Origin: a virus
Length of the DNA stretch: 64,000 nucleotides
IMG/VR virus record: IMGVR_UViG_3300025570_000007
Strand: one strand, 5' to 3'
The first letter of the stretch is position 1. Every line of letters starts with the position of its first letter. A model generated the notes under the pieces. The model was not told the DNA's origin, did not search any database, and saw nothing but the letters and a program-made list of their open reading frames with translations. This document shows, piece after piece, positions 1 to 64,000 of this stretch. The position numbers and the translations under genes are program-made.

Positions 1-1214
1 AAATAACCCGCATTATCTAATGCATTGGTAAAACTACTTCCAACTGACCCATTTATACCTATTTTAGAATGTACTGCACGATTATCCTGATAAAAATCTA
101 CTCTTGGATTATCATCCTCTGAACCTGCATTATCCGTATCGGATTCTATTATAATCACAGCATCACCAGTTGTTCCTGAAGAAATGTGTAATAATGATTC
201 AGGAATACTTATGCCTATACCTATCTTATTTCCGGATCCGGTCAGGGTTAAATCTCCATTTCCAATTATTACATCATTTTGAAGACCACCAACACCACCT
301 CCTAATAAAATATCTTTTGCAGTTGTATTATAGATGTACAAATCACCACTGTTTGAAGTAAGTGATCCACCGGAGGTGAGCTGAAAAGCCGATGATGCTT
401 GAATTGTGCCATTTACGTCTAAACTTGTACCAGGATCTAGTACCCCTATTCCTACATTACCTGCACCATCTATCCTCACTCTCTCACCTCTATCAGCTGC
501 ATTCTGAGTGTTAAAGGCTAAACCGTATTTATTACCTGCATTTTCTGCAACGACTCTAATAGAAGCCGCAACACCGACACCAAAATCACTAAGATCGTTA
601 GATTGGAATTCTATTTTATGAACATCTTCGGTATCATTAATTCCTACATCTCCGTTTTCTAGTATCAAGGTCGTTGGGGAATCCACACCTAATTCGTATA
701 GATGTAACCTTGACTCAGGATTTGTTGTTCCTATACCTACATTCCCCGTTGAATTTTCTATAATCATTCTCTGGTTGAGTGTATAAGGAGTGCTCGTCAG
801 TCTAGTAGAAAATATAAGGTTACTAAATGTGTCAGCAAATATTTTAGAACCAAGAACAGAGGCTCCAGTAAAAGTAATACCATTCGTTCTATCGACTCCT
901 ATTCCAAGCGTTCCTACATTTACATCATATGATGTCTTTGGGTCCGTTCCAGCAATAACTTTACCTGTTACAGTTAAGTCTCCTGTAAGCGTATCTGTTG
1001 TATCTAATAAATAATTACCTGCAGGTTGATAGGCTGTAGAAGTGAAAGCATTACTTCCTAATTCTCGTGTACCCACGACACTAGAATCATTAATCATAAG
1101 GGCAGTGGCTTCACTTGCTTGTGTAGAGAGTGTAGAAAGGGTTAAGGTTTTAGCTGTAAGTGAGTTTAGTGAAGCATCAGACCCACTCGTAATAAGTTTT
1201 TTCCAATTTGGCAT
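1..1214 (-). CDS. Tail fibre/adhesin-like virion protein, partial (runs off the left edge; not in the ORF track)
   Basis: Manual translation from ATG at 1214: MPNWKKLITSGSDASLNSL...; open to the window edge; GNVGIGT-type repeats typical of Bacteroidota phage fibres; N-terminus paralogous to 1520..2662. Confidence 0.8.
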   Translation of the reverse strand, partial: MPNWKKLITSGSDASLNSLTAKTLTLSTLSTQASEATALMINDSSVVGTRELGSNAFTSTAYQPAGNYLLDTTDTLTGDLTVTGKVIAGTDPKTSYDVNVGTLGIGVDRTNGITFTGASVLGSKIFADTFSNLIFSTRLTSTPYTLNQRMIIENSTGNVGIGTTNPESRLHLYELGVDSPTTLILENGDVGINDTEDVHKIEFQSNDLSDFGVGVAASIRVVAENAGNKYGLAFNTQNAADRGERVRIDGAGNVGIGVLDPGTSLDVNGTIQASSAFQLTSGGSLTSNSGDLYIYNTTAKDILLGGGVGGLQNDVIIGNGDLTLTGSGNKIGIGISIPESLLHISSGTTGDAVIIIESDTDNAGSEDDNPRVDFYQDNRAVHSKIGINGSVGSSFTNALDNAGY

Positions 1215-1231
1215 AGTATGTGTAATTACGG

Positions 1232-1271
1232 TTGGTTACAGGATTGCCTGTCCACTTCCCTTTCGGGCCAA
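1232..1271 (-). ncRNA. Candidate structured 5' leader RNA (three-way junction)
   Basis: Sense TTGG-CCC GAAA GGG-AAGTGG-ACAGG CAAT CCTGT-AA-CCAA; GC-rich island between the late promoter box and the ATG. Confidence 0.5.
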
Positions 1272-1282
1272 TAATATCTATA

Positions 1283-1289
1283 ATAAATA
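1283..1289 (-). promoter_or_regulatory. Putative late promoter TATTTAT
   Basis: Recurrent motif upstream of structural genes; 69 nt from ATG 1214. Confidence 0.6.
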
Positions 1290-1322
1290 TAAGAAAAAGA
1301 TCCTTCCGGACCTTTCTTTTTA

Positions 1323-1499
1323 TTATAAAGTTTCTATATGGTCTGTAACCTTCTTAACCACCTTGTAGAATAGTTCAAATTCATTTCCCGTATACGTAGC
1401 TGTCCTTAATTTAGCTATTATAAATTCAGATTCCTGCTTTGTTAAGTTCGATACCTCTCTAGGTTTTGCTTTCGCCTTATCTATTAATCCCATAAACAT
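1323..1499 (-). CDS. Small hypothetical protein (58 aa)
   Basis: Manual translation MFMGLIDKAKAKPREVSNLTKQESEFIIAKLRTATYTGNEFELFYKVVKKVTDHIETL; fills the gap in the operon. Confidence 0.65.
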   Translation of the reverse strand: MFMGLIDKAKAKPREVSNLTKQESEFIIAKLRTATYTGNEFELFYKVVKKVTDHIETL

Positions 1500-1519
1500 T
1501 TTTATAACTTTAATTACTT

Positions 1520-2662
1520 TTATACGTAGATGAATATATCTGCTCCCTCTACTCTTATGTTTCCTACGTGATCTGCTTGTGCTGTTGCTGCATTAGCTTC
1601 TGTACCTTCGTATACCCCTGCTATTGAGTAATCTGGTGTAGTATCTCCTGTAGCATTACCTGCTAGTGAGTTTACGATTCTTAAACGTCCATCGTTGGAA
1701 TTGAAACTTGCATCCCATACTAATGCTGCACCTGTGTTAGCTGTTCCGTTTGATCCGCCAAATACAAGTCCTGAATCTCCGACTACGGCTGATCCTGAAT
1801 TAAGTAGTACGTATTTATCTTCTACGTTTAAGTTATCAGCATTAACGGTAACTGTTGTTCCGTTAACAACTAAATCTCCTGTAATAGTTACATCGTTTTG
1901 GAATGTTCTACTACCTGCGATTGAATCTGCTAAACCTAATGTCCAAGAAGGACCGCCACCTAGTGCTTGTGAACTAACTCCTGCATCTAATGTTAATTCA
2001 TTGGCTGTAACTGCTACTGTTGCTGTAGTATCACCTTCTACGGCTGTGTTAGCAGCTGATCCGTAATTTACTGCTATAGTTGGAGATGAACCTTCTCCTG
2101 TATTTGATCCAATTGTTACACCTGTACCTGCACCTAGGTTATCTACGTAGTCTCCTGTTGTATCAGTTCCTAAAGCAACTGAGTTAGCCTGTATTGTTGC
2201 AACACCGGAACCGTTAATAAGTACGTCTCCACTTATTCCTGACCAGTTTGAGGTATTAAAGTAAGTAGCTAATGATCCAGAATCTACTGAAAATGTTCTA
2301 GCTGTTGCTCCTGTATACGTACCTGTAGATGTTAACCCACCTCCTGCTGTTAGTGCAGCTAAGTTTGAACCTAATGCTACACCTGATATTGTTGAGTTTG
2401 CTAGTGATGCGTTAGGAATAGCGATTAGATCGAATGTAACCGTATCTGGTGCTGATGTTCCTGTTAATCTAAGCCCTTGTCCTGAGCCGGATGCAAATGT
2501 CAGAGAATCCTCTAGACCGGCTGTAAGAATCGTTCCGTTTATAGAAGCTGATGCGTAGCTGTTTGTTGATCCTGAAATCTCTCCTGATGTTACGTATCCT
2601 GCATCGTTAATTAGTTGTGTTATATTCGAGCCCGATACAACGAGTTTTTTCCATTCTGCCAT
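1520..2662 (-). CDS. Virion fibre/structural protein
   Basis: G/S/T-rich; ITGDLVVNGTT...LNVEDKYVLLN motif seen in phage fibres; MAEWKKLVVSGS N-terminus. Confidence 0.7.
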   Translation of the reverse strand: MAEWKKLVVSGSNITQLINDAGYVTSGEISGSTNSYASASINGTILTAGLEDSLTFASGSGQGLRLTGTSAPDTVTFDLIAIPNASLANSTISGVALGSNLAALTAGGGLTSTGTYTGATARTFSVDSGSLATYFNTSNWSGISGDVLINGSGVATIQANSVALGTDTTGDYVDNLGAGTGVTIGSNTGEGSSPTIAVNYGSAANTAVEGDTTATVAVTANELTLDAGVSSQALGGGPSWTLGLADSIAGSRTFQNDVTITGDLVVNGTTVTVNADNLNVEDKYVLLNSGSAVVGDSGLVFGGSNGTANTGAALVWDASFNSNDGRLRIVNSLAGNATGDTTPDYSIAGVYEGTEANAATAQADHVGNIRVEGADIFIYV

Positions 2663-2690
2663 TTTATAGTGGTGTTATTATGTGTTTTTA

Positions 2691-2697
2691 ATAAATA
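2691..2697 (-). promoter_or_regulatory. Putative late promoter TATTTAT
   Basis: 29 nt upstream of ATG 2662. Confidence 0.6.
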
Positions 2698-2701
2698 TCT
2701 A

Positions 2702-3118
2702 CTAAGTACTGAAACCAAAGTAAAAATCGTCAGAGTCATTGTAGTAGATTCCCCCCGGCACTGGTGATGGTGCTACTGATTGGGATACTAGTTGAAGTGT
2801 TCCTTCGTTATTTACTTTTACTTTATCTTCTCCTGCTACAGAGACTACAAACTCTTCTGCAGTATTGTCTAAGTCTATATACAGGGAACCTGTTATCTGT
2901 AAGTCTCTTGTTGTGTTCCAATAAGAGCCTGTTTGTCTAAATATTGAACTAGAATTTTCAATAAGATCTAGTATATTATCTCCATTAATGTATAGTGAGC
3001 CTGATGTGTTTAGAGAGCCTGTAATATTAAGAGCACCTTCTACACTTAGGGTACCTGTTAAGTACTTTCCTGCTCCAGGTAACCCTTCTTTTATTTGATC
3101 CCAAAATATCTTGGCCAT
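2702..3118 (-). CDS. Virion structural protein (TGS-repeat type)
   Basis: ITGSL repeats; lies in the neck/fibre operon. Confidence 0.6.
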   Translation of the reverse strand: MAKIFWDQIKEGLPGAGKYLTGTLSVEGALNITGSLNTSGSLYINGDNILDLIENSSSIFRQTGSYWNTTRDLQITGSLYIDLDNTAEEFVVSVAGEDKVKVNNEGTLQLVSQSVAPSPVPGGIYYNDSDDFYFGFST

Positions 3119-4383
3119 TACAGTACATTTAATTTACCTACTATCGTAAACTCCATTCCTACTTCTAGTGCAAAGTTTAGATTATTATTAAAAGTTATTA
3201 CGACATTTAGCCCTACTTCTGCAATTGAGGTAATAGCGGAAGGTTCTACATTCTGTCCATTTATAAATACTTGGAAATCTTCTTTTGTTAAAGCAGGAAA
3301 GTTCTCAGGCACTGTTGCTATTGAAAGATCTAAGAATGTTATTGTCTTAGCAGGAATATCTAAACTAAATCCGTTATTGGTTGTATCTATCATAGTGTTT
3401 AGACTGATGAAGGTTATTTCCTCAGGAGTTAATCCACTACTTGTATATGTTGGATAAATCACTGTTGTTGATGATGTCTCATCAAAGAATCTTGACGGTG
3501 CTTCGCTTATTGGTGTTTGTGCTGAAGCATTTAGTATTTCTTCCGAACCGGCTGTCTCTATTCCAAACTTTATTGCTGCTTTTGAATAGAATTTATTCAT
3601 ATTTGCAATAGAAGTGTTAATAGTATCGGATACTATATGTCCTAGCATATTAATCTCAAAGCTTGTTCTAACAGTCCTATCCTGTCCTTGAACTACCTCT
3701 GTAGTAGTCGTATATGAGTCAATCATTGCCCTAAAGTTAAATCTTTCAGGATCTCCCCAATACGCATCGGAAGCAAAATTAATACCTTCTATAATCTTAT
3801 TCATTTGCTCAATGTACTCTGTAAAGATTATACAAGAATACTTTAAGTTTACGTAGTCTGGTATAATTACTCCGTAAAGTTCTTCTACCGGGTCTCTATT
3901 AGTTAGTGTGCTAAATCGGTCATATACGTTTTTCTTTGAGTATCTTTTTTGGAAGATTGAGAAGTTATTAGGAGCATTTGCATCTAATTTATTTCCTAAC
4001 TCCCTATTCTTTGTTAGAGATTCCCTCTTAAACATAATTAAAGGGGTCTGTATTTTACCGTTCTTATCTCTATAGAATCCGTCTTTCTGTACAGCTGCCC
4101 ACCTTTCTGGTGATCCGTATAATATCGGTACTACTAATCTGCTTCCGTTCTGTATTACCGATGGTTTTATTACGTTGTTAAAGTAGTATATAATTGTTTC
4201 ATCTATATCTCGAAGTCCTATACTAAACTGCTTTACGTCATCGTCCTTAACTGAACGTTCGTATGCTCTGTTTTTCTTTAGGTCATCCGGAGTAGGTGAC
4301 TTTTGAGCACTGTTGTAGGTCTCAATAGATTCCTGAGATAATTGGGATTGTCTTTTAGGTATTACTTTTTTTTGTTTAGCCAT
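3118..4383 (-). CDS. gp15: Tail terminator/completion protein, T4 gp15-like, with C-terminal extension
   Basis: VPILYGSPERW, PLIMFKR, PDYVNLKY...EQMNKIIE motifs; follows the gp13/gp14-like genes. Confidence 0.7.
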   Translation of the reverse strand: MAKQKKVIPKRQSQLSQESIETYNSAQKSPTPDDLKKNRAYERSVKDDDVKQFSIGLRDIDETIIYYFNNVIKPSVIQNGSRLVVPILYGSPERWAAVQKDGFYRDKNGKIQTPLIMFKRESLTKNRELGNKLDANAPNNFSIFQKRYSKKNVYDRFSTLTNRDPVEELYGVIIPDYVNLKYSCIIFTEYIEQMNKIIEGINFASDAYWGDPERFNFRAMIDSYTTTTEVVQGQDRTVRTSFEINMLGHIVSDTINTSIANMNKFYSKAAIKFGIETAGSEEILNASAQTPISEAPSRFFDETSSTTVIYPTYTSSGLTPEEITFISLNTMIDTTNNGFSLDIPAKTITFLDLSIATVPENFPALTKEDFQVFINGQNVEPSAITSIAEVGLNVVITFNNNLNFALEVGMEFTIVGKLNVL

Positions 4384-4386
4384 TAT

Positions 4387-4872
4387 TTACCTTACCTCTT
4401 TTACTCCTATTCTGTCTGATCTTGTTAAATGGCAGTCTACTATTATAGATACTGAAGTTCCGAACTGGTCTCCGTACGATGTCAGGTTATATCCACTGTC
4501 TCTACCTACAAATAACTGGTTCTCTCGTACTGTATCTACTTCGTAGTAATCTTCTTGCCACATCACTATATCTCCTACCTCAGCTACAGTATTTGCATCT
4601 ACTAAATCATTTCTTAAGAATGCAAATGAACACTCTCTTCCTAAATCTGGTCCAAAGTCATCTACTGCTATAATTTGATCTCCTCTTGTTACTAAGCAGT
4701 TCAGCTTAACCGGGTCCAGGTATACTTTTTCTAGTGCTTCTCCGTACAGGTTTGCTTGAGTATCTTCTAGAGATATTTTATAGTAGCCGATTTCTTGCTC
4801 TACAACATCTGATAGTAACTCCCTGTTTATGTTAACAAGTAAGCAAAAGTCTCTATTGGATCCGAATAGCAT
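4387..4872 (-). CDS. gp14: Neck/head-completion protein, gp14-like
   Basis: NLYGEA, EVGDIVMW..DYYEV motifs; lies between gp13 and gp15. Confidence 0.6.
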   Translation of the reverse strand: MLFGSNRDFCLLVNINRELLSDVVEQEIGYYKISLEDTQANLYGEALEKVYLDPVKLNCLVTRGDQIIAVDDFGPDLGRECSFAFLRNDLVDANTVAEVGDIVMWQEDYYEVDTVRENQLFVGRDSGYNLTSYGDQFGTSVSIIVDCHLTRSDRIGVKEVR

Positions 4873-4875
4873 ATG

Positions 4876-5181
4876 TTATTTTTTCTTTTCAATTGTCTTC
4901 TGTGCAACTTCCAGTTTCTTTATTTCCGGTACTCTTTCTATTGAGGTATTCTTAAACGCTGCAAAAGCTTCTGGTGCTGATTTTGTTGTCAATATCTTTA
5001 CTTTCATGATAGCGTTGTTTGTATTACCGTCGTGGGATACCTGGCCTACTGTAAGTACTCCCGGGACTGCTCTTAACATTTCTCCGATATCCTGTACGGT
5101 TATATCTTCTGTGTGAGTAATTCGTACCATAGCTTGGTATATTGAGAATTGCGTCTCTGCTATTATGTCTACTAGTTTCAT
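4876..5181 (-). CDS. Hypothetical protein with MKLVDIIAE N-terminal tag
   Basis: ORF track; tightly coupled to its neighbours. Confidence 0.7.
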   Translation of the reverse strand: MKLVDIIAETQFSIYQAMVRITHTEDITVQDIGEMLRAVPGVLTVGQVSHDGNTNNAIMKVKILTTKSAPEAFAAFKNTSIERVPEIKKLEVAQKTIEKKK

Positions 5182-6323
5182 TATCCTATATAAATTACCA
5201 TCGGAACTCCTTGAAGGATTTTAGATGAGTTATCAGCCTCTTGAGCTTTTCTTTCTAATTGTGAGCTTCTAGAGGTTTGTTCTAACATCTCTCTTAAATT
5301 CTCTAATAAAGCAGCTTTCTCCAGTCTTGCGTCAGTAAGTAGATCTTGCTGGTTTAGTATAGTTTCCGAACCTGGGATAGGTACTGTTGTGTATTTTCCT
5401 CTAATATAGGCTAATAGCTCTTTTGTGAGAGCTAAGGTATAGTTTCTTATCCACTGTTTACCTACACTGTTTATTCCCGTATACACAGGATTATCGTAAG
5501 GAACTTCTCCGACATTTGACACTAGTCCTGCGCCGTCTAGTAATGTTGCTGCTCGTTTTTCATCTACCTTATAGTACTCAAAGGTATATATACCTCCTAC
5601 TTTAGGTTGTGGAAATATTCTTAATTGATTATTTACCAACTCGAAAGTGTATGTTGATTTTCTAATCTGATCATTAAACTCAATTGCTTGAATCTTTAGT
5701 ACATCAAAAGATGCTGGCATTAGCATAAAATTAACTCCTGGACTATATGATCCGAAATCAAATGCATCCATAAGTGATTGAATACCTGTCCCTGTTCCTG
5801 CATATGGATCAAAGTAACGTAGTATTGCAGGAGGTGCTTCATAGAATACTTTTCTCACTTCTATACTTCCTGTTATATTTTGGTCTATTGCCCATTGGTT
5901 CAGATCGTATTTTTGAATACTTTGAGTAACATTTAACTGACCTGTATACTTTGTTGCAAATCCACCAACATCTGCCTCTGTTCCGTAGTTTTTTGAAATC
6001 TGAATTACTCTATCTAAAGTGGGGTTAATTATCTTATTATTTATAGAGACTGAACTGTTTGTTCCTTCTAATGAAATATAATTCTCTCTAATCTTGTACT
6101 GAAATACTTCGTTTCCGTATGCTGAAACAGCTTCTTCAAAGGCAGTGTAAAAATTTATATCTTGTAACTCCACATCCATTAGAGGCCATCCTAGTCTATG
6201 AGCACAGAAACTTGCTACCTTATCAGCATCAGCTTGAAATTCTAGATCATTATCATAAAATCCAAACGGAGTCTGTCCGGGAGTGAATGCTGAAGTACCT
6301 GTCCAAGTTTTTATGTCTGCCAT
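5181..6323 (-). CDS. gp13: Neck protein, gp13-like head-tail adaptor
   Basis: RLGWPLMDVEL, WIRNYTLALTKELL..IRGKY..PIPG motifs and C-terminal PMVIYIG. Confidence 0.75.
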   Translation of the reverse strand: MADIKTWTGTSAFTPGQTPFGFYDNDLEFQADADKVASFCAHRLGWPLMDVELQDINFYTAFEEAVSAYGNEVFQYKIRENYISLEGTNSSVSINNKIINPTLDRVIQISKNYGTEADVGGFATKYTGQLNVTQSIQKYDLNQWAIDQNITGSIEVRKVFYEAPPAILRYFDPYAGTGTGIQSLMDAFDFGSYSPGVNFMLMPASFDVLKIQAIEFNDQIRKSTYTFELVNNQLRIFPQPKVGGIYTFEYYKVDEKRAATLLDGAGLVSNVGEVPYDNPVYTGINSVGKQWIRNYTLALTKELLAYIRGKYTTVPIPGSETILNQQDLLTDARLEKAALLENLREMLEQTSRSSQLERKAQEADNSSKILQGVPMVIYIG

Positions 6324-6341
6324 TTGTTTAGTTAATTTATT

Positions 6342-6348
6342 ATAAATA
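6342..6348 (-). promoter_or_regulatory. Putative late promoter TATTTAT
   Basis: 19 nt upstream of the neck operon. Confidence 0.6.
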
Positions 6349-6423
6349 TGAAGAATTTACTTAATAGGGCACTAAACTGCGGAGTGTACGTAAGCTTGTG
6401 GGTACCTTGACATTCTATATCTA

Positions 6424-6570
6424 TTATGCTGGCATTTGTTCATGTACAATTGCCCAATCTTCTGCTGTTAGTGCTCTATTCCATATTAAACATCTTCTCA
6501 TGGATCCTTTAAAGGTATACCCGCTCCCTGCACCTATACCATCCGAACATATTACAATTGGTTTTGACAT
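6424..6570 (-). pseudogene. Orphan C-terminal LamG fragment (48 aa), in frame behind the stop of 6577..8103
   Basis: MSKPIVICSDGIGAGSGYTFKGSMRRCLIWNRALTAEDWAIVHEQMPA; FxG...IWNRALT is the LamG C-terminal signature. Confidence 0.6.
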
Positions 6571-6576
6571 TTTGAT

Positions 6577-8103
6577 TTATGGATTAATATCTATTCCTGC
6601 TAATTCTGCCGTTGCTATGTCTGTTATTTCTCCTTGTGTTAATTCTTTGTTCCAAAACCTAACACAATCTAAATTTCCACTAAATGGTAATATTCCTGTT
6701 TCATTTCCATGTTGACCAAATACCACAGGGTCGTTTCCATCACGTAAACCTACATAAGTTCCATTTATAAATTCAGTTACATCTTGTTCTACACCATTAA
6801 AATATGTTTTCATCCCTCCTACTAATAAACTATCATCCACAGTGCAAATTAAATGTACCCATTGATTATCAGCTGGTGTTGCTATTGTTTGTGTATAAAT
6901 TCTATCTGTATTGTTGGTACTTTCCAGATACCATTGAATCTTTTCATCTACATAATAAACGTAAAATTCTCTCGTAAGATTTAGTTTACTTACTATCATT
7001 CCATTTTCCACTCGATTTGTTATGTAAATTAACATAGAAATGCTCCATGCATTTGAGCCAAAATTAAAACTTGCAGAATCTGGTATAACAACTTTTGCAG
7101 TTGTGCTATTAAAAACTCCTGTTTGTCCTACTAATCCACTTGCATAAGTTAAATCAGTTGCAGTTCCATTATTAGTTCCCACTGTATCAAGTGTGTTATT
7201 TTCAAACTTATATTCAGATATAATGTTTTGCAGTGGCAGTATATCAGCTATCAATCCAAAGTTTACCCTTGCAACACGAATATCTTCTGCAACATCTAAA
7301 CTTGATAAATCTCCTGCTTGTACAGTAAATCCTCTATTATCATTAATTTTACCACCTGTAATACTGTTACTATAGCCTACTCCAAGAAACATTCCAATTA
7401 AAGATTGTCCTCCAACAATTTCATTTCCTAGATTTCCGATAACTTCAATTCCATTTCTATAAAACTTTGGAACTCCTTCTATATATACAAGAGAAAAGAG
7501 AGTAAAGGTTGTGGTACTATCTCCTTTGGGAAAGCTATAAAAGTAATCTGATGCACTCCCATTTCTATCATAAAGAAACTTAAATCCTAAGATATAATTT
7601 GACCCACTAGGTCTAAAAGCTAATCCTATATTGCCTTGTCCTTTTATATCATCTCTTCTAATAAGTAGATTTATTCTTGTATTATTGGGATTTGTCTCAT
7701 TTCTAAAGCAATAATGAACTATAAAATCTTGAGATAGGTCTAGGTTAGGTTGCCCCAATCTGTATAATCCCATCGCTTGTGTAGTGTCCATTATATGAGT
7801 ATCTCCTATACCTACTCCATCTACTGCTGAAGGTTGTAGAGAAGGTGTGGGATTAGTTAAAACTACTTCTCCTTTCTGTTGCTCATACAACTTACTGTAT
7901 CTAACATCTCCCCCTTGAGCAAATGTAGTTATCTCATTTGCATCTACACTAATTCCATCCCATCCTATATCTACTGTAACATCATCCAAGACTCTTCTAA
8001 GTTCAGCGGGTGAAGGAACATCATTAAATTTATAAGTAGAGAATGAATATTTCTTATCAAAAGAGCTTGTTGTTCTCATAAACATTGCTTTTTTCTTACT
8101 CAT
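6577..8103 (-). CDS. LamG/concanavalin-A-like lectin domain virion protein
   Basis: YKFENNTLD..GTNNGT, QWVHLICT, FSGNLDCVRFWNKELT motifs. Confidence 0.75.
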   Translation of the reverse strand: MSKKKAMFMRTTSSFDKKYSFSTYKFNDVPSPAELRRVLDDVTVDIGWDGISVDANEITTFAQGGDVRYSKLYEQQKGEVVLTNPTPSLQPSAVDGVGIGDTHIMDTTQAMGLYRLGQPNLDLSQDFIVHYCFRNETNPNNTRINLLIRRDDIKGQGNIGLAFRPSGSNYILGFKFLYDRNGSASDYFYSFPKGDSTTTFTLFSLVYIEGVPKFYRNGIEVIGNLGNEIVGGQSLIGMFLGVGYSNSITGGKINDNRGFTVQAGDLSSLDVAEDIRVARVNFGLIADILPLQNIISEYKFENNTLDTVGTNNGTATDLTYASGLVGQTGVFNSTTAKVVIPDSASFNFGSNAWSISMLIYITNRVENGMIVSKLNLTREFYVYYVDEKIQWYLESTNNTDRIYTQTIATPADNQWVHLICTVDDSLLVGGMKTYFNGVEQDVTEFINGTYVGLRDGNDPVVFGQHGNETGILPFSGNLDCVRFWNKELTQGEITDIATAELAGIDINP

Positions 8104-8105
8104 GC

Positions 8106-9488
8106 TTAATCAGGTTGTGAGATTAAAACTTTGAAAAAAGGAGTAGTTGATATTTTTACATATTCCGCAACTACTGTGTTTATAGGACCTGGGGTGTATC
8201 CACCGTTAATATAGTCAACCCATCCTACTGGCCAAGTTGGTGTAAAACTACCTGTCATATATATTGTGATTAGCTTACTGCCTACTAAGGGTAAGTTGGT
8301 ATCCGTAAATGTACAATCTCCTGTTAGTTCATAGTAGAATGTTTCGTATGAATCCCAATCTATGTTTTTTGAACCTGAGACTGTGAGGTCTTCTTCAAGC
8401 CTGTATTCCAAGCCAGTTAAACCACTTCCGTCACCTCGGAAACTTCCACTAAAACTTCCACTTGCTTCAAATACCTTTAAACTACCGCTAATTGTTAAAT
8501 CTGCAGTAATCGCCCTATCTTCATCTACTTGTATAAATTCATGTTTATTTAAATTATTTACGCGTACGTGTATAGTTCCGTTACTCTTAGTGTTGAGTAC
8601 AAATGCAACAGGCATTGCCATTCCAGGAAAAACTGGTTCTATATTAGTGATTACACCGGGTATAGTTGAGCTAATGTAGAGTATGTCACCCTCTTCCCAA
8701 AGACCTCCCCAATCGCCGCTTCCACTGTAATCTGTCTTAACGCCTCTAACTTTACCAAAAGTTGTTACTTTCCCTACATCGCCACTATCTATTGCTTCGG
8801 TTGAAACACCTAAAAATCGTTTTGTATTTACTGTATCAGAACCATCCATTAGTGCAACTCTAATATTTCCACTTGCACCGTTCGTTCCTACTGCCATTAC
8901 AGCCATGCCGTCTCCTATGTTTACGCCGCTATCATTTACAACTTGATACTGCTGTTCTTGTCCTACCTGTAAAGTAGTCCCGTTTTGAATTAAGTCTAAT
9001 GTAAGTTCCTCCGGATTCCATTGTAAAGTTCCTTGTACTGTAGGTGTATTTTCGGGTGTAGTGTTGAATGTAATATAATCAATACTTGATATTCCATCGG
9101 TTATATCTACTGACCCTGACATTATAGTTGAGTTGTTTATCTCTAGTGTCCCGTTTATAAGTAGGTTACCGTTAAACGTGTCGGTTGTATTTAGTAAGTA
9201 CGATCCTGTAGCACTTGTTAAATTAGTTACTTCTGCTTGGATTGACCCTGTAAATATGTTTATTGAAGCTGAATGGATACTTAGATTGTCTACTTCTGCT
9301 TGGATTGACCCTGTAAATATGTTTATTGAAGCTGAATGGATACTTAGATTGTCTACTTCTGCTTGGATTGCGTCTAAAGAAGCTGATTGAGCAGCGGTTC
9401 CGTCGTTTCCCTTTATTCCTTTTTCTGATATCGAAATCTGCAGTACGGGCGTACTGTCGTCGATATTTATTAATATATTATCAGCCAT
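8106..9488 (-). CDS. Virion fibre/structural protein with internal 21-aa repeat
   Basis: SGSFSGSFRGDGSGLTG motif, G.V...G.VRG domain, coiled repeat. Confidence 0.7.
   Translation of the reverse strand: MADNILINIDDSTPVLQISISEKGIKGNDGTAAQSASLDAIQAEVDNLSIHSASINIFTGSIQAEVDNLSIHSASINIFTGSIQAEVTNLTSATGSYLLNTTDTFNGNLLINGTLEINNSTIMSGSVDITDGISSIDYITFNTTPENTPTVQGTLQWNPEELTLDLIQNGTTLQVGQEQQYQVVNDSGVNIGDGMAVMAVGTNGASGNIRVALMDGSDTVNTKRFLGVSTEAIDSGDVGKVTTFGKVRGVKTDYSGSGDWGGLWEEGDILYISSTIPGVITNIEPVFPGMAMPVAFVLNTKSNGTIHVRVNNLNKHEFIQVDEDRAITADLTISGSLKVFEASGSFSGSFRGDGSGLTGLEYRLEEDLTVSGSKNIDWDSYETFYYELTGDCTFTDTNLPLVGSKLITIYMTGSFTPTWPVGWVDYINGGYTPGPINTVVAEYVKISTTPFFKVLISQPD
9228..9370. repeat. Perfect 63-bp tandem repeat (about 2.3 copies)
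   Basis: Unit starts at 9228, 9291 and 9354; encodes IQAEVDNLSIHSASINIFTGS. Confidence 0.95.
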
Positions 9489-9489
9489 A

Positions 9490-9843
9490 CTATCTTGTTA
9501 CGTCGTTTACAATCTCAAGTACACCCTGTACGTAAGTCTTAACAACTCCGCTAGAGAATGTAACTTCCACGTCGTAGTAGTAGATGCTTACGGCTAGTTC
9601 CATTGAGCTTATAGCATCTAGGGTAAATGTTCCATTAACCGCATCATCAACGGTAATCCCGTTTCCAATAGAAAGATCTAATGATAACCCTCCACTTTTA
9701 GATCCTTTTCTAAACTGGCATCTGATTATTGCTGCTGTTAAATCAATAGGTGTAGCGGTAGTTATATTACTAAGGGTAAACTGTACTCCGTTAAATCCGT
9801 CCCCTCTTACATGGGTTTTAAAATTATAAGTTACGGGTTTCAT
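9490..9843 (-). CDS. BppU-like N-terminal/Ig-like virion protein
   Basis: RGD.F, PIDLT, YYYDVEVT...VKTYVQG motifs. Confidence 0.6.
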   Translation of the reverse strand: MKPVTYNFKTHVRGDGFNGVQFTLSNITTATPIDLTAAIIRCQFRKGSKSGGLSLDLSIGNGITVDDAVNGTFTLDAISSMELAVSIYYYDVEVTFSSGVVKTYVQGVLEIVNDVTR

Positions 9844-9855
9844 CTGTATTTTAAT

Positions 9856-9862
9856 ATAAATA
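9856..9862 (-). promoter_or_regulatory. Putative late promoter TATTTAT
   Basis: 13 nt upstream of ATG 9843. Confidence 0.6.
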
Positions 9863-9866
9863 GCAA

Positions 9867-10553
9867 TTAATCCCTAAAGGTTTTATAAACTTCTAGTAGT
9901 GGGGATACGATGGTATGTCTATGGTTTGCTAATAGAGTATATATCTTAAAGCCTTTAACATGCTCTTCTAATCTGAAAAGAAAACTAAAACCTGTATCTT
10001 TCTTATCTTTTAAATCTATCTGTGCCAAATCTCCACAGATTACCATCTTAGATCCCTTACCTAATCTGCCCAATACAGCTTCCATTTGGGAATGGGTAAC
10101 GTTTTGAGCTTCATCTACAATAATAAAAGCATCTGTAAATGTTCTTCCTCTTAGAAATGCGAAAGGAACTATTTCAATATTTTCCTTCTCTAATTCCTTA
10201 TCTACCTTTTCCTTACTATATAGCATGTATAGGTTGTGATAGATTGGAGCTAACCACGGATCCATTTTATCCTTTATATCTCCTGGTAAAAATCCTATAT
10301 CTTCTTTAGACACTGTTGGTCTTGTTATTATTACCTTCTTTACCTGTTTTGTAAATAACATATCTAATGCAACTTGTGCTGCTACTAAGGTTTTACCGCT
10401 TCCTGCCATCCCTTTCAGCACGGTTATAGGATTTGTAAGAATAGTAGCTTTTGCTTCTTTCTGTTCTTCGTTTAGTTGTAAGTTAAATTTAATTGGATTC
10501 TTCGGTCTGCGTTTTTGAGTAAATATCTCATCAGTGTGTGAATTACTTGCCAT
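9867..10553 (-). CDS. phoH: PhoH-like ATPase
   Basis: GMAGSGKT, ITRP, GFLPG, RGRTF, DEAQN, GDLAQID motifs. Confidence 0.95.
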   Translation of the reverse strand: MASNSHTDEIFTQKRRPKNPIKFNLQLNEEQKEAKATILTNPITVLKGMAGSGKTLVAAQVALDMLFTKQVKKVIITRPTVSKEDIGFLPGDIKDKMDPWLAPIYHNLYMLYSKEKVDKELEKENIEIVPFAFLRGRTFTDAFIIVDEAQNVTHSQMEAVLGRLGKGSKMVICGDLAQIDLKDKKDTGFSFLFRLEEHVKGFKIYTLLANHRHTIVSPLLEVYKTFRD

Positions 10554-10574
10554 ATAGGAACTTTATTGTTTAGT

Positions 10575-10581
10575 ATAAATA
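10575..10581 (-). promoter_or_regulatory. Putative late promoter TATTTAT, overlapping a near-match to the host-type promoter at 10576..10606
   Basis: 22 nt upstream of phoH; TTG-N20-GATATTTA. Confidence 0.55.
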
Positions 10582-10604
10582 TCCGAAAAATTCCTCGTAT
10601 AAAC

Positions 10605-10629
10605 AAAAAAAGAGAGGGCTAATGCCCTC
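10605..10629 (-). terminator. Intrinsic terminator after the major capsid gene
   Basis: GAGGGC/GCCCTC stem followed by a T-run on the - strand. Confidence 0.8.
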
Positions 10630-10656
10630 CCTCTTATTATCTATGATAAGTGTTAC

Positions 10657-12264
10657 TTATATAGTCTCTAAATCACTGATGAAGATCTTACCGTAAAATT
10701 CTGGTCTGATCATTTGTTTAGCGTAACGAGTCATGATACCTTTACGTGGAGTAAAAGTTTCTGGATCGTATACTAACGGTGTCATCATTAACGGAATGTA
10801 TGGAGCATATACAGCACCTGTTTCCAAGAATTGAGAACCTCTGTATCCCATAAGGATTGTGTTTTCAGTCATGTAAGGGTTTTTGTATACCTTGTAACGT
10901 CCGTTTAATGATCCGGCTTTTTGTACACCGAATGCAAAGTCCATTTTGTCACCGTCTGTGTTAGCAGCAAATCCTGGAATAGATTCTAAGATTGTAGCTA
11001 CTGTTGGAGATACTACTAAGAAGTTAGCTCCACCACGTAAAGTTTTTTGATGAATTTTGTTTGAGATCTTTTGGATTTTAGTACCAAGTGTTTGGAACCA
11101 TTGTCCTTGAGTGTTATAGAAATCTGTAGAAGCAGCTGTTCCTGAAGACCAAGCTCCATTCTCATATGTTCTGTTATTTCTAGCTGACCACTTTTCAGTT
11201 GTACGAGCACCTAAGATTAACATATCTAAGATCTCTAAATCGATCTCCATAGAGATATATTCAGACAATAGAGAAGTTAATTCAGCTTCTGCGTCAATGT
11301 TTTGGTAAGCACTAAGATCTTGAGAAAATTCTGGTGTCCATTGTGCTTTTAACTTACGTGTTTTAGCAACAATTGCTTCAGAAGCAAGTTCTACGTTGAT
11401 CTCAGGAATACTGATTGGATTGTTTGCTGAGTTTAAAGTTGTGTTACCGTCTTCAAAGTCACCTCTCTTATTATCAGTTGGTTGTTTGTGATAAACAACA
11501 GATCCTGTGATTGATGTATCTACTGATGTAGCAGATTTTGCGATAACGAAAGTTACTGCATTTCCTGATACTGTAGTATACTGTGGTAAACTTGTTACGT
11601 CTGCTGATGCAGATAAGATTCTAAAAGCTCTTACGCCTTCAGCATCAAAGTTAGTACCTGAAAAATCAACTGCTACTGTGTAGTAGTCGCCTGGATTAAT
11701 TCCAGCTTCAAATCCGATAGATGCAGATGTTGCAGCTCCTACCCCTTGAGTGATGGCTAAAGAAGCCGAGTTGATTGTGTATCCAAATCTTCCTGCTCCG
11801 TAAAGACCTCCGTCTACGTCTTGATCTACAGCCATTTTACTGTTTGCAGTTGAAACGTTTCCGTAGATATTGTCTCCTTCAGAGAAAGGTGCATTACCTG
11901 ATCCGTATTTAAAATCTAAGTAAAATACAAGTCCTGAAGGTAAATTCATTGGTTGTACAGATACAAAGTCTTTAGAAGCGATTTGAGCGAATACTTTACG
12001 TACTAATGGTAAAGCTACTCCTGCCCATTGTTCTCCTGAACCGGCTGTGAAGCTTGCTCCTGCAGTACCGTTACCGGTAACAGAACCTTCAGATACGATT
12101 CTTTTAGCTTGATTCTCAAGAATCATAGCCATGTTATTTTTCTCGATTTCGTTAGAGATTCCCTCTAATAATCCAGACTGTTGCCATTTCCCAGCTAAAC
12201 GTGCAGCATCTGCTTGTACGCTTTTGTAAGGGTTAGCACTCTCTAATAATTGGTTAATTTCCAT
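10657..12264 (-). CDS. gp23: Major capsid protein, T4 gp23-like
   Basis: VSVQPM, AKTRKLKAQWTPE..QDL, DAEAELT..LS..I..EID, YAPYIPL, GIMTRY motifs. Confidence 0.97.
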   Translation of the reverse strand: MEINQLLESANPYKSVQADAARLAGKWQQSGLLEGISNEIEKNNMAMILENQAKRIVSEGSVTGNGTAGASFTAGSGEQWAGVALPLVRKVFAQIASKDFVSVQPMNLPSGLVFYLDFKYGSGNAPFSEGDNIYGNVSTANSKMAVDQDVDGGLYGAGRFGYTINSASLAITQGVGAATSASIGFEAGINPGDYYTVAVDFSGTNFDAEGVRAFRILSASADVTSLPQYTTVSGNAVTFVIAKSATSVDTSITGSVVYHKQPTDNKRGDFEDGNTTLNSANNPISIPEINVELASEAIVAKTRKLKAQWTPEFSQDLSAYQNIDAEAELTSLLSEYISMEIDLEILDMLILGARTTEKWSARNNRTYENGAWSSGTAASTDFYNTQGQWFQTLGTKIQKISNKIHQKTLRGGANFLVVSPTVATILESIPGFAANTDGDKMDFAFGVQKAGSLNGRYKVYKNPYMTENTILMGYRGSQFLETGAVYAPYIPLMMTPLVYDPETFTPRKGIMTRYAKQMIRPEFYGKIFISDLETI

Positions 12265-12292
12265 AATTATTTTTAAAAAATGTGTTCTTTAA

Positions 12293-13441
12293 TTATTTTA
12301 TAATTCCTGCTAGTTTCTGCATTCTTCTAACAGCGTCTGATGCTTCAGAGATAATCTCTGGTTTTGCAGCAGTAGTTCCGGTGGCTTTTGAAGCTCTACC
12401 TAATTTTGCTTCTTGTATTTTGCGTCCTCTTATAGGCTTAGCAATTACGTTTTTAGAAACAGTTTCGTAAACTAATTTAACTTCTTTTACTGTCTCAGCT
12501 TTATCAAATGCAGTGATAATATTCACTTTTTGAGACTCGTTTAAATTATTTACTTTGAATACCTTATTTACATAAAGTAATTTAGCATTAAGAAGATTAA
12601 CTTCTTGAAGTTGTTTCTTAAGTACGTTAACTGTCTTAACTGCCTCTTTCAAGTCAGCTTTTACTTCTTCCACAGTTTCTTCTTTAGATTCTTCTTGTTC
12701 GTTTCTCATTGCTGATCCGGCTCCGGCTCCTAAGTCCTGTAAAAGTGCTATTGCTTTTGCAGCAATAGGTCCTCCTTTAGCTACTAGAGCTTTTAATCCG
12801 TCAACGATACTATCAAGTCCAGCTGCAGCTCCTCCGGTTGGTTCTCCACCAAATTGACCTTCGTTTGCTTCGCCTTCTTCCATTGCAGAAAGTTCTCTAA
12901 GAAGTTCGTCTAAATCAATTTCCTCTTCTTCTTCTGCTCCCATCATATCATCAGCAGGCATTTCTTCGCCTGGTAATTCTTCTCCTGGGATTGGTTCTCC
13001 TTCTAGTCCACCTTCGCCAGCCTCTTGGCCAACTATGTCTCTAATAAGGTCTTTTAAATCGTCGATAGTTAAATCTTCAATTTCTAATTCGTCTTCAAGT
13101 TCACCTTCTTCGCCAGCTTCTGCTTCGTCTTCAGATTCTTCTGAATCAACCTCGGCTTCGTCTTCTAGACCTTCTTCTTCCTCTTCGAAAGTAAGTTCTT
13201 CCTCAAGTTGTTTAGTCTGTTCAGTTGTGTCTTTCGTGTTAACGTCTACTTCTCCACCTTGGATTTCATCAACTGTTTCTTCATCAGACTCTTCCATCTC
13301 TTGAAGTTTTGCAGCTAACATGCTTTTTAAATGAGGTGTCAATGTTTCCTCTAAAGCGTCTTTAGCGTTGATTATAGCAGCTTCACGTACAGACTTCGCG
13401 GCAGCAATAGCTTCCTTGAATAGTTCTTTGTTGTTGTGCAT
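12293..13441 (-). CDS. gp22: Prohead scaffold/core protein, gp22-like
   Basis: Highly acidic coiled protein just upstream of the capsid gene; many (L/I)xE sites; C-terminal RMQKLAGI. Confidence 0.8.
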   Translation of the reverse strand: MHNNKELFKEAIAAAKSVREAAIINAKDALEETLTPHLKSMLAAKLQEMEESDEETVDEIQGGEVDVNTKDTTEQTKQLEEELTFEEEEEGLEDEAEVDSEESEDEAEAGEEGELEDELEIEDLTIDDLKDLIRDIVGQEAGEGGLEGEPIPGEELPGEEMPADDMMGAEEEEEIDLDELLRELSAMEEGEANEGQFGGEPTGGAAAGLDSIVDGLKALVAKGGPIAAKAIALLQDLGAGAGSAMRNEQEESKEETVEEVKADLKEAVKTVNVLKKQLQEVNLLNAKLLYVNKVFKVNNLNESQKVNIITAFDKAETVKEVKLVYETVSKNVIAKPIRGRKIQEAKLGRASKATGTTAAKPEIISEASDAVRRMQKLAGIIK

Positions 13442-13462
13442 TTAATAAATTTTTGTTGTGTC

Positions 13463-13522
13463 TACGATTATTGGAATCGTAATAGGAAAGTTTTTTATGC
13501 GAATACAGTATAGTGACTGTAT
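13463..13522 (-). promoter_or_regulatory. Two 7-bp hairpins in the 5' leader of the scaffold-capsid transcript
   Basis: TACGATT/AATCGTA at 13463-13481 and ATACAGT/ACTGTAT at 13503-13522. Confidence 0.55.
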
Positions 13523-13532
13523 ATTTGTAATA

Positions 13533-13539
13533 ATAAATA
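13533..13539 (-). promoter_or_regulatory. Putative late promoter TATTTAT
   Basis: 92 nt upstream of the scaffold ATG, directly after a terminator. Confidence 0.65.
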
Positions 13540-13557
13540 GTGCTAGGTTCCGGAAAC

Positions 13558-13584
13558 AAGAAAACCTACCGTTTCGGGTAGGTT
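13558..13584 (-). terminator. Intrinsic terminator
   Basis: AACCTACC/GGTAGGTT 8-bp stem followed by TTCTT. Confidence 0.75.
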
Positions 13585-13610
13585 CTTATGGTGTGTTATG
13601 TTTTTACTAT

Positions 13611-14237
13611 TTACTTCTGAAAGATTAATACATCTTCGCTGTCAAAGAAAAGAACTGATGTTTTAAATCCGCTTTCATCGTTTGGAGTATACCCTACTTC
13701 TGTAGGATCTAGTGTATAGTTTATAGCAAAACCATCTTCGATTTCTTTTGCGTTTTCAGGATCTGTTAATATCTGTTGTCTTTGACTTTCTAGATATTTT
13801 AAAAGTTCTTTAGGGTCTCTATTATCTTTTACCTCAACATTACCAGGAGATCCGTAATCTGTTTCAGTGCGTACAGGTCTGTTAAGATCTATCCCTACTT
13901 TCTTGAAGAGATCAGCTACTGATATATCTTTTCCGCTTATGTAGTTAGAGGTCTCCTCTTTTTCGTTTTCTTTAATTCCCTGGAGGTAATCTCTAACGAT
14001 TGAGTCGATTTCGTCTGTGTCTTTACTTGAGATTAAAGAGTCCCAAGTATTCCATCCTTGTTGATCTTCATCATCTCCTGTTAAATCATCGTAAACCTGT
14101 CTTAATACCTCTTGTCCGTATTTTTTCTCAATATAGGTTTGTGCGTTAAATTCCTTGATTACTGTGTTAACTCTCTTACTATCGAAAGTTTGTTTATTCT
14201 CTATTAAGAATTTTTTAAGGTCGAAATTGTCTGCCAT
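13611..14237 (-). CDS. Acidic hypothetical protein, putative internal head protein; moron-like unit
   Basis: MADNFDLKKFLIEN tag, internal IKE sites; has its own promoter and terminator. Confidence 0.7.
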   Translation of the reverse strand: MADNFDLKKFLIENKQTFDSKRVNTVIKEFNAQTYIEKKYGQEVLRQVYDDLTGDDEDQQGWNTWDSLISSKDTDEIDSIVRDYLQGIKENEKEETSNYISGKDISVADLFKKVGIDLNRPVRTETDYGSPGNVEVKDNRDPKELLKYLESQRQQILTDPENAKEIEDGFAINYTLDPTEVGYTPNDESGFKTSVLFFDSEDVLIFQK

Positions 14238-14240
14238 TTT

Positions 14241-14260
14241 ATTATTATTATTATTATTAT
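14241..14260. repeat. (ATT)n microsatellite in the leader
   Basis: attattattattattattat immediately upstream of ATG 14237. Confidence 0.85.
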
Positions 14261-14262
14261 GC

Positions 14263-14293
14263 TAAATATATGTGTTTTTTATCGTTTTTGCAA
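14263..14293 (-). promoter_or_regulatory. Bacteroidota-type sigma promoter
   Basis: TTG-N20-TATATTTA. Confidence 0.6.
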
Positions 14294-15262
14294 CTGTTTA
14301 TCTAAGTAATCTTGGTAAGCTTCTGCTTCTTCTGGTCTCATTTCTCTATCTATCTCGATTGAGTCGTAATCAGTTTCGCCATATGATCCTGCAGCTATCC
14401 CTACATAATACTTACCTGTGCTTGTACTTTTTCCGTTCATCTCAACATCATACCCTTCTCTTTCTGATTCATCTTGATCCCAAGGATTATCTGTTCCTCC
14501 GTATGGAAGTACTCCGTCTTCTGTCCACTCTATGTCGTCTGGATGTTCTAATGTATTTTCTTTAACACTTCCTTTACGTTTTGCTAATTCTTTCTTAACA
14601 TCTTGTATATCTTGTTCATTTCCTTCGTACCTTGATAGATTAACAATCATATCAGCTAGTGCATCATTAGAATATCCTTCAAGACCTTCAATAACAATTA
14701 ATTTAATTACATCTTCCTTAAGTACTCTCTCTTTAGGTGTTAATCCTTCAAATAACGATTCATATGCCCATTGATGTAGTTGATCTGCATGCTGATCCTG
14801 TAATCTGTTTAATTGATCATCTGTTAACTCGGTTCCATCTTCAAAATTAGCTGTTGCTATGAAAGTATCGGTAAAATCAGGGTAATCCCTATCATCTACA
14901 CCGTCTAGTTGAACTGTTCCCATGTCTACCTTCTTTCCGTCAATAGTTCCTGCTGGTTCTACTGGTAAGTCTGGAGATATTTGGAATCCTTTAATACTTT
15001 TAACGCTATATGTGATTTCCCCTATTTTATCTTTTAGTAGAGCTAATGCTTCATCTTCGCTACCTGCTTCTACAGTGTATCCATAGTCTACTCCTGGTCT
15101 ACTCTCTACATTTACAACTATCTTATACTGTAAAGGCTCTTCTTTAATGACTCTATGGGTAACTAGCTTATTTTCGTTAGTATTATCCTCTGTTAAAATC
15201 TTTTTACCTTGTTCCTCCTTATAGTTAGTTAGAAACCTGTAATAGTTGAATCTTTCTCCCAT
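14279..15262 (-). CDS. Acidic modular protein, putative internal head polyprotein
   Basis: Modules separated by LTE, IKE, LFE, LKE, VKE; contains a DGVDDRDYPDF module. Confidence 0.65.
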   Translation of the reverse strand: MGERFNYYRFLTNYKEEQGKKILTEDNTNENKLVTHRVIKEEPLQYKIVVNVESRPGVDYGYTVEAGSEDEALALLKDKIGEITYSVKSIKGFQISPDLPVEPAGTIDGKKVDMGTVQLDGVDDRDYPDFTDTFIATANFEDGTELTDDQLNRLQDQHADQLHQWAYESLFEGLTPKERVLKEDVIKLIVIEGLEGYSNDALADMIVNLSRYEGNEQDIQDVKKELAKRKGSVKENTLEHPDDIEWTEDGVLPYGGTDNPWDQDESEREGYDVEMNGKSTSTGKYYVGIAAGSYGETDYDSIEIDREMRPEEAEAYQDYLDKQLQKR

Positions 15263-15840
15263 TATGCTCTTAATATGTCGTTAATTAGATCGTGTGCTTT
15301 ACAGTATCTGGTGCAAGCTTGCTTTCCTTCGTTTAAACTTACTGGATTCATAAATGCTCCATGTGTTGAAGGATTAGATACAAAGTCCCAGCATACTAAC
15401 TCAAAATCAGGCTGTACTTCTAATGTTCCTTCATTTGTTTGTTCTACTGATCCTGTTCCTCTTGATGAAATACCTATTGTATGACCTGCTTTTACAATCT
15501 CCTTTACAATATTTCCTGAAGGTGTATTAAGAAGTTCTATTCTTCCTTTCAGTTCATCACCATCCCACCATAATTCTTTGATTATATGTGATGCATTCTT
15601 TAAAGACACTACTGCTGATTCAGGATGATCTAACTCACCGTAAGCATTCCCGTTCTTTACAAACTCGTCTACATATTTTTGAGCTTCAGTTACTAAAATC
15701 TCTTTTTTATATACTCTCCCGTTCTGGTTTTTAGCTCCAGCTCTTTGTAATACACCTTCTACCTCAAAAACACCAGGTCTTTGCTTAGATTCCCTAAGGA
15801 TAGGTTTAAACGATGTTATATCTACAAGTAATTTTGTCAT
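15262..15840 (-). CDS. gp21: Prohead protease, T4 gp21-like
   Basis: NQNGRVY, GELDHP, GISSRGTGS, DFVSNPS motifs. Confidence 0.95.
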   Translation of the reverse strand: MTKLLVDITSFKPILRESKQRPGVFEVEGVLQRAGAKNQNGRVYKKEILVTEAQKYVDEFVKNGNAYGELDHPESAVVSLKNASHIIKELWWDGDELKGRIELLNTPSGNIVKEIVKAGHTIGISSRGTGSVEQTNEGTLEVQPDFELVCWDFVSNPSTHGAFMNPVSLNEGKQACTRYCKAHDLINDILRA

Positions 15841-15846
15841 GTTCTT

Positions 15847-16098
15847 TTAGTTTCCTGTTCTACTCTTTACTCCTTTGTATGCACCAAGTAAGTGACTGGC
15901 TATTGATTTAGCATCCATGTTTGTTAACTGGTCTGCTGATCTTCTGTAATGTTCTGCAAGCTTATATAAAAGTTCCTCCATTTCCTCTGCAGAAAAGTAT
16001 CGAAGTTCGTCCATTATCTGTTCTACACTCTGATTTTTATTATTAGAGCTTTCGTACAGTTTAGCTTTCCAGTTATGTATATCGAAATCTGATTTCAT
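15847..16098 (-). CDS. Hypothetical protein (likely start MKSDFDIHNWKAKLYE)
   Basis: ORF track 15847..16146; the internal ATG at 16098 sits directly after the upstream stop. Confidence 0.65.
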   Translation of the reverse strand: MKSDFDIHNWKAKLYESSNNKNQSVEQIMDELRYFSAEEMEELLYKLAEHYRRSADQLTNMDAKSIASHLLGAYKGVKSRTGN

Positions 16099-16099
16099 A

Positions 16100-17875
16100 T
16101 TACTTTTTTCTTTTAGTATATTTTCTTTTTGGAGACTTATTCTCATTAACTTCTCCTCCTGCTGGATTCTGTCTTATCATTTCCTGCTGTTCTGGTGATG
16201 CTACTTGTGTCTTAGGTAGCTCTATCGATCTGTATTTCTGAAGGACTGGTTCTAAGTCTTTTTTAAATGCTGCTGATATTGCTGGTGCCATAAATGGACC
16301 TATGTTTGTATATATATTCTCAATATTCTGTCTAGTGTCTAGATAAGTCTTTTCAATCTTAGCGATATGATCTGCTAAATCTGTAGCTCCTTTACGTATA
16401 CGTGCTGCTAGGTCTTCGTTATCACTATTTTCATAGTTGATATACCTTTCTAAATTTTCTGCTCTAGCTTCTTTAAGAAGTTTTCTGTCTTCTGTAAGAA
16501 TACCTGTGATCATTTTCTTAAAGGTTTCTTTAAGTTGTTCTCTTACTTTATTTTCTTCATATACACCGAAAGCATCTTCCTCTGATCGTTCTGCTGCTCT
16601 ATCTGATGCATTTCTATCTTGGGATGCTCTTATTTTAGCGTTCTTTAAAGAAAGTCCTTTTGCTACGTATCTCTTAACTAATGCGTCAAATGATTTTGAA
16701 GCTTCTTCTATATTATCAGTACCTTCTTCAACACTCTCTTCTACTTCCTGTAAATTACTTGCAAGATAGTCTACTAAATCTTTCTTAGCGTGTGGAATCA
16801 TTCCTGGCTCTGTCATAGGACCGTCTTTCCATTCATCCCATACTGCAAGTAAGTGTTTGATAGCTTTTTCTAATCTTGGACCCATAGACTCTACGTATCC
16901 TCCATTTCCATAATCATCTTCTTTTACTATCTTACCTCCTTTAATTTTTCTTGCTCTACCTTCTTCTAGAGATTTTGCACTATTTAAAGCTTTAAGTATT
17001 ATCTCTTTCTTTGATAATTGATCAGATGATAATGTTTCCTCTCCTAAATCAAAAAGTCCTTTAGCTTTCATTTTCTTAACCCAAGCTTGTCTACTCTTTC
17101 TATGTTCTTCTCTTCCAGCTGGTGATAGTTTTTTATGGTGATTAAGTCCATCTACCTTTCCTTGATACTGGTTAGTAGCTTTAGGGTAGCTTGGATGTTT
17201 CATTTCTTTAAAATTAGTCTTCTTCTTATCCATTACCATTTTTGCTATACTTAGACTACGTCCCCAAAGACTTGTTGGATTAGCATCTATATAGTCCTGT
17301 ATTTCATCAGCGGTTAAATCATCCCACTTTGGATGCTCACTCATGGAGTTCTTATCTCCTTTCTCAAAAGCCGGAGTTCCATGAGGTGAAAATTCACTTA
17401 TTTTACCTTTTTTAGATTCCTTTAGTGTAGCTTTCTTAAGTCCGTTATAAGTATCAACAGTATTTTTTGCTGTTGCTGGTGTCATTTGGTCATGTTTATC
17501 TACTTTCTTAGAATCTCCTGACATTAAATGCAAGTAGAAGTTACAGTCTTTAGCTAAGTTTTTCATAACTTTAGCTTTGGCTTTTTCATAGTCACTCTTT
17601 TGTACAGTTCCTACTGTATCGATACCCATTTTTTCTAACTCCACGTCAACACCTCTCTGAATTGATTCTAATGAGTAGTTCTTTTCAAGATCTGCTGCTG
17701 GTGTTTTTTTAGCCTCTACAATCACACCTTTATTCTTAAGAATCTGTACAGTGTCTTTGTATCCGTTAAAAGGACTAATGTAGTTAGGTAGCTGTAGTTT
17801 AGCATCTCTAACAAATTGTGTTTTAGAGAAGTTATTCTCTAATATTGCGTTATATTTTTCCTGTAGTGTCTTCAT
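16100..17875 (-). CDS. Putative prohead core/internal polyprotein
   Basis: Starts MKTLQE; many (L/I/V)xE sites; lies between portal and protease. Confidence 0.65.
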   Translation of the reverse strand: MKTLQEKYNAILENNFSKTQFVRDAKLQLPNYISPFNGYKDTVQILKNKGVIVEAKKTPAADLEKNYSLESIQRGVDVELEKMGIDTVGTVQKSDYEKAKAKVMKNLAKDCNFYLHLMSGDSKKVDKHDQMTPATAKNTVDTYNGLKKATLKESKKGKISEFSPHGTPAFEKGDKNSMSEHPKWDDLTADEIQDYIDANPTSLWGRSLSIAKMVMDKKKTNFKEMKHPSYPKATNQYQGKVDGLNHHKKLSPAGREEHRKSRQAWVKKMKAKGLFDLGEETLSSDQLSKKEIILKALNSAKSLEEGRARKIKGGKIVKEDDYGNGGYVESMGPRLEKAIKHLLAVWDEWKDGPMTEPGMIPHAKKDLVDYLASNLQEVEESVEEGTDNIEEASKSFDALVKRYVAKGLSLKNAKIRASQDRNASDRAAERSEEDAFGVYEENKVREQLKETFKKMITGILTEDRKLLKEARAENLERYINYENSDNEDLAARIRKGATDLADHIAKIEKTYLDTRQNIENIYTNIGPFMAPAISAAFKKDLEPVLQKYRSIELPKTQVASPEQQEMIRQNPAGGEVNENKSPKRKYTKRKK

Positions 17876-18050
17876 CTAAGTAATCGAACATTTTAGTATT
17901 ATGTGGTCTTTTTTTTCCTTTAACTTTCTTAAAAGCTTTTGGAGATCCTGTTTGTGCTCCTGATCCTGGTGTAAATGAAGCTCCACCCCCTGTGGTGTTC
18001 ATCTCCTTTATTACACTTTGAACAAAATTTGTTAATTCACTTCTCTTCAT
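17850..18050 (-). CDS. Small head-region protein
   Basis: MKRSEL...VIKE|MNTTGGGASFTPG. Confidence 0.6.
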   Translation of the reverse strand: MKRSELTNFVQSVIKEMNTTGGGASFTPGSGAQTGSPKAFKKVKGKKRPHNTKMFDYLDEDTTGKI

Positions 18051-18901
18051 TACTTCTTTAATTCTTGGACCAGCTCGTAATATTGCATTATATTTACAAG
18101 ATGATCGTCAGTTACTCTTTTTGTTTTAGGTACCGGTATAATTGTCTTAACTACTTCCTGTAGTTTAATTCCAATAATTTCATCTTCAACGTCATTACCT
18201 ACCTCTATTATAGCTACTCTAAGTTTACTTAGCTCTTCATTTACTATATTTCTCAACCTAGTTGAGGAATCTACTGATGTTATAAATTCTCTCAGTATAT
18301 TTTTTTGCTCTGGTAAAAGAGATTTGTACCTTTTATTAAACTTCTCTAAAAGTATCTTAAAGGTCAGTAGTTTTAAATCTTTATCGTATTTAGAATATTC
18401 TTCTATTAACGTATCTTTTACATCATCCTTATCCTGTTCTGCATTTGTAAGATGTTCCAGTAAGGTTGTCTTATTATCAATAAGTACCTCTGGATCGACA
18501 ACATCTGTGGCTTTATGGGCTTCTAGTAAACAGTATAATGCTGCTAGTGGTTTATAGTCTGGTACTTTTATTGAAAAGAATTCCTCTACGTCGTAACTTT
18601 CTTTAATTTCCTTAATAAGACTGTATTTCTGTTTCTTAAGGGTATCTGAATTAACCGTTCTAGATATTTCTATGATGGTTGATACGATAGATTCTGCCTT
18701 ATTTTGAGATACTGCTCTATTCTTAAGGATGAACTCATACAACTTAAATTCACGCACTAACGCTGTCTTACCTGTATAGAAGTTTTTTAATATCTTCACA
18801 GCAGGGGAATCTTGATTATTTAAAGTATCGGCAGCAATTTGTTTTACTAGCAACTCAAATATCAGTCCCGTATTTTTATACTTACTATGTTTTATGCGCA
18901 T
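18050..18901 (-). CDS. Conserved head-morphogenesis protein (putative prohead core)
   Basis: IKHSKYKNTGLIFELL N-terminus; directly downstream of the portal gene; has a late promoter. Confidence 0.6.
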   Translation of the reverse strand: MRIKHSKYKNTGLIFELLVKQIAADTLNNQDSPAVKILKNFYTGKTALVREFKLYEFILKNRAVSQNKAESIVSTIIEISRTVNSDTLKKQKYSLIKEIKESYDVEEFFSIKVPDYKPLAALYCLLEAHKATDVVDPEVLIDNKTTLLEHLTNAEQDKDDVKDTLIEEYSKYDKDLKLLTFKILLEKFNKRYKSLLPEQKNILREFITSVDSSTRLRNIVNEELSKLRVAIIEVGNDVEDEIIGIKLQEVVKTIIPVPKTKRVTDDHLVNIMQYYELVQELKK

Positions 18902-18943
18902 TATTGTTTAGTTTTTCGTGTATAAGTATACCGCTCTACTTAT

Positions 18944-18950
18944 ATAAATA
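18944..18950 (-). promoter_or_regulatory. Putative late promoter TATTTAT adjoining an 8-bp inverted repeat (18921..18944)
   Basis: TATAAGTA/TACTTATA inverted repeat; 43 nt upstream of the ATG. Confidence 0.6.
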
Positions 18951-18954
18951 GTAT

Positions 18955-20895
18955 TTAATTATCTAAATCTATAATTAGGTCTTCGTTCAGTAGCTCGTCC
19001 TTCTCTTCTATAGGTTCTTCAAAGATAAGTTTTTTCTTTTCTGTGAACATTTCTTTGTTCTGTAAAAAAACTTGCTTTGCAATAGTTCCTACTCTAGCTG
19101 GTGATTTACTACTTTCTTGAACGTTTTCATTATCTGAGGGGTATCCTCCTTTCATACCGTGTCGTCCTAATGGATCTCTTCCTCCCATTCCGTCGTTTGT
19201 TCCGTAATGTGATGCATGTGTTCTTGGTGCTCCACCTTCTGGTCCAGGTTCCCCTACTTGATGAGGTCCTGTTGGGTTTGGATGATCTTCATACCCTGCT
19301 GGTACTTCTCCGAAAGAGACTCCCTTATCTCCTTCAAAAGCTCTTCTACCGTATAGTGTTGCTAGATCGTGAGGTGTTCCGTATGATTTTCCTGATTTAG
19401 ATGGATCGTTACCTTCGTTCTCTATTTGAGCTAATCTAAATAATCGTTTGTGATCTTCAGCAATTAGGTCTCTCATCTCTATGTATTGATCCTCTGATAA
19501 GTTAAATATATTGTCGTAGATAAAGTCAGTTGAGAATAATTTAGAGTCTCTCATTTGATTTGCTAAATCGACTTTTTCTTTCAGTAATGCTACCTTCTCT
19601 TGTTCAAAGATAATTGAAGGATTTGTAAGTTTAATTTCGAAGTTAGTTAGAGCTGCTCCTTTAAACCCTTGTGCGTATAAATGTACTAGTGCTATCTTGG
19701 TTAACTCTGATTCTAATATTCTCTGTACTCTCTCTACAGTGTGAGCAAACCTAACATCTTCTGCTGCTATAGTAGCTTTACCCGATAAGTCTTCTTCATA
19801 TCCGAAATAAGCTTTTGGTATTTTAAGTGCTGCGAATAGTTTAGCTCTGAGGTATTCTATATCGTTTGTACCGTCGTATTGTAGACCTGGTGTAGTTTCA
19901 ATTCTTGTTGATTGATCTCCTCCTCTTATTGGAAGGTAAAAATCTTCCATCATGTTCATCATGTTGAAACGTAAGTTGTAATCCCCTGTCTGTGGATCAA
20001 CGTACGGTGTTTTCTTCATGGTATTAATAGTCTTCTGCATGAACTGCTCTACCTCTTGAGGTGGAATCTGTCCTACGTTAACATAGAAGGTTCTCTTCTC
20101 AGGAGCTCTCATTATACGATGTATTAGCATCGCATCTTCCATTAAGGTTAGCTGTTTATATATCTTTCTACCTGGTTCTATGTAAGCTCGTCCGTACGGT
20201 AAGTAACTTGTATCTGCTATTAACCTAAAGTGAGCTACTTCGTAATTATCAAACTCTAATATTTTTGAATTGTCTCTGCGATGTACTGTAGGATCTTGTG
20301 ATGCTGCAATTCCGTCAGGGTCTAACTGGAATGTTACCTTGGTTGGGTTTTCAGGGTCAAGACCTTCTGTCCTTGTCATATGGTACACCGTATAAGGTAG
20401 TACGTTAAATACTCCAAACTCTTCTGCAATCTCTAATTTTAAGAAAAAGTCACCGTATTTACACATATTCCTTGTCCAAGACCATAGGTTAAATTCTATG
20501 TTAAGTACGTCGTAAAATAGATTGTAAAGTACTCTCTGCAGGTTTTCATCAGAAGATTTAATAGAGAGTACTTCTCCCATATCATTCTTTAGAGTCGCTT
20601 CATCCGCTATAATATCTAATGCTGACATTATAATTGCATCTGAGTCCATTGCTTCATAATCTGCGTATAGTTGGATACGGAGTGTTTGGTAATTTAAATT
20701 AGGGTTAAATATATTTTTATTGTTGTAAATATATAATCTCGAGAACCTGTCAACAAGTGAGTTTGTCTGGTATTTCCCTGTTTTCTGTATTTGATTTACA
20801 TCAACTACTTTTAACTGGTCGCCGCCAACATTTCTTATTACTACATCAGAAGAAAACAATCTTCCTAGTCTCTTAAATAGTGAAGTATCTGCCAT
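18955..20895 (-). CDS. gp20: Portal vertex protein, T4 gp20-like
   Basis: LMEDAMLIHRIMRAPEKRTFYVNVG, MMEDFYLP.RGG, AEDVRF motifs. Confidence 0.95.
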   Translation of the reverse strand: MADTSLFKRLGRLFSSDVVIRNVGGDQLKVVDVNQIQKTGKYQTNSLVDRFSRLYIYNNKNIFNPNLNYQTLRIQLYADYEAMDSDAIIMSALDIIADEATLKNDMGEVLSIKSSDENLQRVLYNLFYDVLNIEFNLWSWTRNMCKYGDFFLKLEIAEEFGVFNVLPYTVYHMTRTEGLDPENPTKVTFQLDPDGIAASQDPTVHRRDNSKILEFDNYEVAHFRLIADTSYLPYGRAYIEPGRKIYKQLTLMEDAMLIHRIMRAPEKRTFYVNVGQIPPQEVEQFMQKTINTMKKTPYVDPQTGDYNLRFNMMNMMEDFYLPIRGGDQSTRIETTPGLQYDGTNDIEYLRAKLFAALKIPKAYFGYEEDLSGKATIAAEDVRFAHTVERVQRILESELTKIALVHLYAQGFKGAALTNFEIKLTNPSIIFEQEKVALLKEKVDLANQMRDSKLFSTDFIYDNIFNLSEDQYIEMRDLIAEDHKRLFRLAQIENEGNDPSKSGKSYGTPHDLATLYGRRAFEGDKGVSFGEVPAGYEDHPNPTGPHQVGEPGPEGGAPRTHASHYGTNDGMGGRDPLGRHGMKGGYPSDNENVQESSKSPARVGTIAKQVFLQNKEMFTEKKKLIFEEPIEEKDELLNEDLIIDLDN

Positions 20896-20910
20896 TAATA
20901 TGGTTTAGTT

Positions 20911-20917
20911 ATAAATA
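20911..20917 (-). promoter_or_regulatory. Putative late promoter TATTTAT
   Basis: 16 nt upstream of the portal ATG. Confidence 0.65.
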
Positions 20918-20921
20918 TGTG

Positions 20922-22496
20922 TTATTTAAAGATCCATGAGATATCCTCGCTCCCATGAGTCGTTTGAATAATATAAGGATTATTTTGCTGGCTGCCAACG
21001 GAAGATATGATTGCTTTGTTGTTGGCATTTAAATTTGTGAAAGATGATAACTGTGCTCTAGACAGGTCTAACCCTTGTTGACGGAGTCTTAATGCAGTAT
21101 CACGTACATACAGGGCTGTTGCAAAGGCCATCAATAAGTCATCGTTATAATTCGTCTGTGCTTGTGCTTTACCGTTCTTCCATACAAATACTCTCATTTC
21201 TCCGAGTAGTCGTTTTGACTGTATTGTTACACTTTTTTCACGTACGTACTCCATCATTTTAGCAATCACTAATGGACGGGTTCTCATCGACATTGTAAAG
21301 CCCGGTACTAGTTGATCTCTTTCGTACTTTATCATATACGATTCAACTGTGTCTAACTGGTTCTTAGGACTGTAGTATAGATTCTTGTATTCCCGTTCAA
21401 GTACCTGTTCGATTGTAGACCATCCTATATTTGCATTCTCTATGACAAGTAGTGCATCATTATAATCAGATGCTACACCTACTAGTATGTTTCCTAACTG
21501 TTTCGGGGATACCTTGCCTTTATATTCCCCTACTTGTACACAAGCTTCTATGTCAAAAATATGGAATCCTGAGTAATCTTTAGAGTCCCCTCTTGATACA
21601 TCTGCTACAACCATATACGATTTTGTATAGTCTGGCTGTTCCCATATCCATAAGTTATGGTCTACTCCTCTTTTCTCTACTGGGTCTGTTTGGTAGGTTT
21701 GTTCGTAGAAAGACAGGTCTTCCGGTTCAAATACAGTATCACCCGAAGCTAAGAAATCACAGTCACATTCCTGTGCTGCCATCCTTTCCCCAAGGTCCCT
21801 GTCTTGTAAGTCTCTCCACTCTTGACTTCTTTCAGGATGTACCGTCCAAGGTAGCCTAACCGGTAAAAATGAATTTTCACCTGTTTCTGCTTTTTCCCAT
21901 GTTAAGTGAAACCAGTTACCAATTCCGTTAGGAGTTGATAGTGCCATACACTGTCCCCCTGTAGCTAACGTTTGTTGTGCAGCTGCAAATGTTTCGTCAA
22001 TGTTGTCAATAAAGGCTGCTTCATCGAGAATTAACAGTGATACCGCTTCTGAACGAGCAGCATCTGAGTTAGATGATTTGGCTTGTATTTTAGATCCGTT
22101 TTTAAGTCTAAGTGATAATTTGTTCTTCTCAACGTGAGACAGCTTTAACCATTTAGGTAGTTGGTCGTACATGAAAATCACTTTTGATACAAGGTTTCTT
22201 GCTGTTGCTTGTGTAGTTGCTAAGGCTAGTACGTTTTTATCTTTATGGAATATCATCAACCATAAACTGTAAGCAGCTGATAGTGTTGAGATACCTAGCT
22301 GTCTTGACTTAAGTGTTATGATGTATTGATGATCCTTAAATAAGTGGAGTACTTCACTTTGAAAAGGGTATAGGTTGAATAGGATTCTACCTCTCTGTGG
22401 ATGTTGTATATAACAATACTTCCTCATAAAGTAGGCAGGGTCCTTTGCACACTTGATATACTCTTGTGCAACTATCTGTTTTATGTTTTGTGCCAT
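20922..22496 (-). CDS. gp17: Terminase large subunit, gp17-like
   Basis: KSRQLGIST (Walker A), LILDEAAF (Walker B), STPNG, ADVSRG..DYS, DDLLMA nuclease motifs. Confidence 0.97.
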   Translation of the reverse strand: MAQNIKQIVAQEYIKCAKDPAYFMRKYCYIQHPQRGRILFNLYPFQSEVLHLFKDHQYIITLKSRQLGISTLSAAYSLWLMIFHKDKNVLALATTQATARNLVSKVIFMYDQLPKWLKLSHVEKNKLSLRLKNGSKIQAKSSNSDAARSEAVSLLILDEAAFIDNIDETFAAAQQTLATGGQCMALSTPNGIGNWFHLTWEKAETGENSFLPVRLPWTVHPERSQEWRDLQDRDLGERMAAQECDCDFLASGDTVFEPEDLSFYEQTYQTDPVEKRGVDHNLWIWEQPDYTKSYMVVADVSRGDSKDYSGFHIFDIEACVQVGEYKGKVSPKQLGNILVGVASDYNDALLVIENANIGWSTIEQVLEREYKNLYYSPKNQLDTVESYMIKYERDQLVPGFTMSMRTRPLVIAKMMEYVREKSVTIQSKRLLGEMRVFVWKNGKAQAQTNYNDDLLMAFATALYVRDTALRLRQQGLDLSRAQLSSFTNLNANNKAIISSVGSQQNNPYIIQTTHGSEDISWIFK

Positions 22497-22517
22497 TTAT
22501 TATCTATAATGTATTAT

Positions 22518-22524
22518 ATAAATA
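22518..22524 (-). promoter_or_regulatory. Putative late promoter TATTTAT
   Basis: 22 nt upstream of the terminase ATG. Confidence 0.65.
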
Positions 22525-22555
22525 GCTACGGTGTATGGAAAGATATTTCTATTTT

Positions 22556-23182
22556 CTATAAAGGCTCGTCTCCTTTTTCAAAATCTACATCTTCACCGCT
22601 AAGGTCTTCAGGTTCTCCAGCTTCATCTCCTAATGGTACATCTTCTGCAGGAGGTGTTTCGTCAAATGCATCTTCTCCAGGTGCACCACCTTCTCCACCA
22701 GGAAATTCTCCACCACCACCACCTCCGGCTGCAAATGGATCATCTGCTCCTCCTTCTTCTTCTGCTCCTTGAATTGGTGCTGTTTTATAAAGTATGGCTA
22801 GTTTATCTAGTGCTTGTTGAAATTCGTCTACTGTACCCAGGAAGTACTTTTTTCCTTGTATAGTTGCTTGGAAGTTTTTTCCTGACCATTTTAGTGTAAA
22901 GTCCTGATCGTTCTGAAGATTAATTCTAAATTCTGTAGGTCGGGGTGATACCCAGTCTATTGTTTTTACAAACTCTTTATAGTCTTTAGTCATTAACTTA
23001 GTTAACGACTTCTTAAGGGTTGGAAATTTTTCAAGCATAGTATCTGTAGCATCCGGTAATACGGCTTCCGTACTTGCTGTTTCGTCTCCTTTTGGGTCTT
23101 CTGGTTGTGGCTCTTCATCTTGTTCTAATAGAACTTCAATATAAGCTTCTTCCATTAATTTTATAAGGTCTCTTTTTTTCAT
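22556..23182 (-). CDS. Hypothetical protein with acidic Gly-rich tail
   Basis: MKKRDLIKLMEE...VLLE tag; central IDWVSPRPTEFRINL domain. Confidence 0.7.
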   Translation of the reverse strand: MKKRDLIKLMEEAYIEVLLEQDEEPQPEDPKGDETASTEAVLPDATDTMLEKFPTLKKSLTKLMTKDYKEFVKTIDWVSPRPTEFRINLQNDQDFTLKWSGKNFQATIQGKKYFLGTVDEFQQALDKLAILYKTAPIQGAEEEGGADDPFAAGGGGGGEFPGGEGGAPGEDAFDETPPAEDVPLGDEAGEPEDLSGEDVDFEKGDEPL

Positions 23183-23188
23183 CTTTTA

Positions 23189-24706
23189 TTAAATTAATCC
23201 GCTTAAATCTAATGATATTCCTATAGCTTTTGCAGCTTTAACTAGGATAGGTTTCATCTGCTTTCTCTTCTCCTTGCTACCGTTTTTATAGATTTCTAGC
23301 ATTCTAATGTACTTCTGTCTTGGAGTTTCCTCGTCTTCGTTCTCATACATATCTTTACCGTACTCAACTTCTCTATCTGCTCTCTCTAAATCTTCCCAAG
23401 GTTCAAATGTATCTTTTGAATCATCTTTAGGAGCATCTTTATCAGTTTTATTAGCTTTTGCTTCTCTCACGTAACTTGTTAGAATCCTCTTAGCATCGTC
23501 AATAGCATTCTCTAATTCAGTATCGTCTAACTCGCTCCAGTACTGCCTATCGTCTCCGTCTAAGTACTGTCCTGATACTTTCTCCCATTCATTTTCTATC
23601 TCTCCTCCTATATCCCATATTTTACCTTCTAGTTTACCTATCTGTTCAACATACGGATTTACAACTCTGTCTGTATTTCCTGAGCCTTGCATTGGTCCGA
23701 ATTCTTTTATAGACTTTTTAATATGAGATGATCGGTAATGGTCTTTTAGGTATTCTATTATCTCTTCTGCTGCATCAGATTCACTTACACCGTCCTCAGA
23801 TGCTCTACTCTTTATAATGTTTACAATATCATCTCCATCTCCTCTACCTTCACTAACATCTTCTGTTTCGTTTAAAGCTTGAAAATGCTTTACCATATTG
23901 TTCTTTATAACGTCTCTATGTACTATTGCTTCTCCTGAAGGTTTTACACCTACTTCTCCTATCTCTTTGTCGAAGGAAAAATCTGCTAAATGTAGCGTAT
24001 CTTGGTCGATATGAAAAGCAAAATCATCTTCAAAATCATTCTTATACTTTATAAATATTTCAAATGAATTAGGCTCTACATGATGTATCTTAGCACTATC
24101 GATTTCTTCACCAACTTCTCTTAAGGCAGTCGCTAACGCTTTTCCTACCTCTCTTGCAATTGCCTGGGTCTCTTCTACACTAAACTCTATTCCTCGTTCT
24201 TCTTTAATCTCTTCTCCATCTGCTGTCTTAATACTCTCTACATCAGAATTATCTTTTAACTTATCTAATTCTTTCTTATCTGTATATTCAGCTGGTTGAC
24301 CGTTTATAAAAGCTGTTTTTTCTCCTTCTTTTATTGTAGACTTCTCTAGAAGAGCCTTAATATCACTGTATTTTTTCATTTTTGATTCTTTAATCATAAT
24401 GTACCTATTATCTTCTGTTTTTTCTGCTTCTCCGTTGGAAATAAAACTGTTCCATACTCTCTCTGCATCTTTTGTCATTGCTTGATCTGAGTATAATCCT
24501 TTTGTTAGTTTGTCGTTTGCTGCTCTGTAGAGTTCTTTTCCTATTCCTACTCCTCTATAGTCTTTAGATACTGTAACAGAGTCAACTTGGTAAGAATCTT
24601 TAAAAGGCTTTAACCTCAGTGCTCCTACTTTCTTATCGCCTACTACCGCAATAACTACCTTCTTTCCGTTAGCTTTTATAAAACGAAAGTCTATAGTTTC
24701 TTCCAC
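23189..24706 (-). CDS. GNAT acetyltransferase domain fused to an acidic modular protein
   Basis: VDSVTVSKDYRGVGIGKELY (acetyl-CoA motif A) and AERVW; GTG start; then IKE|SKMKKYSDIKALLE. Confidence 0.7.
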   Translation of the reverse strand: MEETIDFRFIKANGKKVVIAVVGDKKVGALRLKPFKDSYQVDSVTVSKDYRGVGIGKELYRAANDKLTKGLYSDQAMTKDAERVWNSFISNGEAEKTEDNRYIMIKESKMKKYSDIKALLEKSTIKEGEKTAFINGQPAEYTDKKELDKLKDNSDVESIKTADGEEIKEERGIEFSVEETQAIAREVGKALATALREVGEEIDSAKIHHVEPNSFEIFIKYKNDFEDDFAFHIDQDTLHLADFSFDKEIGEVGVKPSGEAIVHRDVIKNNMVKHFQALNETEDVSEGRGDGDDIVNIIKSRASEDGVSESDAAEEIIEYLKDHYRSSHIKKSIKEFGPMQGSGNTDRVVNPYVEQIGKLEGKIWDIGGEIENEWEKVSGQYLDGDDRQYWSELDDTELENAIDDAKRILTSYVREAKANKTDKDAPKDDSKDTFEPWEDLERADREVEYGKDMYENEDEETPRQKYIRMLEIYKNGSKEKRKQMKPILVKAAKAIGISLDLSGLI

Positions 24707-24707
24707 C

Positions 24708-25169
24708 TTATTCTGGCTTTTTATTCCCTACAATTTCTTTATAGTCCTGCATAGTAAGAATCTCATCATGTGTACTTCCTAACCTTATTGCTCTTTCTGC
24801 TACATCGTGAAGATCCATATCTGATTTAGCGTCTTCTTTTGCGTATTCTAATAACCGTATAAATAGTGGAATATCTAATGTTACCTTATCAGCAGGATTT
24901 TCAGATTCCCCTACGAAGTTTAACTCTTCTTCAGTTTCTGCAGCTGCTACTAGGTCCATTAGGTGCCTGTCTTGAAGCAATTCGGTGTTTAGTGCCGTAA
25001 ATGCGTTCATAAAATCATCTCCTCGTCCTACATGTGCTATATAATCTCGACCATCCTCGTAGGTATTCTCTAAATACTTTGTTAGTGATTCAAGTGCGTC
25101 CATATCATACCCCAGGTAGTATGTATTGTCTTCGGTAAAAGCTTCTACAATTAGCTTACTTAGCTTCAT
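24708..25169 (-). CDS. Hypothetical protein with MKLSKLIVE tag
   Basis: C-terminal DIPLFIRLLEYAKEDA..DMDLH module; late promoter. Confidence 0.7.
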   Translation of the reverse strand: MKLSKLIVEAFTEDNTYYLGYDMDALESLTKYLENTYEDGRDYIAHVGRGDDFMNAFTALNTELLQDRHLMDLVAAAETEEELNFVGESENPADKVTLDIPLFIRLLEYAKEDAKSDMDLHDVAERAIRLGSTHDEILTMQDYKEIVGNKKPE

Positions 25170-25185
25170 ATTAATGTATTTTTAT

Positions 25186-25192
25186 ATAAATA
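25186..25192 (-). promoter_or_regulatory. Putative late promoter TATTTAT
   Basis: 17 nt upstream of ATG 25169. Confidence 0.6.
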
Positions 25193-25199
25193 GCGGTGA

Positions 25200-25775
25200 T
25201 TACTTGAAATGTTGCTTTAGGTGAGTAGTGTATTCCTTAATTCCGTCCATTATCTTCTTTTTCTCGTTTGAATTAGAATTCCAATCCTCAATATCGCCCT
25301 GTTCTGTAACAAAGGTAGATTTTGCATTCACTAAGTCTAGTGCCCAAGCTTCTATATCATTAGCAAATGCGCTCATATTTCCTTGCATCATTCTCTCCTC
25401 ATATTGCTTATATAGCCCTGCTTTTCTTAACTTAGCTTCATATCCAATAGTGCAATCAAAACAGAATCCATGTATCTTATACATTTTTTTTGCTAAATGA
25501 TGCTTCATCGAACCTTTACACTTCGGACATGTTAGCGGAATACGTAAAGCTTTTTTTGCTGCATCTAGTTTAGTAATATTCTGCTTTAATCCGTTTTTTA
25601 TTGTCCACTGTTTTCCGCCTTCTTCCCAAAAATCTCCTTCTTTATGTCTTTCTGAACTTCTTTTGTATCCTGTTTGAGATTTTGTAGCTGCAGTAAAGTC
25701 TTTATTGACTATATTACGTACTCTTTCTATATCGGATTTCTTAAATTCTTTCTTTAGTAACGATTCTTTACTCAT
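25200..25775 (-). CDS. Zn-finger (CPKC...CFDC) hypothetical protein
   Basis: Two CxxC pairs; basic. Confidence 0.7.
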   Translation of the reverse strand: MSKESLLKKEFKKSDIERVRNIVNKDFTAATKSQTGYKRSSERHKEGDFWEEGGKQWTIKNGLKQNITKLDAAKKALRIPLTCPKCKGSMKHHLAKKMYKIHGFCFDCTIGYEAKLRKAGLYKQYEERMMQGNMSAFANDIEAWALDLVNAKSTFVTEQGDIEDWNSNSNEKKKIMDGIKEYTTHLKQHFK

Positions 25776-25920
25776 TATTCAACTTTATTTTATATTCATG
25801 ATAAGCTTCAGCAAATTTTAACATCACTTTCCACTTCCTTCCAGCACTTCTTCCTCCTGTGTATATCTCTCTAGGTTGTTTTGCTGACCAGTTACGGTAG
25901 TATTCTTCAACTTCACTCAT
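25768..25920 (-). CDS. Small hypothetical protein (50 aa)
   Basis: Manual translation MSEVEEYYRNWSAKQPREIYTGGRSAGRKWKVMLKFAEAYHEYKIKLNNE; overlaps both neighbours by 8 nt. Confidence 0.6.
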   Translation of the reverse strand: MSEVEEYYRNWSAKQPREIYTGGRSAGRKWKVMLKFAEAYHEYKIKLNNE

Positions 25921-26446
25921 ATCCTAGTGCTATTAATGTTTGTATTACTTCGTCTGAATCACCGTCTTTGCATCGTATTGCTATACCTCCTGCTTCTTGC
26001 CATTCTTTAATGTTAGACTTCTTATCGTCTATTAGGATTGCATTGGGAGATGCGTATCTCTGCTTGTCTTCCGAGTATGCGAATATAACCTTAGGTGGCG
26101 GTACTATATTATCCCTAACCCAGAGATTCTTACCTAACCTAGATGTGTCGTCTCTAGAAGGAGATGTTAATAAGTCCGGTGTATATTGTGCTAAGAATGA
26201 CCACAGTTTCTTACCTTGTGGCATCCAATTCATTTTTTGCCAAAACTGTATACCTATCTCTTGATCTATTAACTTCCAGAAAATAGGGTCTCCGTAATCC
26301 TCTAAAAATTCATCAGGAGTTTTTCCTGTGAAGTGTTCGAAACGTCCTTTAAAATCTGTCAATACCCCGTCCATGTCACAGTAGATCTTATACGGCGGTA
26401 TTTCTTTAATAGGGTATGCTTCTAATAAATCTACTAATTGTCCCAT
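25913..26446 (-). CDS. HAD-superfamily 5'(3')-deoxyribonucleotidase-like phosphatase
   Basis: IYCDMDGVLTDF, LTSP, K, ILIDD motifs; likely start MGQLVDLLE. Confidence 0.85.
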   Translation of the reverse strand: MGQLVDLLEAYPIKEIPPYKIYCDMDGVLTDFKGRFEHFTGKTPDEFLEDYGDPIFWKLIDQEIGIQFWQKMNWMPQGKKLWSFLAQYTPDLLTSPSRDDTSRLGKNLWVRDNIVPPPKVIFAYSEDKQRYASPNAILIDDKKSNIKEWQEAGGIAIRCKDGDSDEVIQTLIALGYE

Positions 26447-26790
26447 AACCATTTCCAATTTTCTTCTTCTTGTGATGCTTTCTTCTCGTACGGATGATCC
26501 GTATAGGAAAGTCCCATATTTGAATACCTAACATACCAGGTAGGTGACTGGAGGTAGTGTTGGTATTCATGTATTATTGTTCTAGCTAAATCCTCTTTTG
26601 ATTCTATGTTATTACAGTATATTGTGATTTCATTACCTGTAAAGCAATACTGTCCTTTAGCTGTATCTCCTTCATAGGCTAGTTCATACTCTAAGTAAGG
26701 AGTGCATGGTTGAAATTTAGAGTATCCGTAAAAGTTACATACTTCAGTAATATACTCTTTAGCTAATCTCCTTACAGTTCTTTTATCCAT
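26434..26790 (-). CDS. HExxH zincin-like metalloprotein
   Basis: TIIHEYQHYLQ...HPYEKKA. Confidence 0.7.
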   Translation of the reverse strand: MDKRTVRRLAKEYITEVCNFYGYSKFQPCTPYLEYELAYEGDTAKGQYCFTGNEITIYCNNIESKEDLARTIIHEYQHYLQSPTWYVRYSNMGLSYTDHPYEKKASQEEENWKWLWDN

Positions 26791-27433
26791 TGCTATTTTT
26801 TACCTTATCTTCCCATGTTCTAAAAGTCATGTTTCCTTTTAGGTATGCTTCTTTTTCTATCTCTTGAAGACTTTCATCTTCATTAACATTAGAAGTGTTT
26901 ACATTACCTAACCTATCTTCCATATTTTGCATATGGTGTATCATCTCATGAGTAAATGATCTCATAACATCTTTCGGATGCCTACCTTCTACATACAGAA
27001 CTACTTCCTTCTTAACAGGATCATAGTAAGCTGTTTTACCGAAAAAGTCTGCTGATTCTACCATATCTCTTCTTATCTTAATTTCCGGAAGAGGTTGTAT
27101 TTTCATACCTAAGTCTACCATGTGTTCTAAAATAGAGCCCATAAAAGGAGTAAAGCTGTATCCAGCACTGTCACTATGTTTTGCTAACTTAACAATTATT
27201 CTATCATTATTAAGTACAACTTCATATTCCTGTCCTAGTGAGTTATAAAGCTCTTTATATACCTGTGTGAGTTTTGCTCTGTCTTCTGAAGCTATTGGTG
27301 CAGCTGGAGATATGTGTGTTCCTGCTGATCCTTCTGTTGTTCTGACCTTCTTTTCGAAGAGATGTTCATCCCTTAAGGTATTATTAACAGCTTCATGCAT
27401 GTTCTTTGTTGCTTCGTCTAGTGCTGATTTCAT
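26783..27433 (-). CDS. HExxH zincin-like metalloprotein
   Basis: TAYYDP, GRHPKDVMRSFTHEMIHHMQ, EKEAY. Confidence 0.7.
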   Translation of the reverse strand: MKSALDEATKNMHEAVNNTLRDEHLFEKKVRTTEGSAGTHISPAAPIASEDRAKLTQVYKELYNSLGQEYEVVLNNDRIIVKLAKHSDSAGYSFTPFMGSILEHMVDLGMKIQPLPEIKIRRDMVESADFFGKTAYYDPVKKEVVLYVEGRHPKDVMRSFTHEMIHHMQNMEDRLGNVNTSNVNEDESLQEIEKEAYLKGNMTFRTWEDKVKNSNG

Positions 27434-27947
27434 ATTTAATTACATTTATTACATTCTCCTTATCTTCAGTCGATAATTGACTGGGTATCCATTCACCTTT
27501 TTCGAGGTACTCTGTTTGAGTTCTTATAGCAGAAGCAGAGAGTTTATTTTCTTCATCTCCTATCCTTGGAAGCTCTACTAATTCAACTTTCAAGTATTTC
27601 TCCTTATTCCTCTTACTTTTAAAATAAGCAAACTTTTTTAATTCCTCCGGTAATGAACCTGTTATAATTTTCGAATACGTATCGTAATATGCATCTACAT
27701 AATCGTAAATATCTTTTATAGGGGATCCTTTAGAAAGTACTATGTCTGTATTAGCTGGAAGATATTTTAAATATATTTTCCATATCTCTGCTGACTGCTT
27801 AGGAGTTATAGTTATTCCCTCTCTGACTACTGATCCTATAAATATAATTAGCTTATCAGAACTGTTTCCTAACATAACTGCATTTTCGAAGTGTGCTTTG
27901 TGGGGTGGTTTAAACCCTCCTGCGTATAGTGATACTGTTGGTTTCAT
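27393..27947 (-). CDS. HIGH-type (cytidyl/adenylyl) nucleotidyltransferase-like protein
   Basis: YAGGFKPPHKAH (HxGH variant) and LSASAIR (ISSS.IR-like) motifs. Confidence 0.75.
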   Translation of the reverse strand: MKPTVSLYAGGFKPPHKAHFENAVMLGNSSDKLIIFIGSVVREGITITPKQSAEIWKIYLKYLPANTDIVLSKGSPIKDIYDYVDAYYDTYSKIITGSLPEELKKFAYFKSKRNKEKYLKVELVELPRIGDEENKLSASAIRTQTEYLEKGEWIPSQLSTEDKENVINVIKYEISTRRSNKEHA

Positions 27948-28798
27948 AGTTCTCTAACTGCTTTTAATGCTTTTTCTTTATTATGTCCTTTATCTGTCCC
28001 TATCTCTCCTGATTTTACGGATACCATACTTTCGAAGATACCTTTTACTCTATTAAATGATCTTTCTGTGGTTAGTTTTCTACTAATGTCTGTCAGTAGT
28101 TCAGCAAAACTTCCTTCTATGTTGTAATGTGTAAGTAATTTTTCGACTAATCTCCAGTCGGTTGTTGACCATATATGCTCTTTTTCAAGAGTATGAAAAT
28201 CTCTATCCAACTTTACTTTTCTTACCTCTAATCTACTAGAGCTAAGGTTAAATTCATACTCTTCATCCCATCCCATAAGTGCAGGAAATTCTTCTATCCC
28301 TAATCGTTCTGCTACTTCGTAAAAATCTTCTTCTATTAAAACTGTTTTAACTAGTCCTAATACTAACCCCTGTTTTTCTGCAGGTAAATTTAAGAAGTTG
28401 TACTTAAATAAACTCTCTTCTTCTGTTAGTGCTATTATATTATCTACCTGGATGCATTCTAAAGCTCCTCTTATTGGAAAAAGAACTGTGATTATCTCCC
28501 CTGAATTGTAATACTTTCTTCCTAGGTATTTACTGCTTCTGAAAGGTATTATAATATGTTCAGGTAAGGAGTTGGTGACTTTTAGTATTTTTTTCTTTAC
28601 TTGTTTCTTATCTGTTCCTTCAATATATACTATTATATCTAAATCTCCATAGACTATTTTCTTTCCTGCAACTACGCTTCCTGACAGTCTTGCATGTACA
28701 AATCCAGGTACTTTCTTTAAGACTGTATCTATGTATGATTGAAATGTATCTTGTACATCTCTCTTATGTATCATCGAACCTCCTGCTACTCCGCTCAT
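27944..28798 (-). CDS. Pol-beta superfamily nucleotidyltransferase
   Basis: LSGS...GDLDII and IQVD catalytic aspartates. Confidence 0.7.
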   Translation of the reverse strand: MSGVAGGSMIHKRDVQDTFQSYIDTVLKKVPGFVHARLSGSVVAGKKIVYGDLDIIVYIEGTDKKQVKKKILKVTNSLPEHIIIPFRSSKYLGRKYYNSGEIITVLFPIRGALECIQVDNIIALTEEESLFKYNFLNLPAEKQGLVLGLVKTVLIEEDFYEVAERLGIEEFPALMGWDEEYEFNLSSSRLEVRKVKLDRDFHTLEKEHIWSTTDWRLVEKLLTHYNIEGSFAELLTDISRKLTTERSFNRVKGIFESMVSVKSGEIGTDKGHNKEKALKAVREL

Positions 28799-29706
28799 AC
28801 CTTATAAGGTGTTAATTTTGAATCTTCAGGTAAAAATTTTCCTGTCAAGTTTAAAGCTTCTTGTTTGAGTTTCCAATACATTTGACAATCGTCAGGTATG
28901 TCTACTCTTGTACTATCTAATACCTTTAGGTACAGGTCTAACACACCTTCTAAATTAAACTGATCCATGTATGTTTTAATTAACATCATTATATCATGGT
29001 AATTTCTCAGTGTACTTAGTCTAAACTCAAGTCCGTAAAGTGCAGTTAGAAATTCTACTGCTTTTTTAGGTGTATCCGCCACTATTCGCTGAGTTATTTT
29101 ATTCTTAACTCCGTAATTGTGGGAGAAGGTATAGCCTTTATTTGAAAATAGTGCGATAATTAACTGTGTACGGTGTAGCCCTTTTACATTGCCCTCGTAA
29201 CTGTCTGAATGGTATGCGAACTTTAACCAGTCTATATTTCCTATACTTATATCAACTTGTACATTCTCGGGTAACCAGCAGTTATGGTATGCACCAAATT
29301 GTGGTGCTACTAAGAATAATGTTCCTGCTGATGATCCTTTTGCATTTGCTACAAGATCCGTATTAGAGTCATTTAATTTATCTGCAAGTGCTACAATTAT
29401 AGATTTTTTACGAAGTTGTTCATCTGTAGCAGTTCTAGCTCGCTTCTTAAAAACTGTAAAAAGCTTATTAATTATATCGTGATCTAGATCCCAGTCTGCT
29501 AAATCAGTAAATGCATATTCAGATAATGCTAAATCGATATCTCCTGAAAATTCTTTCTTTCCTGCAGAACCTATTAATTCTAATCCGCCTATATGTCTTC
29601 TTGCTTTCGGGAAGACCGTATAAAGTTGTTCGAAGAATAGATCTAAAGTAGGTTGTACGTTTTCTCGTTTAATCCTTGAAGTTTCACTAAAAACATTTCC
29701 TCCCAT
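28795..29706 (-). CDS. Pol-beta superfamily nucleotidyltransferase (MGGN type)
   Basis: IGSAGKKEFSGDIDLA and VQVDI motifs, KGLHR. Confidence 0.75.
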   Translation of the reverse strand: MGGNVFSETSRIKRENVQPTLDLFFEQLYTVFPKARRHIGGLELIGSAGKKEFSGDIDLALSEYAFTDLADWDLDHDIINKLFTVFKKRARTATDEQLRKKSIIVALADKLNDSNTDLVANAKGSSAGTLFLVAPQFGAYHNCWLPENVQVDISIGNIDWLKFAYHSDSYEGNVKGLHRTQLIIALFSNKGYTFSHNYGVKNKITQRIVADTPKKAVEFLTALYGLEFRLSTLRNYHDIMMLIKTYMDQFNLEGVLDLYLKVLDSTRVDIPDDCQMYWKLKQEALNLTGKFLPEDSKLTPYKV

Positions 29707-29730
29707 TCTATAACCTTTTTTAATTAATCA

Positions 29731-29761
29731 TAAAGATAAGAAACAATCTTTAAGTCTACAA
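29731..29761 (-). promoter_or_regulatory. Bacteroidota-type sigma promoter for the NTase operon
   Basis: TTG-N20-TATCTTTA. Confidence 0.7.
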
Positions 29762-30538
29762 CTTTAAAACTGTCGGATATTCCTTAAAAATAGGCTTTAC
29801 TTCAGGGTTATCTAATTTATATAGTTTATATATTGTTTGAAATAAATCAAAATTATGGTCTATCTCGTCAACTATCTTAACTTGCCACCCTTTTCCTTGG
29901 TACACTCCTTTCTTTTTCGATTCACTCCTTGTTAAGGCTTTAAGCCAAAGTATACCTGTTCTTTCTATCTTCGTACCTGTTGCTTCTTCTATAGATTTTG
30001 CATAAGCTGAAAGTTGTAGGTTGTAGGCTCGGTGTAAGTTGTTAGAAGTCTTTAAATCTAGTAGCCACACTTCTCCATCCATTTTCACTACTAAATCAGC
30101 TGTTCCTGCATACTTATGTGTATCTGAGTATGTAAATTGTTCTGAGGATATTAGTTCAGGTTTATGTGTTGTCCAAAATTCATGGAACTTTATAATCATT
30201 GCCCATACTACTTGAGAATACTTAGCATTACCGTAGTCATCCAACCAGGTAACTTCTTCTCCTTTTACTAATGCTTCAGCTGCTTCATGTACTTGCGTAC
30301 CTTCTCTACCTGCTTTTGCCAGTATTAAATCAGCATTATGTCCTACATCTTTCAACCAGTTGTCAAAAAACTTATTCTTAGGCATGTACTGTAGAACTGT
30401 TGTGACTGAAGGGTAGTATACTCCTTCTGATCTTCTATATACTCTCCTATCTAGGAAGGTAATTTGTTTTAATTTAGGTTTGAATTCTAACCTCTCTTTT
30501 TTAGCTTCTTTTAAGATACTGTTACCTTCTCTAATCAT
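29756..30538 (-). CDS. PD-(D/E)XK exonuclease (Cas4/RecB-like, phage type)
   Basis: YPSVTTVL, GTQVH, AGTADL, LLDLKTS, QLSAY motifs. Confidence 0.85.
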   Translation of the reverse strand: MIREGNSILKEAKKERLEFKPKLKQITFLDRRVYRRSEGVYYPSVTTVLQYMPKNKFFDNWLKDVGHNADLILAKAGREGTQVHEAAEALVKGEEVTWLDDYGNAKYSQVVWAMIIKFHEFWTTHKPELISSEQFTYSDTHKYAGTADLVVKMDGEVWLLDLKTSNNLHRAYNLQLSAYAKSIEEATGTKIERTGILWLKALTRSESKKKGVYQGKGWQVKIVDEIDHNFDLFQTIYKLYKLDNPEVKPIFKEYPTVLKL

Positions 30539-31467
30539 ATGGCATTCATTTTGTGCAACATTAGATTACGAAAATCTAATTCCTTTGTCGACTGTATTAG
30601 TTCTGTGAAAGCTTTAAATCCCATTTCACTAGGATCTTTCTGCTTTAAATCTACTAAGAAAACCTTTTTACCTATTTTAATCAACTCTTCAGCATGTCTT
30701 AGTGCTGCTTTCTGTGCATCTAGGTCTAATGCAATGTATATATCTTCTACGTCTGATGTGATTATTCTCTTCAATAACGAATCTGCTATTGCTTTTCCTA
30801 AGATAGGAATTGAATTACGTTTAACTGCCATGGCATCGAAAACTCCTTCTACTAATATAATTGGCTGGTTCCAGTTAATAAGATTCTCAAAGAAAATTAT
30901 ATTTTTATCTGTTTCTGGTCCTTTGTACTTGAAGTAATTTCCTTCGTAAGTTCGGCCAATAAAGTAATTGAGTTTATTCGATGAAGAATAACTTGGGATA
31001 ATAACTCTTCCGGCATAGAGTCCATCTGTTGCGTATCCAACATTATATTTAATAAAATCATTGTCGGTAAGTCCTCTCTCATATAGGTATCTTCTTACTT
31101 TGTTTGCGATAACTGATACTTTTGTAGCTGAAGCTAGTGGTTGAAATTCTTCTGGTAGTTTAGTTACCTCTTCTCCGCGGTATATGTATTTCTTCCCTTT
31201 CCTTACGTACTTTAGTATTTCGTCTGCTTCGCTTTTAGGTATTTTAGCTTGCTTAAGTAGTGAGTATATCGACTGTCCTCTAGTCTGACATACCCAGCAT
31301 TCCCAAAAGTTTTTACCTTCCTCGTTGGTTCTTAGATTGATCTCTAATTTAGGTTTCTTATGATTACAGAAAGGACAAGCAAAAGCGTGATTATCTCTAG
31401 CTCTCTTATAACTCTTTCCTAAGATACCTTCTAACGACCCTAGTAGAAAAGTATAGTCCATACACAA
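30535..31467 (-). CDS. DNA primase (Zn finger plus TOPRIM)
   Basis: CPFC...CWVC, RVIIP, VEGVFD, ALDLD motifs. Confidence 0.85.
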   Translation of the reverse strand: MCMDYTFLLGSLEGILGKSYKRARDNHAFACPFCNHKKPKLEINLRTNEEGKNFWECWVCQTRGQSIYSLLKQAKIPKSEADEILKYVRKGKKYIYRGEEVTKLPEEFQPLASATKVSVIANKVRRYLYERGLTDNDFIKYNVGYATDGLYAGRVIIPSYSSSNKLNYFIGRTYEGNYFKYKGPETDKNIIFFENLINWNQPIILVEGVFDAMAVKRNSIPILGKAIADSLLKRIITSDVEDIYIALDLDAQKAALRHAEELIKIGKKVFLVDLKQKDPSEMGFKAFTELIQSTKELDFRNLMLHKMNAI

Positions 31468-31479
31468 TAGTTTATTCTT

Positions 31480-31510
31480 CTAATGTACGAATAATAATCT
31501 ACGATACCAA
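31480..31510 (-). promoter_or_regulatory. Bacteroidota-type sigma promoter
   Basis: TTG-N20-TACATTAG upstream of the primase gene. Confidence 0.6.
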
Positions 31511-31705
31511 CTAATCCTCTTTTTTTAATTGGCTTACTAGTTCTTGTAGGAATGGTTGGTAATTATGTTTACCGTAATTCTCTCTAAGTATCTCAGCTAC
31601 TCCTGCTGCAAGTTCTTTATATCCTAAATCTGGATCAACTTGGTTTATTGCCTGATCAAGTGCAGAATAGATATCCTCCTTGATTATTAATTTAGTTAAT
31701 TTCAT
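31511..31705 (-). CDS. Small protein with MKLTKLIIKE tag
   Basis: ORF track; coupled to neighbour. Confidence 0.65.
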   Translation of the reverse strand: MKLTKLIIKEDIYSALDQAINQVDPDLGYKELAAGVAEILRENYGKHNYQPFLQELVSQLKKED

Positions 31706-31706
31706 A

Positions 31707-32024
31707 TTAATCGAATCCGCTGTTTCCTTTTTCTCTTTGTTTACCTAGCCATGCTTTTTTTCCCTGCTTATACTTATCTCTTTCTTGCTTAAAAGCAGGT
31801 ATTTTAAATACATGCATCCAAGGTTGTGTTCTATCTATAATTACCTCTAAGCTTAGGTCTTTATCTTGCTTCCACCTCTCTAGATCTCCCTCATCGTTTA
31901 TCTGTGTTAGTGAATCTCGTTTTGGATCAGCTAAACTATCCCCTCTCTTAACGTTAACGCCAAACTTTAAATCCGATAAAGTAGTCCGTGTTCCTTGTTC
32001 TTGTAATATTTGTAGTAGTTTCAT
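31707..32024 (-). CDS. Small protein with MKLLQILQE tag
   Basis: ORF track; coupled to neighbour. Confidence 0.65.
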   Translation of the reverse strand: MKLLQILQEQGTRTTLSDLKFGVNVKRGDSLADPKRDSLTQINDEGDLERWKQDKDLSLEVIIDRTQPWMHVFKIPAFKQERDKYKQGKKAWLGKQREKGNSGFD

Positions 32025-32512
32025 TTAAAGTGTTTAAAAAAATCTTTTCTAAAGAATTTACCGAGTATATTATCGTTAATATAGTTGTCCCTATTCTCTA
32101 ATACCTCTTTTATAAATAGGTGCTTACATTCAAAATAAGTAAGTAGCTTTTTAGTTGCTACATATTCTATAATCTCTCTCTTGAAATCCTCTTCTGTACC
32201 GTTCTTTACTAGCTCCATAATCTCCTTCTGAGATCCGAAGTATGTTTTCCAGTCTGATTCTTTTATTACTTTTTTCTTAAGAGGTGTCTTTCCTCTAAGT
32301 TTAAGTATCTTTCTCTCCTCTTTAAGGGCTTCTAAAGCTTTTTTACCTAGTCTTACATTTCTCTCAAAGTATAGAACTTTTCTCCCTATGTATTTTTTAC
32401 CTGACGGTATATGAGTAACTTCGTATATGAACCCGTAAGTACCTTCTGGCATGTCTGAGATTTCAGTTACAGGTTTTGTTTTATATGTCCACAGTGGTTT
32501 TGTGCTTATCAT
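32021..32512 (-). CDS. GIY-YIG family nuclease
   Basis: GFIY...KYIGRK, WKTYFGS, FKREI, conserved E and YINDNI. Confidence 0.8.
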   Translation of the reverse strand: MISTKPLWTYKTKPVTEISDMPEGTYGFIYEVTHIPSGKKYIGRKVLYFERNVRLGKKALEALKEERKILKLRGKTPLKKKVIKESDWKTYFGSQKEIMELVKNGTEEDFKREIIEYVATKKLLTYFECKHLFIKEVLENRDNYINDNILGKFFRKDFFKHFK

Positions 32513-32519
32513 AATAGTA

Positions 32520-33398
32520 TTATTTTCTTAATGATTCTATAACCTTATCATCATTGAAGATGTCTTTTTGACTACTGTACGGACATGATGTAATATCTTG
32601 GGCTAATCCGAAAGGCTGGTATAAGTTGTTTGGAAATGTTGCTTTTAAAGTAAATGGATTTGCTTCTATATTACTGTGTAGTCCGTATCCAAAGATACTA
32701 GGGTGCGTAGTTACCCAACATACTGTTGAAGGTAGTCTATACGCTGCTGCGAGATGTTGTGCAAAAGAATCTACTAACAACCTTTTATCTGCTATGTTTA
32801 GCAAGACTGCAATACTTCTGAATCCGTCTAGGGCTTGCATAACGTTAGGGTATGTTTTTTGATCTTGCCTTTTTATATGAACAATTGTATGAGTATCTTG
32901 AAACTCTTCAATTACCCTTAGTACTGTACTCTCAGGAATATCTCTTGTCCAGGAATAGTTAAATCCCTGATTTGAAGGTCCTCCGTTTGGCTGTATAACT
33001 AGTATAGGCTTTTCTGTTTTGTAGAAAGGCGTAAAGTACTCTATCTCCGATTCTGTTAGGTATATTTGAGGGGTTTCTCCGTCGTACTGTAACCCCCATT
33101 GGTTACACCATATACTATATAAGTGATCTTGTTCTAGTATGTAGTCTGAGTGGGTATACGGATCTGTGTAGTACATTTTACACTTACCTTCCTTACCTTT
33201 TATATACTTCTCGTAAATAGGTCCGTGTTCATTTGAATTATGTACAAAGTCTGCTGCTGGGTTATGTAGGAATATGTCTGGGTAAGCGCATACTATATGT
33301 ATTTTAGCGTTCAAGTGTTTCTTTCTGATAACTTTCAGTATAGCGGTAGCCATTATATGCTTACCTAGCCCGCCGTCGATGTGAAATACAACTGTCAT
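32520..33398 (-). CDS. Glycosyltransferase, GT9 (heptosyltransferase-like) fold
   Basis: GGLGKHIMAT, VDSFAQHLAAA..PSTVCW motifs. Confidence 0.75.
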   Translation of the reverse strand: MTVVFHIDGGLGKHIMATAILKVIRKKHLNAKIHIVCAYPDIFLHNPAADFVHNSNEHGPIYEKYIKGKEGKCKMYYTDPYTHSDYILEQDHLYSIWCNQWGLQYDGETPQIYLTESEIEYFTPFYKTEKPILVIQPNGGPSNQGFNYSWTRDIPESTVLRVIEEFQDTHTIVHIKRQDQKTYPNVMQALDGFRSIAVLLNIADKRLLVDSFAQHLAAAYRLPSTVCWVTTHPSIFGYGLHSNIEANPFTLKATFPNNLYQPFGLAQDITSCPYSSQKDIFNDDKVIESLRK

Positions 33399-33410
33399 AT
33401 ATTAGTTTAA

Positions 33411-34220
33411 TTAGTAGAAATATTCATAAAACCATTCGTAATGTTTTTTAATTAGCATACAGGTATCGTAACCTAAGACCTCTATTGCGGTACTCTCTAC
33501 AGGACGTACTTCAGTTCTTATTACATGATCCCCGTAAACTCCGTAAACTGCATCATCTTCTTGTGTGATTTGGGCTACGTTATTGAGATCGTGGTTAAAG
33601 TAGGGTGTGTCTATAAACTTATAATACTTCTGTAACACTTCTTCTGGGTTACTCACTAGATCTTCAAATGTAATAAAGTGAACTTTACTGTCAATCTTCT
33701 GCTTTACCATCTCTTTTAGCCTCTCAAAAGCCATCCCTATTGGAGGGGTTTGTGCCCATATGTCTACTCTCTTTGCTGTAGTGGTTCCTTTCATTTCTGA
33801 CCAGTTTATTACTCCCTGATCTAAGTGTTCACTCTTTCTAAAGTTCTTCTCCATTGAACACATAATATCGACAGGATCTCTCAATAGGCATACTATTTTA
33901 GGGTCCGGGTAAAAGGAGTTAAGAAAGTTATAATGTATTCCCCACCCTCTACTTTTATCTAATATGTAGGGTTTATCTGTAATTGCATTAAAAAATCCTT
34001 CCATTCCTTCTTTACAGAAGTTAAGGTACCCCTTAGTCATTAGATTTACGTCTTGTGCTTTAAATTCAGGGGAGTTTGAGAAATTCTGTCTTGAAGCATA
34101 AACCAACTCTAGTACCCCCGAAGTAGGGGTTACGTAGAAGTCTGGGTTCTGCCCTATTATGTTTTGAAAAAGGGTAGAACCTGCTCTAGGAAGAGATGAT
34201 TGAAAAAATACTTTTTGCAT
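33411..34220 (-). CDS. Sulfotransferase
   Basis: SLPRAGSTL (5'-PSB loop), DKSRGW, LLRDP (3'-PB), FEDLVSNP. Confidence 0.85.
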   Translation of the reverse strand: MQKVFFQSSLPRAGSTLFQNIIGQNPDFYVTPTSGVLELVYASRQNFSNSPEFKAQDVNLMTKGYLNFCKEGMEGFFNAITDKPYILDKSRGWGIHYNFLNSFYPDPKIVCLLRDPVDIMCSMEKNFRKSEHLDQGVINWSEMKGTTTAKRVDIWAQTPPIGMAFERLKEMVKQKIDSKVHFITFEDLVSNPEEVLQKYYKFIDTPYFNHDLNNVAQITQEDDAVYGVYGDHVIRTEVRPVESTAIEVLGYDTCMLIKKHYEWFYEYFY

Positions 34221-34236
34221 AACTAGTGTTTAATGC

Positions 34237-34267
34237 ATAAGTTACGAAAACTTTTCTAAGGTAGCAA
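34237..34267 (-). promoter_or_regulatory. Bacteroidota-type sigma promoter
   Basis: TTG-N20-TAACTTAT upstream of the sulfotransferase gene. Confidence 0.6.
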
Positions 34268-34273
34268 CTTATT

Positions 34274-36349
34274 TTAGAATAATGGATTCCATATTGTCCC
34301 GTTATAGTAGTATAGTTTACTAGATCCTGATGATCCTGATGATATTATCATTCCTTCAGCGGCTGTTGGTGTTGATATTCTTCTACTTAGTTGTAAAATA
34401 CCGTGACTAGTTGTTGATCCTGTTATATGTAAATTCTGTACATATGTTGTACTGGTCTCTGCTGCTGTTATACCGCTTCCTATTATAAAAGAGTCATTAA
34501 CTGCTAAACTATTATCTCTTCCTCCCAATACGGCTGAGTAGTCTCCTGATACTGTATTATTAACTCCTCCTCCTACTGTGCCGTATTTAGAGCATGCTAC
34601 GTTTTGACACCCTCCTGATACAGTTCCGAAGCATAATTCTGCTAGGTTGCTGCATCCTCCTCCTACTGTTGACCCTATACCTGTGAATGCACAGGTTATA
34701 TTACCGGAACCTCCTCCTATTGTTGAACTGTCTCCTGATGCTGTGTTGCTGGAGCCTCCTGATATTGTTCCACATGATCCTGATACTGTGTTGTTGTATC
34801 CTCCTGATACTGTTCCGTAGCTCGCTGATACTGTACTGTTATTTCCTACTGGCTGTATTGAGCCTAATGCTGTGCCAATTTCGTATATTCCTGCTACTCC
34901 TGTTAATCCTGTTAATCCTGATCCATCTCCGTGGATTATTCCTTCTATATATGCATCTGTTGTATTTACATTTCCTAATGTTGTTGTATTACTGCCTCTT
35001 CCAATTGCTGCATGCCCTATTACTATTTGATTAACTTCCGAACTTCCACTTGATTTTGTCTGAGTTCCTATGAAGATGGAGCAGTTCGGTGTTGTATTAT
35101 TTGTAGTTGATGTGCTTCTTCCTGCTTCGTGGCCAACGGCAACATTATATCCTCCATCTACACTTAAAGATAGTGCTCGATTTCCAACAGCTGTATTATA
35201 TTGACCTAATACATTATTACTTAAGAAAGCGGCTTGGTATCCTATCGCTACATTCCTACTACCTACTGTGTTACTTTGTAATGCACAAGTTCCTAAAGCT
35301 GTATTAAATACAGAAGTTGTACTAGATTTACCTGCGTTTATTCCGATGTATGCTGATCCGTCTCCATCATCTAAGTTAAGCTTACTTCCGGTTATATCGT
35401 TTACAGTTATACTGTCCGTAGTCGTATTTCCTGCTGTTGTAACTTGTTGTAAGGTTAATGCTGCTATAGATGAAGTTACATATGATTCTAAATAATTTCG
35501 AGTAGTTACAACTTGTCCAGTAGTTTCATTACTAATTAAGGTTGTTGTTAAACTTGGTGCCACTATCGTTCTATCGGTATTCAATAAAAGAACTTTATCT
35601 TGTTGACCTTCAGTTATTTGATTAGTTGCTGTGTTCCCTAATGAGAATACTATATCCCCAGTATTATCACCAACCATTATATTTAGGTTCTTACCTGTAA
35701 TAAGACCATGCGCTCTTAACCATGGAGCGTAATAAGAATCGTTTTGTATACCTAAATAAACACCTTCATCAAATGCATCTCCGTTAATAGTTGCTCTAAA
35801 TCCAGCTATGGCTGCATTTCCAACCGTATCTGTGTTATTTACAAGGAATCCTGTTGCCTTATTATTAGAACTTTCTACATAGAACCCTTCTTCGTTATTT
35901 GCAGGTTGTACTTGTGTTCCAAAGTAGGCATCTATGGGATTTACAATAGTAGATACAGGATGTGATATTCCAGTCAATCCTGATCCATCTCCTACGAATG
36001 ATCCACTAAAAGAACCTGATATGATTGCTATTATATCGTCTGCGAAAAAAAACCTATCTCTGGTTGTGCTGATTACCATATTAGAGGAATCGCCCATGTT
36101 AAAAGCCATCACTTCTGCTCCAGTATAGTCTATTGAGAGAGCACCAACATATGGAGCTGATACTCCTATTTTGCTAAGATTGTTAAGCATAATGCCGTTG
36201 GAGCTTGTAACTGCTAATGTAAATGATTTAGCACCTCCTATAGTCTGGTTAGTTGTTGTATCTACTATACCGCTTAATGATATACCGTCGCTAACCGATA
36301 AGCTTCCTGTTATTTGTACGTTATTTCTAAATATATGCTCGTTTGCCAT
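34274..36349 (-). CDS. Tail fibre/adhesin with beta-roll repeats
   Basis: NTAxG..AL and TVSGGxxN repeats, TLQQVT..GN, GDGSGLTG. Confidence 0.75.
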   Translation of the reverse strand: MANEHIFRNNVQITGSLSVSDGISLSGIVDTTTNQTIGGAKSFTLAVTSSNGIMLNNLSKIGVSAPYVGALSIDYTGAEVMAFNMGDSSNMVISTTRDRFFFADDIIAIISGSFSGSFVGDGSGLTGISHPVSTIVNPIDAYFGTQVQPANNEEGFYVESSNNKATGFLVNNTDTVGNAAIAGFRATINGDAFDEGVYLGIQNDSYYAPWLRAHGLITGKNLNIMVGDNTGDIVFSLGNTATNQITEGQQDKVLLLNTDRTIVAPSLTTTLISNETTGQVVTTRNYLESYVTSSIAALTLQQVTTAGNTTTDSITVNDITGSKLNLDDGDGSAYIGINAGKSSTTSVFNTALGTCALQSNTVGSRNVAIGYQAAFLSNNVLGQYNTAVGNRALSLSVDGGYNVAVGHEAGRSTSTTNNTTPNCSIFIGTQTKSSGSSEVNQIVIGHAAIGRGSNTTTLGNVNTTDAYIEGIIHGDGSGLTGLTGVAGIYEIGTALGSIQPVGNNSTVSASYGTVSGGYNNTVSGSCGTISGGSSNTASGDSSTIGGGSGNITCAFTGIGSTVGGGCSNLAELCFGTVSGGCQNVACSKYGTVGGGVNNTVSGDYSAVLGGRDNSLAVNDSFIIGSGITAAETSTTYVQNLHITGSTTSHGILQLSRRISTPTAAEGMIISSGSSGSSKLYYYNGTIWNPLF

Positions 36350-36367
36350 TACTTATCTTTATTATAA

Positions 36368-38692
36368 TTAGATAGATTTCTTAAATGCTGTTATTATCAT
36401 ATTCACATCATAAGTACCTATATCTGCATCTACCGTTAATGTTGCATTTGATCCATCGTTAGTTAGTGAGAAAGATGTTGATAGGATGCTTGTTCCTCCT
36501 ACTGCAATCTGACTATAGGAATCGTTTAAGGTTATAGCTGATGTTTGATCCCATCCTCCGTAGAGAGTTCCTACTTTTTTCTGAGATTCACCTGAGTTTG
36601 AAATTGTGTAATCGGCTTTAAATCCTGTGTATCCTGATACTCCTATTTCGAATGCTTGTATATTATGTACCCCTACTAAACTTCCTGATGAGTATTGTAT
36701 GTACTCAACTCCTGGGCTTGCTTCTGGTGCATTCTTAATAACTGATGTTCCTGCTACTGTAAGTGACCCTGTTATAGATGCACTTCCTGTATAAGAACCG
36801 TTCCAATCAGTAACGATGTTTGTTAGTCCAGATCCGTCTCCTACGAATGATCCAGAGAATATAGATCCTGATATTGCAGTGGTATCTACAAAGTTTACTA
36901 CTCCGCCTGATATAATTAACGAACCTGTTATTGAAGCATCTCCGTTTAATAATCCGGTCCACTGTATACCTGTTAAGTTAGAACCATCTCCGTAGTATGT
37001 ACTAGATGATACTGATCCTGTTATGTTTAGGCTTCCTGATATTGACACTAAATCGTTATCAAATTCTCCGTAAATTAATGGAGTGCCAACACCAAACCCT
37101 ATGTAAAGTTTATTGCTGTGCGTACCTGTTGACGGGCCTGCATAACTTCCTAGAAATAGGTTATTACTTCCTGCACTTACTCCAAGGCCTGTATTATACC
37201 CCAGTGCTACGTTATAATTACCAGAGGATTGATTAAACAAGCTGTTTTGTCCTATCCCGGTATTATAATTACCTGTTGAATTATTTCTTAAAGAATAAGC
37301 ACCTAGAGCATTGTTATGTTGTCCTGTACTATTATTACATAGTGAAGAAAATCCTACTGCTGTATTAAGTTGTCCGCTTGATACAATAGCTCCAAGTGAG
37401 CAAGCACCAATGCTTGTATTAAATGTTCCTGTGTTTTGATTTCCTGCTTTCCATCCTATGTAAGTAGTACATCCGTTTGCACATCTTCCTGCATCACCTC
37501 CTACTACCGTATGATAAGAACCTACTGGCGTATTAACTGCATCGATACCTATTCCTACTGAGTATTGTTTACCTATACATGTTCCTGTGTAATTGTTACG
37601 TCCTATCGCAATTGAAGTTGCATGTTGGTTTTTTATTTCCGTATAAGTATCTATTGTTGTAACTCCTGCTAAGTTGGCTGGACCTACTACGCTTAAGCTT
37701 CCTGTTATATCTGCTGAACCTGTGTAAGGGAATGTATCGGCTGTAACTCCTGTTAATCCGGATCCGTCTCCTGAAAAGGATCCTGAAAATAGAGAGCCTG
37801 TTGTCCATGTTACGTCAGAGAAGTCCACTGATCCTGTTACTGCAAATGATCCTGTTATTTCTGCTGCACCTTCAAATAATCCACTCCATGCTGCTACCGG
37901 GGCAATTCCTGTTAGGTTTGAACCATCTCCGTAGTACGTACTTGCTGATACTGCTGAGGCTGATACGTCAGCGTTAAATACTAGTATACTGTTTGCAAAA
38001 TCTCCGTATATTAACGGATTATCATCTGCTTGATTATTTATGTATAATTTATCAGCTGAATATGCTGTAGTTGTTGTTGGTCCTGCTGCATACCCTACTA
38101 ATACGTTTCTATCACCTGATTGGATGTTTAATCCTGTATTAGCCCCAATTGCCGTGTTACTATCATCGGAAGCTAAGTTAGCTAATGATTGATAACCAAT
38201 AGCTGTTAACCCGTAGGAAGTCACAGTGCTCTGTGCAGCTGATCTACCTATTATTACGTTATTAGCTCCTGCTAAGTTAATACTAGCGTCAACACCTATA
38301 ACAACACTCCCTGATGTCTGTGTATAGTTTATACTTGCACCTGATCCTGAGTTTATTATTAGTATGTTGTCGTGGTTATCGTTTAAAGATAATGATCCTG
38401 AAATACGTAGTATACTTCCATCAAATGTGAAACTCGGCTCTCCTTGAAGTAGTCCTGCTATTCCTGTACCTGTAATTACTTGGTTATCTACGTTATTTAG
38501 TATGGATGAGCTAGCTGAGGTTCCTCCTAAAGGAATCGTTACAAAGTCTCCTGAGTCGTAGTGCAGTTTTAAGATACTCCCGCTTCCTTCTAAAGAACTT
38601 GAGTATATAACTGATCTAAAGTTATTATCCATCTCTTGATGAGTAAGAGAGAGACCTTTTTCTAGTCTATATGTAATTCCTGGTATTGCCAT
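36368..38692 (-). CDS. Tail fibre/adhesin with beta-roll repeats
   Basis: YRLEKGLSLTHQEMDNNF anchor; NTAxG repeats; two KLYI...PLIYG.F blocks; four GDGSxLT motifs. Confidence 0.75.
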   Translation of the reverse strand: MAIPGITYRLEKGLSLTHQEMDNNFRSVIYSSSLEGSGSILKLHYDSGDFVTIPLGGTSASSSILNNVDNQVITGTGIAGLLQGEPSFTFDGSILRISGSLSLNDNHDNILIINSGSGASINYTQTSGSVVIGVDASINLAGANNVIIGRSAAQSTVTSYGLTAIGYQSLANLASDDSNTAIGANTGLNIQSGDRNVLVGYAAGPTTTTAYSADKLYINNQADDNPLIYGDFANSILVFNADVSASAVSASTYYGDGSNLTGIAPVAAWSGLFEGAAEITGSFAVTGSVDFSDVTWTTGSLFSGSFSGDGSGLTGVTADTFPYTGSADITGSLSVVGPANLAGVTTIDTYTEIKNQHATSIAIGRNNYTGTCIGKQYSVGIGIDAVNTPVGSYHTVVGGDAGRCANGCTTYIGWKAGNQNTGTFNTSIGACSLGAIVSSGQLNTAVGFSSLCNNSTGQHNNALGAYSLRNNSTGNYNTGIGQNSLFNQSSGNYNVALGYNTGLGVSAGSNNLFLGSYAGPSTGTHSNKLYIGFGVGTPLIYGEFDNDLVSISGSLNITGSVSSSTYYGDGSNLTGIQWTGLLNGDASITGSLIISGGVVNFVDTTAISGSIFSGSFVGDGSGLTNIVTDWNGSYTGSASITGSLTVAGTSVIKNAPEASPGVEYIQYSSGSLVGVHNIQAFEIGVSGYTGFKADYTISNSGESQKKVGTLYGGWDQTSAITLNDSYSQIAVGGTSILSTSFSLTNDGSNATLTVDADIGTYDVNMIITAFKKSI

Positions 38693-38705
38693 TTTTTAAT
38701 TTATT

Positions 38706-38712
38706 ATAAATA
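38706..38712 (-). promoter_or_regulatory. Putative late promoter TATTTAT
   Basis: 14 nt upstream of ATG 38692. Confidence 0.6.
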
Positions 38713-38715
38713 GTG

Positions 38716-39084
38716 TTAAGGTTCTATTGGAAACTCGCTACTAATGTTTTCTGGTTTTGTTATGTCTCTTAATTTCTGCCTATATTCTCTCCACTCTTCC
38801 TTTTTCTCTTCTAGAAGAGGGACGTCTGGGAGTTGTGTCCAGTCACTATCTACGAGTTTTGTGTTTCTCCTAATTCTAAGTATGTGAATATCTAGAACTT
38901 CTTTTCTAGGCTCTATACGTTTTACGTGTTTACCGTTAATTACCGTATATTCCCCTGAAATAGCTTCTTGCCATTCGTTGTGCTGCAGTACTATTACAGG
39001 TTTCGGTATAGTGTGTCCATGTATCTCTTCTGTATAGAAACCTATATACTCTCCTTTATCGTTATAATGTCCAAAATAATCCAT
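38716..39084 (-). CDS. Tail fibre assembly chaperone
   Basis: RRNTKL..SDWTQLPD...WREYRQKLRDI...FP..P motif; likely start MDYFGHY. Confidence 0.85.
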   Translation of the reverse strand: MDYFGHYNDKGEYIGFYTEEIHGHTIPKPVIVLQHNEWQEAISGEYTVINGKHVKRIEPRKEVLDIHILRIRRNTKLVDSDWTQLPDVPLLEEKKEEWREYRQKLRDITKPENISSEFPIEP

Positions 39085-39085
39085 C

Positions 39086-40657
39086 TTAGTACCCCATTGC
39101 CATCCATCTTCCTGTTCCACCATCTATAACAAGTGTGCAAGCTGTAGTTGAAACATTGTAAACATGGTTAGTTCCTCTAGATCCTGAAGAGGTTCTGTCA
39201 GTTGAACATGTTACCGATACGCATCTGGTTGGGAATGCGATTGGGAAAGTTATTGTAGGTTCTGTTGTACCGCCGGAGACGTATCCAAACTGTATAATTA
39301 ATCCTGTACTTAATCTCTGATATCCTGTGGTTGTGGTAAAGTTGCTAGCTACGTTTGTAACAACACTTCCTCCTGCTCCTGTACCTATTGTTGTTGTATC
39401 TCCGTTTGCTAATAAAATTTGGGTGCTTGTACCGCCTTGCTTTATTAGCTTATTTGCTGTTACGTTTCCTGTTGCAACAATACTACTCCCTGCTGTTACT
39501 GCTCCTGTTACATTTAAAGTATTTGAGAGTGTTGTTGCTCCTACTATCTTTAGTGTACTTTTGCCGGTAATATTCCCAGCAATATTCATACCGCCTGATC
39601 CTGATATAAAACCTGTTACGTTTAAAGTTCCTCCTAGTGTAGTATTTCCTCCAATATTTAAAGTACCCCCTCCGTCTATATCTCCATCAAAATCTGCATC
39701 TCCAGATCCTGATATTATCCCTGCTACTGTTATACCTATGTCTGAAGGATTATTTGTGTTAAACCCTATTTTACCGCTTGCTTGAAAAGTAGCAATAACA
39801 CCGTTTGCAGTTCCTGTTGTGCTTGTATAATTTCCTCCGTCAGCCCAGTCTATGTTAAACCCTTCTTTTTTGTTACTATCAGTGTTAACCATTACTACTA
39901 CGTTACCTCCATCTGTTCCTGTTGGAGATTCTAATAACAGTCCCTGTGAAAAAGAACCTACCGGTATTAATCTTTCTAATCCTCCGGATAAGTTATTTAC
40001 TATATCTGCAATAACAGGTCTAATTTTATTTTGAGTATTTACGTAGTCTGTTGTTTTAGCGATACCTAATCCTAGAGTTGAAGAAACTGTTGTAATTCTC
40101 TGTGCAAACCCTGTGTTATTTCCTGTACCTACTCCTAACCCTGTAGAACTTAAAGTAGCTATAGGGTTAGCCGTTAAGGTATTATTTACTTGAAATTTTA
40201 AATAGTTACTACTGTTAGCAGTAAGGTATATGTCTTTTGAAGTATCGTATATTTTTCCAACTCTACCTGCAAGAGTACCTATACTGTAGAAATCTGTTTG
40301 AGCAAATTTACTAGTTCCTGTACTTGGTGTCTTTAGTGAAAGTTTTCCTGATGCATATGTAAGGTTAGAGCTTGCTCCAAAAGCTCCATTATCGTTATAC
40401 TGTATTTGAGTATTAGATCCAGCTGCTGATGCAGTTGATCCGGAGATAATAGTTGTTCCTCCATCTGCTCCTAATGGAACATCTGTATACCTTCCATTTT
40501 CGTAACCTACTCCTAGTGCTGTGCTCCCTGAGTAGTGTAGTCTTAAGGTAGTTCCGCTATCTTGTATTGAACTTGAATAGTAAAACTGAGCTTGGTTTCT
40601 ATCTAATTCATCGTATGTTAAGGCTGTTCCTTTATTTATTCTTAATACTATACTCAT
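39086..40657 (-). CDS. Tail fibre protein
   Basis: LRINKGTALTYDELD anchor; C-terminal GYQRL.TGLIIQFG...FPIAFP...WMAMGY tip domain; next to the chaperone. Confidence 0.85.
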   Translation of the reverse strand: MSIVLRINKGTALTYDELDRNQAQFYYSSSIQDSGTTLRLHYSGSTALGVGYENGRYTDVPLGADGGTTIISGSTASAAGSNTQIQYNDNGAFGASSNLTYASGKLSLKTPSTGTSKFAQTDFYSIGTLAGRVGKIYDTSKDIYLTANSSNYLKFQVNNTLTANPIATLSSTGLGVGTGNNTGFAQRITTVSSTLGLGIAKTTDYVNTQNKIRPVIADIVNNLSGGLERLIPVGSFSQGLLLESPTGTDGGNVVVMVNTDSNKKEGFNIDWADGGNYTSTTGTANGVIATFQASGKIGFNTNNPSDIGITVAGIISGSGDADFDGDIDGGGTLNIGGNTTLGGTLNVTGFISGSGGMNIAGNITGKSTLKIVGATTLSNTLNVTGAVTAGSSIVATGNVTANKLIKQGGTSTQILLANGDTTTIGTGAGGSVVTNVASNFTTTTGYQRLSTGLIIQFGYVSGGTTEPTITFPIAFPTRCVSVTCSTDRTSSGSRGTNHVYNVSTTACTLVIDGGTGRWMAMGY

Positions 40658-40660
40658 TTT

Positions 40661-41830
40661 TTATAATTTTGTAAACTTGTTAACTCCAAAGTTCATATCC
40701 AGTTTTGCTACTACAACCATATCCGTATCTGCTGATTTAGGTATCGGTTGTCCCATTTTTGCTACTGCTATTAATTCATTAGCATCGTTATATAATCCTA
40801 CTGTTGTAAAGTACGGTTGGAAATCTGATCCTGATATATTAGGTGCTATTTCTCCTGATGATATATCTAGAGCAGTCTTATTTAATGTATGATTCAATTC
40901 CCCTGATTTTAACTTACAGTGGTAGTTATGTGTATAAATAGGTAAATTTGATTTCCAGTTCAATGTTGCATTGAAATAGTTGTTAAAGTACCCTGCTACA
41001 ATATCATCTGTTATTATAATCTGTCCATGAGGGTAGATTATATTTCCAACGTATTTTCTCGGCAGTGATGATTCGAAGTATAGGTTTCCTTCTCCATCAT
41101 CTACAATTCTTGTTGAATGTTGATCAGCTACTTCAGGGTCTATTGCGTTTGGATCTTCTCCTGTATAATCTGGGCCTAGATACTGCCCTCCTGCTGGTAT
41201 TGTCTCTAGTACGTAGTCTCCTTCATCTTCAATATAATCTAAATCTGATAGAGGAAATGTTGATCCGTAAAGGTTTGTGGTGTTTTCTGCATACAGGTTA
41301 TATATGTTATCGTAAGAATTAATACCTGCATCTGTAACGTAATTGTTCAGTACGTAGTTATGTCCATCACTTCCTGATCCACCTGATCCTGTTATAATAG
41401 TTGATGTTATATCTGGCTCTAGTGATAGTGAGCCTGGTTCTATATGAGTTCCGTATAATTCTTTCGGTATTGAAAATACTGCTACCCTCTGGTAGAGGTA
41501 TCTTGATCCGCTTACGTTAAATGAAGACTGTAGATAATTTTCATATGAACTTGAAACCGGTATTGATGCACTTGTAAAAAGGCTGTAGTATAAATGGTGT
41601 ATGCTTTCGAAAGCTAGTCGCTTATCAAAAAGTACTTGAGAAGTACTTAGTACCCCTCCTCCGAAAGTTAGATTTATATCTTGCGGTATGTATGTTCCTG
41701 AGCCTGATAAACCAACAATGTTGAGTATGCCTAGGTCTATATACTGACTTCCACTAGCAGTCCACGACTTGCGTGCATTGTAAGTCGAAATATAAGCATC
41801 TTGTTTGTTTAGTTTTTTGTAAGCACTCAT
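40661..41830 (-). CDS. Baseplate/fibre-attachment structural protein
   Basis: C-terminal YFTTVGLYNDANELIAVAKMGQP; paralogue of the next gene. Confidence 0.6.
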   Translation of the reverse strand: MSAYKKLNKQDAYISTYNARKSWTASGSQYIDLGILNIVGLSGSGTYIPQDINLTFGGGVLSTSQVLFDKRLAFESIHHLYYSLFTSASIPVSSSYENYLQSSFNVSGSRYLYQRVAVFSIPKELYGTHIEPGSLSLEPDITSTIITGSGGSGSDGHNYVLNNYVTDAGINSYDNIYNLYAENTTNLYGSTFPLSDLDYIEDEGDYVLETIPAGGQYLGPDYTGEDPNAIDPEVADQHSTRIVDDGEGNLYFESSLPRKYVGNIIYPHGQIIITDDIVAGYFNNYFNATLNWKSNLPIYTHNYHCKLKSGELNHTLNKTALDISSGEIAPNISGSDFQPYFTTVGLYNDANELIAVAKMGQPIPKSADTDMVVVAKLDMNFGVNKFTKL

Positions 41831-41833
41831 TCA

Positions 41834-42841
41834 TTAATAATCAAGTTTGATTCTCACTAGTGCTTCCGAAGTAAAATCCTTTAATAAAGGTCTAGACATC
41901 TTAGCTACTGCTATTAAATCGTTATTATCGTTATACAGTCCTACTGTTGTAAAATATGATTGAGGAGAATTAATCATGATGTCATGTCTAAGTTCTCCAG
42001 ATCCTGTAATATTTGAAGGATTTGTAGAGTAATTAAGCTCAGCGTTTCTCGCTCTTATAAATACATAATTAGAAGATATAGTCTCTTCTGATTGAAGTGA
42101 TCCACTTGCTCCTGCTGCTATTACATTATAGAACTTACTTAAGTTACCGTCGTCTGAATTCTCAGTTATGCCTGTTGCTAGTGTTATTCCATCTGCAGCA
42201 TCGTCTAATGCTGTTCCGTTTAATACTATAATACCTACATCAGGTAAGAATTTACCGTAGCTTCCTGCTGATGTTGTGTATCCTGTTCCTCCATCATAAG
42301 ATGTTCCATAAGATCCACTAACTATATCGTAAACTCTTCCTGCATCTACATAAGAAACAGTTGTAGTATCATTACTATTATCAGTTAAATGTATTGTTTG
42401 TGCTCCGTTTGTTAACTTAAGGTTAAGTGAGCCAGGAAATAATTTCTCTTTATATCTTGCTCTATCCATAGATAGTACATAAACATAATCAGATGTTACT
42501 GTTCCGAAAGTGAAATCTGTATCTTCATCTCCAAACACTAAATTCCTGTACTGTCCGTATATTGTTGAGGACGGCGATTTACCTGTTACACTTGAGTTAT
42601 ATAGACTTGTTCCTTTCCCGTCTTTATGTCCAAAAGCAATAGAGAACTGTACTTTTGCAGTACTAACTGTTCCGGGATTACTTTCATATACTTCGTAAAA
42701 GTAATTACCTGTGTTACTTGCAACCTGTCCTGAAGCTGTGTGGAAAGAGTTAAGGTATACTGTGTCTGTTGACCAAAGAGGTGCAACTACTGATTCAGCA
42801 CTTATTGTGATATCTTCTGGGTCTAATCTTTTAAATGACAT
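41834..42841 (-). CDS. Baseplate/fibre-attachment structural protein
   Basis: C-terminal YFTTVGLYNDNNDLIAVAKMSRP. Confidence 0.6.
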   Translation of the reverse strand: MSFKRLDPEDITISAESVVAPLWSTDTVYLNSFHTASGQVASNTGNYFYEVYESNPGTVSTAKVQFSIAFGHKDGKGTSLYNSSVTGKSPSSTIYGQYRNLVFGDEDTDFTFGTVTSDYVYVLSMDRARYKEKLFPGSLNLKLTNGAQTIHLTDNSNDTTTVSYVDAGRVYDIVSGSYGTSYDGGTGYTTSAGSYGKFLPDVGIIVLNGTALDDAADGITLATGITENSDDGNLSKFYNVIAAGASGSLQSEETISSNYVFIRARNAELNYSTNPSNITGSGELRHDIMINSPQSYFTTVGLYNDNNDLIAVAKMSRPLLKDFTSEALVRIKLDY

Positions 42842-42849
42842 ATGTTATA

Positions 42850-43509
42850 TTAGTTATTAACTTTTACAATAGTTACAGGAACAGTTACTCTTGCTCCTGA
42901 GTCTCTCCCTATTACAGTTATTGTTGTCTGTAATGTTGATTGGCTACCGAATAAAGTGTTAATAGTTGTTGCTGTGAGGTTGATCGATGTTCCTATTACT
43001 GTCTTAGAAACGTTAGTTCCTAGTGTAGTTGTTGAGTTTAGTCTTTCTGCTTCCGGTGTATTAACTCCTACTCCGTTATATGTCTGAAGTACTCTAGCAT
43101 CTGCGATAGTTGCTACATACCCTCCTGCTTCAAAAGTCTGAGAGGATCCTAAGTAGTTTAGTGTTTGTGGAGTAATTGCAAGAGATGCTCCTTGCTTTAA
43201 TCTTATAGAAGTGTACCCGATATCTAAAATAGGCAACTTAGCTGTTCCTCTTGGAAGTGTTGTAAGCTTGTATTTCATGATTTGAGTTTCATCAGGAAAT
43301 GCTTCCAATACAGGAAGATTTTCTATTGCTTCTCCGTAGTACGCTGATCCTAATGGATGACTTGGATTATACAGTGTATAGTCGATTTCATCATCTCCTA
43401 GAGCGAATTGTGTAATTTTGAAAGAACCGTCTCCTCTTGCAAGAAGTTCTCTTCCTTTTTTAGTCAATATTGCATCGACTGTAACGATTGAATTATCTAA
43501 GTATCCCAT
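42850..43509 (-). CDS. Baseplate structural protein
   Basis: DAILTKKGRELLA...ITQFALGDDEIDY; late promoter. Confidence 0.6.
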   Translation of the reverse strand: MGYLDNSIVTVDAILTKKGRELLARGDGSFKITQFALGDDEIDYTLYNPSHPLGSAYYGEAIENLPVLEAFPDETQIMKYKLTTLPRGTAKLPILDIGYTSIRLKQGASLAITPQTLNYLGSSQTFEAGGYVATIADARVLQTYNGVGVNTPEAERLNSTTTLGTNVSKTVIGTSINLTATTINTLFGSQSTLQTTITVIGRDSGARVTVPVTIVKVNN

Positions 43510-43530
43510 TTAAGTATTATTCTATATTAT

Positions 43531-43537
43531 ATAAATA
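43531..43537 (-). promoter_or_regulatory. Putative late promoter TATTTAT
   Basis: 22 nt upstream of ATG 43509. Confidence 0.6.
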
Positions 43538-43561
43538 TGTAAAAGTTTTGTTATTTATTCC

Positions 43562-44491
43562 TTATCCACAAGATGATGAATTTATCACTTGTCCGTATTC
43601 GTTTGTAAACATGATTGTACTATTACCTTCTATAAAGATAGCTGCATCATTAGCTGCTAATATTTTTGAAGTATTCCCTGTAAATTTAAATATGCTGACC
43701 GGTGTTGTAGAACCTGATATCCAAAATGGAAGTTTAGTCTTATTGCTTGTTTCGTCACTTGTAAAAAATAATTCCTCTAAGATCCTGTCATTTACAGCTA
43801 TTGAACAGATGCTCGAAGTTGGAAAAGTATCTTGAAATATCTCTCCTTTAAAGCTTCTTCCTATTACTGCTGGACTCACTCCTGAGTAGTTCTCTGATGT
43901 TGAAACACTTCCTTTATATCTTGCATTTGACCATCCTGTATCTGAGTATAAACTATCTTGTATTGTTGCCGGTGAAGCATTTCCATCTATGATTGATTGC
44001 CAGTTGCCTGGTTGTGAATTATTCTCTACCCTATCTGCTTCAACTTGTCTTCTCGAAGGTCTATTAACTTGTGCATTACCTATTAAAGGATTATATTCAC
44101 TAAATGCAAACTGTAAATCTGTAATAAATGGTGTAAAATCTATCGATACGCTTGGTGCAAGATCATCAAATACGCCAGAACTTATATCCGGTACTGTAAA
44201 AGGATCTACTCCGAAGTAGTAGAAAGGTATAGCAGTGTTATAGAAACTTCTCTTAACCACTGCTAAGTTGTATAACACGTTATTGAAGATAAATCTTATA
44301 GCTTCTACCTGGTCTAGTACAGTTTCAAGATCTTGATTACTTACTCCGTCTACTGATAAAGCAGATTTTGTAACGGTTAATCCTGATATGGTTCCTGTAT
44401 TGTCTCCATTATCATCGTAGTTCACATTAATTCTTCCGGTAAGGTTTATTGCTCCGTTTACGTGTATCTGTATAAATGTTGCTTCTGTCAT
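43562..44491 (-). CDS. Virion structural protein (baseplate region)
   Basis: ATIQDSLY...W..ARY.GS motif; gene order. Confidence 0.55.
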   Translation of the reverse strand: MTEATFIQIHVNGAINLTGRINVNYDDNGDNTGTISGLTVTKSALSVDGVSNQDLETVLDQVEAIRFIFNNVLYNLAVVKRSFYNTAIPFYYFGVDPFTVPDISSGVFDDLAPSVSIDFTPFITDLQFAFSEYNPLIGNAQVNRPSRRQVEADRVENNSQPGNWQSIIDGNASPATIQDSLYSDTGWSNARYKGSVSTSENYSGVSPAVIGRSFKGEIFQDTFPTSSICSIAVNDRILEELFFTSDETSNKTKLPFWISGSTTPVSIFKFTGNTSKILAANDAAIFIEGNSTIMFTNEYGQVINSSSCG

Positions 44492-44506
44492 GCTATTTTA
44501 TAATTA

Positions 44507-47500
44507 TTAACAAGTTCCCTCATATCCTGACCATGCTGTTCCGTTCCAGTATTTCCAGCTAGCTCCGTCAGAGTAATATCCTGCTGGTGCTAGGAGACCG
44601 GTATTATTATAAGCGAATATTTGGTATTCGTTAGCTAGTACCGTGGACGGTGTAGGGTACGGTGATCCTTCTGTATATGCTGCAAAGATATTTACCGGGT
44701 ATTGGAATCCACAAGCTTTTTGTGCAGGTTGAAAAGCGTCATTATTGTACCCTATATTCTGTACTGCTACTTTAAGTGTTACTGGTGTTGGTATTGATAG
44801 GTTTATCTCGCTGCTCTCTAATATACAGGATCCTCCGCTATTTGCACGAAACTGTATTACATAGACTGGGTAAGGTCCTACTGTTATTAGCCCTATGTCC
44901 GGGTAGGCTGCTGCTAGGTCTAAATACTCCGTATATACTGGGTTAGAGTTTGGTGTTATCCAGGCGCTCCACGGTAAGGCTAAACTATTATCTCTTACTC
45001 TAAATTCATAGGACGTACTTGCCTCTGTACCTGTAAATGCAAAAGGCGGTAGGAAATATCCACCTGTCCCGTCACTTCCGTATGTCATACTTGTTAAACT
45101 AGTCCAATTTAAGGTACATTCCCCGAAGGTTACTGTTCTTGTCTGTGCACAGCTGTTTCTTATAGCATCCCTAACTGTTACAGTTATACTCTCCCCTACT
45201 GTGTACCCTGTAAAGGTATGCGTAGTTTCATCATAGATCTGTATACCGTTTACTAAGTATTCTATGTTAGTGTTATAAGATGTGTTAAACCATGTTGAAA
45301 TATCATAAGTGTTGAATGAAGTTACTATAAAGGGTGCTGATGAGTCAATCTCTAAGTCGCAAGCTACTACTATTACCTCTCTTACTGCGTTGCATCCTAC
45401 TAATGTTGAATGTGTTGCTGTTACACTATAAGTATCATACTGTGACCATGATCCTGGTGTTGATTGAGTTGTGAAATCATAAGTAAAGTTCCAGGCTGTT
45501 ACCGGTACACTTGTACTACCTTGAAAGAATACTGTAATATCGTATATTTCTGAGATTCCTCCGAATAGTGTGAATAGGTTTGTTTCAGATGTTGATACTA
45601 ACGGGTCTATGTAGAGTGGTGCGATGTCTACTGATATTGAGCATGCGTTTGCAGGCACATCCCTGTAGAATTGAACGTCGTATAGTACGGTAGGGTAGTT
45701 AATTTGCTTAAACGGGTTATTCTTATTCAGGTCTCTAGTGCTTACTTCTATTCGTGATCCTGAAAGTATCCCGTCAAATTTAGCTTCATTATGACTTCTT
45801 TCGAAGTATCCTGGTCCTTTATCCCCTACCCACTGTTTGGCAGCTACAAATCCATAAGGTGTTTGAACTCCCTTTCTAAAGTTTGTTGATGATTCTCCAT
45901 CTACTGCTCCTGTTCCTACTGATCTAAAACTTCCTGCGTTTGACCCTGTTGTGAAGGCAGTATCTATTGAACCTGTGTGAACTGGTAGTGTATATGTCAT
46001 TGTAGGAGAAACTATTTTACTCCTCTCTAATAAATGTGGTTTAATTATTATCCCTGTATCTGCAACTGATCTAGCAGGTATAAAATCCCTTACCATTCTA
46101 AAGATTACATTATCGAAAAATTTTATTAACCTTACAAAATCCTTTACATCGTACCTGCTAACATTTTCAAAGACTAAATCTTTATAGTTGTTTAGTGCAA
46201 AGTATCCTGATGTTCTTGTTTCTCTAGGGTCCCCAATATAATCGTCTATATTAAATGAAGAAGTCGGAAACAGTACTTGTGATTGTGATACTATGTAACT
46301 GTCTATATTATCTGTCGGCGAAAAGCCTACTTCAATTCTATGAAGATCTTGAGTGTATCCACTGCCTTCCTGTACTATCTTAGTGTAGTACGATAACGTA
46401 TCTCCTACTGCTATACTTCCTGTATTACTTGTTCTAACCTTATCTAAAGAACCTGTCCAAGCTTGATCTCCTCCAAAGAAGGGTAGATCGTTTGACGACT
46501 GGCCCCCGTATACTTTAATTTTTAATATGTCAGAAGGTATTCCAAAACATGAAATAAGAGCTCTTAATCCTCTCTCAGTACCTTTTGATTTTAACAGTAG
46601 TGGCAGGTTATGGTAAAGTCTCTTATATATTTCTTTTTGATAATCGTTTTGTGAAACAGATACTTCTCCTGATACATTTATAGTTGATAGTACTTCGTTA
46701 CCTGTATCGTAAGAGTTTTTTGTAAAGTACCTAAATAGGTCGTCTACCGATTTGTTACTTGTATATAGTTTAACTCCAAAGTTTTTTAATAGATCTTCTA
46801 CAAGATCTTTTGAAACACCTCTATTTAACCTATTATCTGCATTATACTTTTCAGACACATTCTTAGTGTATATCCACAAGTTATCAAAATGCTGTGCAAC
46901 CATATGTACTAATAGTAGATAAGGTTCGTTATCTAAATCCTCTCTTAAGTAACTTGGGATAGTGTTAGTAAGTATATCATAATTAGAATCATCATATAAA
47001 GTAGCTGATTCTACTGCTGTGTTAAACCATAGCTCTGCTACTGGATTTGATATACTTGCATTAACGTACGGTTTTACAAGATTTGTCTTCGGCCATGAGG
47101 TTGAACCATTTTCGTAGTATAGGTGTTTTTCGTAATGGTCAAAGTTATCTAAAACTCCATTGATTAAATTTTCATAATAATCTCTACTTCCTGATATGCC
47201 TGCTGTAGCTGAAGTAGTATTTACCGTATCTAGGTTTAGTTGGTATGATTCTAATAACTGTACTTTATATTGAAAATTTCTTAATCTTTCCTCTGCTGAA
47301 GAGAAGTTAATAAATTCTGAATAGTCTGTATAGTCAATGCTTAGTGTTGCTCCTTTTTCAGCAAATGCTGATGTTAGTTCTCTGTTTGAATTATTTACAG
47401 GGAAGCTAAAAAGTTCGTTGTAGTTAAAATATCCTGTTGATTCTGCTGTCTGTTCATCAACATCTATCTCAAAGTTAGGCCCTTTTATAGTGGGCGGTGT

Positions 47501-48199
47501 AATTACTTCAGGGATTATTTCTGTTGTTACTTGAAATGCTATTGCATCAGAAATATTTTCTACAAGTGTTACGCTATCTTTAAGGCTTGTATTATTAGGA
47601 AGAGGTTCGTATAGTTTTACATCTATTGCTACTTTTCCGTTAACAGTCTCTGTCTTAATGTTAATTGCTGAACTTGCTAAATCTACCCTGTTGTATAGGT
47701 AGAATTCAGTTATATACGCACTTGAAAGTATTTTACTTTGTACTTCTCCTGTAGTCTTTAATATAAAGTCGTCGGTAAGTTTTGTCGATAATAGCCTCAC
47801 CTCTGTTCTATCAGGTGATATTGATTCAATGTAGAATAAGTTATCTTGGTTTAAATCAGAATATAAGTTATTGTAAAATTTGTAAAGTATCTTTATATCT
47901 GTTCCTGCATACCCGTATGAGATAAGGTCTTTTTCAGGATCAATATCGATAGCTACTGCTCCATCTTTACCGGCAGAAGCACCATCTAAACTTATAGTGT
48001 AGTTTTTATAGTTACTATCTGAGTATAATTTTAGATCGTCTATTGATAGAAAAGTAATTTCTACAAAGTTTTCAGAAGGATTAAATAGAGCATTTACAGA
48101 GAAAGATTCTACTAGGTTAGAATCCTCTGTTGTTAGAAACTGGCTACTTTCTAGTGTAGTTGCTTCTATTTTATTTATATTATATTTTAGTTTAGCCAT
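44507..48199 (-). CDS. Large baseplate wedge protein (gp7/P2 gpI-like core)
   Basis: LTNTIPSY, HFDNLWIY, LLKSKGTERGLRALISCFG motif; variable C-terminus. Confidence 0.7.
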   Translation of the reverse strand: MAKLKYNINKIEATTLESSQFLTTEDSNLVESFSVNALFNPSENFVEITFLSIDDLKLYSDSNYKNYTISLDGASAGKDGAVAIDIDPEKDLISYGYAGTDIKILYKFYNNLYSDLNQDNLFYIESISPDRTEVRLLSTKLTDDFILKTTGEVQSKILSSAYITEFYLYNRVDLASSAINIKTETVNGKVAIDVKLYEPLPNNTSLKDSVTLVENISDAIAFQVTTEIIPEVITPPTIKGPNFEIDVDEQTAESTGYFNYNELFSFPVNNSNRELTSAFAEKGATLSIDYTDYSEFINFSSAEERLRNFQYKVQLLESYQLNLDTVNTTSATAGISGSRDYYENLINGVLDNFDHYEKHLYYENGSTSWPKTNLVKPYVNASISNPVAELWFNTAVESATLYDDSNYDILTNTIPSYLREDLDNEPYLLLVHMVAQHFDNLWIYTKNVSEKYNADNRLNRGVSKDLVEDLLKNFGVKLYTSNKSVDDLFRYFTKNSYDTGNEVLSTINVSGEVSVSQNDYQKEIYKRLYHNLPLLLKSKGTERGLRALISCFGIPSDILKIKVYGGQSSNDLPFFGGDQAWTGSLDKVRTSNTGSIAVGDTLSYYTKIVQEGSGYTQDLHRIEVGFSPTDNIDSYIVSQSQVLFPTSSFNIDDYIGDPRETRTSGYFALNNYKDLVFENVSRYDVKDFVRLIKFFDNVIFRMVRDFIPARSVADTGIIIKPHLLERSKIVSPTMTYTLPVHTGSIDTAFTTGSNAGSFRSVGTGAVDGESSTNFRKGVQTPYGFVAAKQWVGDKGPGYFERSHNEAKFDGILSGSRIEVSTRDLNKNNPFKQINYPTVLYDVQFYRDVPANACSISVDIAPLYIDPLVSTSETNLFTLFGGISEIYDITVFFQGSTSVPVTAWNFTYDFTTQSTPGSWSQYDTYSVTATHSTLVGCNAVREVIVVACDLEIDSSAPFIVTSFNTYDISTWFNTSYNTNIEYLVNGIQIYDETTHTFTGYTVGESITVTVRDAIRNSCAQTRTVTFGECTLNWTSLTSMTYGSDGTGGYFLPPFAFTGTEASTSYEFRVRDNSLALPWSAWITPNSNPVYTEYLDLAAAYPDIGLITVGPYPVYVIQFRANSGGSCILESSEINLSIPTPVTLKVAVQNIGYNNDAFQPAQKACGFQYPVNIFAAYTEGSPYPTPSTVLANEYQIFAYNNTGLLAPAGYYSDGASWKYWNGTAWSGYEGTC

Positions 48200-48527
48200 T
48201 TGTTTCTAAATCGAATATTTGTTGATTTGCATCTAATAACTGTGCTCTCAGCTGTGCGATTTCATCTAATAGCGGTTGTAAATCTTCACTAGTGTTTTCT
48301 AAGTTAGTTAATTCACTACTTCTTTTTAGTATGTACTGGTGTGAATTTATATCTCCTTCTGCTGGTATGTTGTAAAAGAGTTTGTCATATAGTCTAAATA
48401 GTTCCTCTACTGTATCGTTATCTTGTACAGGTGTTGGATCTACGAAGGTTGTAAAATCATTATTAACAACTGTGTCAAATTGATCTTTAATATAGACAGT
48501 TTTCGATATTCTAACTTCATTACCCAT
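48192..48527 (-). CDS. Hypothetical baseplate-region protein
   Basis: C-terminal coiled coil; overlaps its neighbours. Confidence 0.65.
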   Translation of the reverse strand: MGNEVRISKTVYIKDQFDTVVNNDFTTFVDPTPVQDNDTVEELFRLYDKLFYNIPAEGDINSHQYILKRSSELTNLENTSEDLQPLLDEIAQLRAQLLDANQQIFDLETNG

Positions 48528-49644
48528 TTCTTACCACTTTAAATATGTTCTCATTATCTACGACAATGTCACTACCGTCTAACTCTGTTTTAATTAATAT
48601 ACGATAATATCTCTCAGGTTGCAACCCTCCCATATAAATATCGAAGTATGATCCGTTTGAATCACAACTAATTTTTGTAAAGTCTGTATCGAAGTCAACT
48701 ATCATCTCTTCTGTATTCTCATCTCTTATTCCCCAATACGATGCTTCGGGTAGAGCATAATTTGTTAAGTATATTGATGATGTAGTAAATGTTCTTGTAG
48801 GATATTTAGGTTTAGCTGTTAACTTGAACCTCTGTTTTCCTTCGTCTTGATACCTTCCTCTATTGTTTTTTATGCCAATTGTTGAGATGTCTGTAGAAAG
48901 TACAGATAAGCTTCCTGTTATGTACGAAGCATCGTCCCATTTAAATTCTAAGAAAGGAGGGTATATTGTATTAGTATCTCTACTAAAGTACTTTAACCTT
49001 ATTGAAGCGCTTGTATAGGCTTCATATCCATTCTCTAACTTTACAATAAATCCTTTGTTAGATAACGAACCTGAATACATTTGCTTAATTGCTGCAGTAA
49101 CATTTATGTCAACATCGTGAGTAGAGTTAAGTTTATGATTCTGTACGAACTCCATTGATTCTCCGTTTGAAGATGTATACCATGTTGCTCCTCCGACTTT
49201 TCCGTTTATCCAAGAAGATGTAACATCTGCAATAACAGATCCTGATACTTGCCAAGGATTTCCTTCTCCGAATTGAATATACTCCCAACTCACTCCTGTA
49301 ATACTAGGTATAATATCGTCAAATTTACCTACTCCGTTATCCCATTCAACTGCTCCTGCAATGTATATAGGGTAAGCATACAGGTTATATTCTATAGGAA
49401 GCTCACTTGCTTCAGCTAAGTACATATGGTAACTCGAACTAAAGTTTGTACTACCTATGATGTTATTAATTACATCAGCTATATCTTCGTCAGCAAACTT
49501 AGTAAGAATACGGTTTGTTTCTCCAAAATCACTACTCTTTGGGTAACCTCCAATCTCTATAATTTCATCGTTACCTGCATTACCTGTTGATTGTTCAGTA
49601 AAGATAAATGTATCTTTTTCCGGGAATATTCTATATACTGCCAT
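48520..49644 (-). CDS. Virion protein with DNRLRE-like N-terminal domain
   Basis: EKDTFI...N.G.DEIIE; KYFSRDTNTIYPP.LE..WDD; LQPERYY. Confidence 0.6.
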   Translation of the reverse strand: MAVYRIFPEKDTFIFTEQSTGNAGNDEIIEIGGYPKSSDFGETNRILTKFADEDIADVINNIIGSTNFSSSYHMYLAEASELPIEYNLYAYPIYIAGAVEWDNGVGKFDDIIPSITGVSWEYIQFGEGNPWQVSGSVIADVTSSWINGKVGGATWYTSSNGESMEFVQNHKLNSTHDVDINVTAAIKQMYSGSLSNKGFIVKLENGYEAYTSASIRLKYFSRDTNTIYPPFLEFKWDDASYITGSLSVLSTDISTIGIKNNRGRYQDEGKQRFKLTAKPKYPTRTFTTSSIYLTNYALPEASYWGIRDENTEEMIVDFDTDFTKISCDSNGSYFDIYMGGLQPERYYRILIKTELDGSDIVVDNENIFKVVRNG

Positions 49645-49652
49645 TTGTTTTT

Positions 49653-49925
49653 TTATCTACTTAAGTATTTTGAAATTTCAGTTGCCATCTTAGTACAATT
49701 ATCACGACTCATTCTATAAGTCCCTCTACTAAAAGTATCAGATAGTTGTTCTATTAATTCCTCTAACTCCATACCCTTAAACGAAGTATTAGCGAATTCG
49801 TATACGCCTCTTCCACCTAGGTATACATCGTACATTTGACACTTACCATCAGGACATCTTGCATCTTCTTTAGGTTTAATTTCAAATGGAGAGTTACTTT
49901 CTTTTATAATGTTAACTAGTTTCAT
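49653..49925 (-). CDS. Small protein with MKLVNIIKE tag inside the baseplate operon
   Basis: ORF track. Confidence 0.65.
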   Translation of the reverse strand: MKLVNIIKESNSPFEIKPKEDARCPDGKCQMYDVYLGGRGVYEFANTSFKGMELEELIEQLSDTFSRGTYRMSRDNCTKMATEISKYLSR

Positions 49926-49951
49926 ATTTACTTTAGTATTATTTTAATTTA

Positions 49952-51775
49952 TTATAGAGTTGTAGTACGACCTTTTATATCTATATCTGGGTGTTTAACT
50001 TCGAATATCATTATATCATAGGAAGGGTAAACTATATTATTTCTAGTTGCTCCTTCAATATCGTATGCGTATGTTGAGTAATTACCTCCTTGTTTATTTA
50101 CGATTTCTACTTTCTGTACTGTCTGTACTCCTGTAACTCTGTCAAGCAAACTATATATTGCAGATAAATTAACTGGTTGGTTAATGCTCCATTTGTTTAT
50201 TGCAAAATAATCTTTTAACGTATTTGTACAAGCTAATAAAACATCTCTACTGTTGTAGTTAGGTCTTACTAGTATATCAAAATTTACTCCAATATTTACA
50301 ACAAAAGCATCTTTTATGTTTATTGAATCTGTTAAGAGCATATATTGTGATAGGTATGTCTTTAGGTTCTGTTTAAGGTTTCTTGTGGCTACAAGTAAGT
50401 TGCTATTATTATCATAAGCTAATACATATAGTGAAAGTGCAAGCGGGTTACTATCCACTATGTTATCCGTAGTTGAACTGTCGCTATTCAATTCATCTTG
50501 AGTAATGAATACCTTACCTACTGTCCCGTATTTTGGCGGGAGAGACATAGCTCTAACTGTATAATCTTGTAGTGTAACTGCTCTTCCTTGCTCTGAAAAT
50601 GCTCTCATTGCATTCTGCCTCAGCTCTTCTACTGTATCTCCATCTTTTCCTCCTATAGCTGCTTTAGGGTTATTGAAAGCTAATGTACTTTGGTAAGTAG
50701 TATCTACGGCTGTTGAAGTTGCTGTATACTGTGTTAATGTGTTTGCAGGTACGTTTGAAGATATTCCACCTCCTTTTAAGTACCTGATTGTTAAAGTGGT
50801 ATTAGAAGGAGCTAATCCGTATGTCTGTGTATATAGGAAGTTTGAAGGATCGTAAGCAATACTTAAAGTACTTATACCTTGATTTGTTCCCATTCCAACA
50901 TTTGTAGGATCAGGTGTAAATGTTGAATCGTCTGTTCCCGTTACTCCTGCTCCAAATTGAACTTCTAATTGCCCTTCCGAATTGAATCTTGTAACAAATC
51001 TTCTTGGAACTTTCTGTAAATTCATAAGATGAGGTACACTATTTGCATCGTATTCTGAATTAGATTCGTTTACATATATTGTCTCTTGTCCTAGAAAAGG
51101 AACTTCGTACCATATGTTATCGTTTTCATCTACTATATCTAAAATCCCAATAATATCGGTATCGTCAATAACTACCGTTGTATACTTTTCTGCATTAGTG
51201 AATATCGATGTAGTTGTTTTAACTTCTCCTGAGAATGCTTTTGTATATTTCTTAAGTAGGAATTCTACTGGTAATCCTGTACCTGAATCTATTGAATAGA
51301 TTGTTATGTCTGTAGGATCGTATGAACTAGAGTAATTAAAGTCTACTTTCTTATCTATTAGGAAAGGTATATTTCCTGCTGAATCTGAATTTATTACTGT
51401 ATTCTCCGATACTGTCAAGGCTTGGTCAAAGTTTGGTTCACTATCTGATGCATTAGCACTCACTCGTTGAGTTACTTCTACATCTACTTCTGATACTGTC
51501 GTAACTCTTGGACGGTATCCCATCATATAAGCTAAGTTATATAAATTTCCTGGCTCTTTTGCGTACTGTACAAATGTCTCTTGTAACTGTATATCTTGGT
51601 AAAAGGATAATATGTCCCCTACATATGCTGCCATTTCTATGAACATAGTCCCAGGAGCGGTAGGAGAGAAGTCGTTATAAGTATCGGGGAAATAGTTCTT
51701 AGCGTACTCTGTCAGTTGATTTTTAAAATCACCGAACTCCCTGTTTACGTATTTTATATTTCTATCTTGAGCCAT
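49952..51775 (-). CDS. gp6: Baseplate wedge protein, gp6/J-like
   Basis: YFPDTYNDFS, FIEMAAYVGDILSFY, GGKDGDT.EE, RAVT..DY motifs. Confidence 0.9.
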   Translation of the reverse strand: MAQDRNIKYVNREFGDFKNQLTEYAKNYFPDTYNDFSPTAPGTMFIEMAAYVGDILSFYQDIQLQETFVQYAKEPGNLYNLAYMMGYRPRVTTVSEVDVEVTQRVSANASDSEPNFDQALTVSENTVINSDSAGNIPFLIDKKVDFNYSSSYDPTDITIYSIDSGTGLPVEFLLKKYTKAFSGEVKTTTSIFTNAEKYTTVVIDDTDIIGILDIVDENDNIWYEVPFLGQETIYVNESNSEYDANSVPHLMNLQKVPRRFVTRFNSEGQLEVQFGAGVTGTDDSTFTPDPTNVGMGTNQGISTLSIAYDPSNFLYTQTYGLAPSNTTLTIRYLKGGGISSNVPANTLTQYTATSTAVDTTYQSTLAFNNPKAAIGGKDGDTVEELRQNAMRAFSEQGRAVTLQDYTVRAMSLPPKYGTVGKVFITQDELNSDSSTTDNIVDSNPLALSLYVLAYDNNSNLLVATRNLKQNLKTYLSQYMLLTDSINIKDAFVVNIGVNFDILVRPNYNSRDVLLACTNTLKDYFAINKWSINQPVNLSAIYSLLDRVTGVQTVQKVEIVNKQGGNYSTYAYDIEGATRNNIVYPSYDIMIFEVKHPDIDIKGRTTTL

Positions 51776-52185
51776 TATTGTTCAAAGTTTATTACTAATT
51801 CATCCTCTATGTTTGTGTCTGAGATAGAGTATCTCATTAATAAAACTACTGTATTATTATCAGGTGTTGCTTGAACTTCTAATACACTTGGTACAACTCT
51901 AGGAAAATATAAATCCAATCCTTGTTTTACTACATTTTTAATATCGTCAATCTTATCTTCTGTAATATTCTCAAAGAGAAGATTCCTTAACGGGGTTCCA
52001 AAAGTTGGATTTAAGTATCTTTCACCTAATCCTGTTAAAAAGTAATTAACCAAGTTGTACTTAACTGCATCTTTAGATTCATAGGTAGAATTAAATACCG
52101 CAGCTCCTGAAAAGGGGAGCGATACTCCTATTGCTTTTCTAGGCTGTAGATCTAGAGGATTAATTTTCTTAACTTCGTAGGCCAT
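51775..52185 (-). CDS. gp25: Baseplate wedge/sheath initiator, gp25-like
   Basis: LT..GERYLNPTFGT.L..LLFE. Confidence 0.9.
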   Translation of the reverse strand: MAYEVKKINPLDLQPRKAIGVSLPFSGAAVFNSTYESKDAVKYNLVNYFLTGLGERYLNPTFGTPLRNLLFENITEDKIDDIKNVVKQGLDLYFPRVVPSVLEVQATPDNNTVVLLMRYSISDTNIEDELVINFEQ

Positions 52186-52188
52186 GTC

Positions 52189-52659
52189 TTATATTTTACC
52201 TTTTTCTTTATCTTTTTCTAAAATAGCACTGTTAATTGATTTAGCTTTTTTCATAAAATCAAATTGATTTAAGTCTAATCCTGGCTGTGGACCTTGTGCT
52301 GTCATTACTTGTGGGGATAATCCCATTTCGTTTACCATTTGAGAGGCCATATTAGGTCTCTGGTAAGTTTGTGCTATTGAGCTATCTCCTGAAGCTACTT
52401 GCTTAAAATCCCCTTGGCTCATTGAAGCTTTAGTTTCTGCTAATAGCTGTGTTAGTGTATCACCCTGTACTGTATTACCTGTTCCCGGTACTGTCGGTGT
52501 TTTGGCGTAATAGCTTACGTCCTTACCTGGCGATACTCTTTCATTTACTACTGGAGTGCTTGCTACATTAATTGCTTCTGTAAGCATATCTTGTAACTCC
52601 TCCTTAATAGCTGCTTTTACTTCTTCTCGAATGACTTTTCTTAATACGTCTAGTTTCAT
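52189..52659 (-). CDS. Hypothetical protein with MKLDVLRKVIREE tag
   Basis: Late promoter; upstream of gp25. Confidence 0.65.
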   Translation of the reverse strand: MKLDVLRKVIREEVKAAIKEELQDMLTEAINVASTPVVNERVSPGKDVSYYAKTPTVPGTGNTVQGDTLTQLLAETKASMSQGDFKQVASGDSSIAQTYQRPNMASQMVNEMGLSPQVMTAQGPQPGLDLNQFDFMKKAKSINSAILEKDKEKGKI

Positions 52660-52666
52660 CTTAATT

Positions 52667-52673
52667 ATAAATA
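52667..52673 (-). promoter_or_regulatory. Putative late promoter TATTTAT
   Basis: 8 nt upstream of ATG 52659. Confidence 0.55.
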
Positions 52674-52679
52674 GTTGTG

Positions 52680-53480
52680 TTATGGAAGTTGGTTGTCTAT
52701 TCTGAATTTTAATTCATCTAATAGAATTTTGGTGCTTGAACTAAATGAGGACTGTCCTTGTAATACTATAATCCCTATGTTATCTTTAGCTACTGCTATT
52801 CTTCTAGGTACTGTAGATTTTATAGACTTATCCTCTATTATCTCTAAAGTATAGTCTCTTCCACTTTTAGACCTATACTTATAACTCTCATCTGGTGTTC
52901 CTTCGGAACCTGTATTTTCTCTTGGCTGTGCTTGATTTAATAAAGCTAACAGCTCATCCGGGTTATCTAACTCTTCGATGCACCCTATTAGTTTAACATC
53001 AACTGACTGTAAAACTGTTCTTATGTTTAACAGGCTGGGCTCTATTCCCGATACTAGTCCGTTCACAGATTTTACGTCATCCTCCAAGGCTTCCAGTAGT
53101 TTTTCAACTTTCCTTAACCTTCCTGCTAGTGTTGTCGTCTTACCTAAACTAACTCCCCTACCCCCGGGATGAAAGATTATTGCGGTTGGGATTGGATTTT
53201 TAAGTAGTAATTTTCTTAATATTTTAGCTGCCCTTATCGGTACTAGTAGCTGGTTTGTCAGTTTTTTAAACCTACCTGTTGTTTTTTCAAACTGGTTGAT
53301 AGCATCAAGTAGATTGTTTCTAAGATCAATTATACCCTTCAACTCTTTTTGAACAGGGCATGAATTTGCGAACTTATTTAACATACTCAGAGCCTCGGAC
53401 TGTATACGAGCTTCTAATTCTCCCTGTATCCTACCTACTTGGGTTGCTACTATTTTCGACAAACTAGACTGTATTGACAT
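52680..53480 (-). CDS. Hypothetical baseplate-region protein
   Basis: Helical; C-terminal SFSSST.IL.DELKF.ID. Confidence 0.6.
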   Translation of the reverse strand: MSIQSSLSKIVATQVGRIQGELEARIQSEALSMLNKFANSCPVQKELKGIIDLRNNLLDAINQFEKTTGRFKKLTNQLLVPIRAAKILRKLLLKNPIPTAIIFHPGGRGVSLGKTTTLAGRLRKVEKLLEALEDDVKSVNGLVSGIEPSLLNIRTVLQSVDVKLIGCIEELDNPDELLALLNQAQPRENTGSEGTPDESYKYRSKSGRDYTLEIIEDKSIKSTVPRRIAVAKDNIGIIVLQGQSSFSSSTKILLDELKFRIDNQLP

Positions 53481-54655
53481 TATGATGTAAACACTTTTTT
53501 AGATTTTAACTTCGATGCACCGTTTATATTTATCTGATTTCTCAGTACCTTAATTACAGGTTGCATCTGTATTCCTCTCTTATTTATCTTCGGTATAGGT
53601 TTTCCGTCTGCTGTAATTGCTGTAGCCATGTCTTTTGCCATTCCCTCTAACATGTTCAATAGCTGTTGTAAAAATATTTCAGTTTGATTACCCAGTAGTA
53701 CTGCTTCAATACTTGTTTTAGGTGCCGTTAAAGCTTCTTTTCCTAAGTATATTGCAGGAGCATCTAGAGCAAGATATTCTTTTGCATCTAAGTTAATACT
53801 ACCTTCTGTGTTCAGTCCTATTGACTCTGTACTTAGTAGTAGTATATCGTCTGCTTTAGCATTAAATACTAACCTCCCTCCACTTATAATAACTTGATTA
53901 CCTTTGTACTGATCTGCTTTTACAGGTTCTCTTTTATAAGCATCTCTCTTTTCACTTGCTTGAACTAGAGGTATCTGATGGTTAGAAACCATGTAGATAG
54001 AGCTAGCATCTTCGTTTATATCTTCTGTAATTGTTGTAAACCCGTCTTCGGTAGTAACTTGCCCATTACTAAATATCATCATAGGTGCTCCTAAATTACT
54101 ATCATCAATCCAGGGATTAGCTTTTCCTTTTGCTCCTGTAAACCTTACTGATTGCCCTTGTCTCCCTTCTATTTGAATATCTCCCATCGCTGACTGTATA
54201 GGATTTATAGTAGACTCCTGTATGAACTCCCCTCCTTTACTTATGTCTAACGTTGGATTAGAGTACACATCTAAGTACGTATTTGAATTTGGATGATTCC
54301 AAATATTCACTACAGCTGTATAATAGTTTACTAATTTACCCGATAGGCTTGACGTTCTACTTGTTGGCCTTGATTCCAACTTTACCAACTCTCCTATTAC
54401 AGGAACCACTTTTATTGTACCGTTCCCCTGGTATGCAAACCTTAACTGGTCTGCAGTATCTTCTGAGGAATCAGTGCTTTCGTACCTAAAGAATACTCCG
54501 TTGATAGATTTTGCTCCTCCTTTATTGCGGTACTGAGGGTGGCTTGCATCTAGTATAATATCCAACACCCTGCCAAACTTAGATGCAGGGGATGAGGATT
54601 TTCCTGTTGGAATTCCTGGTGAGAAGCTTTCTTTATTGAAGTTGTTAGTGTACAT
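53480..54655 (-). CDS. Baseplate hub/spike protein, gp5-like (no lysozyme domain evident)
   Basis: P.IGE.V OB-fold motif, GDIQIEGR.GQSVRF, NQVII.GGRLVFNAK, AVLLGN. Confidence 0.6.
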   Translation of the reverse strand: MYTNNFNKESFSPGIPTGKSSSPASKFGRVLDIILDASHPQYRNKGGAKSINGVFFRYESTDSSEDTADQLRFAYQGNGTIKVVPVIGELVKLESRPTSRTSSLSGKLVNYYTAVVNIWNHPNSNTYLDVYSNPTLDISKGGEFIQESTINPIQSAMGDIQIEGRQGQSVRFTGAKGKANPWIDDSNLGAPMMIFSNGQVTTEDGFTTITEDINEDASSIYMVSNHQIPLVQASEKRDAYKREPVKADQYKGNQVIISGGRLVFNAKADDILLLSTESIGLNTEGSINLDAKEYLALDAPAIYLGKEALTAPKTSIEAVLLGNQTEIFLQQLLNMLEGMAKDMATAITADGKPIPKINKRGIQMQPVIKVLRNQININGASKLKSKKVFTS

Positions 54656-55023
54656 TAACTCTCTTTACTTGGATCTTCTTTTGACTTATCTAACTTCTCT
54701 TGTTCCTGTTCTTGCTCTAATAAAAGGTCTTGGAGGTCTGAGAAGTCAAATTCATCCGATGTAGTTCCTTTAGCTGATGCTGATTCTAGTCTTTGGATTA
54801 TTGTTGCTAGTTTTATTAACTGCTCATCATTCTTTACCCCTATCTCCATATACTCTTTAATCATCGGTACAAGTAGGGTTGCATCCCCTATACTTTCCAC
54901 AAGGGGTTTAAGTTCACCTATAAGGCTCTTCACTTGCCCTTTCGTCTCTTTAGAGTTGTTGTAAATCTCTTCAAAAAGGTCTGAGAGTTTCTTGTCTCCG
55001 AATATCTTTTTATCTGTATCCAT
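54655..55023 (-). CDS. Helical protein, possible terminase small subunit
   Basis: Size, helical pattern and acidic tail; late promoter; function inferred only. Confidence 0.4.
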   Translation of the reverse strand: MDTDKKIFGDKKLSDLFEEIYNNSKETKGQVKSLIGELKPLVESIGDATLLVPMIKEYMEIGVKNDEQLIKLATIIQRLESASAKGTTSDEFDFSDLQDLLLEQEQEQEKLDKSKEDPSKES

Positions 55024-55039
55024 CCTGTTCTTCTTTACT

Positions 55040-55046
55040 ATAAATA
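55040..55046 (-). promoter_or_regulatory. Putative late promoter TATTTAT
   Basis: 17 nt upstream of ATG 55023. Confidence 0.6.
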
Positions 55047-55048
55047 GA

Positions 55049-55756
55049 TTATAGTTCTTTTAATGTAATTTTACCTTGATCGTGGTAGGTATAGTACATT
55101 TTGTAGAAGTCTTTTTTCAAAGCAGATATAACCTTAGTTAGGTGGGGAGTCTCACAATCGGTCATTTCCCGTATATAGATGTAAAGTGCTTTCTTTTTAA
55201 AAATATCTAAATCATACCTTGTCTTAAACAGAGTTAAGACAGCATCTGCAATCTTCTTCTCACTATCTTTTATAAACATTTCGTCTAAATTCTCATAGGT
55301 TACCTCAACCCATAAGTCTATAAACTGCCCTAATGTAATACTGCCTGGAAGTACTACTTCTTTTCCGTATTCATAAGATTCTTCTATATCGTCAAAAGAC
55401 CCTATCTGTTTTAACTTCTTATAGTTTTTATTGTTATAGTTTATTAGCCAACGCTTCACAATAGTTCCGAAATATGAGTATGCTTTTGCGCCTACTGTAG
55501 GGTCAAACTTCATAATCTTTTCTTCAAGTAACATAGAAACTACCTCATGTTTAAGGTCTTCTATCTGTTCAACGTCTGTATAGTAGAACTTAAAGGTATG
55601 TATTATATTTTCTGCTAATTTATAGAAGGGAGTATATATATGCTCTGTAAATATCTTTGCCCTGATATCGGGATCTCCTAATGAATTGTTGTAGAGTACA
55701 ATGTTCTCTTCTGTTTCTTTTGTAAAGTAGTTATTCGATGATTTCTTCCTTGCCAT
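55049..55756 (-). CDS. gp55: Late-transcription sigma factor, T4 gp55-like
   Basis: NNYF, KLAENI, EDL, KFDP..G.KAYSYFGTI (sigma region 2); likely start MARKK. Confidence 0.75.
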   Translation of the reverse strand: MARKKSSNNYFTKETEENIVLYNNSLGDPDIRAKIFTEHIYTPFYKLAENIIHTFKFYYTDVEQIEDLKHEVVSMLLEEKIMKFDPTVGAKAYSYFGTIVKRWLINYNNKNYKKLKQIGSFDDIEESYEYGKEVVLPGSITLGQFIDLWVEVTYENLDEMFIKDSEKKIADAVLTLFKTRYDLDIFKKKALYIYIREMTDCETPHLTKVISALKKDFYKMYYTYHDQGKITLKEL

Positions 55757-56036
55757 AGTTTTCGGGTAGCATGTAGCGGTCAAGCTCTTGCTGTACGGTT
55801 TTTAGTTGTTCAAAAAAATAACCGACCTCATCATCTGACTTGAATGCTCCTTTTTCGTCAATTTCATTTAGGTGCTTTTGTGAATCTCTTATTACTTCTG
55901 ATATATTCTGCAGATACGTTGCTTGATTCATTGCAATATCTTCATACTTTTCGACCTTTATCATCAGGTTCCTAATCGCTATTCCTGCAATTACTATAAG
56001 CACTATAAGTAGTGCTATGCTTATTACTGATATCAT
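55731..56036 (-). CDS. Membrane-anchored hypothetical protein
   Basis: N-terminal TM helix; F.SDDEVGYFF motif. Confidence 0.65.
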   Translation of the reverse strand: MISVISIALLIVLIVIAGIAIRNLMIKVEKYEDIAMNQATYLQNISEVIRDSQKHLNEIDEKGAFKSDDEVGYFFEQLKTVQQELDRYMLPENYGKEEIIE

Positions 56037-56043
56037 TTTTAAT

Positions 56044-56730
56044 TTATTTTTTGTTGTTATACCTAGGCTTAATTAAACCTTTCACTGATTCTACTAACCT
56101 GTCTTCGTACATATCGCATTCTATTTTAGAAGCTAAGTAATCTGATGATTGTAGAATATATACTAGGTTAGTTTTAAATTTAGATTTTGGATTAAAGTTT
56201 ATGAAGTAAGCTTTATTAGCTTCATCAAAAACTCCGTCATGACATCTTATAGCTAAGTACTCTTTCTGATTTAAAGGGATTCCAAACTTCTGAAGTATAT
56301 AGAGTGACCTATCCTGTATCAGCATAAAGTCTAAATCTTGATTATTAGTGTAGAGTTCCCCCATCTTTTCTTTCCTCCAATCATCTGAGGAGGCTATATA
56401 ATTCTCCCTTTCTCCGTCCCCTATTTTACCTAGGTCGTGAAATAATGCTGAGAATACTAATTCTTCATCAGTAAAATCTACCTTACCTCCCATGCTTAAG
56501 TAAAACTCTTTCATCTTTAGAGACATCTGCACTACCCTATTCACATGTTCTACGTACCCTCCTGGAAAAGCACTGTGGTAATGTACCTTGATAGAGGCAG
56601 GAGCTATAGCGTAATAGTCTTCCATAGATTTAACCATATCTAGTACTTGATCCTTACGGTCTGTTATAAAATGGTTTATTAATTTTAAATGAACATCCCA
56701 ATTACTTTGTATCTTCTCTGCTGAAATCAT
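56044..56730 (-). CDS. HD-domain phosphohydrolase (YhaM/Cbf1-like)
   Basis: APAS...HSAFPGGYVEHV, FHDLGK, HDG, D motifs. Confidence 0.85.
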   Translation of the reverse strand: MISAEKIQSNWDVHLKLINHFITDRKDQVLDMVKSMEDYYAIAPASIKVHYHSAFPGGYVEHVNRVVQMSLKMKEFYLSMGGKVDFTDEELVFSALFHDLGKIGDGERENYIASSDDWRKEKMGELYTNNQDLDFMLIQDRSLYILQKFGIPLNQKEYLAIRCHDGVFDEANKAYFINFNPKSKFKTNLVYILQSSDYLASKIECDMYEDRLVESVKGLIKPRYNNKK

Positions 56731-56731
56731 A

Positions 56732-56905
56732 TTAATTCTGTATTTCAGTATTAAGTAATACCTGCATATCCCTCAATATTTCCCCTACCTCTTTAAGCGT
56801 ACTTATAGCCTCTACTCGTTCATTCCTATTAATATGAAAACTTATAGATTTAGATAGGTTTTGAATTTGCTCTATTTTTAATTGAATATAGTTCTTGTTT
56901 CTCAT
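56732..56905 (-). CDS. Small hypothetical protein (57 aa)
   Basis: Manual translation MRNKNYIQLKIEQIQNLSKSISFHINRNERVEAISTLKEVGEILRDMQVLLNTEIQN. Confidence 0.65.
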   Translation of the reverse strand: MRNKNYIQLKIEQIQNLSKSISFHINRNERVEAISTLKEVGEILRDMQVLLNTEIQN

Positions 56906-57133
56906 GATTTATTTAGGATTATTTTTAATTATGTTAATAAGATACAGTCCTTGCAGTATTATCCACTGCAATATCTATGCTATTACCTTAAGTATCTTAT
57001 ACTAAAGTAATAACTGTTCGTTAGGTATTTGATTTAGACTATATCTTAATTACTAACTATTTTATAAGTTATTTTATTTATATATTAAACTAATAATAAT
57101 TAAATACTATTTCTTATCTACTCTGTTATATCT

Positions 57134-57164
57134 TTAAGTTATGAATTTATTTTTTAAGAAACAA
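57134..57164 (-). promoter_or_regulatory. Bacteroidota-type sigma promoter for the HD-sigma factor operon
   Basis: TTG-N20-TAACTTAA. Confidence 0.6.
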
Positions 57165-57181
57165 CTGGGAAGGTGCTTTTA

Positions 57182-57400
57182 TTATAGATGGCATACTAGT
57201 TTGAAGTTATCACTTACCCACTGTAAGCATTTACCCTTATTTTTTTCTAAGAATGTAAGTGTTTTTGCTGGATGGTTGAAGGGGTAAGCGTATATGCCTG
57301 CATTAGCATTATTATTAAGTCGGTAGATATCTTTAATAAGGTGTTCTATGATATATAGTTTATCATTTTCTTTACTTCTATATAGGTTACCTACTTTCAT
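57182..57400 (-). CDS. Hypothetical protein
   Basis: ORF track; coupled to neighbour. Confidence 0.6.
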   Translation of the reverse strand: MKVGNLYRSKENDKLYIIEHLIKDIYRLNNNANAGIYAYPFNHPAKTLTFLEKNKGKCLQWVSDNFKLVCHL

Positions 57401-57613
57401 CTAAACTTCTTTTTTACTACAAGATACCTGTAAGTCTGTAAAAACATGTTCGTATTCTTCAAAACGATGTTCGCGAATAGGTCTTAAATAAGGTTCTGTA
57501 TTAAAGTACAGTACTAAACAAGGTGAAATATTTTTATACACTTCAACATATTCATATTTAATTAATTCGCCATTATTTATTCTTGATTTGATTTTATTAT
57601 GATATGGATACAT
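57401..57613 (-). CDS. Hypothetical protein
   Basis: ORF track; coupled to neighbour. Confidence 0.6.
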   Translation of the reverse strand: MYPYHNKIKSRINNGELIKYEYVEVYKNISPCLVLYFNTEPYLRPIREHRFEEYEHVFTDLQVSCSKKEV

Positions 57614-57792
57614 TAAAACTTTCTTTTTAATATAGGGTACTTATAGTAATTAACTTCCTCCCATCCTTCTCTCTCAGAATCTGTAGACTTAACTAAGGTG
57701 AAGAATCTAACATCTTCTAAGTCATTCAGAGCTGGTATCTTAACTAATCCATTAGCTTCAGCTTCTTGTTCTGTAATTCTCTGAATAGCCAT
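57613..57792 (-). CDS. Hypothetical protein (59 aa)
   Basis: Manual translation MAIQRITEQEAEANGLVKIP...YPILKRKF. Confidence 0.55.
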   Translation of the reverse strand: MAIQRITEQEAEANGLVKIPALNDLEDVRFFTLVKSTDSEREGWEEVNYYKYPILKRKF

Positions 57793-57793
57793 A

Positions 57794-57988
57794 TTATTCG
57801 TCTGCTAAGTTACCTGCTTGTATAAGTAAAAAAAACTCTAAAACTAGGAACGTAATTCTTCCCACTGTATTGTGAAACAGCCACCATTCTAACGGATAGT
57901 AATTCAATGCTAAAAACGCACCTATAGTATACGAAATTAAGTTAAGGCTAACAAATACTGCTCCTAACTTTAAGATAAATTTAAACAT
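57794..57988 (-). CDS. Small membrane protein
   Basis: Two hydrophobic segments. Confidence 0.6.
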   Translation of the reverse strand: MFKFILKLGAVFVSLNLISYTIGAFLALNYYPLEWWLFHNTVGRITFLVLEFFLLIQAGNLADE

Positions 57989-58209
57989 AACTTTTTTCTT
58001 TTATTAACCCTAAGTATACGTCTGCGGTGTATGTACTGGAGGGTATCGTTTATTTCTTTCAACTTCGCAGTAAGTTTCACTAAAGTCCCTTCACTGCTGG
58101 TAGTAAGGGAATTACTACAGTAACTACATGTATACTCTTTAACATGGTAAGTAACGTGCCGCGTCACTCTAAAATCATGGCCAAACACCATGCAATGAAT
58201 GTTTTTCAT
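57970..58209 (-). CDS. Zn-ribbon-like protein (C..FGH...CxxC) resembling a Flavobacteriaceae chromosomal family
   Basis: CMVFGHDF.VT.HVTYHVKEYTC..C...LTT...G.L..LT.KLKEIN. Confidence 0.65.
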   Translation of the reverse strand: MKNIHCMVFGHDFRVTRHVTYHVKEYTCSYCSNSLTTSSEGTLVKLTAKLKEINDTLQYIHRRRILRVNKRKKLCLNLS

Positions 58210-58221
58210 CTTACTACTGCC

Positions 58222-58252
58222 TAAATATACGATACTAATTTAATACTAACAA
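58222..58252 (-). promoter_or_regulatory. Bacteroidota-type sigma promoter
   Basis: TTG-N20-TATATTTA. Confidence 0.7.
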
Positions 58253-58666
58253 CTTTTCTCCGTAAAGAAGTTTAGTAAACTTTAAGACTAGTCCACATTT
58301 TTCATACTCTTCTATATTCTCATAATACAAGCGAAGAATGTCTAAAGCATCGTGACATTCCGAGATATCGTATGTCTCTCCTACTTTATACTTAACTTCG
58401 ATAGAATCTATATCTATCCTACTTAAGTAGCTATAGAGACGGTTAAAGTATGTATACATTATTTTATGTCTAACCTCTTTGTACTTCTCCGGATATCGCT
58501 GCTTGTACATAGCATCCAGTATAGTGAAGTTATTTACTCCTGTAGTCACCATCCCCATTAGTACGAATGGATTTGAAAGAACCTCTGATACTCCGTGCTC
58601 TTGGTAGACTTCTTCATCCCCTTTCTCGAAGATAGAGAATAAGTCGTTAGGGTTTATTTTTTCCAT
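58235..58666 (-). CDS. Hypothetical protein with C-terminal UVR-like motif
   Basis: YYENIEEYEKC; preceded by a late box. Confidence 0.65.
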   Translation of the reverse strand: MEKINPNDLFSIFEKGDEEVYQEHGVSEVLSNPFVLMGMVTTGVNNFTILDAMYKQRYPEKYKEVRHKIMYTYFNRLYSYLSRIDIDSIEVKYKVGETYDISECHDALDILRLYYENIEEYEKCGLVLKFTKLLYGEKLLVLN

Positions 58667-58670
58667 TTTT

Positions 58671-58701
58671 TTGCTATACTGATAAATAGTTCATATATTA
58701 C
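58671..58701 (+). promoter_or_regulatory. Bacteroidota-type sigma promoter (+) enclosing a divergent late box (58682..58688, -)
   Basis: TTG-N20-TATATTAC upstream of ATG 58723. Confidence 0.6.
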
Positions 58702-58722
58702 TGTAAACATAAAGAATATAGT

Positions 58723-59061
58723 ATGCATGATAAACTTGAAGAAATTATAACACTTTTAAACTCGTTAAAGATTAGTCAAAAATCTACAGACTGGATTGAA
58801 GATCTTCCTTCTGAGATATACGATAAGTATTTTGACGATATTGTAGATATAAGAGATTCAGGATTAAATATAGATAAACACCGTTGGTATGAATACGCTA
58901 CTTGCGTTTTTGAATTACCAGAACAGGTATCTGACAAGTATATAGGAGTGAGACATATTAATGATTTATTCTCTGAGAGTATGACTTGCGATGATGTAGA
59001 ACATACCTTAGTGTTTTTCGAAATGGTACCGGTTCGCACAACTACGTATGTACAAAGATAA
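58723..59061 (+). CDS. Hypothetical protein
   Basis: DKHRWYE motif; first gene of the + strand island. Confidence 0.7.
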   Translation: MHDKLEEIITLLNSLKISQKSTDWIEDLPSEIYDKYFDDIVDIRDSGLNIDKHRWYEYATCVFELPEQVSDKYIGVRHINDLFSESMTCDDVEHTLVFFEMVPVRTTTYVQR

Positions 59062-59064
59062 CAT

Positions 59065-59169
59065 ATGATGGTGAATTTAGCAGTACCTATAGCATACTTA
59101 CTTGTAGCTGTATTAATGGTAATCTTCTTTATAGACGATGAAAGAGATAATCACGATAAGAAAAAATAA
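59065..59169 (+). CDS. Small membrane peptide (34 aa)
   Basis: MMVNLAVPIAYLLVAVLMVIFFIDDERDNHDKKK. Confidence 0.5.
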   Translation: MMVNLAVPIAYLLVAVLMVIFFIDDERDNHDKKK

Positions 59170-59171
59170 TA

Positions 59172-59411
59172 ATGGGACCAATAAAATTTAAAGAATGTAA
59201 TGTGGAGTTTGCAAAAGACCAACCACCCTATAGTTCTATGCATGCATTTAAAGATGTTGACGGGGTAGTTACTAGTTGCTGGAAATTGTCATGGAAAGAG
59301 CGTTTACACGTACTATTCCACGGTAATATCTGGAAGTAAGAAATGACATTTAATAAGCCTTTAACTCCCTCATACATGTCTCCTTACCGGGATGAGATAT
59401 TTGAAAAGTGA
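59172..59411 (+). pseudogene. Phage hypothetical gene interrupted by an in-frame TAA at 59337
   Basis: MGPIKFKECNVEFAKDQPPY...SCWKLSWKERLHVLFHGNIWK*EMTFNKPLTPSYMSPYRDEIFEK; final TGA overlaps the next ATG. Confidence 0.65.
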
Positions 59412-59698
59412 TGACAGATAACATAAAACCGCTTATAGAGATAGATCCAGGCTGTGAATGTGACGATAAATGTCTATGTTATGATGGAGGATCAGAGCAA
59501 ATACTACAGGTCTATGACATCCCATTAAACCTCCTCCCTAAAGAAGATGCTCCAACGATAAGCTTTCATGATAATGTTAATAAAGAAGTTGGACGATTTA
59601 ATATAGTAGACGGAGTACTAACCTTTTCCGGATCAGTAGATGCATCAGCACAAATATTCATAGACGAAGTTCTTAGCCAATGGCAAAATCAACACTAA
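59411..59698 (+). CDS. Hypothetical protein
   Basis: ORF track; C-terminal LTFSGSVDASAQIF motif. Confidence 0.6.
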   Translation: MTDNIKPLIEIDPGCECDDKCLCYDGGSEQILQVYDIPLNLLPKEDAPTISFHDNVNKEVGRFNIVDGVLTFSGSVDASAQIFIDEVLSQWQNQH

Positions 59699-59853
59699 TA
59701 GACACAAAGAAAGCAACTCATTTAGAATTACTAGAAGAGTATGAGAGGGTTATGGACATGTGGGGTAAGTACTCATGTGACTCCTTTGGATTCTACCTCG
59801 GTGCCATTCACGATGCAATTGTTGATAAAGGAGGCTGGCCTGGGAAAGAATAG
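59680..59853 (+). CDS. Hypothetical protein (57 aa)
   Basis: Manual translation MAKSTLIDTKKATHLELLEEYERVMDMWGKYSCDSFGFYLGAIHDAIVDKGGWPGKE. Confidence 0.55.
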   Translation: MAKSTLIDTKKATHLELLEEYERVMDMWGKYSCDSFGFYLGAIHDAIVDKGGWPGKE

Positions 59854-59856
59854 GTG

Positions 59857-60039
59857 TTAGAGACTGTTAAAGAGATCGGACCAGTACTTATGTCCTTGAG
59901 GAGATTCACACCAGAGAAAAACACCGCTTAGTGTCGAAGACAGTCCATAAGAATTAAAATCTAAATCTTCAGTAGCATTACCTATAGCCTCAGTTCTATA
60001 AGGTTCTTCAAGTTGCTCTAAGTGTTGTCGATGTGTCAT
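59857..60039 (-). CDS. Hypothetical protein
   Basis: L.EPYR.EA...F.W.ESPQGHKYW motif; likely start MTHRQ. Confidence 0.6.
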   Translation of the reverse strand: MTHRQHLEQLEEPYRTEAIGNATEDLDFNSYGLSSTLSGVFLWCESPQGHKYWSDLFNSL

Positions 60040-60111
60040 AGTAAAATTAGTTTTAGGTGTAGTGTAAGATAACAAGGGCACGCCGCGAGTTATTTGAATA
60101 AATTATAATTA

Positions 60112-60258
60112 TTAGTAAGTAGGGTATGCTGTTCTCATTGCTTCTTCAATAGCAGCTATAGTAGCTTCGTACCTAAGGCTTTCCATCTGTTTATTCGACA
60201 CATATCCATGAGGAATGCATTGAGATAAATGTTTCTTATAGAGTTTCTTTGCGTCCAT
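60112..60258 (-). CDS. Hypothetical protein (48 aa)
   Basis: Manual translation MDAKKLYKKHLSQ...TAYPTY; downstream of the promoter at 60312. Confidence 0.5.
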   Translation of the reverse strand: MDAKKLYKKHLSQCIPHGYVSNKQMESLRYEATIAAIEEAMRTAYPTY

Positions 60259-60311
60259 ATGTAGTATTATGTTTTTATATATTTAACAACGTCTTCACTA
60301 ACTGTCTGTCC

Positions 60312-60342
60312 TAAAGATAAGGAAAATTCTCCACATTCACAA
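60312..60342 (-). promoter_or_regulatory. Bacteroidota-type sigma promoter
   Basis: TTG-N20-TATCTTTA. Confidence 0.65.
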
Positions 60343-60409
60343 AACATATCATGAGTAACATTCTTAAAACATCCCTTACAGTGCCTATTCTCTTTGTCCA
60401 TAACATTTT

Positions 60410-60694
60410 TTACAAGGGGGAAAAGGTTCTCGCGCATATTCCACGATAAGTATAGTCTTCCCTAACCCGGTTAATCCTCTTTTGAACTAAATCAGTGACT
60501 AGTACACGATCAGCCTTTTGATCACGCCCGTCATTGTAACCTTTTCTGTAGAGTTCCTTCAACCCTTCCTCGGTAAGACTTTGGGAAAGGGCCCAATTAA
60601 CCCCGGCCAGGAAATGCTCTTGTGCTACATCCTGGGTAAGGTGTATGTGTTTGCTATATGTTCTAGCAGCCTTTATTACATCTTTATCTTTCAT
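60410..60694 (-). CDS. Hypothetical protein
   Basis: AARTY...FLAGVNWA motif typical of Bacteroidota phage small proteins. Confidence 0.6.
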   Translation of the reverse strand: MKDKDVIKAARTYSKHIHLTQDVAQEHFLAGVNWALSQSLTEEGLKELYRKGYNDGRDQKADRVLVTDLVQKRINRVREDYTYRGICARTFSPL

Positions 60695-60943
60695 TCTGGA
60701 TACTATTGGTTAATATTGTTTTTTATTGGCAAAGTCTTTGAGGATTTTGATTATCACTCGAATATAGGCTATCCCGCTTTTAAAGCCTGTAATGCTCTAC
60801 TTAGTGTCATTTAGTTTGTTTTGAATAAAATCTAATGTTCTTTCCATTCCGTCAACAAATCCATCACACTCTTCTTGGGTATGTTCTTGTTTTATGTACT
60901 TTACCAATAACTCTACTTGTTGTAATTTACTTACTTTCATAAT

Positions 60944-61141
60944 CTACTTTCTTAAATATTCCTGTATCCACTCCATACCCTTCTTATAAGCCTCTTCTGA
61001 TGTTTCAAAAGGAGCTAATACATGCTCTGTAATCCAAGATGCTTTACCTTTTCTTATTATACCTACTATCCAATAATCTTGGTAGCTTGCCATTATAGTT
61101 ACGTTTAACCACCAACCGTCTGGAATATCATTTGTATTCAT
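60944..61141 (-). CDS. Hypothetical protein
   Basis: ORF track. Confidence 0.6.
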   Translation of the reverse strand: MNTNDIPDGWWLNVTIMASYQDYWIVGIIRKGKASWITEHVLAPFETSEEAYKKGMEWIQEYLRK

Positions 61142-61374
61142 AATTTCTCTATTTCCTGTTTAACGTCTTCCCATTCTTTAATCCAAAGATTCATATTAAA
61201 CTTATGTTCTATTTCTTTTTTTACTTGATAGTTTCTCTATTTTTTTTTTGAAAGTCTCGTATTTCAATCCACATTTCGTGAGCATCGGTTTCGTTAAATT
61301 GAAACCCTAAATTTATAGCTGTTTGCCATATTAATTTTATTTCTGCTTTCGTTTCGTTTTTGATACTCATTTTT

Positions 61375-61596
61375 TTAATTATTAAAAAAGTTCATATGTA
61401 AAATTTTATTTAGATTATCGGTGTTAGATAATTCTGTTCTAACGCTATTCAAAGTGTTTAAAACATCTGCGTTATCCATATCTAAAATACTTACGATTCC
61501 AACGTGTAAAGCTCCATTTTCTAATTTAGTCATATTTAAACCTCTAGAGTTTAATCCTTTATTTGCTTTGTTTATTTGTGTTTTTGTAGCTTTCAT
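61375..61596 (-). CDS. Hypothetical protein in an inserted cassette
   Basis: ORF track; downstream of the promoter at 61631. Confidence 0.6.
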   Translation of the reverse strand: MKATKTQINKANKGLNSRGLNMTKLENGALHVGIVSILDMDNADVLNTLNSVRTELSNTDNLNKILHMNFFNN

Positions 61597-61630
61597 AATT
61601 TAAAATTTAAGTAGCTGTATTGCTATGGTG

Positions 61631-61659
61631 TAAAGATAAACCTTTTTTTGGATATACAA
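61631..61659 (-). promoter_or_regulatory. Bacteroidota-type promoter with atypical 18-nt spacer
   Basis: TTG-N18-TATCTTTA. Confidence 0.5.
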
Positions 61660-61688
61660 TACTTTTTTATCTCTTTTGCTGTCATAAC

Positions 61689-61850
61689 TTAACTTATATA
61701 ATGTATAATATTAATTGCCTGAGCTATTAAAGATATTATTAGTAACGAAGTACCTTTCGTATGATCTTTATCGTTTATATTCTCATAGATCCATACTGGA
61801 ATATATGCTAATATCGCTACTAATGCTATTGATGAAAAAAATATGGTCAT
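61689..61850 (-). CDS. Small membrane protein
   Basis: Likely start MTIFFSSIALV; two hydrophobic segments. Confidence 0.55.
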   Translation of the reverse strand: MTIFFSSIALVAILAYIPVWIYENINDKDHTKGTSLLIISLIAQAINIIHYIS

Positions 61851-61915
61851 ACCTAATGAATTTTTTTGGAATTTTTTTTCTCGATTTTCGTGTTTTATAA
61901 CCTTTTTTACAATTC

Positions 61916-61946
61916 TAAATATACGAATAACTACCTTATTAACCAA
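61916..61946 (-). promoter_or_regulatory. Bacteroidota-type sigma promoter
   Basis: TTG-N20-TATATTTA. Confidence 0.65.
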
Positions 61947-62137
61947 ATACCTCAGTAAATAAAAAGGTATATATGTATATACCACCTATATGGTGAAAAA
62001 TCGACAGCATTATGACCACTAGTATGGGCTCTCCCGCCTGTGCTCTCACCCCGTTAGGGAACAATACCGGCAGTGTTATATCAGTATGATCTAACCTTGA
62101 TAGCAACCTGATCTATCTCCTTCCGGAACAAGGAAGG

Positions 62138-62449
62138 CTATTCGCCCTCCACTAGTTCCATGTCTGTGTATCTCATCTTGTAGCTTGTCTGTTGGCTCAT
62201 CATATCATATGAGTACATATGCAAGTACGTCTTCTTACTACTACTCAGTCTAACATTCATACCATCGTAGATTAATTCATCAGCCTTCTCTATTGATAGA
62301 CTAGCTCCATAGTCTTCATCATAACTATAACATCTGATAATATAGTCTAGATCTTTGTACTTAATTCTTAACTCAGTATCCTCCTCGATTAGATTTGCTA
62401 TTGCCTCTCTAATGTTTAATGTTGCTTTTAATTGTGCTGTGTAAGTCAT
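62138..62449 (-). CDS. Early hypothetical protein
   Basis: ORF track; promoter cassette upstream. Confidence 0.7.
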   Translation of the reverse strand: MTYTAQLKATLNIREAIANLIEEDTELRIKYKDLDYIIRCYSYDEDYGASLSIEKADELIYDGMNVRLSSSKKTYLHMYSYDMMSQQTSYKMRYTDMELVEGE

Positions 62450-62473
62450 AACTCTTATTGTTTTAATTATACC

Positions 62474-62504
62474 TAAATATAAGAAATATATAACAGTGAG
62501 GCAA
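62474..62504 (-). promoter_or_regulatory. Early promoter cassette
   Basis: TTG-N20-TATATTTAGGTATA plus conserved leader. Confidence 0.75.
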
Positions 62505-62522
62505 CTTTAATTGCCGTGAAGT

Positions 62523-62732
62523 TTAGTCAGTTGTTAGAGAGAATACTCTGTAGTTATCTAATGTTTCCTGAATACTATCTCTTCTTAGTTGACTCTTTGA
62601 GAACTCTAACCCATCCTCTTTCAACACCTCCCTGGTAGCATCATATAGTAATTTACTTTGTACTAACATCTCTACAGTCATTGACTTATATTGCTCATGC
62701 GTTAACTTCTCTATAAATGATTCTAATGTCAT
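62523..62732 (-). CDS. Early hypothetical protein
   Basis: ORF track. Confidence 0.6.
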   Translation of the reverse strand: MTLESFIEKLTHEQYKSMTVEMLVQSKLLYDATREVLKEDGLEFSKSQLRRDSIQETLDNYRVFSLTTD

Positions 62733-62745
62733 AATGTTTGGTATT

Positions 62746-62772
62746 AAAAGAAGGAGGGTTTTTACACCCTCC
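62746..62772 (-). terminator. Intrinsic terminator
   Basis: GGAGGGT/ACCCTCC stem plus TTCTTTT. Confidence 0.75.
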
Positions 62773-62780
62773 GTTCCTAG

Positions 62781-63296
62781 TTAAAATTCTAATGCTAACT
62801 GTATTCCTAATCCTGTTCTTATCAACTCATATGCTGATTGTACCTTTCTTGTTGGTAAGAATGTCATACCTTTCCAATCGATTAACTCTCCATCTTGAAT
62901 TGTTAAAGCATGTTTAGCTACTAACACTATAAATGTCCCTTCTGGATTAGCTTGAACGAATGACTTAAGAGTCTTTTGTCTCCATACTTCCTCTCCATGA
63001 AGTTTGTATAGATTTCTAGTCTGCTTTCTAGTACAGATCTTTACGTCAAATGTTCTCCCATCTAACTCTATTCCGTCCTTAGAAGCTTTCTCCATTCTAC
63101 CTACAATCTGTTCGTTCTTTGTTCCTCTTCTGTCAACTCTCTTAAACTCTTCTTTACAGAATTTATGAGCTGAATTGTAAGCAATACCACTAGCAGCAGC
63201 TAAGCTTCTTACTACACAATCATTCTTTTCACCTCTCGCTAAAGCTGATCCTGATTCGATTAACTCGTTGTAACTGTTTTCAATTTGTAAATACAT
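62781..63296 (-). CDS. Early protein with DCVVR...H...D motif (putative papain-like fold)
   Basis: NDCVVRSLA, KHALTIQDG..ID. Confidence 0.6.
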   Translation of the reverse strand: MYLQIENSYNELIESGSALARGEKNDCVVRSLAAASGIAYNSAHKFCKEEFKRVDRRGTKNEQIVGRMEKASKDGIELDGRTFDVKICTRKQTRNLYKLHGEEVWRQKTLKSFVQANPEGTFIVLVAKHALTIQDGELIDWKGMTFLPTRKVQSAYELIRTGLGIQLALEF

Positions 63297-63320
63297 AACC
63301 TCTGTTTTAATTATTATACC

Positions 63321-63351
63321 TAAATATAAGAAATATCTACGTTACTAGCAA
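63321..63351 (-). promoter_or_regulatory. Early promoter cassette
   Basis: TTG-N20-TATATTTAGGTATA. Confidence 0.75.
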
Positions 63352-63504
63352 CTAATTCCGGAATCATTTTGCATGACCTATTTGACTTTCTCTTAATATG
63401 TTACCTAAGTTTACATTGAAGATATATTCTGCTAATACCTTTGATCTTATCTCATTCATTCGCTCGTTGTATCCTTCTGGTGGCATAGTATTGTTTTTTA
63501 ATTG

Positions 63505-63711
63505 TTATTTAGTTAATTTAATTGTTTTTCTATCAACTGACCATAATGGAGTTCTACCTAAAGTTACTTGAAACTCTCCATGGATAGGATTCACTCCTGC
63601 GAAGGTTAAAATACCTACGTACCTCTCTCCTTTAACCTTAACCTCTACCTTCTTTCCAATCCAGCGTTTGAATTGTGGTACTGTCTGCTTTAATAGTAAA
63701 TCTTTAAACAT
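63505..63711 (-). CDS. Early hypothetical protein (SH3/Sm-like barrel possible)
   Basis: WIGKKVEVKVKGERYVGIL. Confidence 0.6.
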   Translation of the reverse strand: MFKDLLLKQTVPQFKRWIGKKVEVKVKGERYVGILTFAGVNPIHGEFQVTLGRTPLWSVDRKTIKLTK

Positions 63712-63732
63712 AACCTCTGTTTTAAATATACC

Positions 63733-63763
63733 TAAATATATGAATAATCTAGTTAGGATCCAA
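63733..63763 (-). promoter_or_regulatory. Early promoter cassette
   Basis: TTG-N20-TATATTTAGGTATA. Confidence 0.75.
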
Positions 63764-64000
63764 CTTTTAAATGAGTATATAATGATCCGTAGTACCCTCC
63801 TCCTCCTTTATTAGAGCTCCAGGTATCTGCATGAACTCCTGTAGCACCGGTAATAATTTCATCTCCTTTTTGGTACCTGTACTGTCTTACAAACCCTACT
63901 CCTTCCTTATCGATAGGAACAAACCCTGCTCGAGTTAAGGCATTGTAATGCCACTGATCTTCTACCTTGTGTACTTTCTTATCTGCTTTGTTAAAATCTA
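63753..64000 (-). CDS. Hypothetical protein, partial (5' end outside the window)
   Basis: Manual translation ...DFNKADKKVHKVEDQWHY...HLKVGS*. Confidence 0.55.
   Translation of the reverse strand, partial: DFNKADKKVHKVEDQWHYNALTRAGFVPIDKEGVGFVRQYRYQKGDEIITGATGVHADTWSSNKGGGGYYGSLYTHLKVGS

Follow-up and report, generated by a model that had tools for sequence, protein, structure and literature searches.

Hydrophobic-x-Glu leaders as probable prohead address peptides in a T4-like Flavobacterium myovirus

Prohead targeting and cargo-loading peptides

The propeptides of phage T4 comprise 10-19 residues, and its capsid targeting sequence (CTS) is MKTYQEFIAE, in which residues 4 and 7 are needed for targeting and residues 8 and 10 for processing (PMC9026906; PMC8442874). 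The internal proteins IPI-III and Alt bear the CTS, which gp21 cleaves off (Mullaney and Black, 1996; reviewed in PMC9026906; PMC3012670; PMC8442874). In the T4-like coliphage compared here, gp22 carries MLKEQLIAE and gp24 carries MAKINELLRE. The IP genes of T4 occupy few loci and their products are basic.

In the giant phages phiKZ, 201phi2-1 and SPN3US, a gp21-related protease processes many head proteins by cleavage behind Glu, the propeptides are inferred to direct proteins into the prohead, and paralogues have identical N-termini while the rest of their sequences diverged (PMC5694885; PMC10052503). These propeptides mostly exceed 100 residues, with S/A/G-x-E sites, whereas the leaders described below have 9-16 residues and end hydrophobic-x-Glu. 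Finally, the coat-binding peptide of the P22 scaffold and the cargo-loading peptides of encapsulin and HK97 prohead protease systems are C-terminal and are not subsequently removed at a protease site.

The leaders studied here resemble the T4 CTS as short, putative N-terminal propeptides on unrelated proteins, ending hydrophobic-x-Glu, in a phage with a homologous S77 prohead protease. Moreover, the tagged genes vary between related phages and the layout is comparable (MKTYQEFIAE in T4, MKLVDIIAE here). However, T4 has one leader class whereas several, known from sequence alone, occur here; about a dozen genes are tagged, including genes for acidic proteins, across neck, baseplate, replication-adjacent and head modules; and one class appears to copy the C-terminal tail of the scaffold protein, which relatives also seem to use as a C-terminal address. 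The scaffold of the T4-like coliphage has no such tail. With the giant phages, Glu cleavage by a gp21-related protease and prohead targeting would be shared; a scaffold-tail link is not described there (PMC5694885; PMC10052503). With P22, encapsulin and HK97, the common trait would be a portable short terminal peptide that docks a protein inside an HK97-fold shell, but here one motif serves at both the N- and the C-terminus, its N-terminal copies being provided with a putative cleavage Glu. It can be proposed, with a probability of about two in three, that the leaders are portable prohead address peptides removed by a gp21-type protease, as a variant of the T4 CTS.

The window and its leader classes

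The window, that is, the whole stretch of 64,000 nucleotides analysed (IMG/VR record IMGVR_UViG_3300025570_000007), represents the late region of a T4-like Flavobacterium myovirus. The major capsid protein shares 72% identity with its counterpart in Flavobacterium phage immuto, a gp20-type portal is encoded, and a Peptidase_S77 (T4 gp21) homologue is located in the head module. Upstream regions of the genes are AT-rich and free of Shine-Dalgarno sites, and residue 2 is often Lys. Late-promoter-like boxes (TATTTATAW) precede the portal, terminase and neck genes, as well as the tagged genes starting at 25169 and 52659.

About a dozen window proteins begin with a 9-16 residue amphipathic leader ending hydrophobic-x-Glu. 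Class A corresponds to MKLxx(I/L)(I/L)xE, plus longer MK(K/R)SEL..LIKE forms, and class B to M..NFDL(K/R)KFLxEN, plus an FDIHxW variant. A sequence-only reading of this DNA had listed about 15 otherwise unrelated proteins starting with a short amphipathic peptide ending in (I/L/V)xE. All the N-termini that it quoted are present at the starts it gave, on the minus strand, and about 12 of the 15 proteins stand, two or three being chance matches. After removal of the first 20 residues, the proteins are indeed unrelated at BLAST level. The second class that it had proposed is real: of 25 copies of NFDLKKFLxEN, 22 are N-terminal (residues 4-7), on proteins of at least 12 families, and immuto has four class B copies, on unrelated proteins. 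For the core tagged set, orthologues concur with the gene starts. Two listed proteins are not supported as members. The counterpart of the one starting at 27433 (MKSALDE) is a stretch without conservation inside a fused immuto ORF of 907 aa, to which it aligns; for the HAD nucleotidase starting at 26446, support is lacking too, its start being ambiguous and its N-terminus belonging to neither class.

Tagged proteins of the head module

The head-module genes considered are the following.

10657..12264, minus strand: major capsid protein, gp23-type (phrog_138)
12293..13441, minus strand: scaffold protein (gp22 position), N-terminal LFKE followed by A, C-terminal tail RRMQKLAGIIK (codons 12296-12328)
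13611..14237, minus strand: 208-aa acidic protein, class B leader MADNFDLKKFLIE followed by N (codons 14199-14237), assigned by the class B motif
14279..15262, minus strand: 327-aa acidic protein, degenerate class B leader MGERFNYYRFLTNYKEE, read from the sequence; a weak member
15262..15840, minus strand: prohead protease, gp21-type (phrog_207 at 1e-51, Peptidase_S77 at 5e-33)
15847..16098, minus strand: 83-aa protein, class B variant leader MKSDFDIHNWKAKLYE (codons 16051-16098), homologous leaders in relatives
16100..17875, minus strand: 591-aa basic head-module protein, leader MKTLQEKYNAILE (codons 17837-17875), family of 55
17850..18050, minus strand: 66-aa head-module protein, leader MKRSELTNFVQSVIKE (codons 18003-18050), family of 53

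The site is present in 96% of the 53 members of the 17850..18050 family (consensus MKrs.l..lv.EVl.El) and in 95% of the 55 members of the 16100..17875 family; the 16100..17875 protein also has many internal hydrophobic-x-Glu sites. Relatives of 15847..16098 have the homologous leaders MENNFDIHKWQAKFLKE and MERDFDIHNWQAKFLKE, and the start at 16098 (MKSDFDIH...) agrees better with homologues than that of a longer ORF from 16146. In the degenerate leader of 14279..15262 (FNYYRFLTN), Asn occupies the position of the relatives' Glu; no homologue of this gene was found in immuto. More generally, conserved head-module families have the site in 92-100% of their members, versus 0-20% for families of the portal, terminase, neck and tail. 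Across 30 related loci, the gap between protease and scaffold genes contains 41 variable genes from 21 families; 30 of these genes have leaders of class A, class B or a comparable kind. The protease itself has an N-terminal PILRE site followed by S, and its C-terminus (...DLINDILRA) is kept as ...KLDxIINDILRA in 51 relatives.

In the N-terminal propeptide region of the capsid protein (residues 1-59, 12088-12264), four sites are found, LLE8, LLE34, ILE50 and VSE59, whose Glu residues do not vary among 35 relatives. In the alignment with mature T4 gp23, capsid residue 69 pairs with residue 15, and the last hydrophobic-x-Glu site falls where T4 gp23 is matured. The capsid start MEINQLLE, followed by S, had been put forward as a leader of the same kind; it is probably one of the four propeptide sites, the maturation site being more likely VSE59, before G.

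Tagged genes outside the head module

Five genes carry a strict form of the class A tag and three others carry longer leaders.

4876..5181, minus strand: 101-aa protein, class A leader MKLVDIIAE (codons 5155-5181), strict tag; core gene adjoining a neck gene
24708..25169, minus strand: 153-aa protein, class A leader MKLSKLIVE (codons 25143-25169), strict tag; conserved DIPLFIRLLEYA domain (phrog_23411)
31511..31705, minus strand: 64-aa orphan, class A leader MKLTKLIIKE (codons 31676-31705), strict tag
31707..32024, minus strand: 105-aa orphan, class A leader MKLLQILQE (codons 31998-32024), strict tag
49653..49925, minus strand: 90-aa orphan, class A leader MKLVNIIKE (codons 49899-49925), strict tag; inserted in the baseplate operon
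52189..52659, minus strand: 156-aa protein, longer leader MKLDVLRKVIRE (codons 52624-52659), late-promoter-like box at 52665-52673
22556..23182, minus strand: 208-aa acidic protein, leader MKKRDLIKLMEE (codons 23147-23182), aligned to an immuto ORF
23189..24706, minus strand: 505-aa ORF with a GNAT domain (Pfam, residues 10-78), IKE followed by S, and internal leader MKKYSDIKALLE (codons 24344-24379)

All 61 members of the 4876..5181 family in related loci have a hydrophobic-x-Glu leader. Among 1.8 billion proteins, the family has 101 representatives, nearly all of which, when full-length, keep the pattern. In an AlphaFold model of the 4876..5181 protein, the first ten residues (mean pLDDT 56), with a short helix (4-7), precede a ferredoxin-like domain. 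As this N-terminus is conserved in a universal core gene, it may be no more than a segment of a structural protein. The leader of 52189..52659, whose immuto orthologue begins MKLDLLKKLIKE, is ambiguous as well, since a long helix may begin there.

The other strictly tagged genes are less widespread. The 31511..31705 gene, for which no immuto homologue was found, occupies an island flanked by the primase gene and the 32021-32512 gene, and the corresponding immuto site holds other tagged genes; two strict-tag sites are such hypervariable islands, syntenic in immuto with different tagged genes. A search of 5.8 billion proteins returned no homologue of 31707..32024 besides itself. The 49653..49925 gene is missing from immuto, where the flanking genes abut; its one homologue (63% identity) keeps the pattern as MKLLNILTE. 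The 24708..25169 gene has its own late-promoter-like box at 25184-25192. The proposal that the tagged genes encode exchangeable cargo gains comparative support from four of the five strictly tagged genes, which are missing from immuto, but not from the 4876..5181, 17850..18050 and 16100..17875 families (53-61 members), which are conserved core head-module proteins. No recognisable family was found for any tagged protein, so that ascribing anti-defence or takeover functions to them is guesswork.

Leaders are also found at module joints. The N-terminus of the 22556..23182 protein aligns to an internal linker (...SKSELKEIMLE followed by AYIEVL) of an 841-aa immuto ORF; the leader therefore corresponds to a module boundary in the fused form. 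From about residue 125, the 23189..24706 protein aligns to residue 8 onward of an immuto protein starting MKKLIRIVE followed by AGEKTAF, so that its internal leader occupies the position of that N-terminus.

Scaffold tail and address swapping

The scaffold tail ...RMQKLAGIIK is near-invariant (75 of 77 relatives) and is the only instance of RMQxLAG in the six frames of the window; an RMQKLAGI tail was not found in the scaffolds of T4 and a cyanophage. Of the RMQ-type motifs in 718,673 residues from relatives, 100 stand at the extreme C-terminus, 58 fall within the first 25 residues and 10 are internal. Among the N-terminal copies, 56 of 58 are followed by x-Glu within 2-3 residues, whereas the C-terminal copies end the protein. 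In relatives, the full RMQxLAGI(I/L)xE serves as a leader, or the tail stands at the C-terminus of the putative cargo; in immuto, two accessory proteins start MKKQILSEQF(R/K)RMQ(K/F)LAGIITE followed by S. The class A tag may accordingly be read as M(Q)KLAGIItE, a minimal N-terminal copy of the scaffold tail plus a putative cleavage Glu; the 9-residue tag and the tail match at six positions, a likeness noticed after the fact.

The domain family of 24708..25169 illustrates the exchange. It comprises 82 members with a C-terminal ...KRMI(E/K)LANIK tail and no leader, 15 with an N-terminal leader and no tail, six ending ...RAGIIK, two beginning MSNEFKRMQELAGVPVTE and one with both leader (MKKSELKKYIKEL) and tail. 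Within single genomes, cargo and scaffold tails resemble each other (KRMQKLANIIK vs KRMQKLANIN in G003; RWQKLAGIIK vs RFQKLANIIN in L128). On sequence grounds, the leaders are related to the scaffold C-terminal tail and swap with C-terminal tails on homologous cargo. To our knowledge, a capsid-binding role of the scaffold C-terminus is known from other phages, such as P22, and not from T4-like phages.

These data bear on two other explanations. The leaders might be ordinary N-terminal helices or propeptides serving oligomerisation or assembly, cleaved or not, and the scattered orphans minor structural proteins rather than cargo. The 4876..5181, 17850..18050, 16100..17875 and 52189..52659 families do form a conserved core of the head, neck and baseplate modules, and the first of them keeps its N-terminal pattern across its distant representatives as an integral part would. 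Such an absence of portable targeting is nevertheless unlikely given that the same leader of 9-13 residues is found on at least 12-21 families without other similarity, swaps with a C-terminal tail inside one domain family, marks the joints of fused forms and, in the 4876..5181 model, is a low-confidence segment before the folded domain.

Alternatively, leaders and RMQKLAGI-type tails may be recognition peptides for another shared partner, such as a phage chaperone, a modifying enzyme of leader-guided peptide maturation, the portal or the terminase, the Glu not being a protease site. A short peptide common to unrelated proteins can serve an enzyme instead of a capsid, and a chaperone candidate exists, immuto encoding GroES/GroEL. 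This appears quite improbable, however, since the scaffold protein itself ends in this motif almost invariably, x-Glu follows the N-terminal copies while C-terminal ones just end the protein, the genes with leaders occupy the protease-scaffold gap, and the capsid propeptide is marked by the same Glu rule.

Positional enrichment of the leaders

The strict tag, MKLxx[ILV][ILV]x(1-2)E, is carried by five genes (starting at 5181, 25169, 31705, 32024 and 49925), in each case at residue 1-2, straight after Met, and was not found anywhere else in the window proteins (about 20,000 residues). When residues were permuted within N-terminal columns, the mean was 0.033 and the maximum 2 in 20,000 trials. 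The codons of the five tags vary (CTA/TTA, ATA/ATT); therefore, selection acts on the peptide. In 80 related loci (320,000 residues), a similar pattern is located 64 times at residue 2, four times at residue 3, twice at residue 5 and 34 times elsewhere. Class A was counted 166 times at N-termini versus 54 elsewhere in 160 loci; for class A', the counts are 22 and 4.

The broader rule, hydrophobic-hydrophobic-x-Glu ending at residues 6-17, is satisfied by 16 of 87 window proteins. Internal windows would predict 5.0 (p=4e-5), and when the first 20 residues are shuffled within each protein the number is 5.6 +/- 2.2, with 16 attained in 0 of 2000 shuffles. In the whole immuto genome, 36 of 228 proteins comply, versus 14.8 (internal windows) and 16.8 (shuffles). 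The presumed early region (>56.7 kb) has 0 of 24, versus 16 of 63 elsewhere (Fisher p=0.004), with N-terminal composition alike in both parts. Enrichment at N-termini over internal positions and over early ORFs, as the sequence-only reading would predict, is thus found. Its own looser (I/L/V)xE rule is enriched weakly (25 of 87 proteins versus 15.5 expected, p=0.008), so that its list mixes real and chance members. That the pattern arose by chance, or as a by-product of AT-rich post-start codon choice in a host without Shine-Dalgarno sites, would suit the upstream regions, the frequent Lys at residue 2, the loose-rule excess and the two or three chance-like proteins, but it is extremely improbable and already contradicted for the core set by the column permutation, the N-terminal shuffling, the early genes and the replication in immuto and 160 loci.

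Proposed role of the leaders

The address-peptide interpretation, as first put forward, is supported in part, on comparative grounds: the S77 homologue, the leaders in the protease-scaffold gap and the capsid-like Glu sites. If the leaders are prohead address peptides, they would dock proteins to the inside of the assembling prohead, and the gp21-type serine protease would then cut after the leader Glu. The packaged mature protein would remain in the head and belong to its core, or would be cargo that could leave with the DNA upon ejection. If class A copies the scaffold tail, cargo and scaffold would share one docking site.

The phage and its head module

The window has a GC content of about 35% and all its long ORFs on the minus strand; the regions upstream of gene starts are AT-rich, without Shine-Dalgarno sites. 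The record for the window proteins places them on a 170,197-base contig. With 72% identity, the capsid protein (10657-12264) resembles that of Flavobacterium phage vB_FspM_immuto (160 kb; immuto in the following), and it is distantly related to T4 gp23. The predicted protease gene sits between the portal and capsid genes:

18955-20895, minus strand: portal protein of the gp20 type, head module
15262-15840, minus strand: prohead protease of the gp21 type (phrog_207, 1e-51; Peptidase_S77 PF03420, 5e-33, above cut-off)
12293-13441, minus strand: acidic scaffold protein, in the gp22 position

The N-terminal region of the capsid protein carries four sites with an invariant Glu (LLE8, LLE34, ILE50 and VSE59). 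Since residue 69 aligns with residue 15 of mature T4 gp23, VSE59|G is likely the maturation cut ("|" marks a proposed cut). The T4 alignment thus argues against MEINQLLE|S, the cut marked in the sequence-only reading, as this site; MEINQLLE|S is probably one among several propeptide cuts, as in T4.

Several other genes of this region deserve mention. The immediate downstream neighbour of the capsid gene, within the structural region, is a gene for a PhoH-like ATPase (9867-10553; phrog_170, 1e-65). The portal gene is adjoined by the gene for a highly conserved 283-aa protein (18050-18901; 43 relatives, N-terminus MkIKHSKYKNTGLIFELLVKQIAA), which has many hydrophobic-x-Glu sites and whose sole family match is a weak zinc-finger PHROG. 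Such sites are also numerous throughout a 591-aa basic protein (16100-17875) and a 327-aa acidic protein (14279-15262), both of which may be processed to several fragments, as T4 core proteins are. Finally, the complete sister genome G003 has two tandem capsid genes (G003:C1:97902-101301, L169), each about 60% identical to that of the window; they may represent a gp23/gp24-type duplication, absent from the window.

Leaders at the N-termini of unrelated proteins

About 15 otherwise unrelated proteins had been proposed to begin with a tag ending in (I/L/V)xE, directing them into the capsid. All the N-termini quoted for them are found in the window, and the tag is real for about 12 of these proteins, which remain unrelated when their first 20 residues are removed. 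Leaders considered here include MKLVDIIAE, MADNFDLKKFLIE and MKKQILSEQFRRMQKLAGIITE; strict tags are 9-10 residues long, class A' and class B leaders 12-16 residues.

The strict tag, MKLxx[ILV][ILV]x(1-2)E, is N-terminal on five proteins (minus-strand starts 5181, 25169, 31705, 32024 and 49925) and occurs nowhere else in the window proteins, that is, in about 20,000 residues. Column-wise permutation of the N-termini, repeated 20,000 times, gave 0.033 matches on average and 2 at most. A looser pattern, two hydrophobic residues followed by any residue and Glu and ending at residues 6-17, was found in 16 of the 87 window proteins, versus 5.0 expected from internal windows, and in 36 of the 228 proteins of the whole immuto genome (about 15-17 expected). 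The enrichment at N-termini, relative to internal positions and to early genes, is therefore beyond chance. A repeat at the DNA level as the source of the common tag is rejected because the codons differ. Composition near translation starts does not account for it either: shuffling the first 20 residues of each window protein gave 5.6 +/- 2.2 occurrences of the looser pattern versus the 16 observed, and the presumed early region above 56.7 kb, where N-terminal composition is the same, has 0 in 24.

The plain (I/L/V)xE rule performs much less well than the strict tag. It shows some excess (25 versus 15.5 expected), but an excess of only about 10 proteins means that the list of 15 includes some chance members. 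Two entries are unsupported: the protein starting at 27433 aligns with an unconserved segment in the interior of a fused immuto ORF, and that starting at 26446, a HAD nucleotidase, belongs to no class, its start being ambiguous as well. The start at 15262 carries a class B leader in degenerate form.

This second class, M..NF(D/N)L(K/R)xF(L/I/V)xE(N/S/G)K, has itself proved real. It is located at residues 4-7 in 22 of its 25 occurrences and is borne by at least 12 families with no other sequence in common; in immuto, it heads four unrelated proteins. MKSDFDIHNWKAKLYE represents a variant that is found again in relatives. The motif strings RMQKLAG and FDLKKFL gave no matches in the full-text literature, where we found neither a paper on leaders in this clade nor a virion proteome of immuto.

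Leaders and head genes in related phages

Around the capsid gene, 80 related loci were taken from IMG/VR. In these loci, an N-terminal hydrophobic-x-Glu site is present in 92-100% of the members of the capsid, scaffold, protease, 16100, 17850 and 18050 families, and in 0-20% of those of the portal, terminase, neck and tail families. The gap between the protease and scaffold genes, inspected in 30 loci, contains 41 genes from 21 families, 30 of which (of the 41) have class A, class B or similar leaders. Thus, the peptide of the scattered orphan genes of the window also heads variable genes in the middle of the prohead module.

Resemblance of the leaders to the C-terminus of the scaffold

The scaffold protein ends in ...RRMQKLAGIIK, a tail found in 75 of 77 relatives. 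In immuto, two accessory proteins encoded far from the head genes begin with MKKQILSEQF(R/K)RMQ(K/F)LAGIITE|S. A census of RMQ-type motifs in the window, immuto and 160 loci (2,908 ORFs, 718,673 residues) gave 100 copies at the extreme C-terminus, 58 in the first 25 residues and 10 internal ones, some of which are mis-called starts or fused ORFs. After 56 of the N-terminal copies, x-Glu follows within two or three residues. The same peptide therefore occurs on the scaffold terminus and on accessory proteins, as these 58 copies and the cargo tails described below indicate.

When M-K-L-V-D-I-I-A-E is set against M-Q-K-L-A-G-I-I-T-E, Met, Lys, Leu, Ile, Ile and Glu match with equal spacing. On the basis of these six positions, class A can be read as a minimal form of the RMQ-type leader, an inference from a short match noticed after seeing the data. 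The protease of relatives (L005-L084) has a conserved C-terminus, ...K(Y/F)xKLDxIINDILRA, which fits the K-L-x-x-I-I of the leaders and of the scaffold tail; the window protease ends in ...DLINDILRA (15265-15291). This peptide may serve the protease for its own docking or autoprocessing. No RMQKLAGI tail was found on the scaffolds examined for comparison, those of a T4-like coliphage and of cyanophage S-RIM2, which makes the scaffold link lineage-specific.

Exchange of proposed addresses on a single domain

Gene 24708-25169 encodes a conserved domain, DIPLFIRLLEYA...DMDLH (phrog_23411), with hundreds of homologues, whose source is sister phages with portal and terminase proteins 57-61% identical to those of the window. 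Addresses were scored in 116 of these homologues.

Proposed addresses among 116 homologues of gene 24708-25169
C-terminal ...KRMI(E/K)LANIK tail, without leader: 82
Ending in ...RAGIIK: 6
N-terminal leader, without tail: 15
Beginning with MSNEFKRMQELAGVPVTE: 2
Class B variant leader: 1
Leader MKKSELKKYIKEL and tail together: 1

Moreover, the cargo tail resembles the scaffold tail inside single genomes.

Scaffold and cargo tails within the same genome
G003: scaffold KRMQKLANIIK, cargo KRMQKLANIN
G005: scaffold RMQKLANIIK, cargo RLKKLANIIG
L128: scaffold RWQKLAGIIK, cargo RFQKLANIIN

As one domain carries either a leader or a tail, its destination would be reached via either type of address. This swapping provides the strongest argument that the leaders would be addresses rather than parts of a fold. 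It was examined in this one family; homologue searches gave one relative for gene 49653 and none for gene 31707.

Exchangeability, fused forms and timing

Of the five genes with a strict tag, four have no immuto homologue. One of the tagged genes, 49653-49925, is an insertion in a place where immuto has two directly adjoining baseplate genes. Both phages have tagged genes, though different ones, in two islands, one next to the primase gene and one upstream of the terminase gene. Tagged genes thus vary between related phages, as would be expected of exchangeable cargo. The 4876 family (gene 4876-5181 and its homologues) is a universal core gene that adjoins the neck gene and may encode a structural component of the head or neck rather than cargo. 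In the model of this family, the leader has low confidence and is followed by a small domain with a ferredoxin-like fold. A fold search with it gave nothing more specific than general ferredoxin-like hits and viral proteins without characterisation, and therefore assigns no function to the family. In some uncultured phages (P0156, P0165, P0167 and about nine other proteins), the domain, of about 100 aa, forms the N-terminal part of larger proteins (1,050-1,104 residues), whose other regions have no Pfam or PHROG match. Pfam and PHROG scans of the tagged proteins, of a 1,087-aa fused form and of neighbours gave nothing beyond phrog_23411.

Module joints of fused forms also bear leaders, as two alignments show. 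The window leader MKKRDLIKLMEE aligns with a linker inside an immuto ORF of 841 aa. In gene 23189-24706 (minus strand), residues 10-78 form a GNAT acetyltransferase domain, which is followed by IKE|S and then, in frame, by the internal leader MKKYSDIKALLE, at the position of the N-terminus of the immuto homologue. The GTG start codon of the gene lies one base past the stop codon upstream; either an enzyme has been added before a tagged protein, or one ORF gives two products. Another difference in fusion concerns the nucleotidyltransferase/HExxH operon (25913-28798), where 26783-27433, 27393-27947 and 27944-28798 are separate overlapping genes; in immuto (L001, 107131-109854), the homologous segments lie in one frame of an annotated 907-aa ORF.

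The box TATTTATAW occurs 16 times in the window, versus 8.2 expected, and is on the gene strand in 14 of the 16 cases (minus-strand sites include 6340, 9854, 18942, 20909, 22516, 25184, 38704, 43529 and 52665). It lies 10-25 bases upstream of late gene starts and precedes portal, terminase and neck genes as well as the tagged genes starting at 25169 and 52659. This box, which reads as the reverse complement of the T4 sequence TATAAATA, is a candidate late promoter; its presence before tagged genes fits late expression, without being proof of it.

Comparison with known systems

In T4, the internal proteins and Alt carry a capsid-targeting sequence (CTS) of 10-19 residues, such as MKTYQEFIAE, in which residues 4 and 7 serve targeting and residues 8 and 10 cutting by gp21, and the set of CTS-bearing proteins varies among T-even phages (PMC9026906, PMC3012670, PMC8442874). 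In giant phages, many head proteins with long propeptides are processed after Glu (PMC5694885). The leaders have the same layout as MKTYQEFIAE (Met-Lys, hydrophobics, x-Glu), though with so few residues homology cannot be judged. In T4, Asp in place of the Glu prevents cutting and leaves targeting intact. As in T4, a gp21-family protease coexists with a short (L/I)-x-Glu leader that is enriched at the N-termini of unrelated proteins, and the tagged genes are variable. Unlike T4, the window phage has several leader classes and a larger, more scattered tagged set, its leaders appear related to the scaffold tail and, within its lineage, the address may stand at either end of the protein. The peptide common to scaffold terminus and cargo is a candidate docking peptide, comparable to that of the P22 scaffold or to the cargo-loading peptides of encapsulins.

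Meaning of the leaders

Taken together, these data make a capsid address the best explanation of the leaders, with about two chances in three of being correct. That leaders and scaffold share a dock is a plausible addition. More tentatively, and with the odds somewhat against so full a statement, T4-like phages that infect aquatic Bacteroidota and form a large environmental clade would use one dock in the prohead interior for the scaffold and for a large, fast-changing accessory set. The address would be the scaffold C-terminal RMQKLAGII, used as a tail or as a leader with a protease site, and MKLxxIIxE its minimal form.

The scaffold link suggests an origin for the targeting peptide, in which the docking end of the scaffold was copied and a protease site added. 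It also offers a concrete candidate for what a CTS binds, none being identified for T4 in the literature that we found. The leader peptides could, in addition, serve to package foreign proteins into these capsids.

Head-carried phage proteins act in the host ahead of any phage gene expression, the classic case being T4 IPI, which blocks a restriction enzyme. If the leaders are address labels, they would provide a simple sequence rule for head-carried proteins in a widespread aquatic phage group that has cultured members, immuto growing on Flavobacterium sp. LMO8. On the fuller and more tentative reading, the address would itself allow the proteins that uncultured phages inject, with candidates for counter-defence among them, to be listed straight from metagenomes.

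Follow-up and report, generated by a model that had tools for sequence, protein, structure and literature searches.

A conserved phage module of PolX-like nucleotidyltransferases, an NMNAT-like domain and zincins, present in split form in a T4-like phage of the Flavobacterium type

The window, the whole 64,000-nucleotide stretch of viral DNA that was analysed (IMG/VR record IMGVR_UViG_3300025570_000007), belongs to a T4-like relative of Flavobacterium phage immuto and, as judged from sequence, carries the split form of a conserved enzyme module that is encoded as polyproteins in most relatives. The conserved order is NT1, a putative nucleotidyltransferase; NT2, a second one mostly joined to a predicted NMNAT-like domain and a zincin resembling Wss1, SPRTN and IrrE; a small zincin; a predicted dNMP nucleotidase; and a Zn-ribbon protein. 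The module is widespread and uncharacterised and, in keeping with the original prediction, no described system of such composition was found.

In the window the module occupies 25200-29706 on the minus strand as eight overlapping, co-directional ORFs, all of them at the places and with the motifs predicted. NT1 (28795-29706; 303 aa; GS..GDID..QVD) is followed by NT2 (27944-28798; 284 aa; GS..GDLD..QVD), a HIGH-type transferase (HIGH; 27393-27947; 184 aa; GGFKPPHKAH) and two HExxH proteins, HEMIH (26783-27433; 216 aa) and HEYQH (26434-26790; 118 aa). Next are a HAD phosphatase, at 25913-26458 when read from a TTG start or 177 aa long from the ATG chosen by gene callers, a 50-aa ORF (25768-25920) and a CxxC..CxxC (Zn-ribbon) protein (25200-25775; 191 aa). 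Tight coupling of these genes had been proposed, and all seven junctions do overlap, by 4, 4, 41, 8, 13-25, 8 and 8 nt from NT1 to the Zn-ribbon gene.

The idea of a fixed eight-gene operon gave way to that of a module of five to six genes whose split is lineage-specific. The order primase-exo-NT1-NT2-HIGH-HEMIH-(HEYQH)-HAD-ZnF is kept in about 60-80 loci, and NT2, HIGH and HEMIH form a single ORF, encoding one polyprotein, in 60 related loci. Other fusions join NT1 to NT2 (P0172 and P0196) or HIGH to NT1 and NT2 (P0149 and P0151). Three frame changes set the window apart from its fused relatives and might be put down to sequencing or assembly error, or to decay of a polyprotein gene, but this is extremely improbable. 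The identical split gene set is found in two independent Logan assemblies from separate runs, which excludes a one-off assembly error as the source of the frame changes; the ATG of each piece lies exactly at the frame change, with typical ATGA or ATGnnTAA overlaps; the catalytic motifs are all intact; and stand-alone NT2 genes are common, with 56 of 150 cluster representatives being 320 aa or shorter and one Atlas cluster having 465 members.

The eight-gene stretch is one putative early transcription unit of this T4-like, Flavobacterium-type phage. A host-type early promoter (Bacteroidetes -33/-7-like; TTG-N19-TATCTTTA) lies at 29731..29761 on the minus strand and precedes the NT1 start codon by 24 nt. 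Scanning for E. coli-type sigma-70 promoters was not by itself enough to reveal this site; the promoter, part of the original prediction, is upheld by a GTTG..TAT(C/A)TTTAGG element that about 40 distinct relatives keep in front of NT1 and by its match to seven promoter-like sites of the same class, which precede small ORFs of early type in the window's 58-64 kb region. Further upstream than the early promoter, at 29786..29793 (minus strand), is a degenerate copy, CTATTTTT, of the late-gene motif CTATTTAT, which is intact at the corresponding place in most relatives. Among the minus-strand copies of CTATTTAT, 8/12 have a start codon 7-42 nt downstream, in most cases that of a structural gene. 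The copy at 25186..25193, also on the minus strand, opens the next, late, transcription unit and thus bounds the module on its downstream side.

Two Pol-beta nucleotidyltransferases had been predicted, and the Pol-beta fold stands, with the catalytic acids intact in both; the generic MNT, CCA or CD-NTase type does not, since the palm plus thumb is like that of family X polymerases. NT1 adds a C-terminal helical domain to its palm and thumb, with residues GS46-47, D56, D58 and D152 invariant (AF2 model, pLDDT 90.9). In VIA-align family X enzymes take all of its top 9 places (Z 8.4-9.3, 163-183 residues aligned), the best being ASFV PolX (Z 9.3), where 163 residues align along the whole 174-residue enzyme, and Foldseek, suggested as a check on the ORFs, returned pol lambda and pol beta (E 1e-5). 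NT2 is a predicted distant paralog of NT1 (hhalign E 1.5e-4 across 206 columns) and likewise appears PolX-like. Its structure neighbours in the Atlas belong to PF14791/PF14792, the PolX palm and thumb families, and three NT2-family members pass the PF14792 cut-off; NT1 and NT2 of the window both stay below the Pfam threshold. The NT1 family comprises more than 1200 metagenomic proteins and the NT2 family 208 clusters at 50% identity, NT2 being the N-terminal domain of a polyprotein in most relatives.

With ASFV Pol X and the palm and thumb of pol beta/lambda, NT1 and NT2 share the GS..GDxD..D acids and a helix-helix-sheet thumb. ASFV Pol X is likewise viral and without the 8-kDa and fingers domains; in NT1 and NT2 the HhH and 8-kDa DNA-binding domains are absent. 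The likeness, drawn from sequence and models, is distant (13-19% identity, TM-scores of only about 0.4) and, unlike family X polymerases, NT1 and NT2 have an extra helical palm insert, a C-terminal helical domain and a near-neutral pI (6.7, typical DNA polymerases being basic), and they come as a pair of paralogs with NMNAT-like and zincin domains fused to them. Adjoining paralogous Pol-beta enzymes could also be CC-/A-adding-like or RlaP-like and repair RNA or tRNA 3' ends against host anticodon or 3'-end nucleases, in the way that RlaP and CCA enzymes serve RNA repair in jumbo phages (PMC7824862); a segment inserted in one polyprotein (L021) is weakly similar to RegB. Such a role is quite improbable, given that the window has no tRNA genes, immuto no Rnl2-type RNA ligase and the two proteins no Pfam match to the RlaP or CCA families, and that TUTase/PAP structures score below PolX and cover the core only (TUTases in VIA-align, Z 7 or less over about 105 residues).

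HIGH, rightly recognised as a HIGH-type transferase, is a predicted NMNAT-like adenylyltransferase. Its GGFKPPHxxH and C-terminal SxSAIR motifs correspond to the HxxH and SxxxxR signatures of archaeal and NadM/NadR-type NMNATs, and the best PDB matches of its profile are, at borderline E-values, archaeal NMNAT 1f9a (E 0.0024) and NadM 2qjt (E 0.012); the homologous domain in locus L003 matches PF01467 at 1.2e-10. The AAA_28 family includes the NadR ribosylnicotinamide kinase, and an AAA_28 kinase is encoded three genes downstream in L003-type loci and also in immuto. The NAD+ reconstitution pathways NARP1-3 are established in phages (10.1101/2024.02.11.579819; PMC13464706), and with AAA_28 kinases in the same phages the module might serve a comparable counter-defence, in which the NMNAT-like domain and the kinase rebuild NAD+ after host NADase defences, NT1 and NT2 act on small molecules (e.g. 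making or capping nucleotide signals) and the HAD protein trims nucleotides. The early promoter and the neutral pI of NT1 and NT2 would suit that role, which is nevertheless rather unlikely. Nampt and PnuC both went undetected in immuto and in a relative with a complete genome, which leaves both NARP2 and NARP3 incomplete; HIGH is fused to PolX-like and zincin domains, as against the Nudix or kinase domains of known NAD systems; the nucleotidyltransferases, with palm plus thumb, are closer to PolX than to CD-NTases or other small-molecule enzymes; and the zincins are left unexplained.

The domain junctions in relatives carry [LIVM]-x-E, which matches the motif at which T4 gp21-type head proteases cut. 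It stands directly before NT1 and NT2 domains that lie inside an ORF and not at its start, exactly at the conserved N-terminus, in 46/48 cases (roughly 2% expected), the sequences being related and the cases not fully independent; internal GGN[VI]F is preceded by it in 32/32 cases and internal SGVAGG in 14/16. With the motif so placed, Met removal or cleavage after Glu would give the same mature N-termini, GGNVF and SGVAGG. In linker 1 the L-x-E is invariant across 39 polyproteins, and the NT2 stop and HIGH start of the window lie within 2 residues of this site; in linker 2 E|G(S/A)SGT is found. The candidate enzyme for these sites is the T4 gp21-type prohead protease of the window (15262..15840, minus strand; PF03420 Peptidase_S77 5.1e-33, 114.7 bits; phrog_207 1e-51), and a relative with a complete genome likewise encodes an S77 protease; alternatively, the zincins of the module itself could do the processing. 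The writer and eraser activities that had been envisaged found no support; what the junctions suggest is that the enzymes are themselves processed by proteolysis.

Most of the 80 loci come from one viral lineage with conserved synteny and Glu-rich linkers are common, as would fit a set of genes with no common pathway, their adjacency being kept gene order, the fusions neutral accidents and L-x-E a matter of linker composition. That is very improbable, as NT1 and NT2(-HIGH) adjoin in a second lineage, where the surrounding genes differ, fusions recur in several domain orders and the motif is placed far more often than expected.

T4 gp21 cuts Alt behind the Glu of ITE and LTE sites and takes off targeting peptides of 10-20 residues (PMC5694885). 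Relatives of the module share with Alt and the T4 internal proteins an [LI]-x-E directly before the mature N-terminus and, in one lineage, comparable N-terminal peptides of 13-20 residues; an S77 protease in the genome and enzyme (not structural) cargo are further points in common with Alt. At one locus (L063) a propeptide-bearing NT1 is directly behind a TATAAATA late-type promoter, and in L003-type loci a propeptide NT1 is in an operon with small proteins bearing similar N-terminal L-x-E peptides. Unlike Alt, the relatives are predicted multi-enzyme polyproteins with internal sites, and the window version has an early promoter and no N-terminal propeptide on NT1, NT2 or HIGH; virion packaging is not indicated for the window's own phage. 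The N-terminal targeting peptide is also absent from immuto-like polyproteins.

T4 Alt ADP-ribosylates RNA polymerase, and Pol-beta-fold protein AMPylases exist (GlnE, DrrA). With these precedents, the neutral pI and the Alt-like gp21-type sites and propeptides, the products could be effectors of host takeover, either ejected or early, with NT1 and NT2 nucleotidylylating host proteins and the zincins cutting host targets. This is improbable: there is no significant GlnE/DrrA similarity (sole match E 0.9), the PolX-typical thumb subdomain is present and no target is known.

The reading preferred here, a split polyprotein module with gp21-type processing in relatives, early or ejected delivery, DNA end processing and NAD supply, has as a whole an even chance of being right. 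The gp21-type head protease would cut the polyproteins in relatives, and in lineages with propeptides and late promoters the enzymes would, like T4 Alt, reside inside the head and be ejected together with the DNA. The window phage would make the same enzymes as separate proteins from its host-type early promoter, and either route would supply the set at the very start of infection, when it is presumably required. The favoured biochemical role combines NAD supply with the processing of DNA ends or gaps. In its two most tentative steps, NT1 and NT2 may extend or fill nucleic-acid 3' ends of incoming or replicating phage DNA, and HIGH may convert NMN to NAD+ in support of the host NAD-dependent ligase, the latter because Pfam models applied to one relative, immuto, detected no DNA ligase in its genome, whether NAD- or ATP-type.

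The two HExxH proteins, predicted to be zincin-like, are minimal zincins nearest Wss1, SPRTN and IrrE; in contrast to the known families, they have no significant sequence match to Pfam SprT-like or M78. HEMIH (AF2 model, pLDDT 73) has a disordered linker (about residues 1-45) and a zincin catalytic core (about residues 91-216) with the HExxH core fold of Wss1, SPRTN (SprT) and IrrE/PprI. All 50 of its top 50 VIA matches are zincins, at Z-scores that are only middling (Wss1 8.5, PprI 7.8, SPRTN 7.8), and its Foldseek matches, though weak, are again zincins; the HEMIH motif is identical to that of SPRTN. HEYQH matches phrog_87, a metallo-protease (E 8.5e-4), and its homologs have weak SprT-like, DUF3920 and M78 matches. 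HEYQH is a gene of its own in 16 relatives, and polyproteins of about 900 aa have a different HExxH-containing C-terminal domain in its place, similarity between HEYQH and that domain of immuto being undetectable.

The HAD phosphatase, also foreseen, has DMDGV, matches phrog_2643 (E 5.5e-25), is kept in 56 related loci and is a predicted 5'(3')-deoxyribonucleotidase-like enzyme. The 50-aa ORF is present in the window as described but is not conserved, with no tblastn match in 81 related loci, where HAD and ZnF abut directly; it is the least certain gene, doubtful or lineage-specific. The Zn-ribbon protein, basic (pI 9.5) and found in the Atlas in viral hypothetical clusters only, is the conserved last gene of the module in 57 related loci.

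The eight minus-strand ORFs of the original prediction are present, with the motifs listed for them, at 25200-29706. They encode two nucleotidyltransferases (NT1 and NT2), a HIGH-motif protein (HIGH), two zincin-like proteins named after their HExxH motifs (HEMIH and HEYQH), a HAD protein, a 50-aa product and a Zn-ribbon protein. Every junction does overlap, by 4, 4, 41, 8, 13-25, 8 and 8 nt between successive ORFs, and consists of ATGA or of an ATG with a stop shortly after. Exactly the same split gene set was found in two further assemblies from separate sequencing runs. The phage is T4-like, with a Gp23-type capsid protein, T4-type portal and terminase, and baseplate and fibre genes; a PhoH-like ATPase gene (9867-10553) comes immediately after that of the major capsid protein, inside the head-gene block. 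The 4.6-kb stretch of the module aligns over 54% with the DNA of a cultured relative, Flavobacterium phage vB_FspM_immuto (immuto), at ~68% identity. Searches of the window's proteins against Pfam and PHROGs gave almost no matches, the HAD enzyme excepted, and a tRNA scan of the window found no tRNA genes.

The 50-nt gap upstream of NT1 is TTG-N19-TATCTTTA (29761-29731), and a GTTG..TAT(C/A)TTTAGG element occupies the same place upstream of NT1 in ~40 distinct relatives. It has the form of seven near-identical TTG-N19-TAT(A/C)TTTAGG elements on the minus strand at 58222-63763, most of them followed by a small ORF after ~15-35 nt, which from their sequence are likely to be host-RNA-polymerase early promoters of the Bacteroidetes -33/-7 type. 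The host-type promoter proposed before NT1 is borne out by this conservation and by the likeness to the 58-64 kb sites; it is absent from an E. coli-type promoter scan and was recognised via the Bacteroidetes-type pattern and its conservation. A second motif, CTATTTAT, has 12 minus-strand copies in the window, eight of which precede a start codon by 7-42 nt (9856-9863, 18944-18951, 22518-22525, 25186-25193, 38706-38713, 52667-52674, 55040-55047 and 58682-58689). The genes behind these eight copies are mostly structural (head, terminase, fibre), and this lineage of phages probably uses the motif as its late promoter, a counterpart to TATAAATA of T4. The copy at 25186-25193 opens the next unit and so delimits the module, which is a real early transcription unit. 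In most relatives an intact CTATTTAT is found upstream of the NT1 early promoter, where the window has a degenerate CTATTTTT. Beyond the module, the late unit includes, just upstream of terminase, the gene for a very acidic 505-aa protein (23189-24706) that has a GNAT acetyltransferase domain at its N-terminus.

For comparison, 80 IMG/VR loci with NT1 were collected. The gene order is almost universal among them: primase, PD-(D/E)XK exonuclease, NT1, NT2, HIGH, HEMIH, (HEYQH), HAD and Zn-ribbon protein. The expected co-occurrence is evident in that NT2 is adjacent to NT1 in 79 of the 81 IMG/VR loci checked. The eight-gene composition holds in relatives as far as its core order is concerned; the core itself is usually fused, and the 50-aa ORF, for which no conservation was found in related loci, has no counterpart. 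NT2, HIGH and HEMIH form a single ORF of ~680-1200 aa in 60 loci, the immuto version being gp088, annotated as NMNAT; NT1 of immuto is gp089. The sole other split polyprotein among the 80 loci, at L066:9909-12423, is broken between HIGH and HEMIH, a split independent of that in the window.

A second lineage (L003, L032, L081, L028, L056 and L063) has a different gene context, and there NT1 adjoins a fused NT2-HIGH, except in L063, where NT1 stands alone. At a distance of two genes downstream of NT2-HIGH, this lineage (L003:11781-13627, also L032 and L081) has QueD-like, radical-SAM QueE-like and AAA_28 kinase genes; the QueD- and QueE-like neighbours link the neighbourhood of the module to 7-deazaguanine synthesis genes. 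The AAA_28 kinase is also present in immuto, and a comparison with the PDB gave no informative match for it.

An exhaustive profile search recovered 208 NT2 clusters at 50% identity with many architectures, namely NT2 alone, NT2-HIGH, NT2-HIGH-zincin(s), NT1-NT2, X-NT1-NT2 and HIGH-NT1-NT2. NT2 alone accounts for 56 of the 150 listed cluster representatives (<=320 aa); the motif-based architecture count is crude, with 62 of the 150 lacking any motif, and was used for lengths only. The fusion of NT1, NT2 and HIGH in several orders suggests a functional link among the three and argues against the need for a single fixed geometry. The NT1 family comprises >1200 metagenomic proteins of ~55% mutual identity, all unnamed. 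Among cultured phages, tblastn matched immuto only, plus one weak match in Sinorhizobium phage Phosso.

That both nucleotidyltransferases have a Pol-beta fold is supported by their GS motif and three catalytic Asp residues, which are kept in both families: G46, S47, D56, D58 and D152 are invariant in 27 NT1 sequences, and G40, S41, D52, D54 and D119 in 24 NT2 sequences. The two proteins are distant paralogs (hhalign E 1.5e-4, 206 columns). In an exhaustive structural search with the AF2 model of NT1 (pLDDT 90.9), the nine best matches were all PolX enzymes, with Z 9.3 over 163 aligned residues for ASFV Pol X and Z 9.2 for pol beta 142-335, against Z <=7 across only ~105 residues for TUTases and other Pol-beta-fold enzymes; Foldseek matched the model to pol lambda and pol beta at E 1e-5. 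A thumb is present, as residues 9-236 of the model align with ASFV Pol X over its full length and with pol beta 142-335. Among the Atlas structure neighbours of NT2 are clusters that carry the palm and thumb families of PolX, the thumb being PF14791. Three NT2-family members reach 25.5-27.5 bits for PF14792 (DNA_pol_B_palm, cut-off 25), which neither NT1 nor NT2 of the window matches. PDB sequence searches with single NT1 or the immuto polyprotein as query gave no matches, and PDB profile searches with the NT1, NT2 and HEMIH profiles gave none that were significant. The alignments of NT1 begin at the palm, so that the HhH fingers and the 8-kDa lyase domain are missing; since they are also missing from ASFV Pol X, identity as a minimal PolX stays compatible. 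The conserved residues and the structural comparisons mark NT1 and NT2 as PolX-like domains. To our knowledge, essentially no phage polymerase of a family-X-like kind has been described. A prediction of the NT1-NT2 complex scored 0.00, which speaks neither for nor against binding.

The HxxH and SxxxxR signatures are present in HIGH, where GGFKPPH16xxH19, K135, S137, A138 and R142 are invariant in 28 sequences. Its profile matched NMNATs best in the PDB, archaeal NMNAT and NadM first, at a borderline E of 0.0024-0.2, and the homologous domain of L003 matches PF01467 (cut-off 21) with 42.2 bits (E 1.2e-10), a family to which the HIGH protein of the window gave no match. These profile comparisons identify HIGH as an NMNAT-like domain. 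A zincin core with invariant H162, E163 and H166 makes up the latter half of HEMIH, whose 50 best structural matches are all zincins, the nearest being Wss1, PprI and SPRTN. HEYQH is a small zincin-like protein in which no similarity to the C-terminal HExxH domain of immuto was detected. For the SprT-like and M78 Pfam families, only sub-threshold matches were obtained. The HAD protein has a DMDGV motif and matches phrog_2643, the phage 5'-3' deoxyribonucleotidases (E 5.5e-25), with Pfam NT5C sub-threshold only. The Zn-ribbon protein is conserved in relatives.

The domain junctions carry a recurrent motif. NT1 proteins start with M-GGNVF and NT2 proteins with M-SGVAGG; where the domain is not initial, Glu takes the place of the Met, and the second residue ahead of this Glu is Leu, Ile, Val or Met. 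In relatives, [LIVM]-x-E precedes NT1 in 32 of 32 non-initial cases, 25 of them N-terminal extensions of 13-20 residues, and NT2 in 14 of 16; the combined count of 46/48 concerns relatives, NT1 and NT2 of the window being Met-initiated. L-x-E is found in linker 1, between NT2 and HIGH, in all 39 distinct polyproteins, and in the window the stop of NT2 and the start of HIGH lie <=2 residues from this site. In linker 2, Glu is followed by G(S/A)SGT. The occurrence of this protease-type motif at domain starts is strongly non-random. Some polyproteins (L021:9909-13538, L011 and L069:980-4216) have an extra domain of ~110-190 residues inserted in linker 2, which in L021 has weak similarity to the T4 RegB endoribonuclease (E 0.0012).

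The prohead protease of T4, gp21, cuts after Glu at [L/I]-x-E and removes capsid-targeting peptides of 10-20 residues, and T4 Alt is trimmed by it at ITE and LTE (PMC5694885). An S77 prohead protease is encoded in the window (15262-15840; PF03420, 114.7 bits) and in a complete relative genome; the contigs of the second lineage screened for it are 20-41% fragments. In that lineage the propeptide of NT1 resembles the N-termini of small neighbour proteins, which also end in L-x-E. The NT1 gene of L063 sits behind a TATAAATA late-type promoter, and L003-type operons are preceded by a CTTAAATA element.

We infer that the polyproteins of relatives would be processed by the head protease, which in the lineage with propeptide and late promoter would imply packaging in the head and ejection. 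The main alternative is that the module's own zincins are the processing enzymes of the polyproteins; this agrees poorly with the second lineage, in which no zincin was found within 9 kb. Under head-protease processing, the mature proteins would be identical in the window, where separate early genes encode them and Met removal would yield the same Gly or Ser N-termini; the early-gene and the processed, packaged routes would both make the enzymes available as infection begins. We propose, tentatively and with more doubt than conviction, that a large family of phage polyproteins is cut by the prohead protease and delivered alongside the genome. Its two PolX-like polymerases and its NAD-synthesising enzyme would form a DNA-repair and NAD kit carried by the virion, which the window would have turned into separate early genes. 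The proposed kit is comparable to Pol X packaged in ASFV particles, and T4 Alt is a precedent for enzyme delivery via gp21-type processing. The recurring fusions and exact protease-type junctions provide a concrete model, open to testing, of how enzymes are delivered when infection begins, and a handle on a gene block of unknown function widespread in aquatic phages.

Action of NT1 and NT2 on nucleic-acid 3' ends is suggested by the predicted PolX palm-plus-thumb fold; further points in its favour are the adjoining primase and exonuclease genes and the nearest zincin folds, which are those of DNA-dependent zincins. Against it stand the neutral pI of both proteins and the missing DNA-binding domains. 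Pfam models detected neither a DNA ligase, NAD- or ATP-type, nor an Rnl2-type RNA ligase in immuto (NC_055915.1, a 160-kb T4-like genome, reached via locus L001). The partner in NARP2 is Nampt and NARP3 consists of a PnuC transporter with a NadR-like enzyme (PMC13464706). In the immuto genome no Nampt (PF04095) and no PnuC (PF04973) were detected, the latter also being undetected in a complete relative, and only the AAA_28 kinase is present, which places the NMNAT-like domain of immuto outside any complete NARP2 or NARP3 set. The domain might serve the host ligase by providing NAD+, or it might offset a depletion of NAD; if active, it would represent one more architecture for phage NAD+ reconstitution.

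The original prediction knew of no described system of such composition, and we likewise found no paper on this family, nor any mentioning DUF6267, an Atlas structure neighbour; a survey of jumbo phages reports other nucleotidyltransferases, RlaP and CCA enzymes (PMC7824862). The parts of the module all come from known superfamilies, and it is widespread and experimentally tractable. Given these superfamilies and the T4 Alt delivery precedent, we count it as a variation on known kinds of system.

Several small minus-strand ORFs, with starts at 25169, 31705, 32024, 5181, 49925, 52659 and 18050, have N-terminal peptides of the MKLxxx[IL]x(x)E type, which resemble T4 capsid-targeting sequences; their products are candidates for head-internal proteins. 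In the interval that separates the tail-fibre genes from the primase, the window also encodes a SegE-like GIY-YIG homing endonuclease (32021-32512) and a sulfotransferase-family protein (33411-34220).
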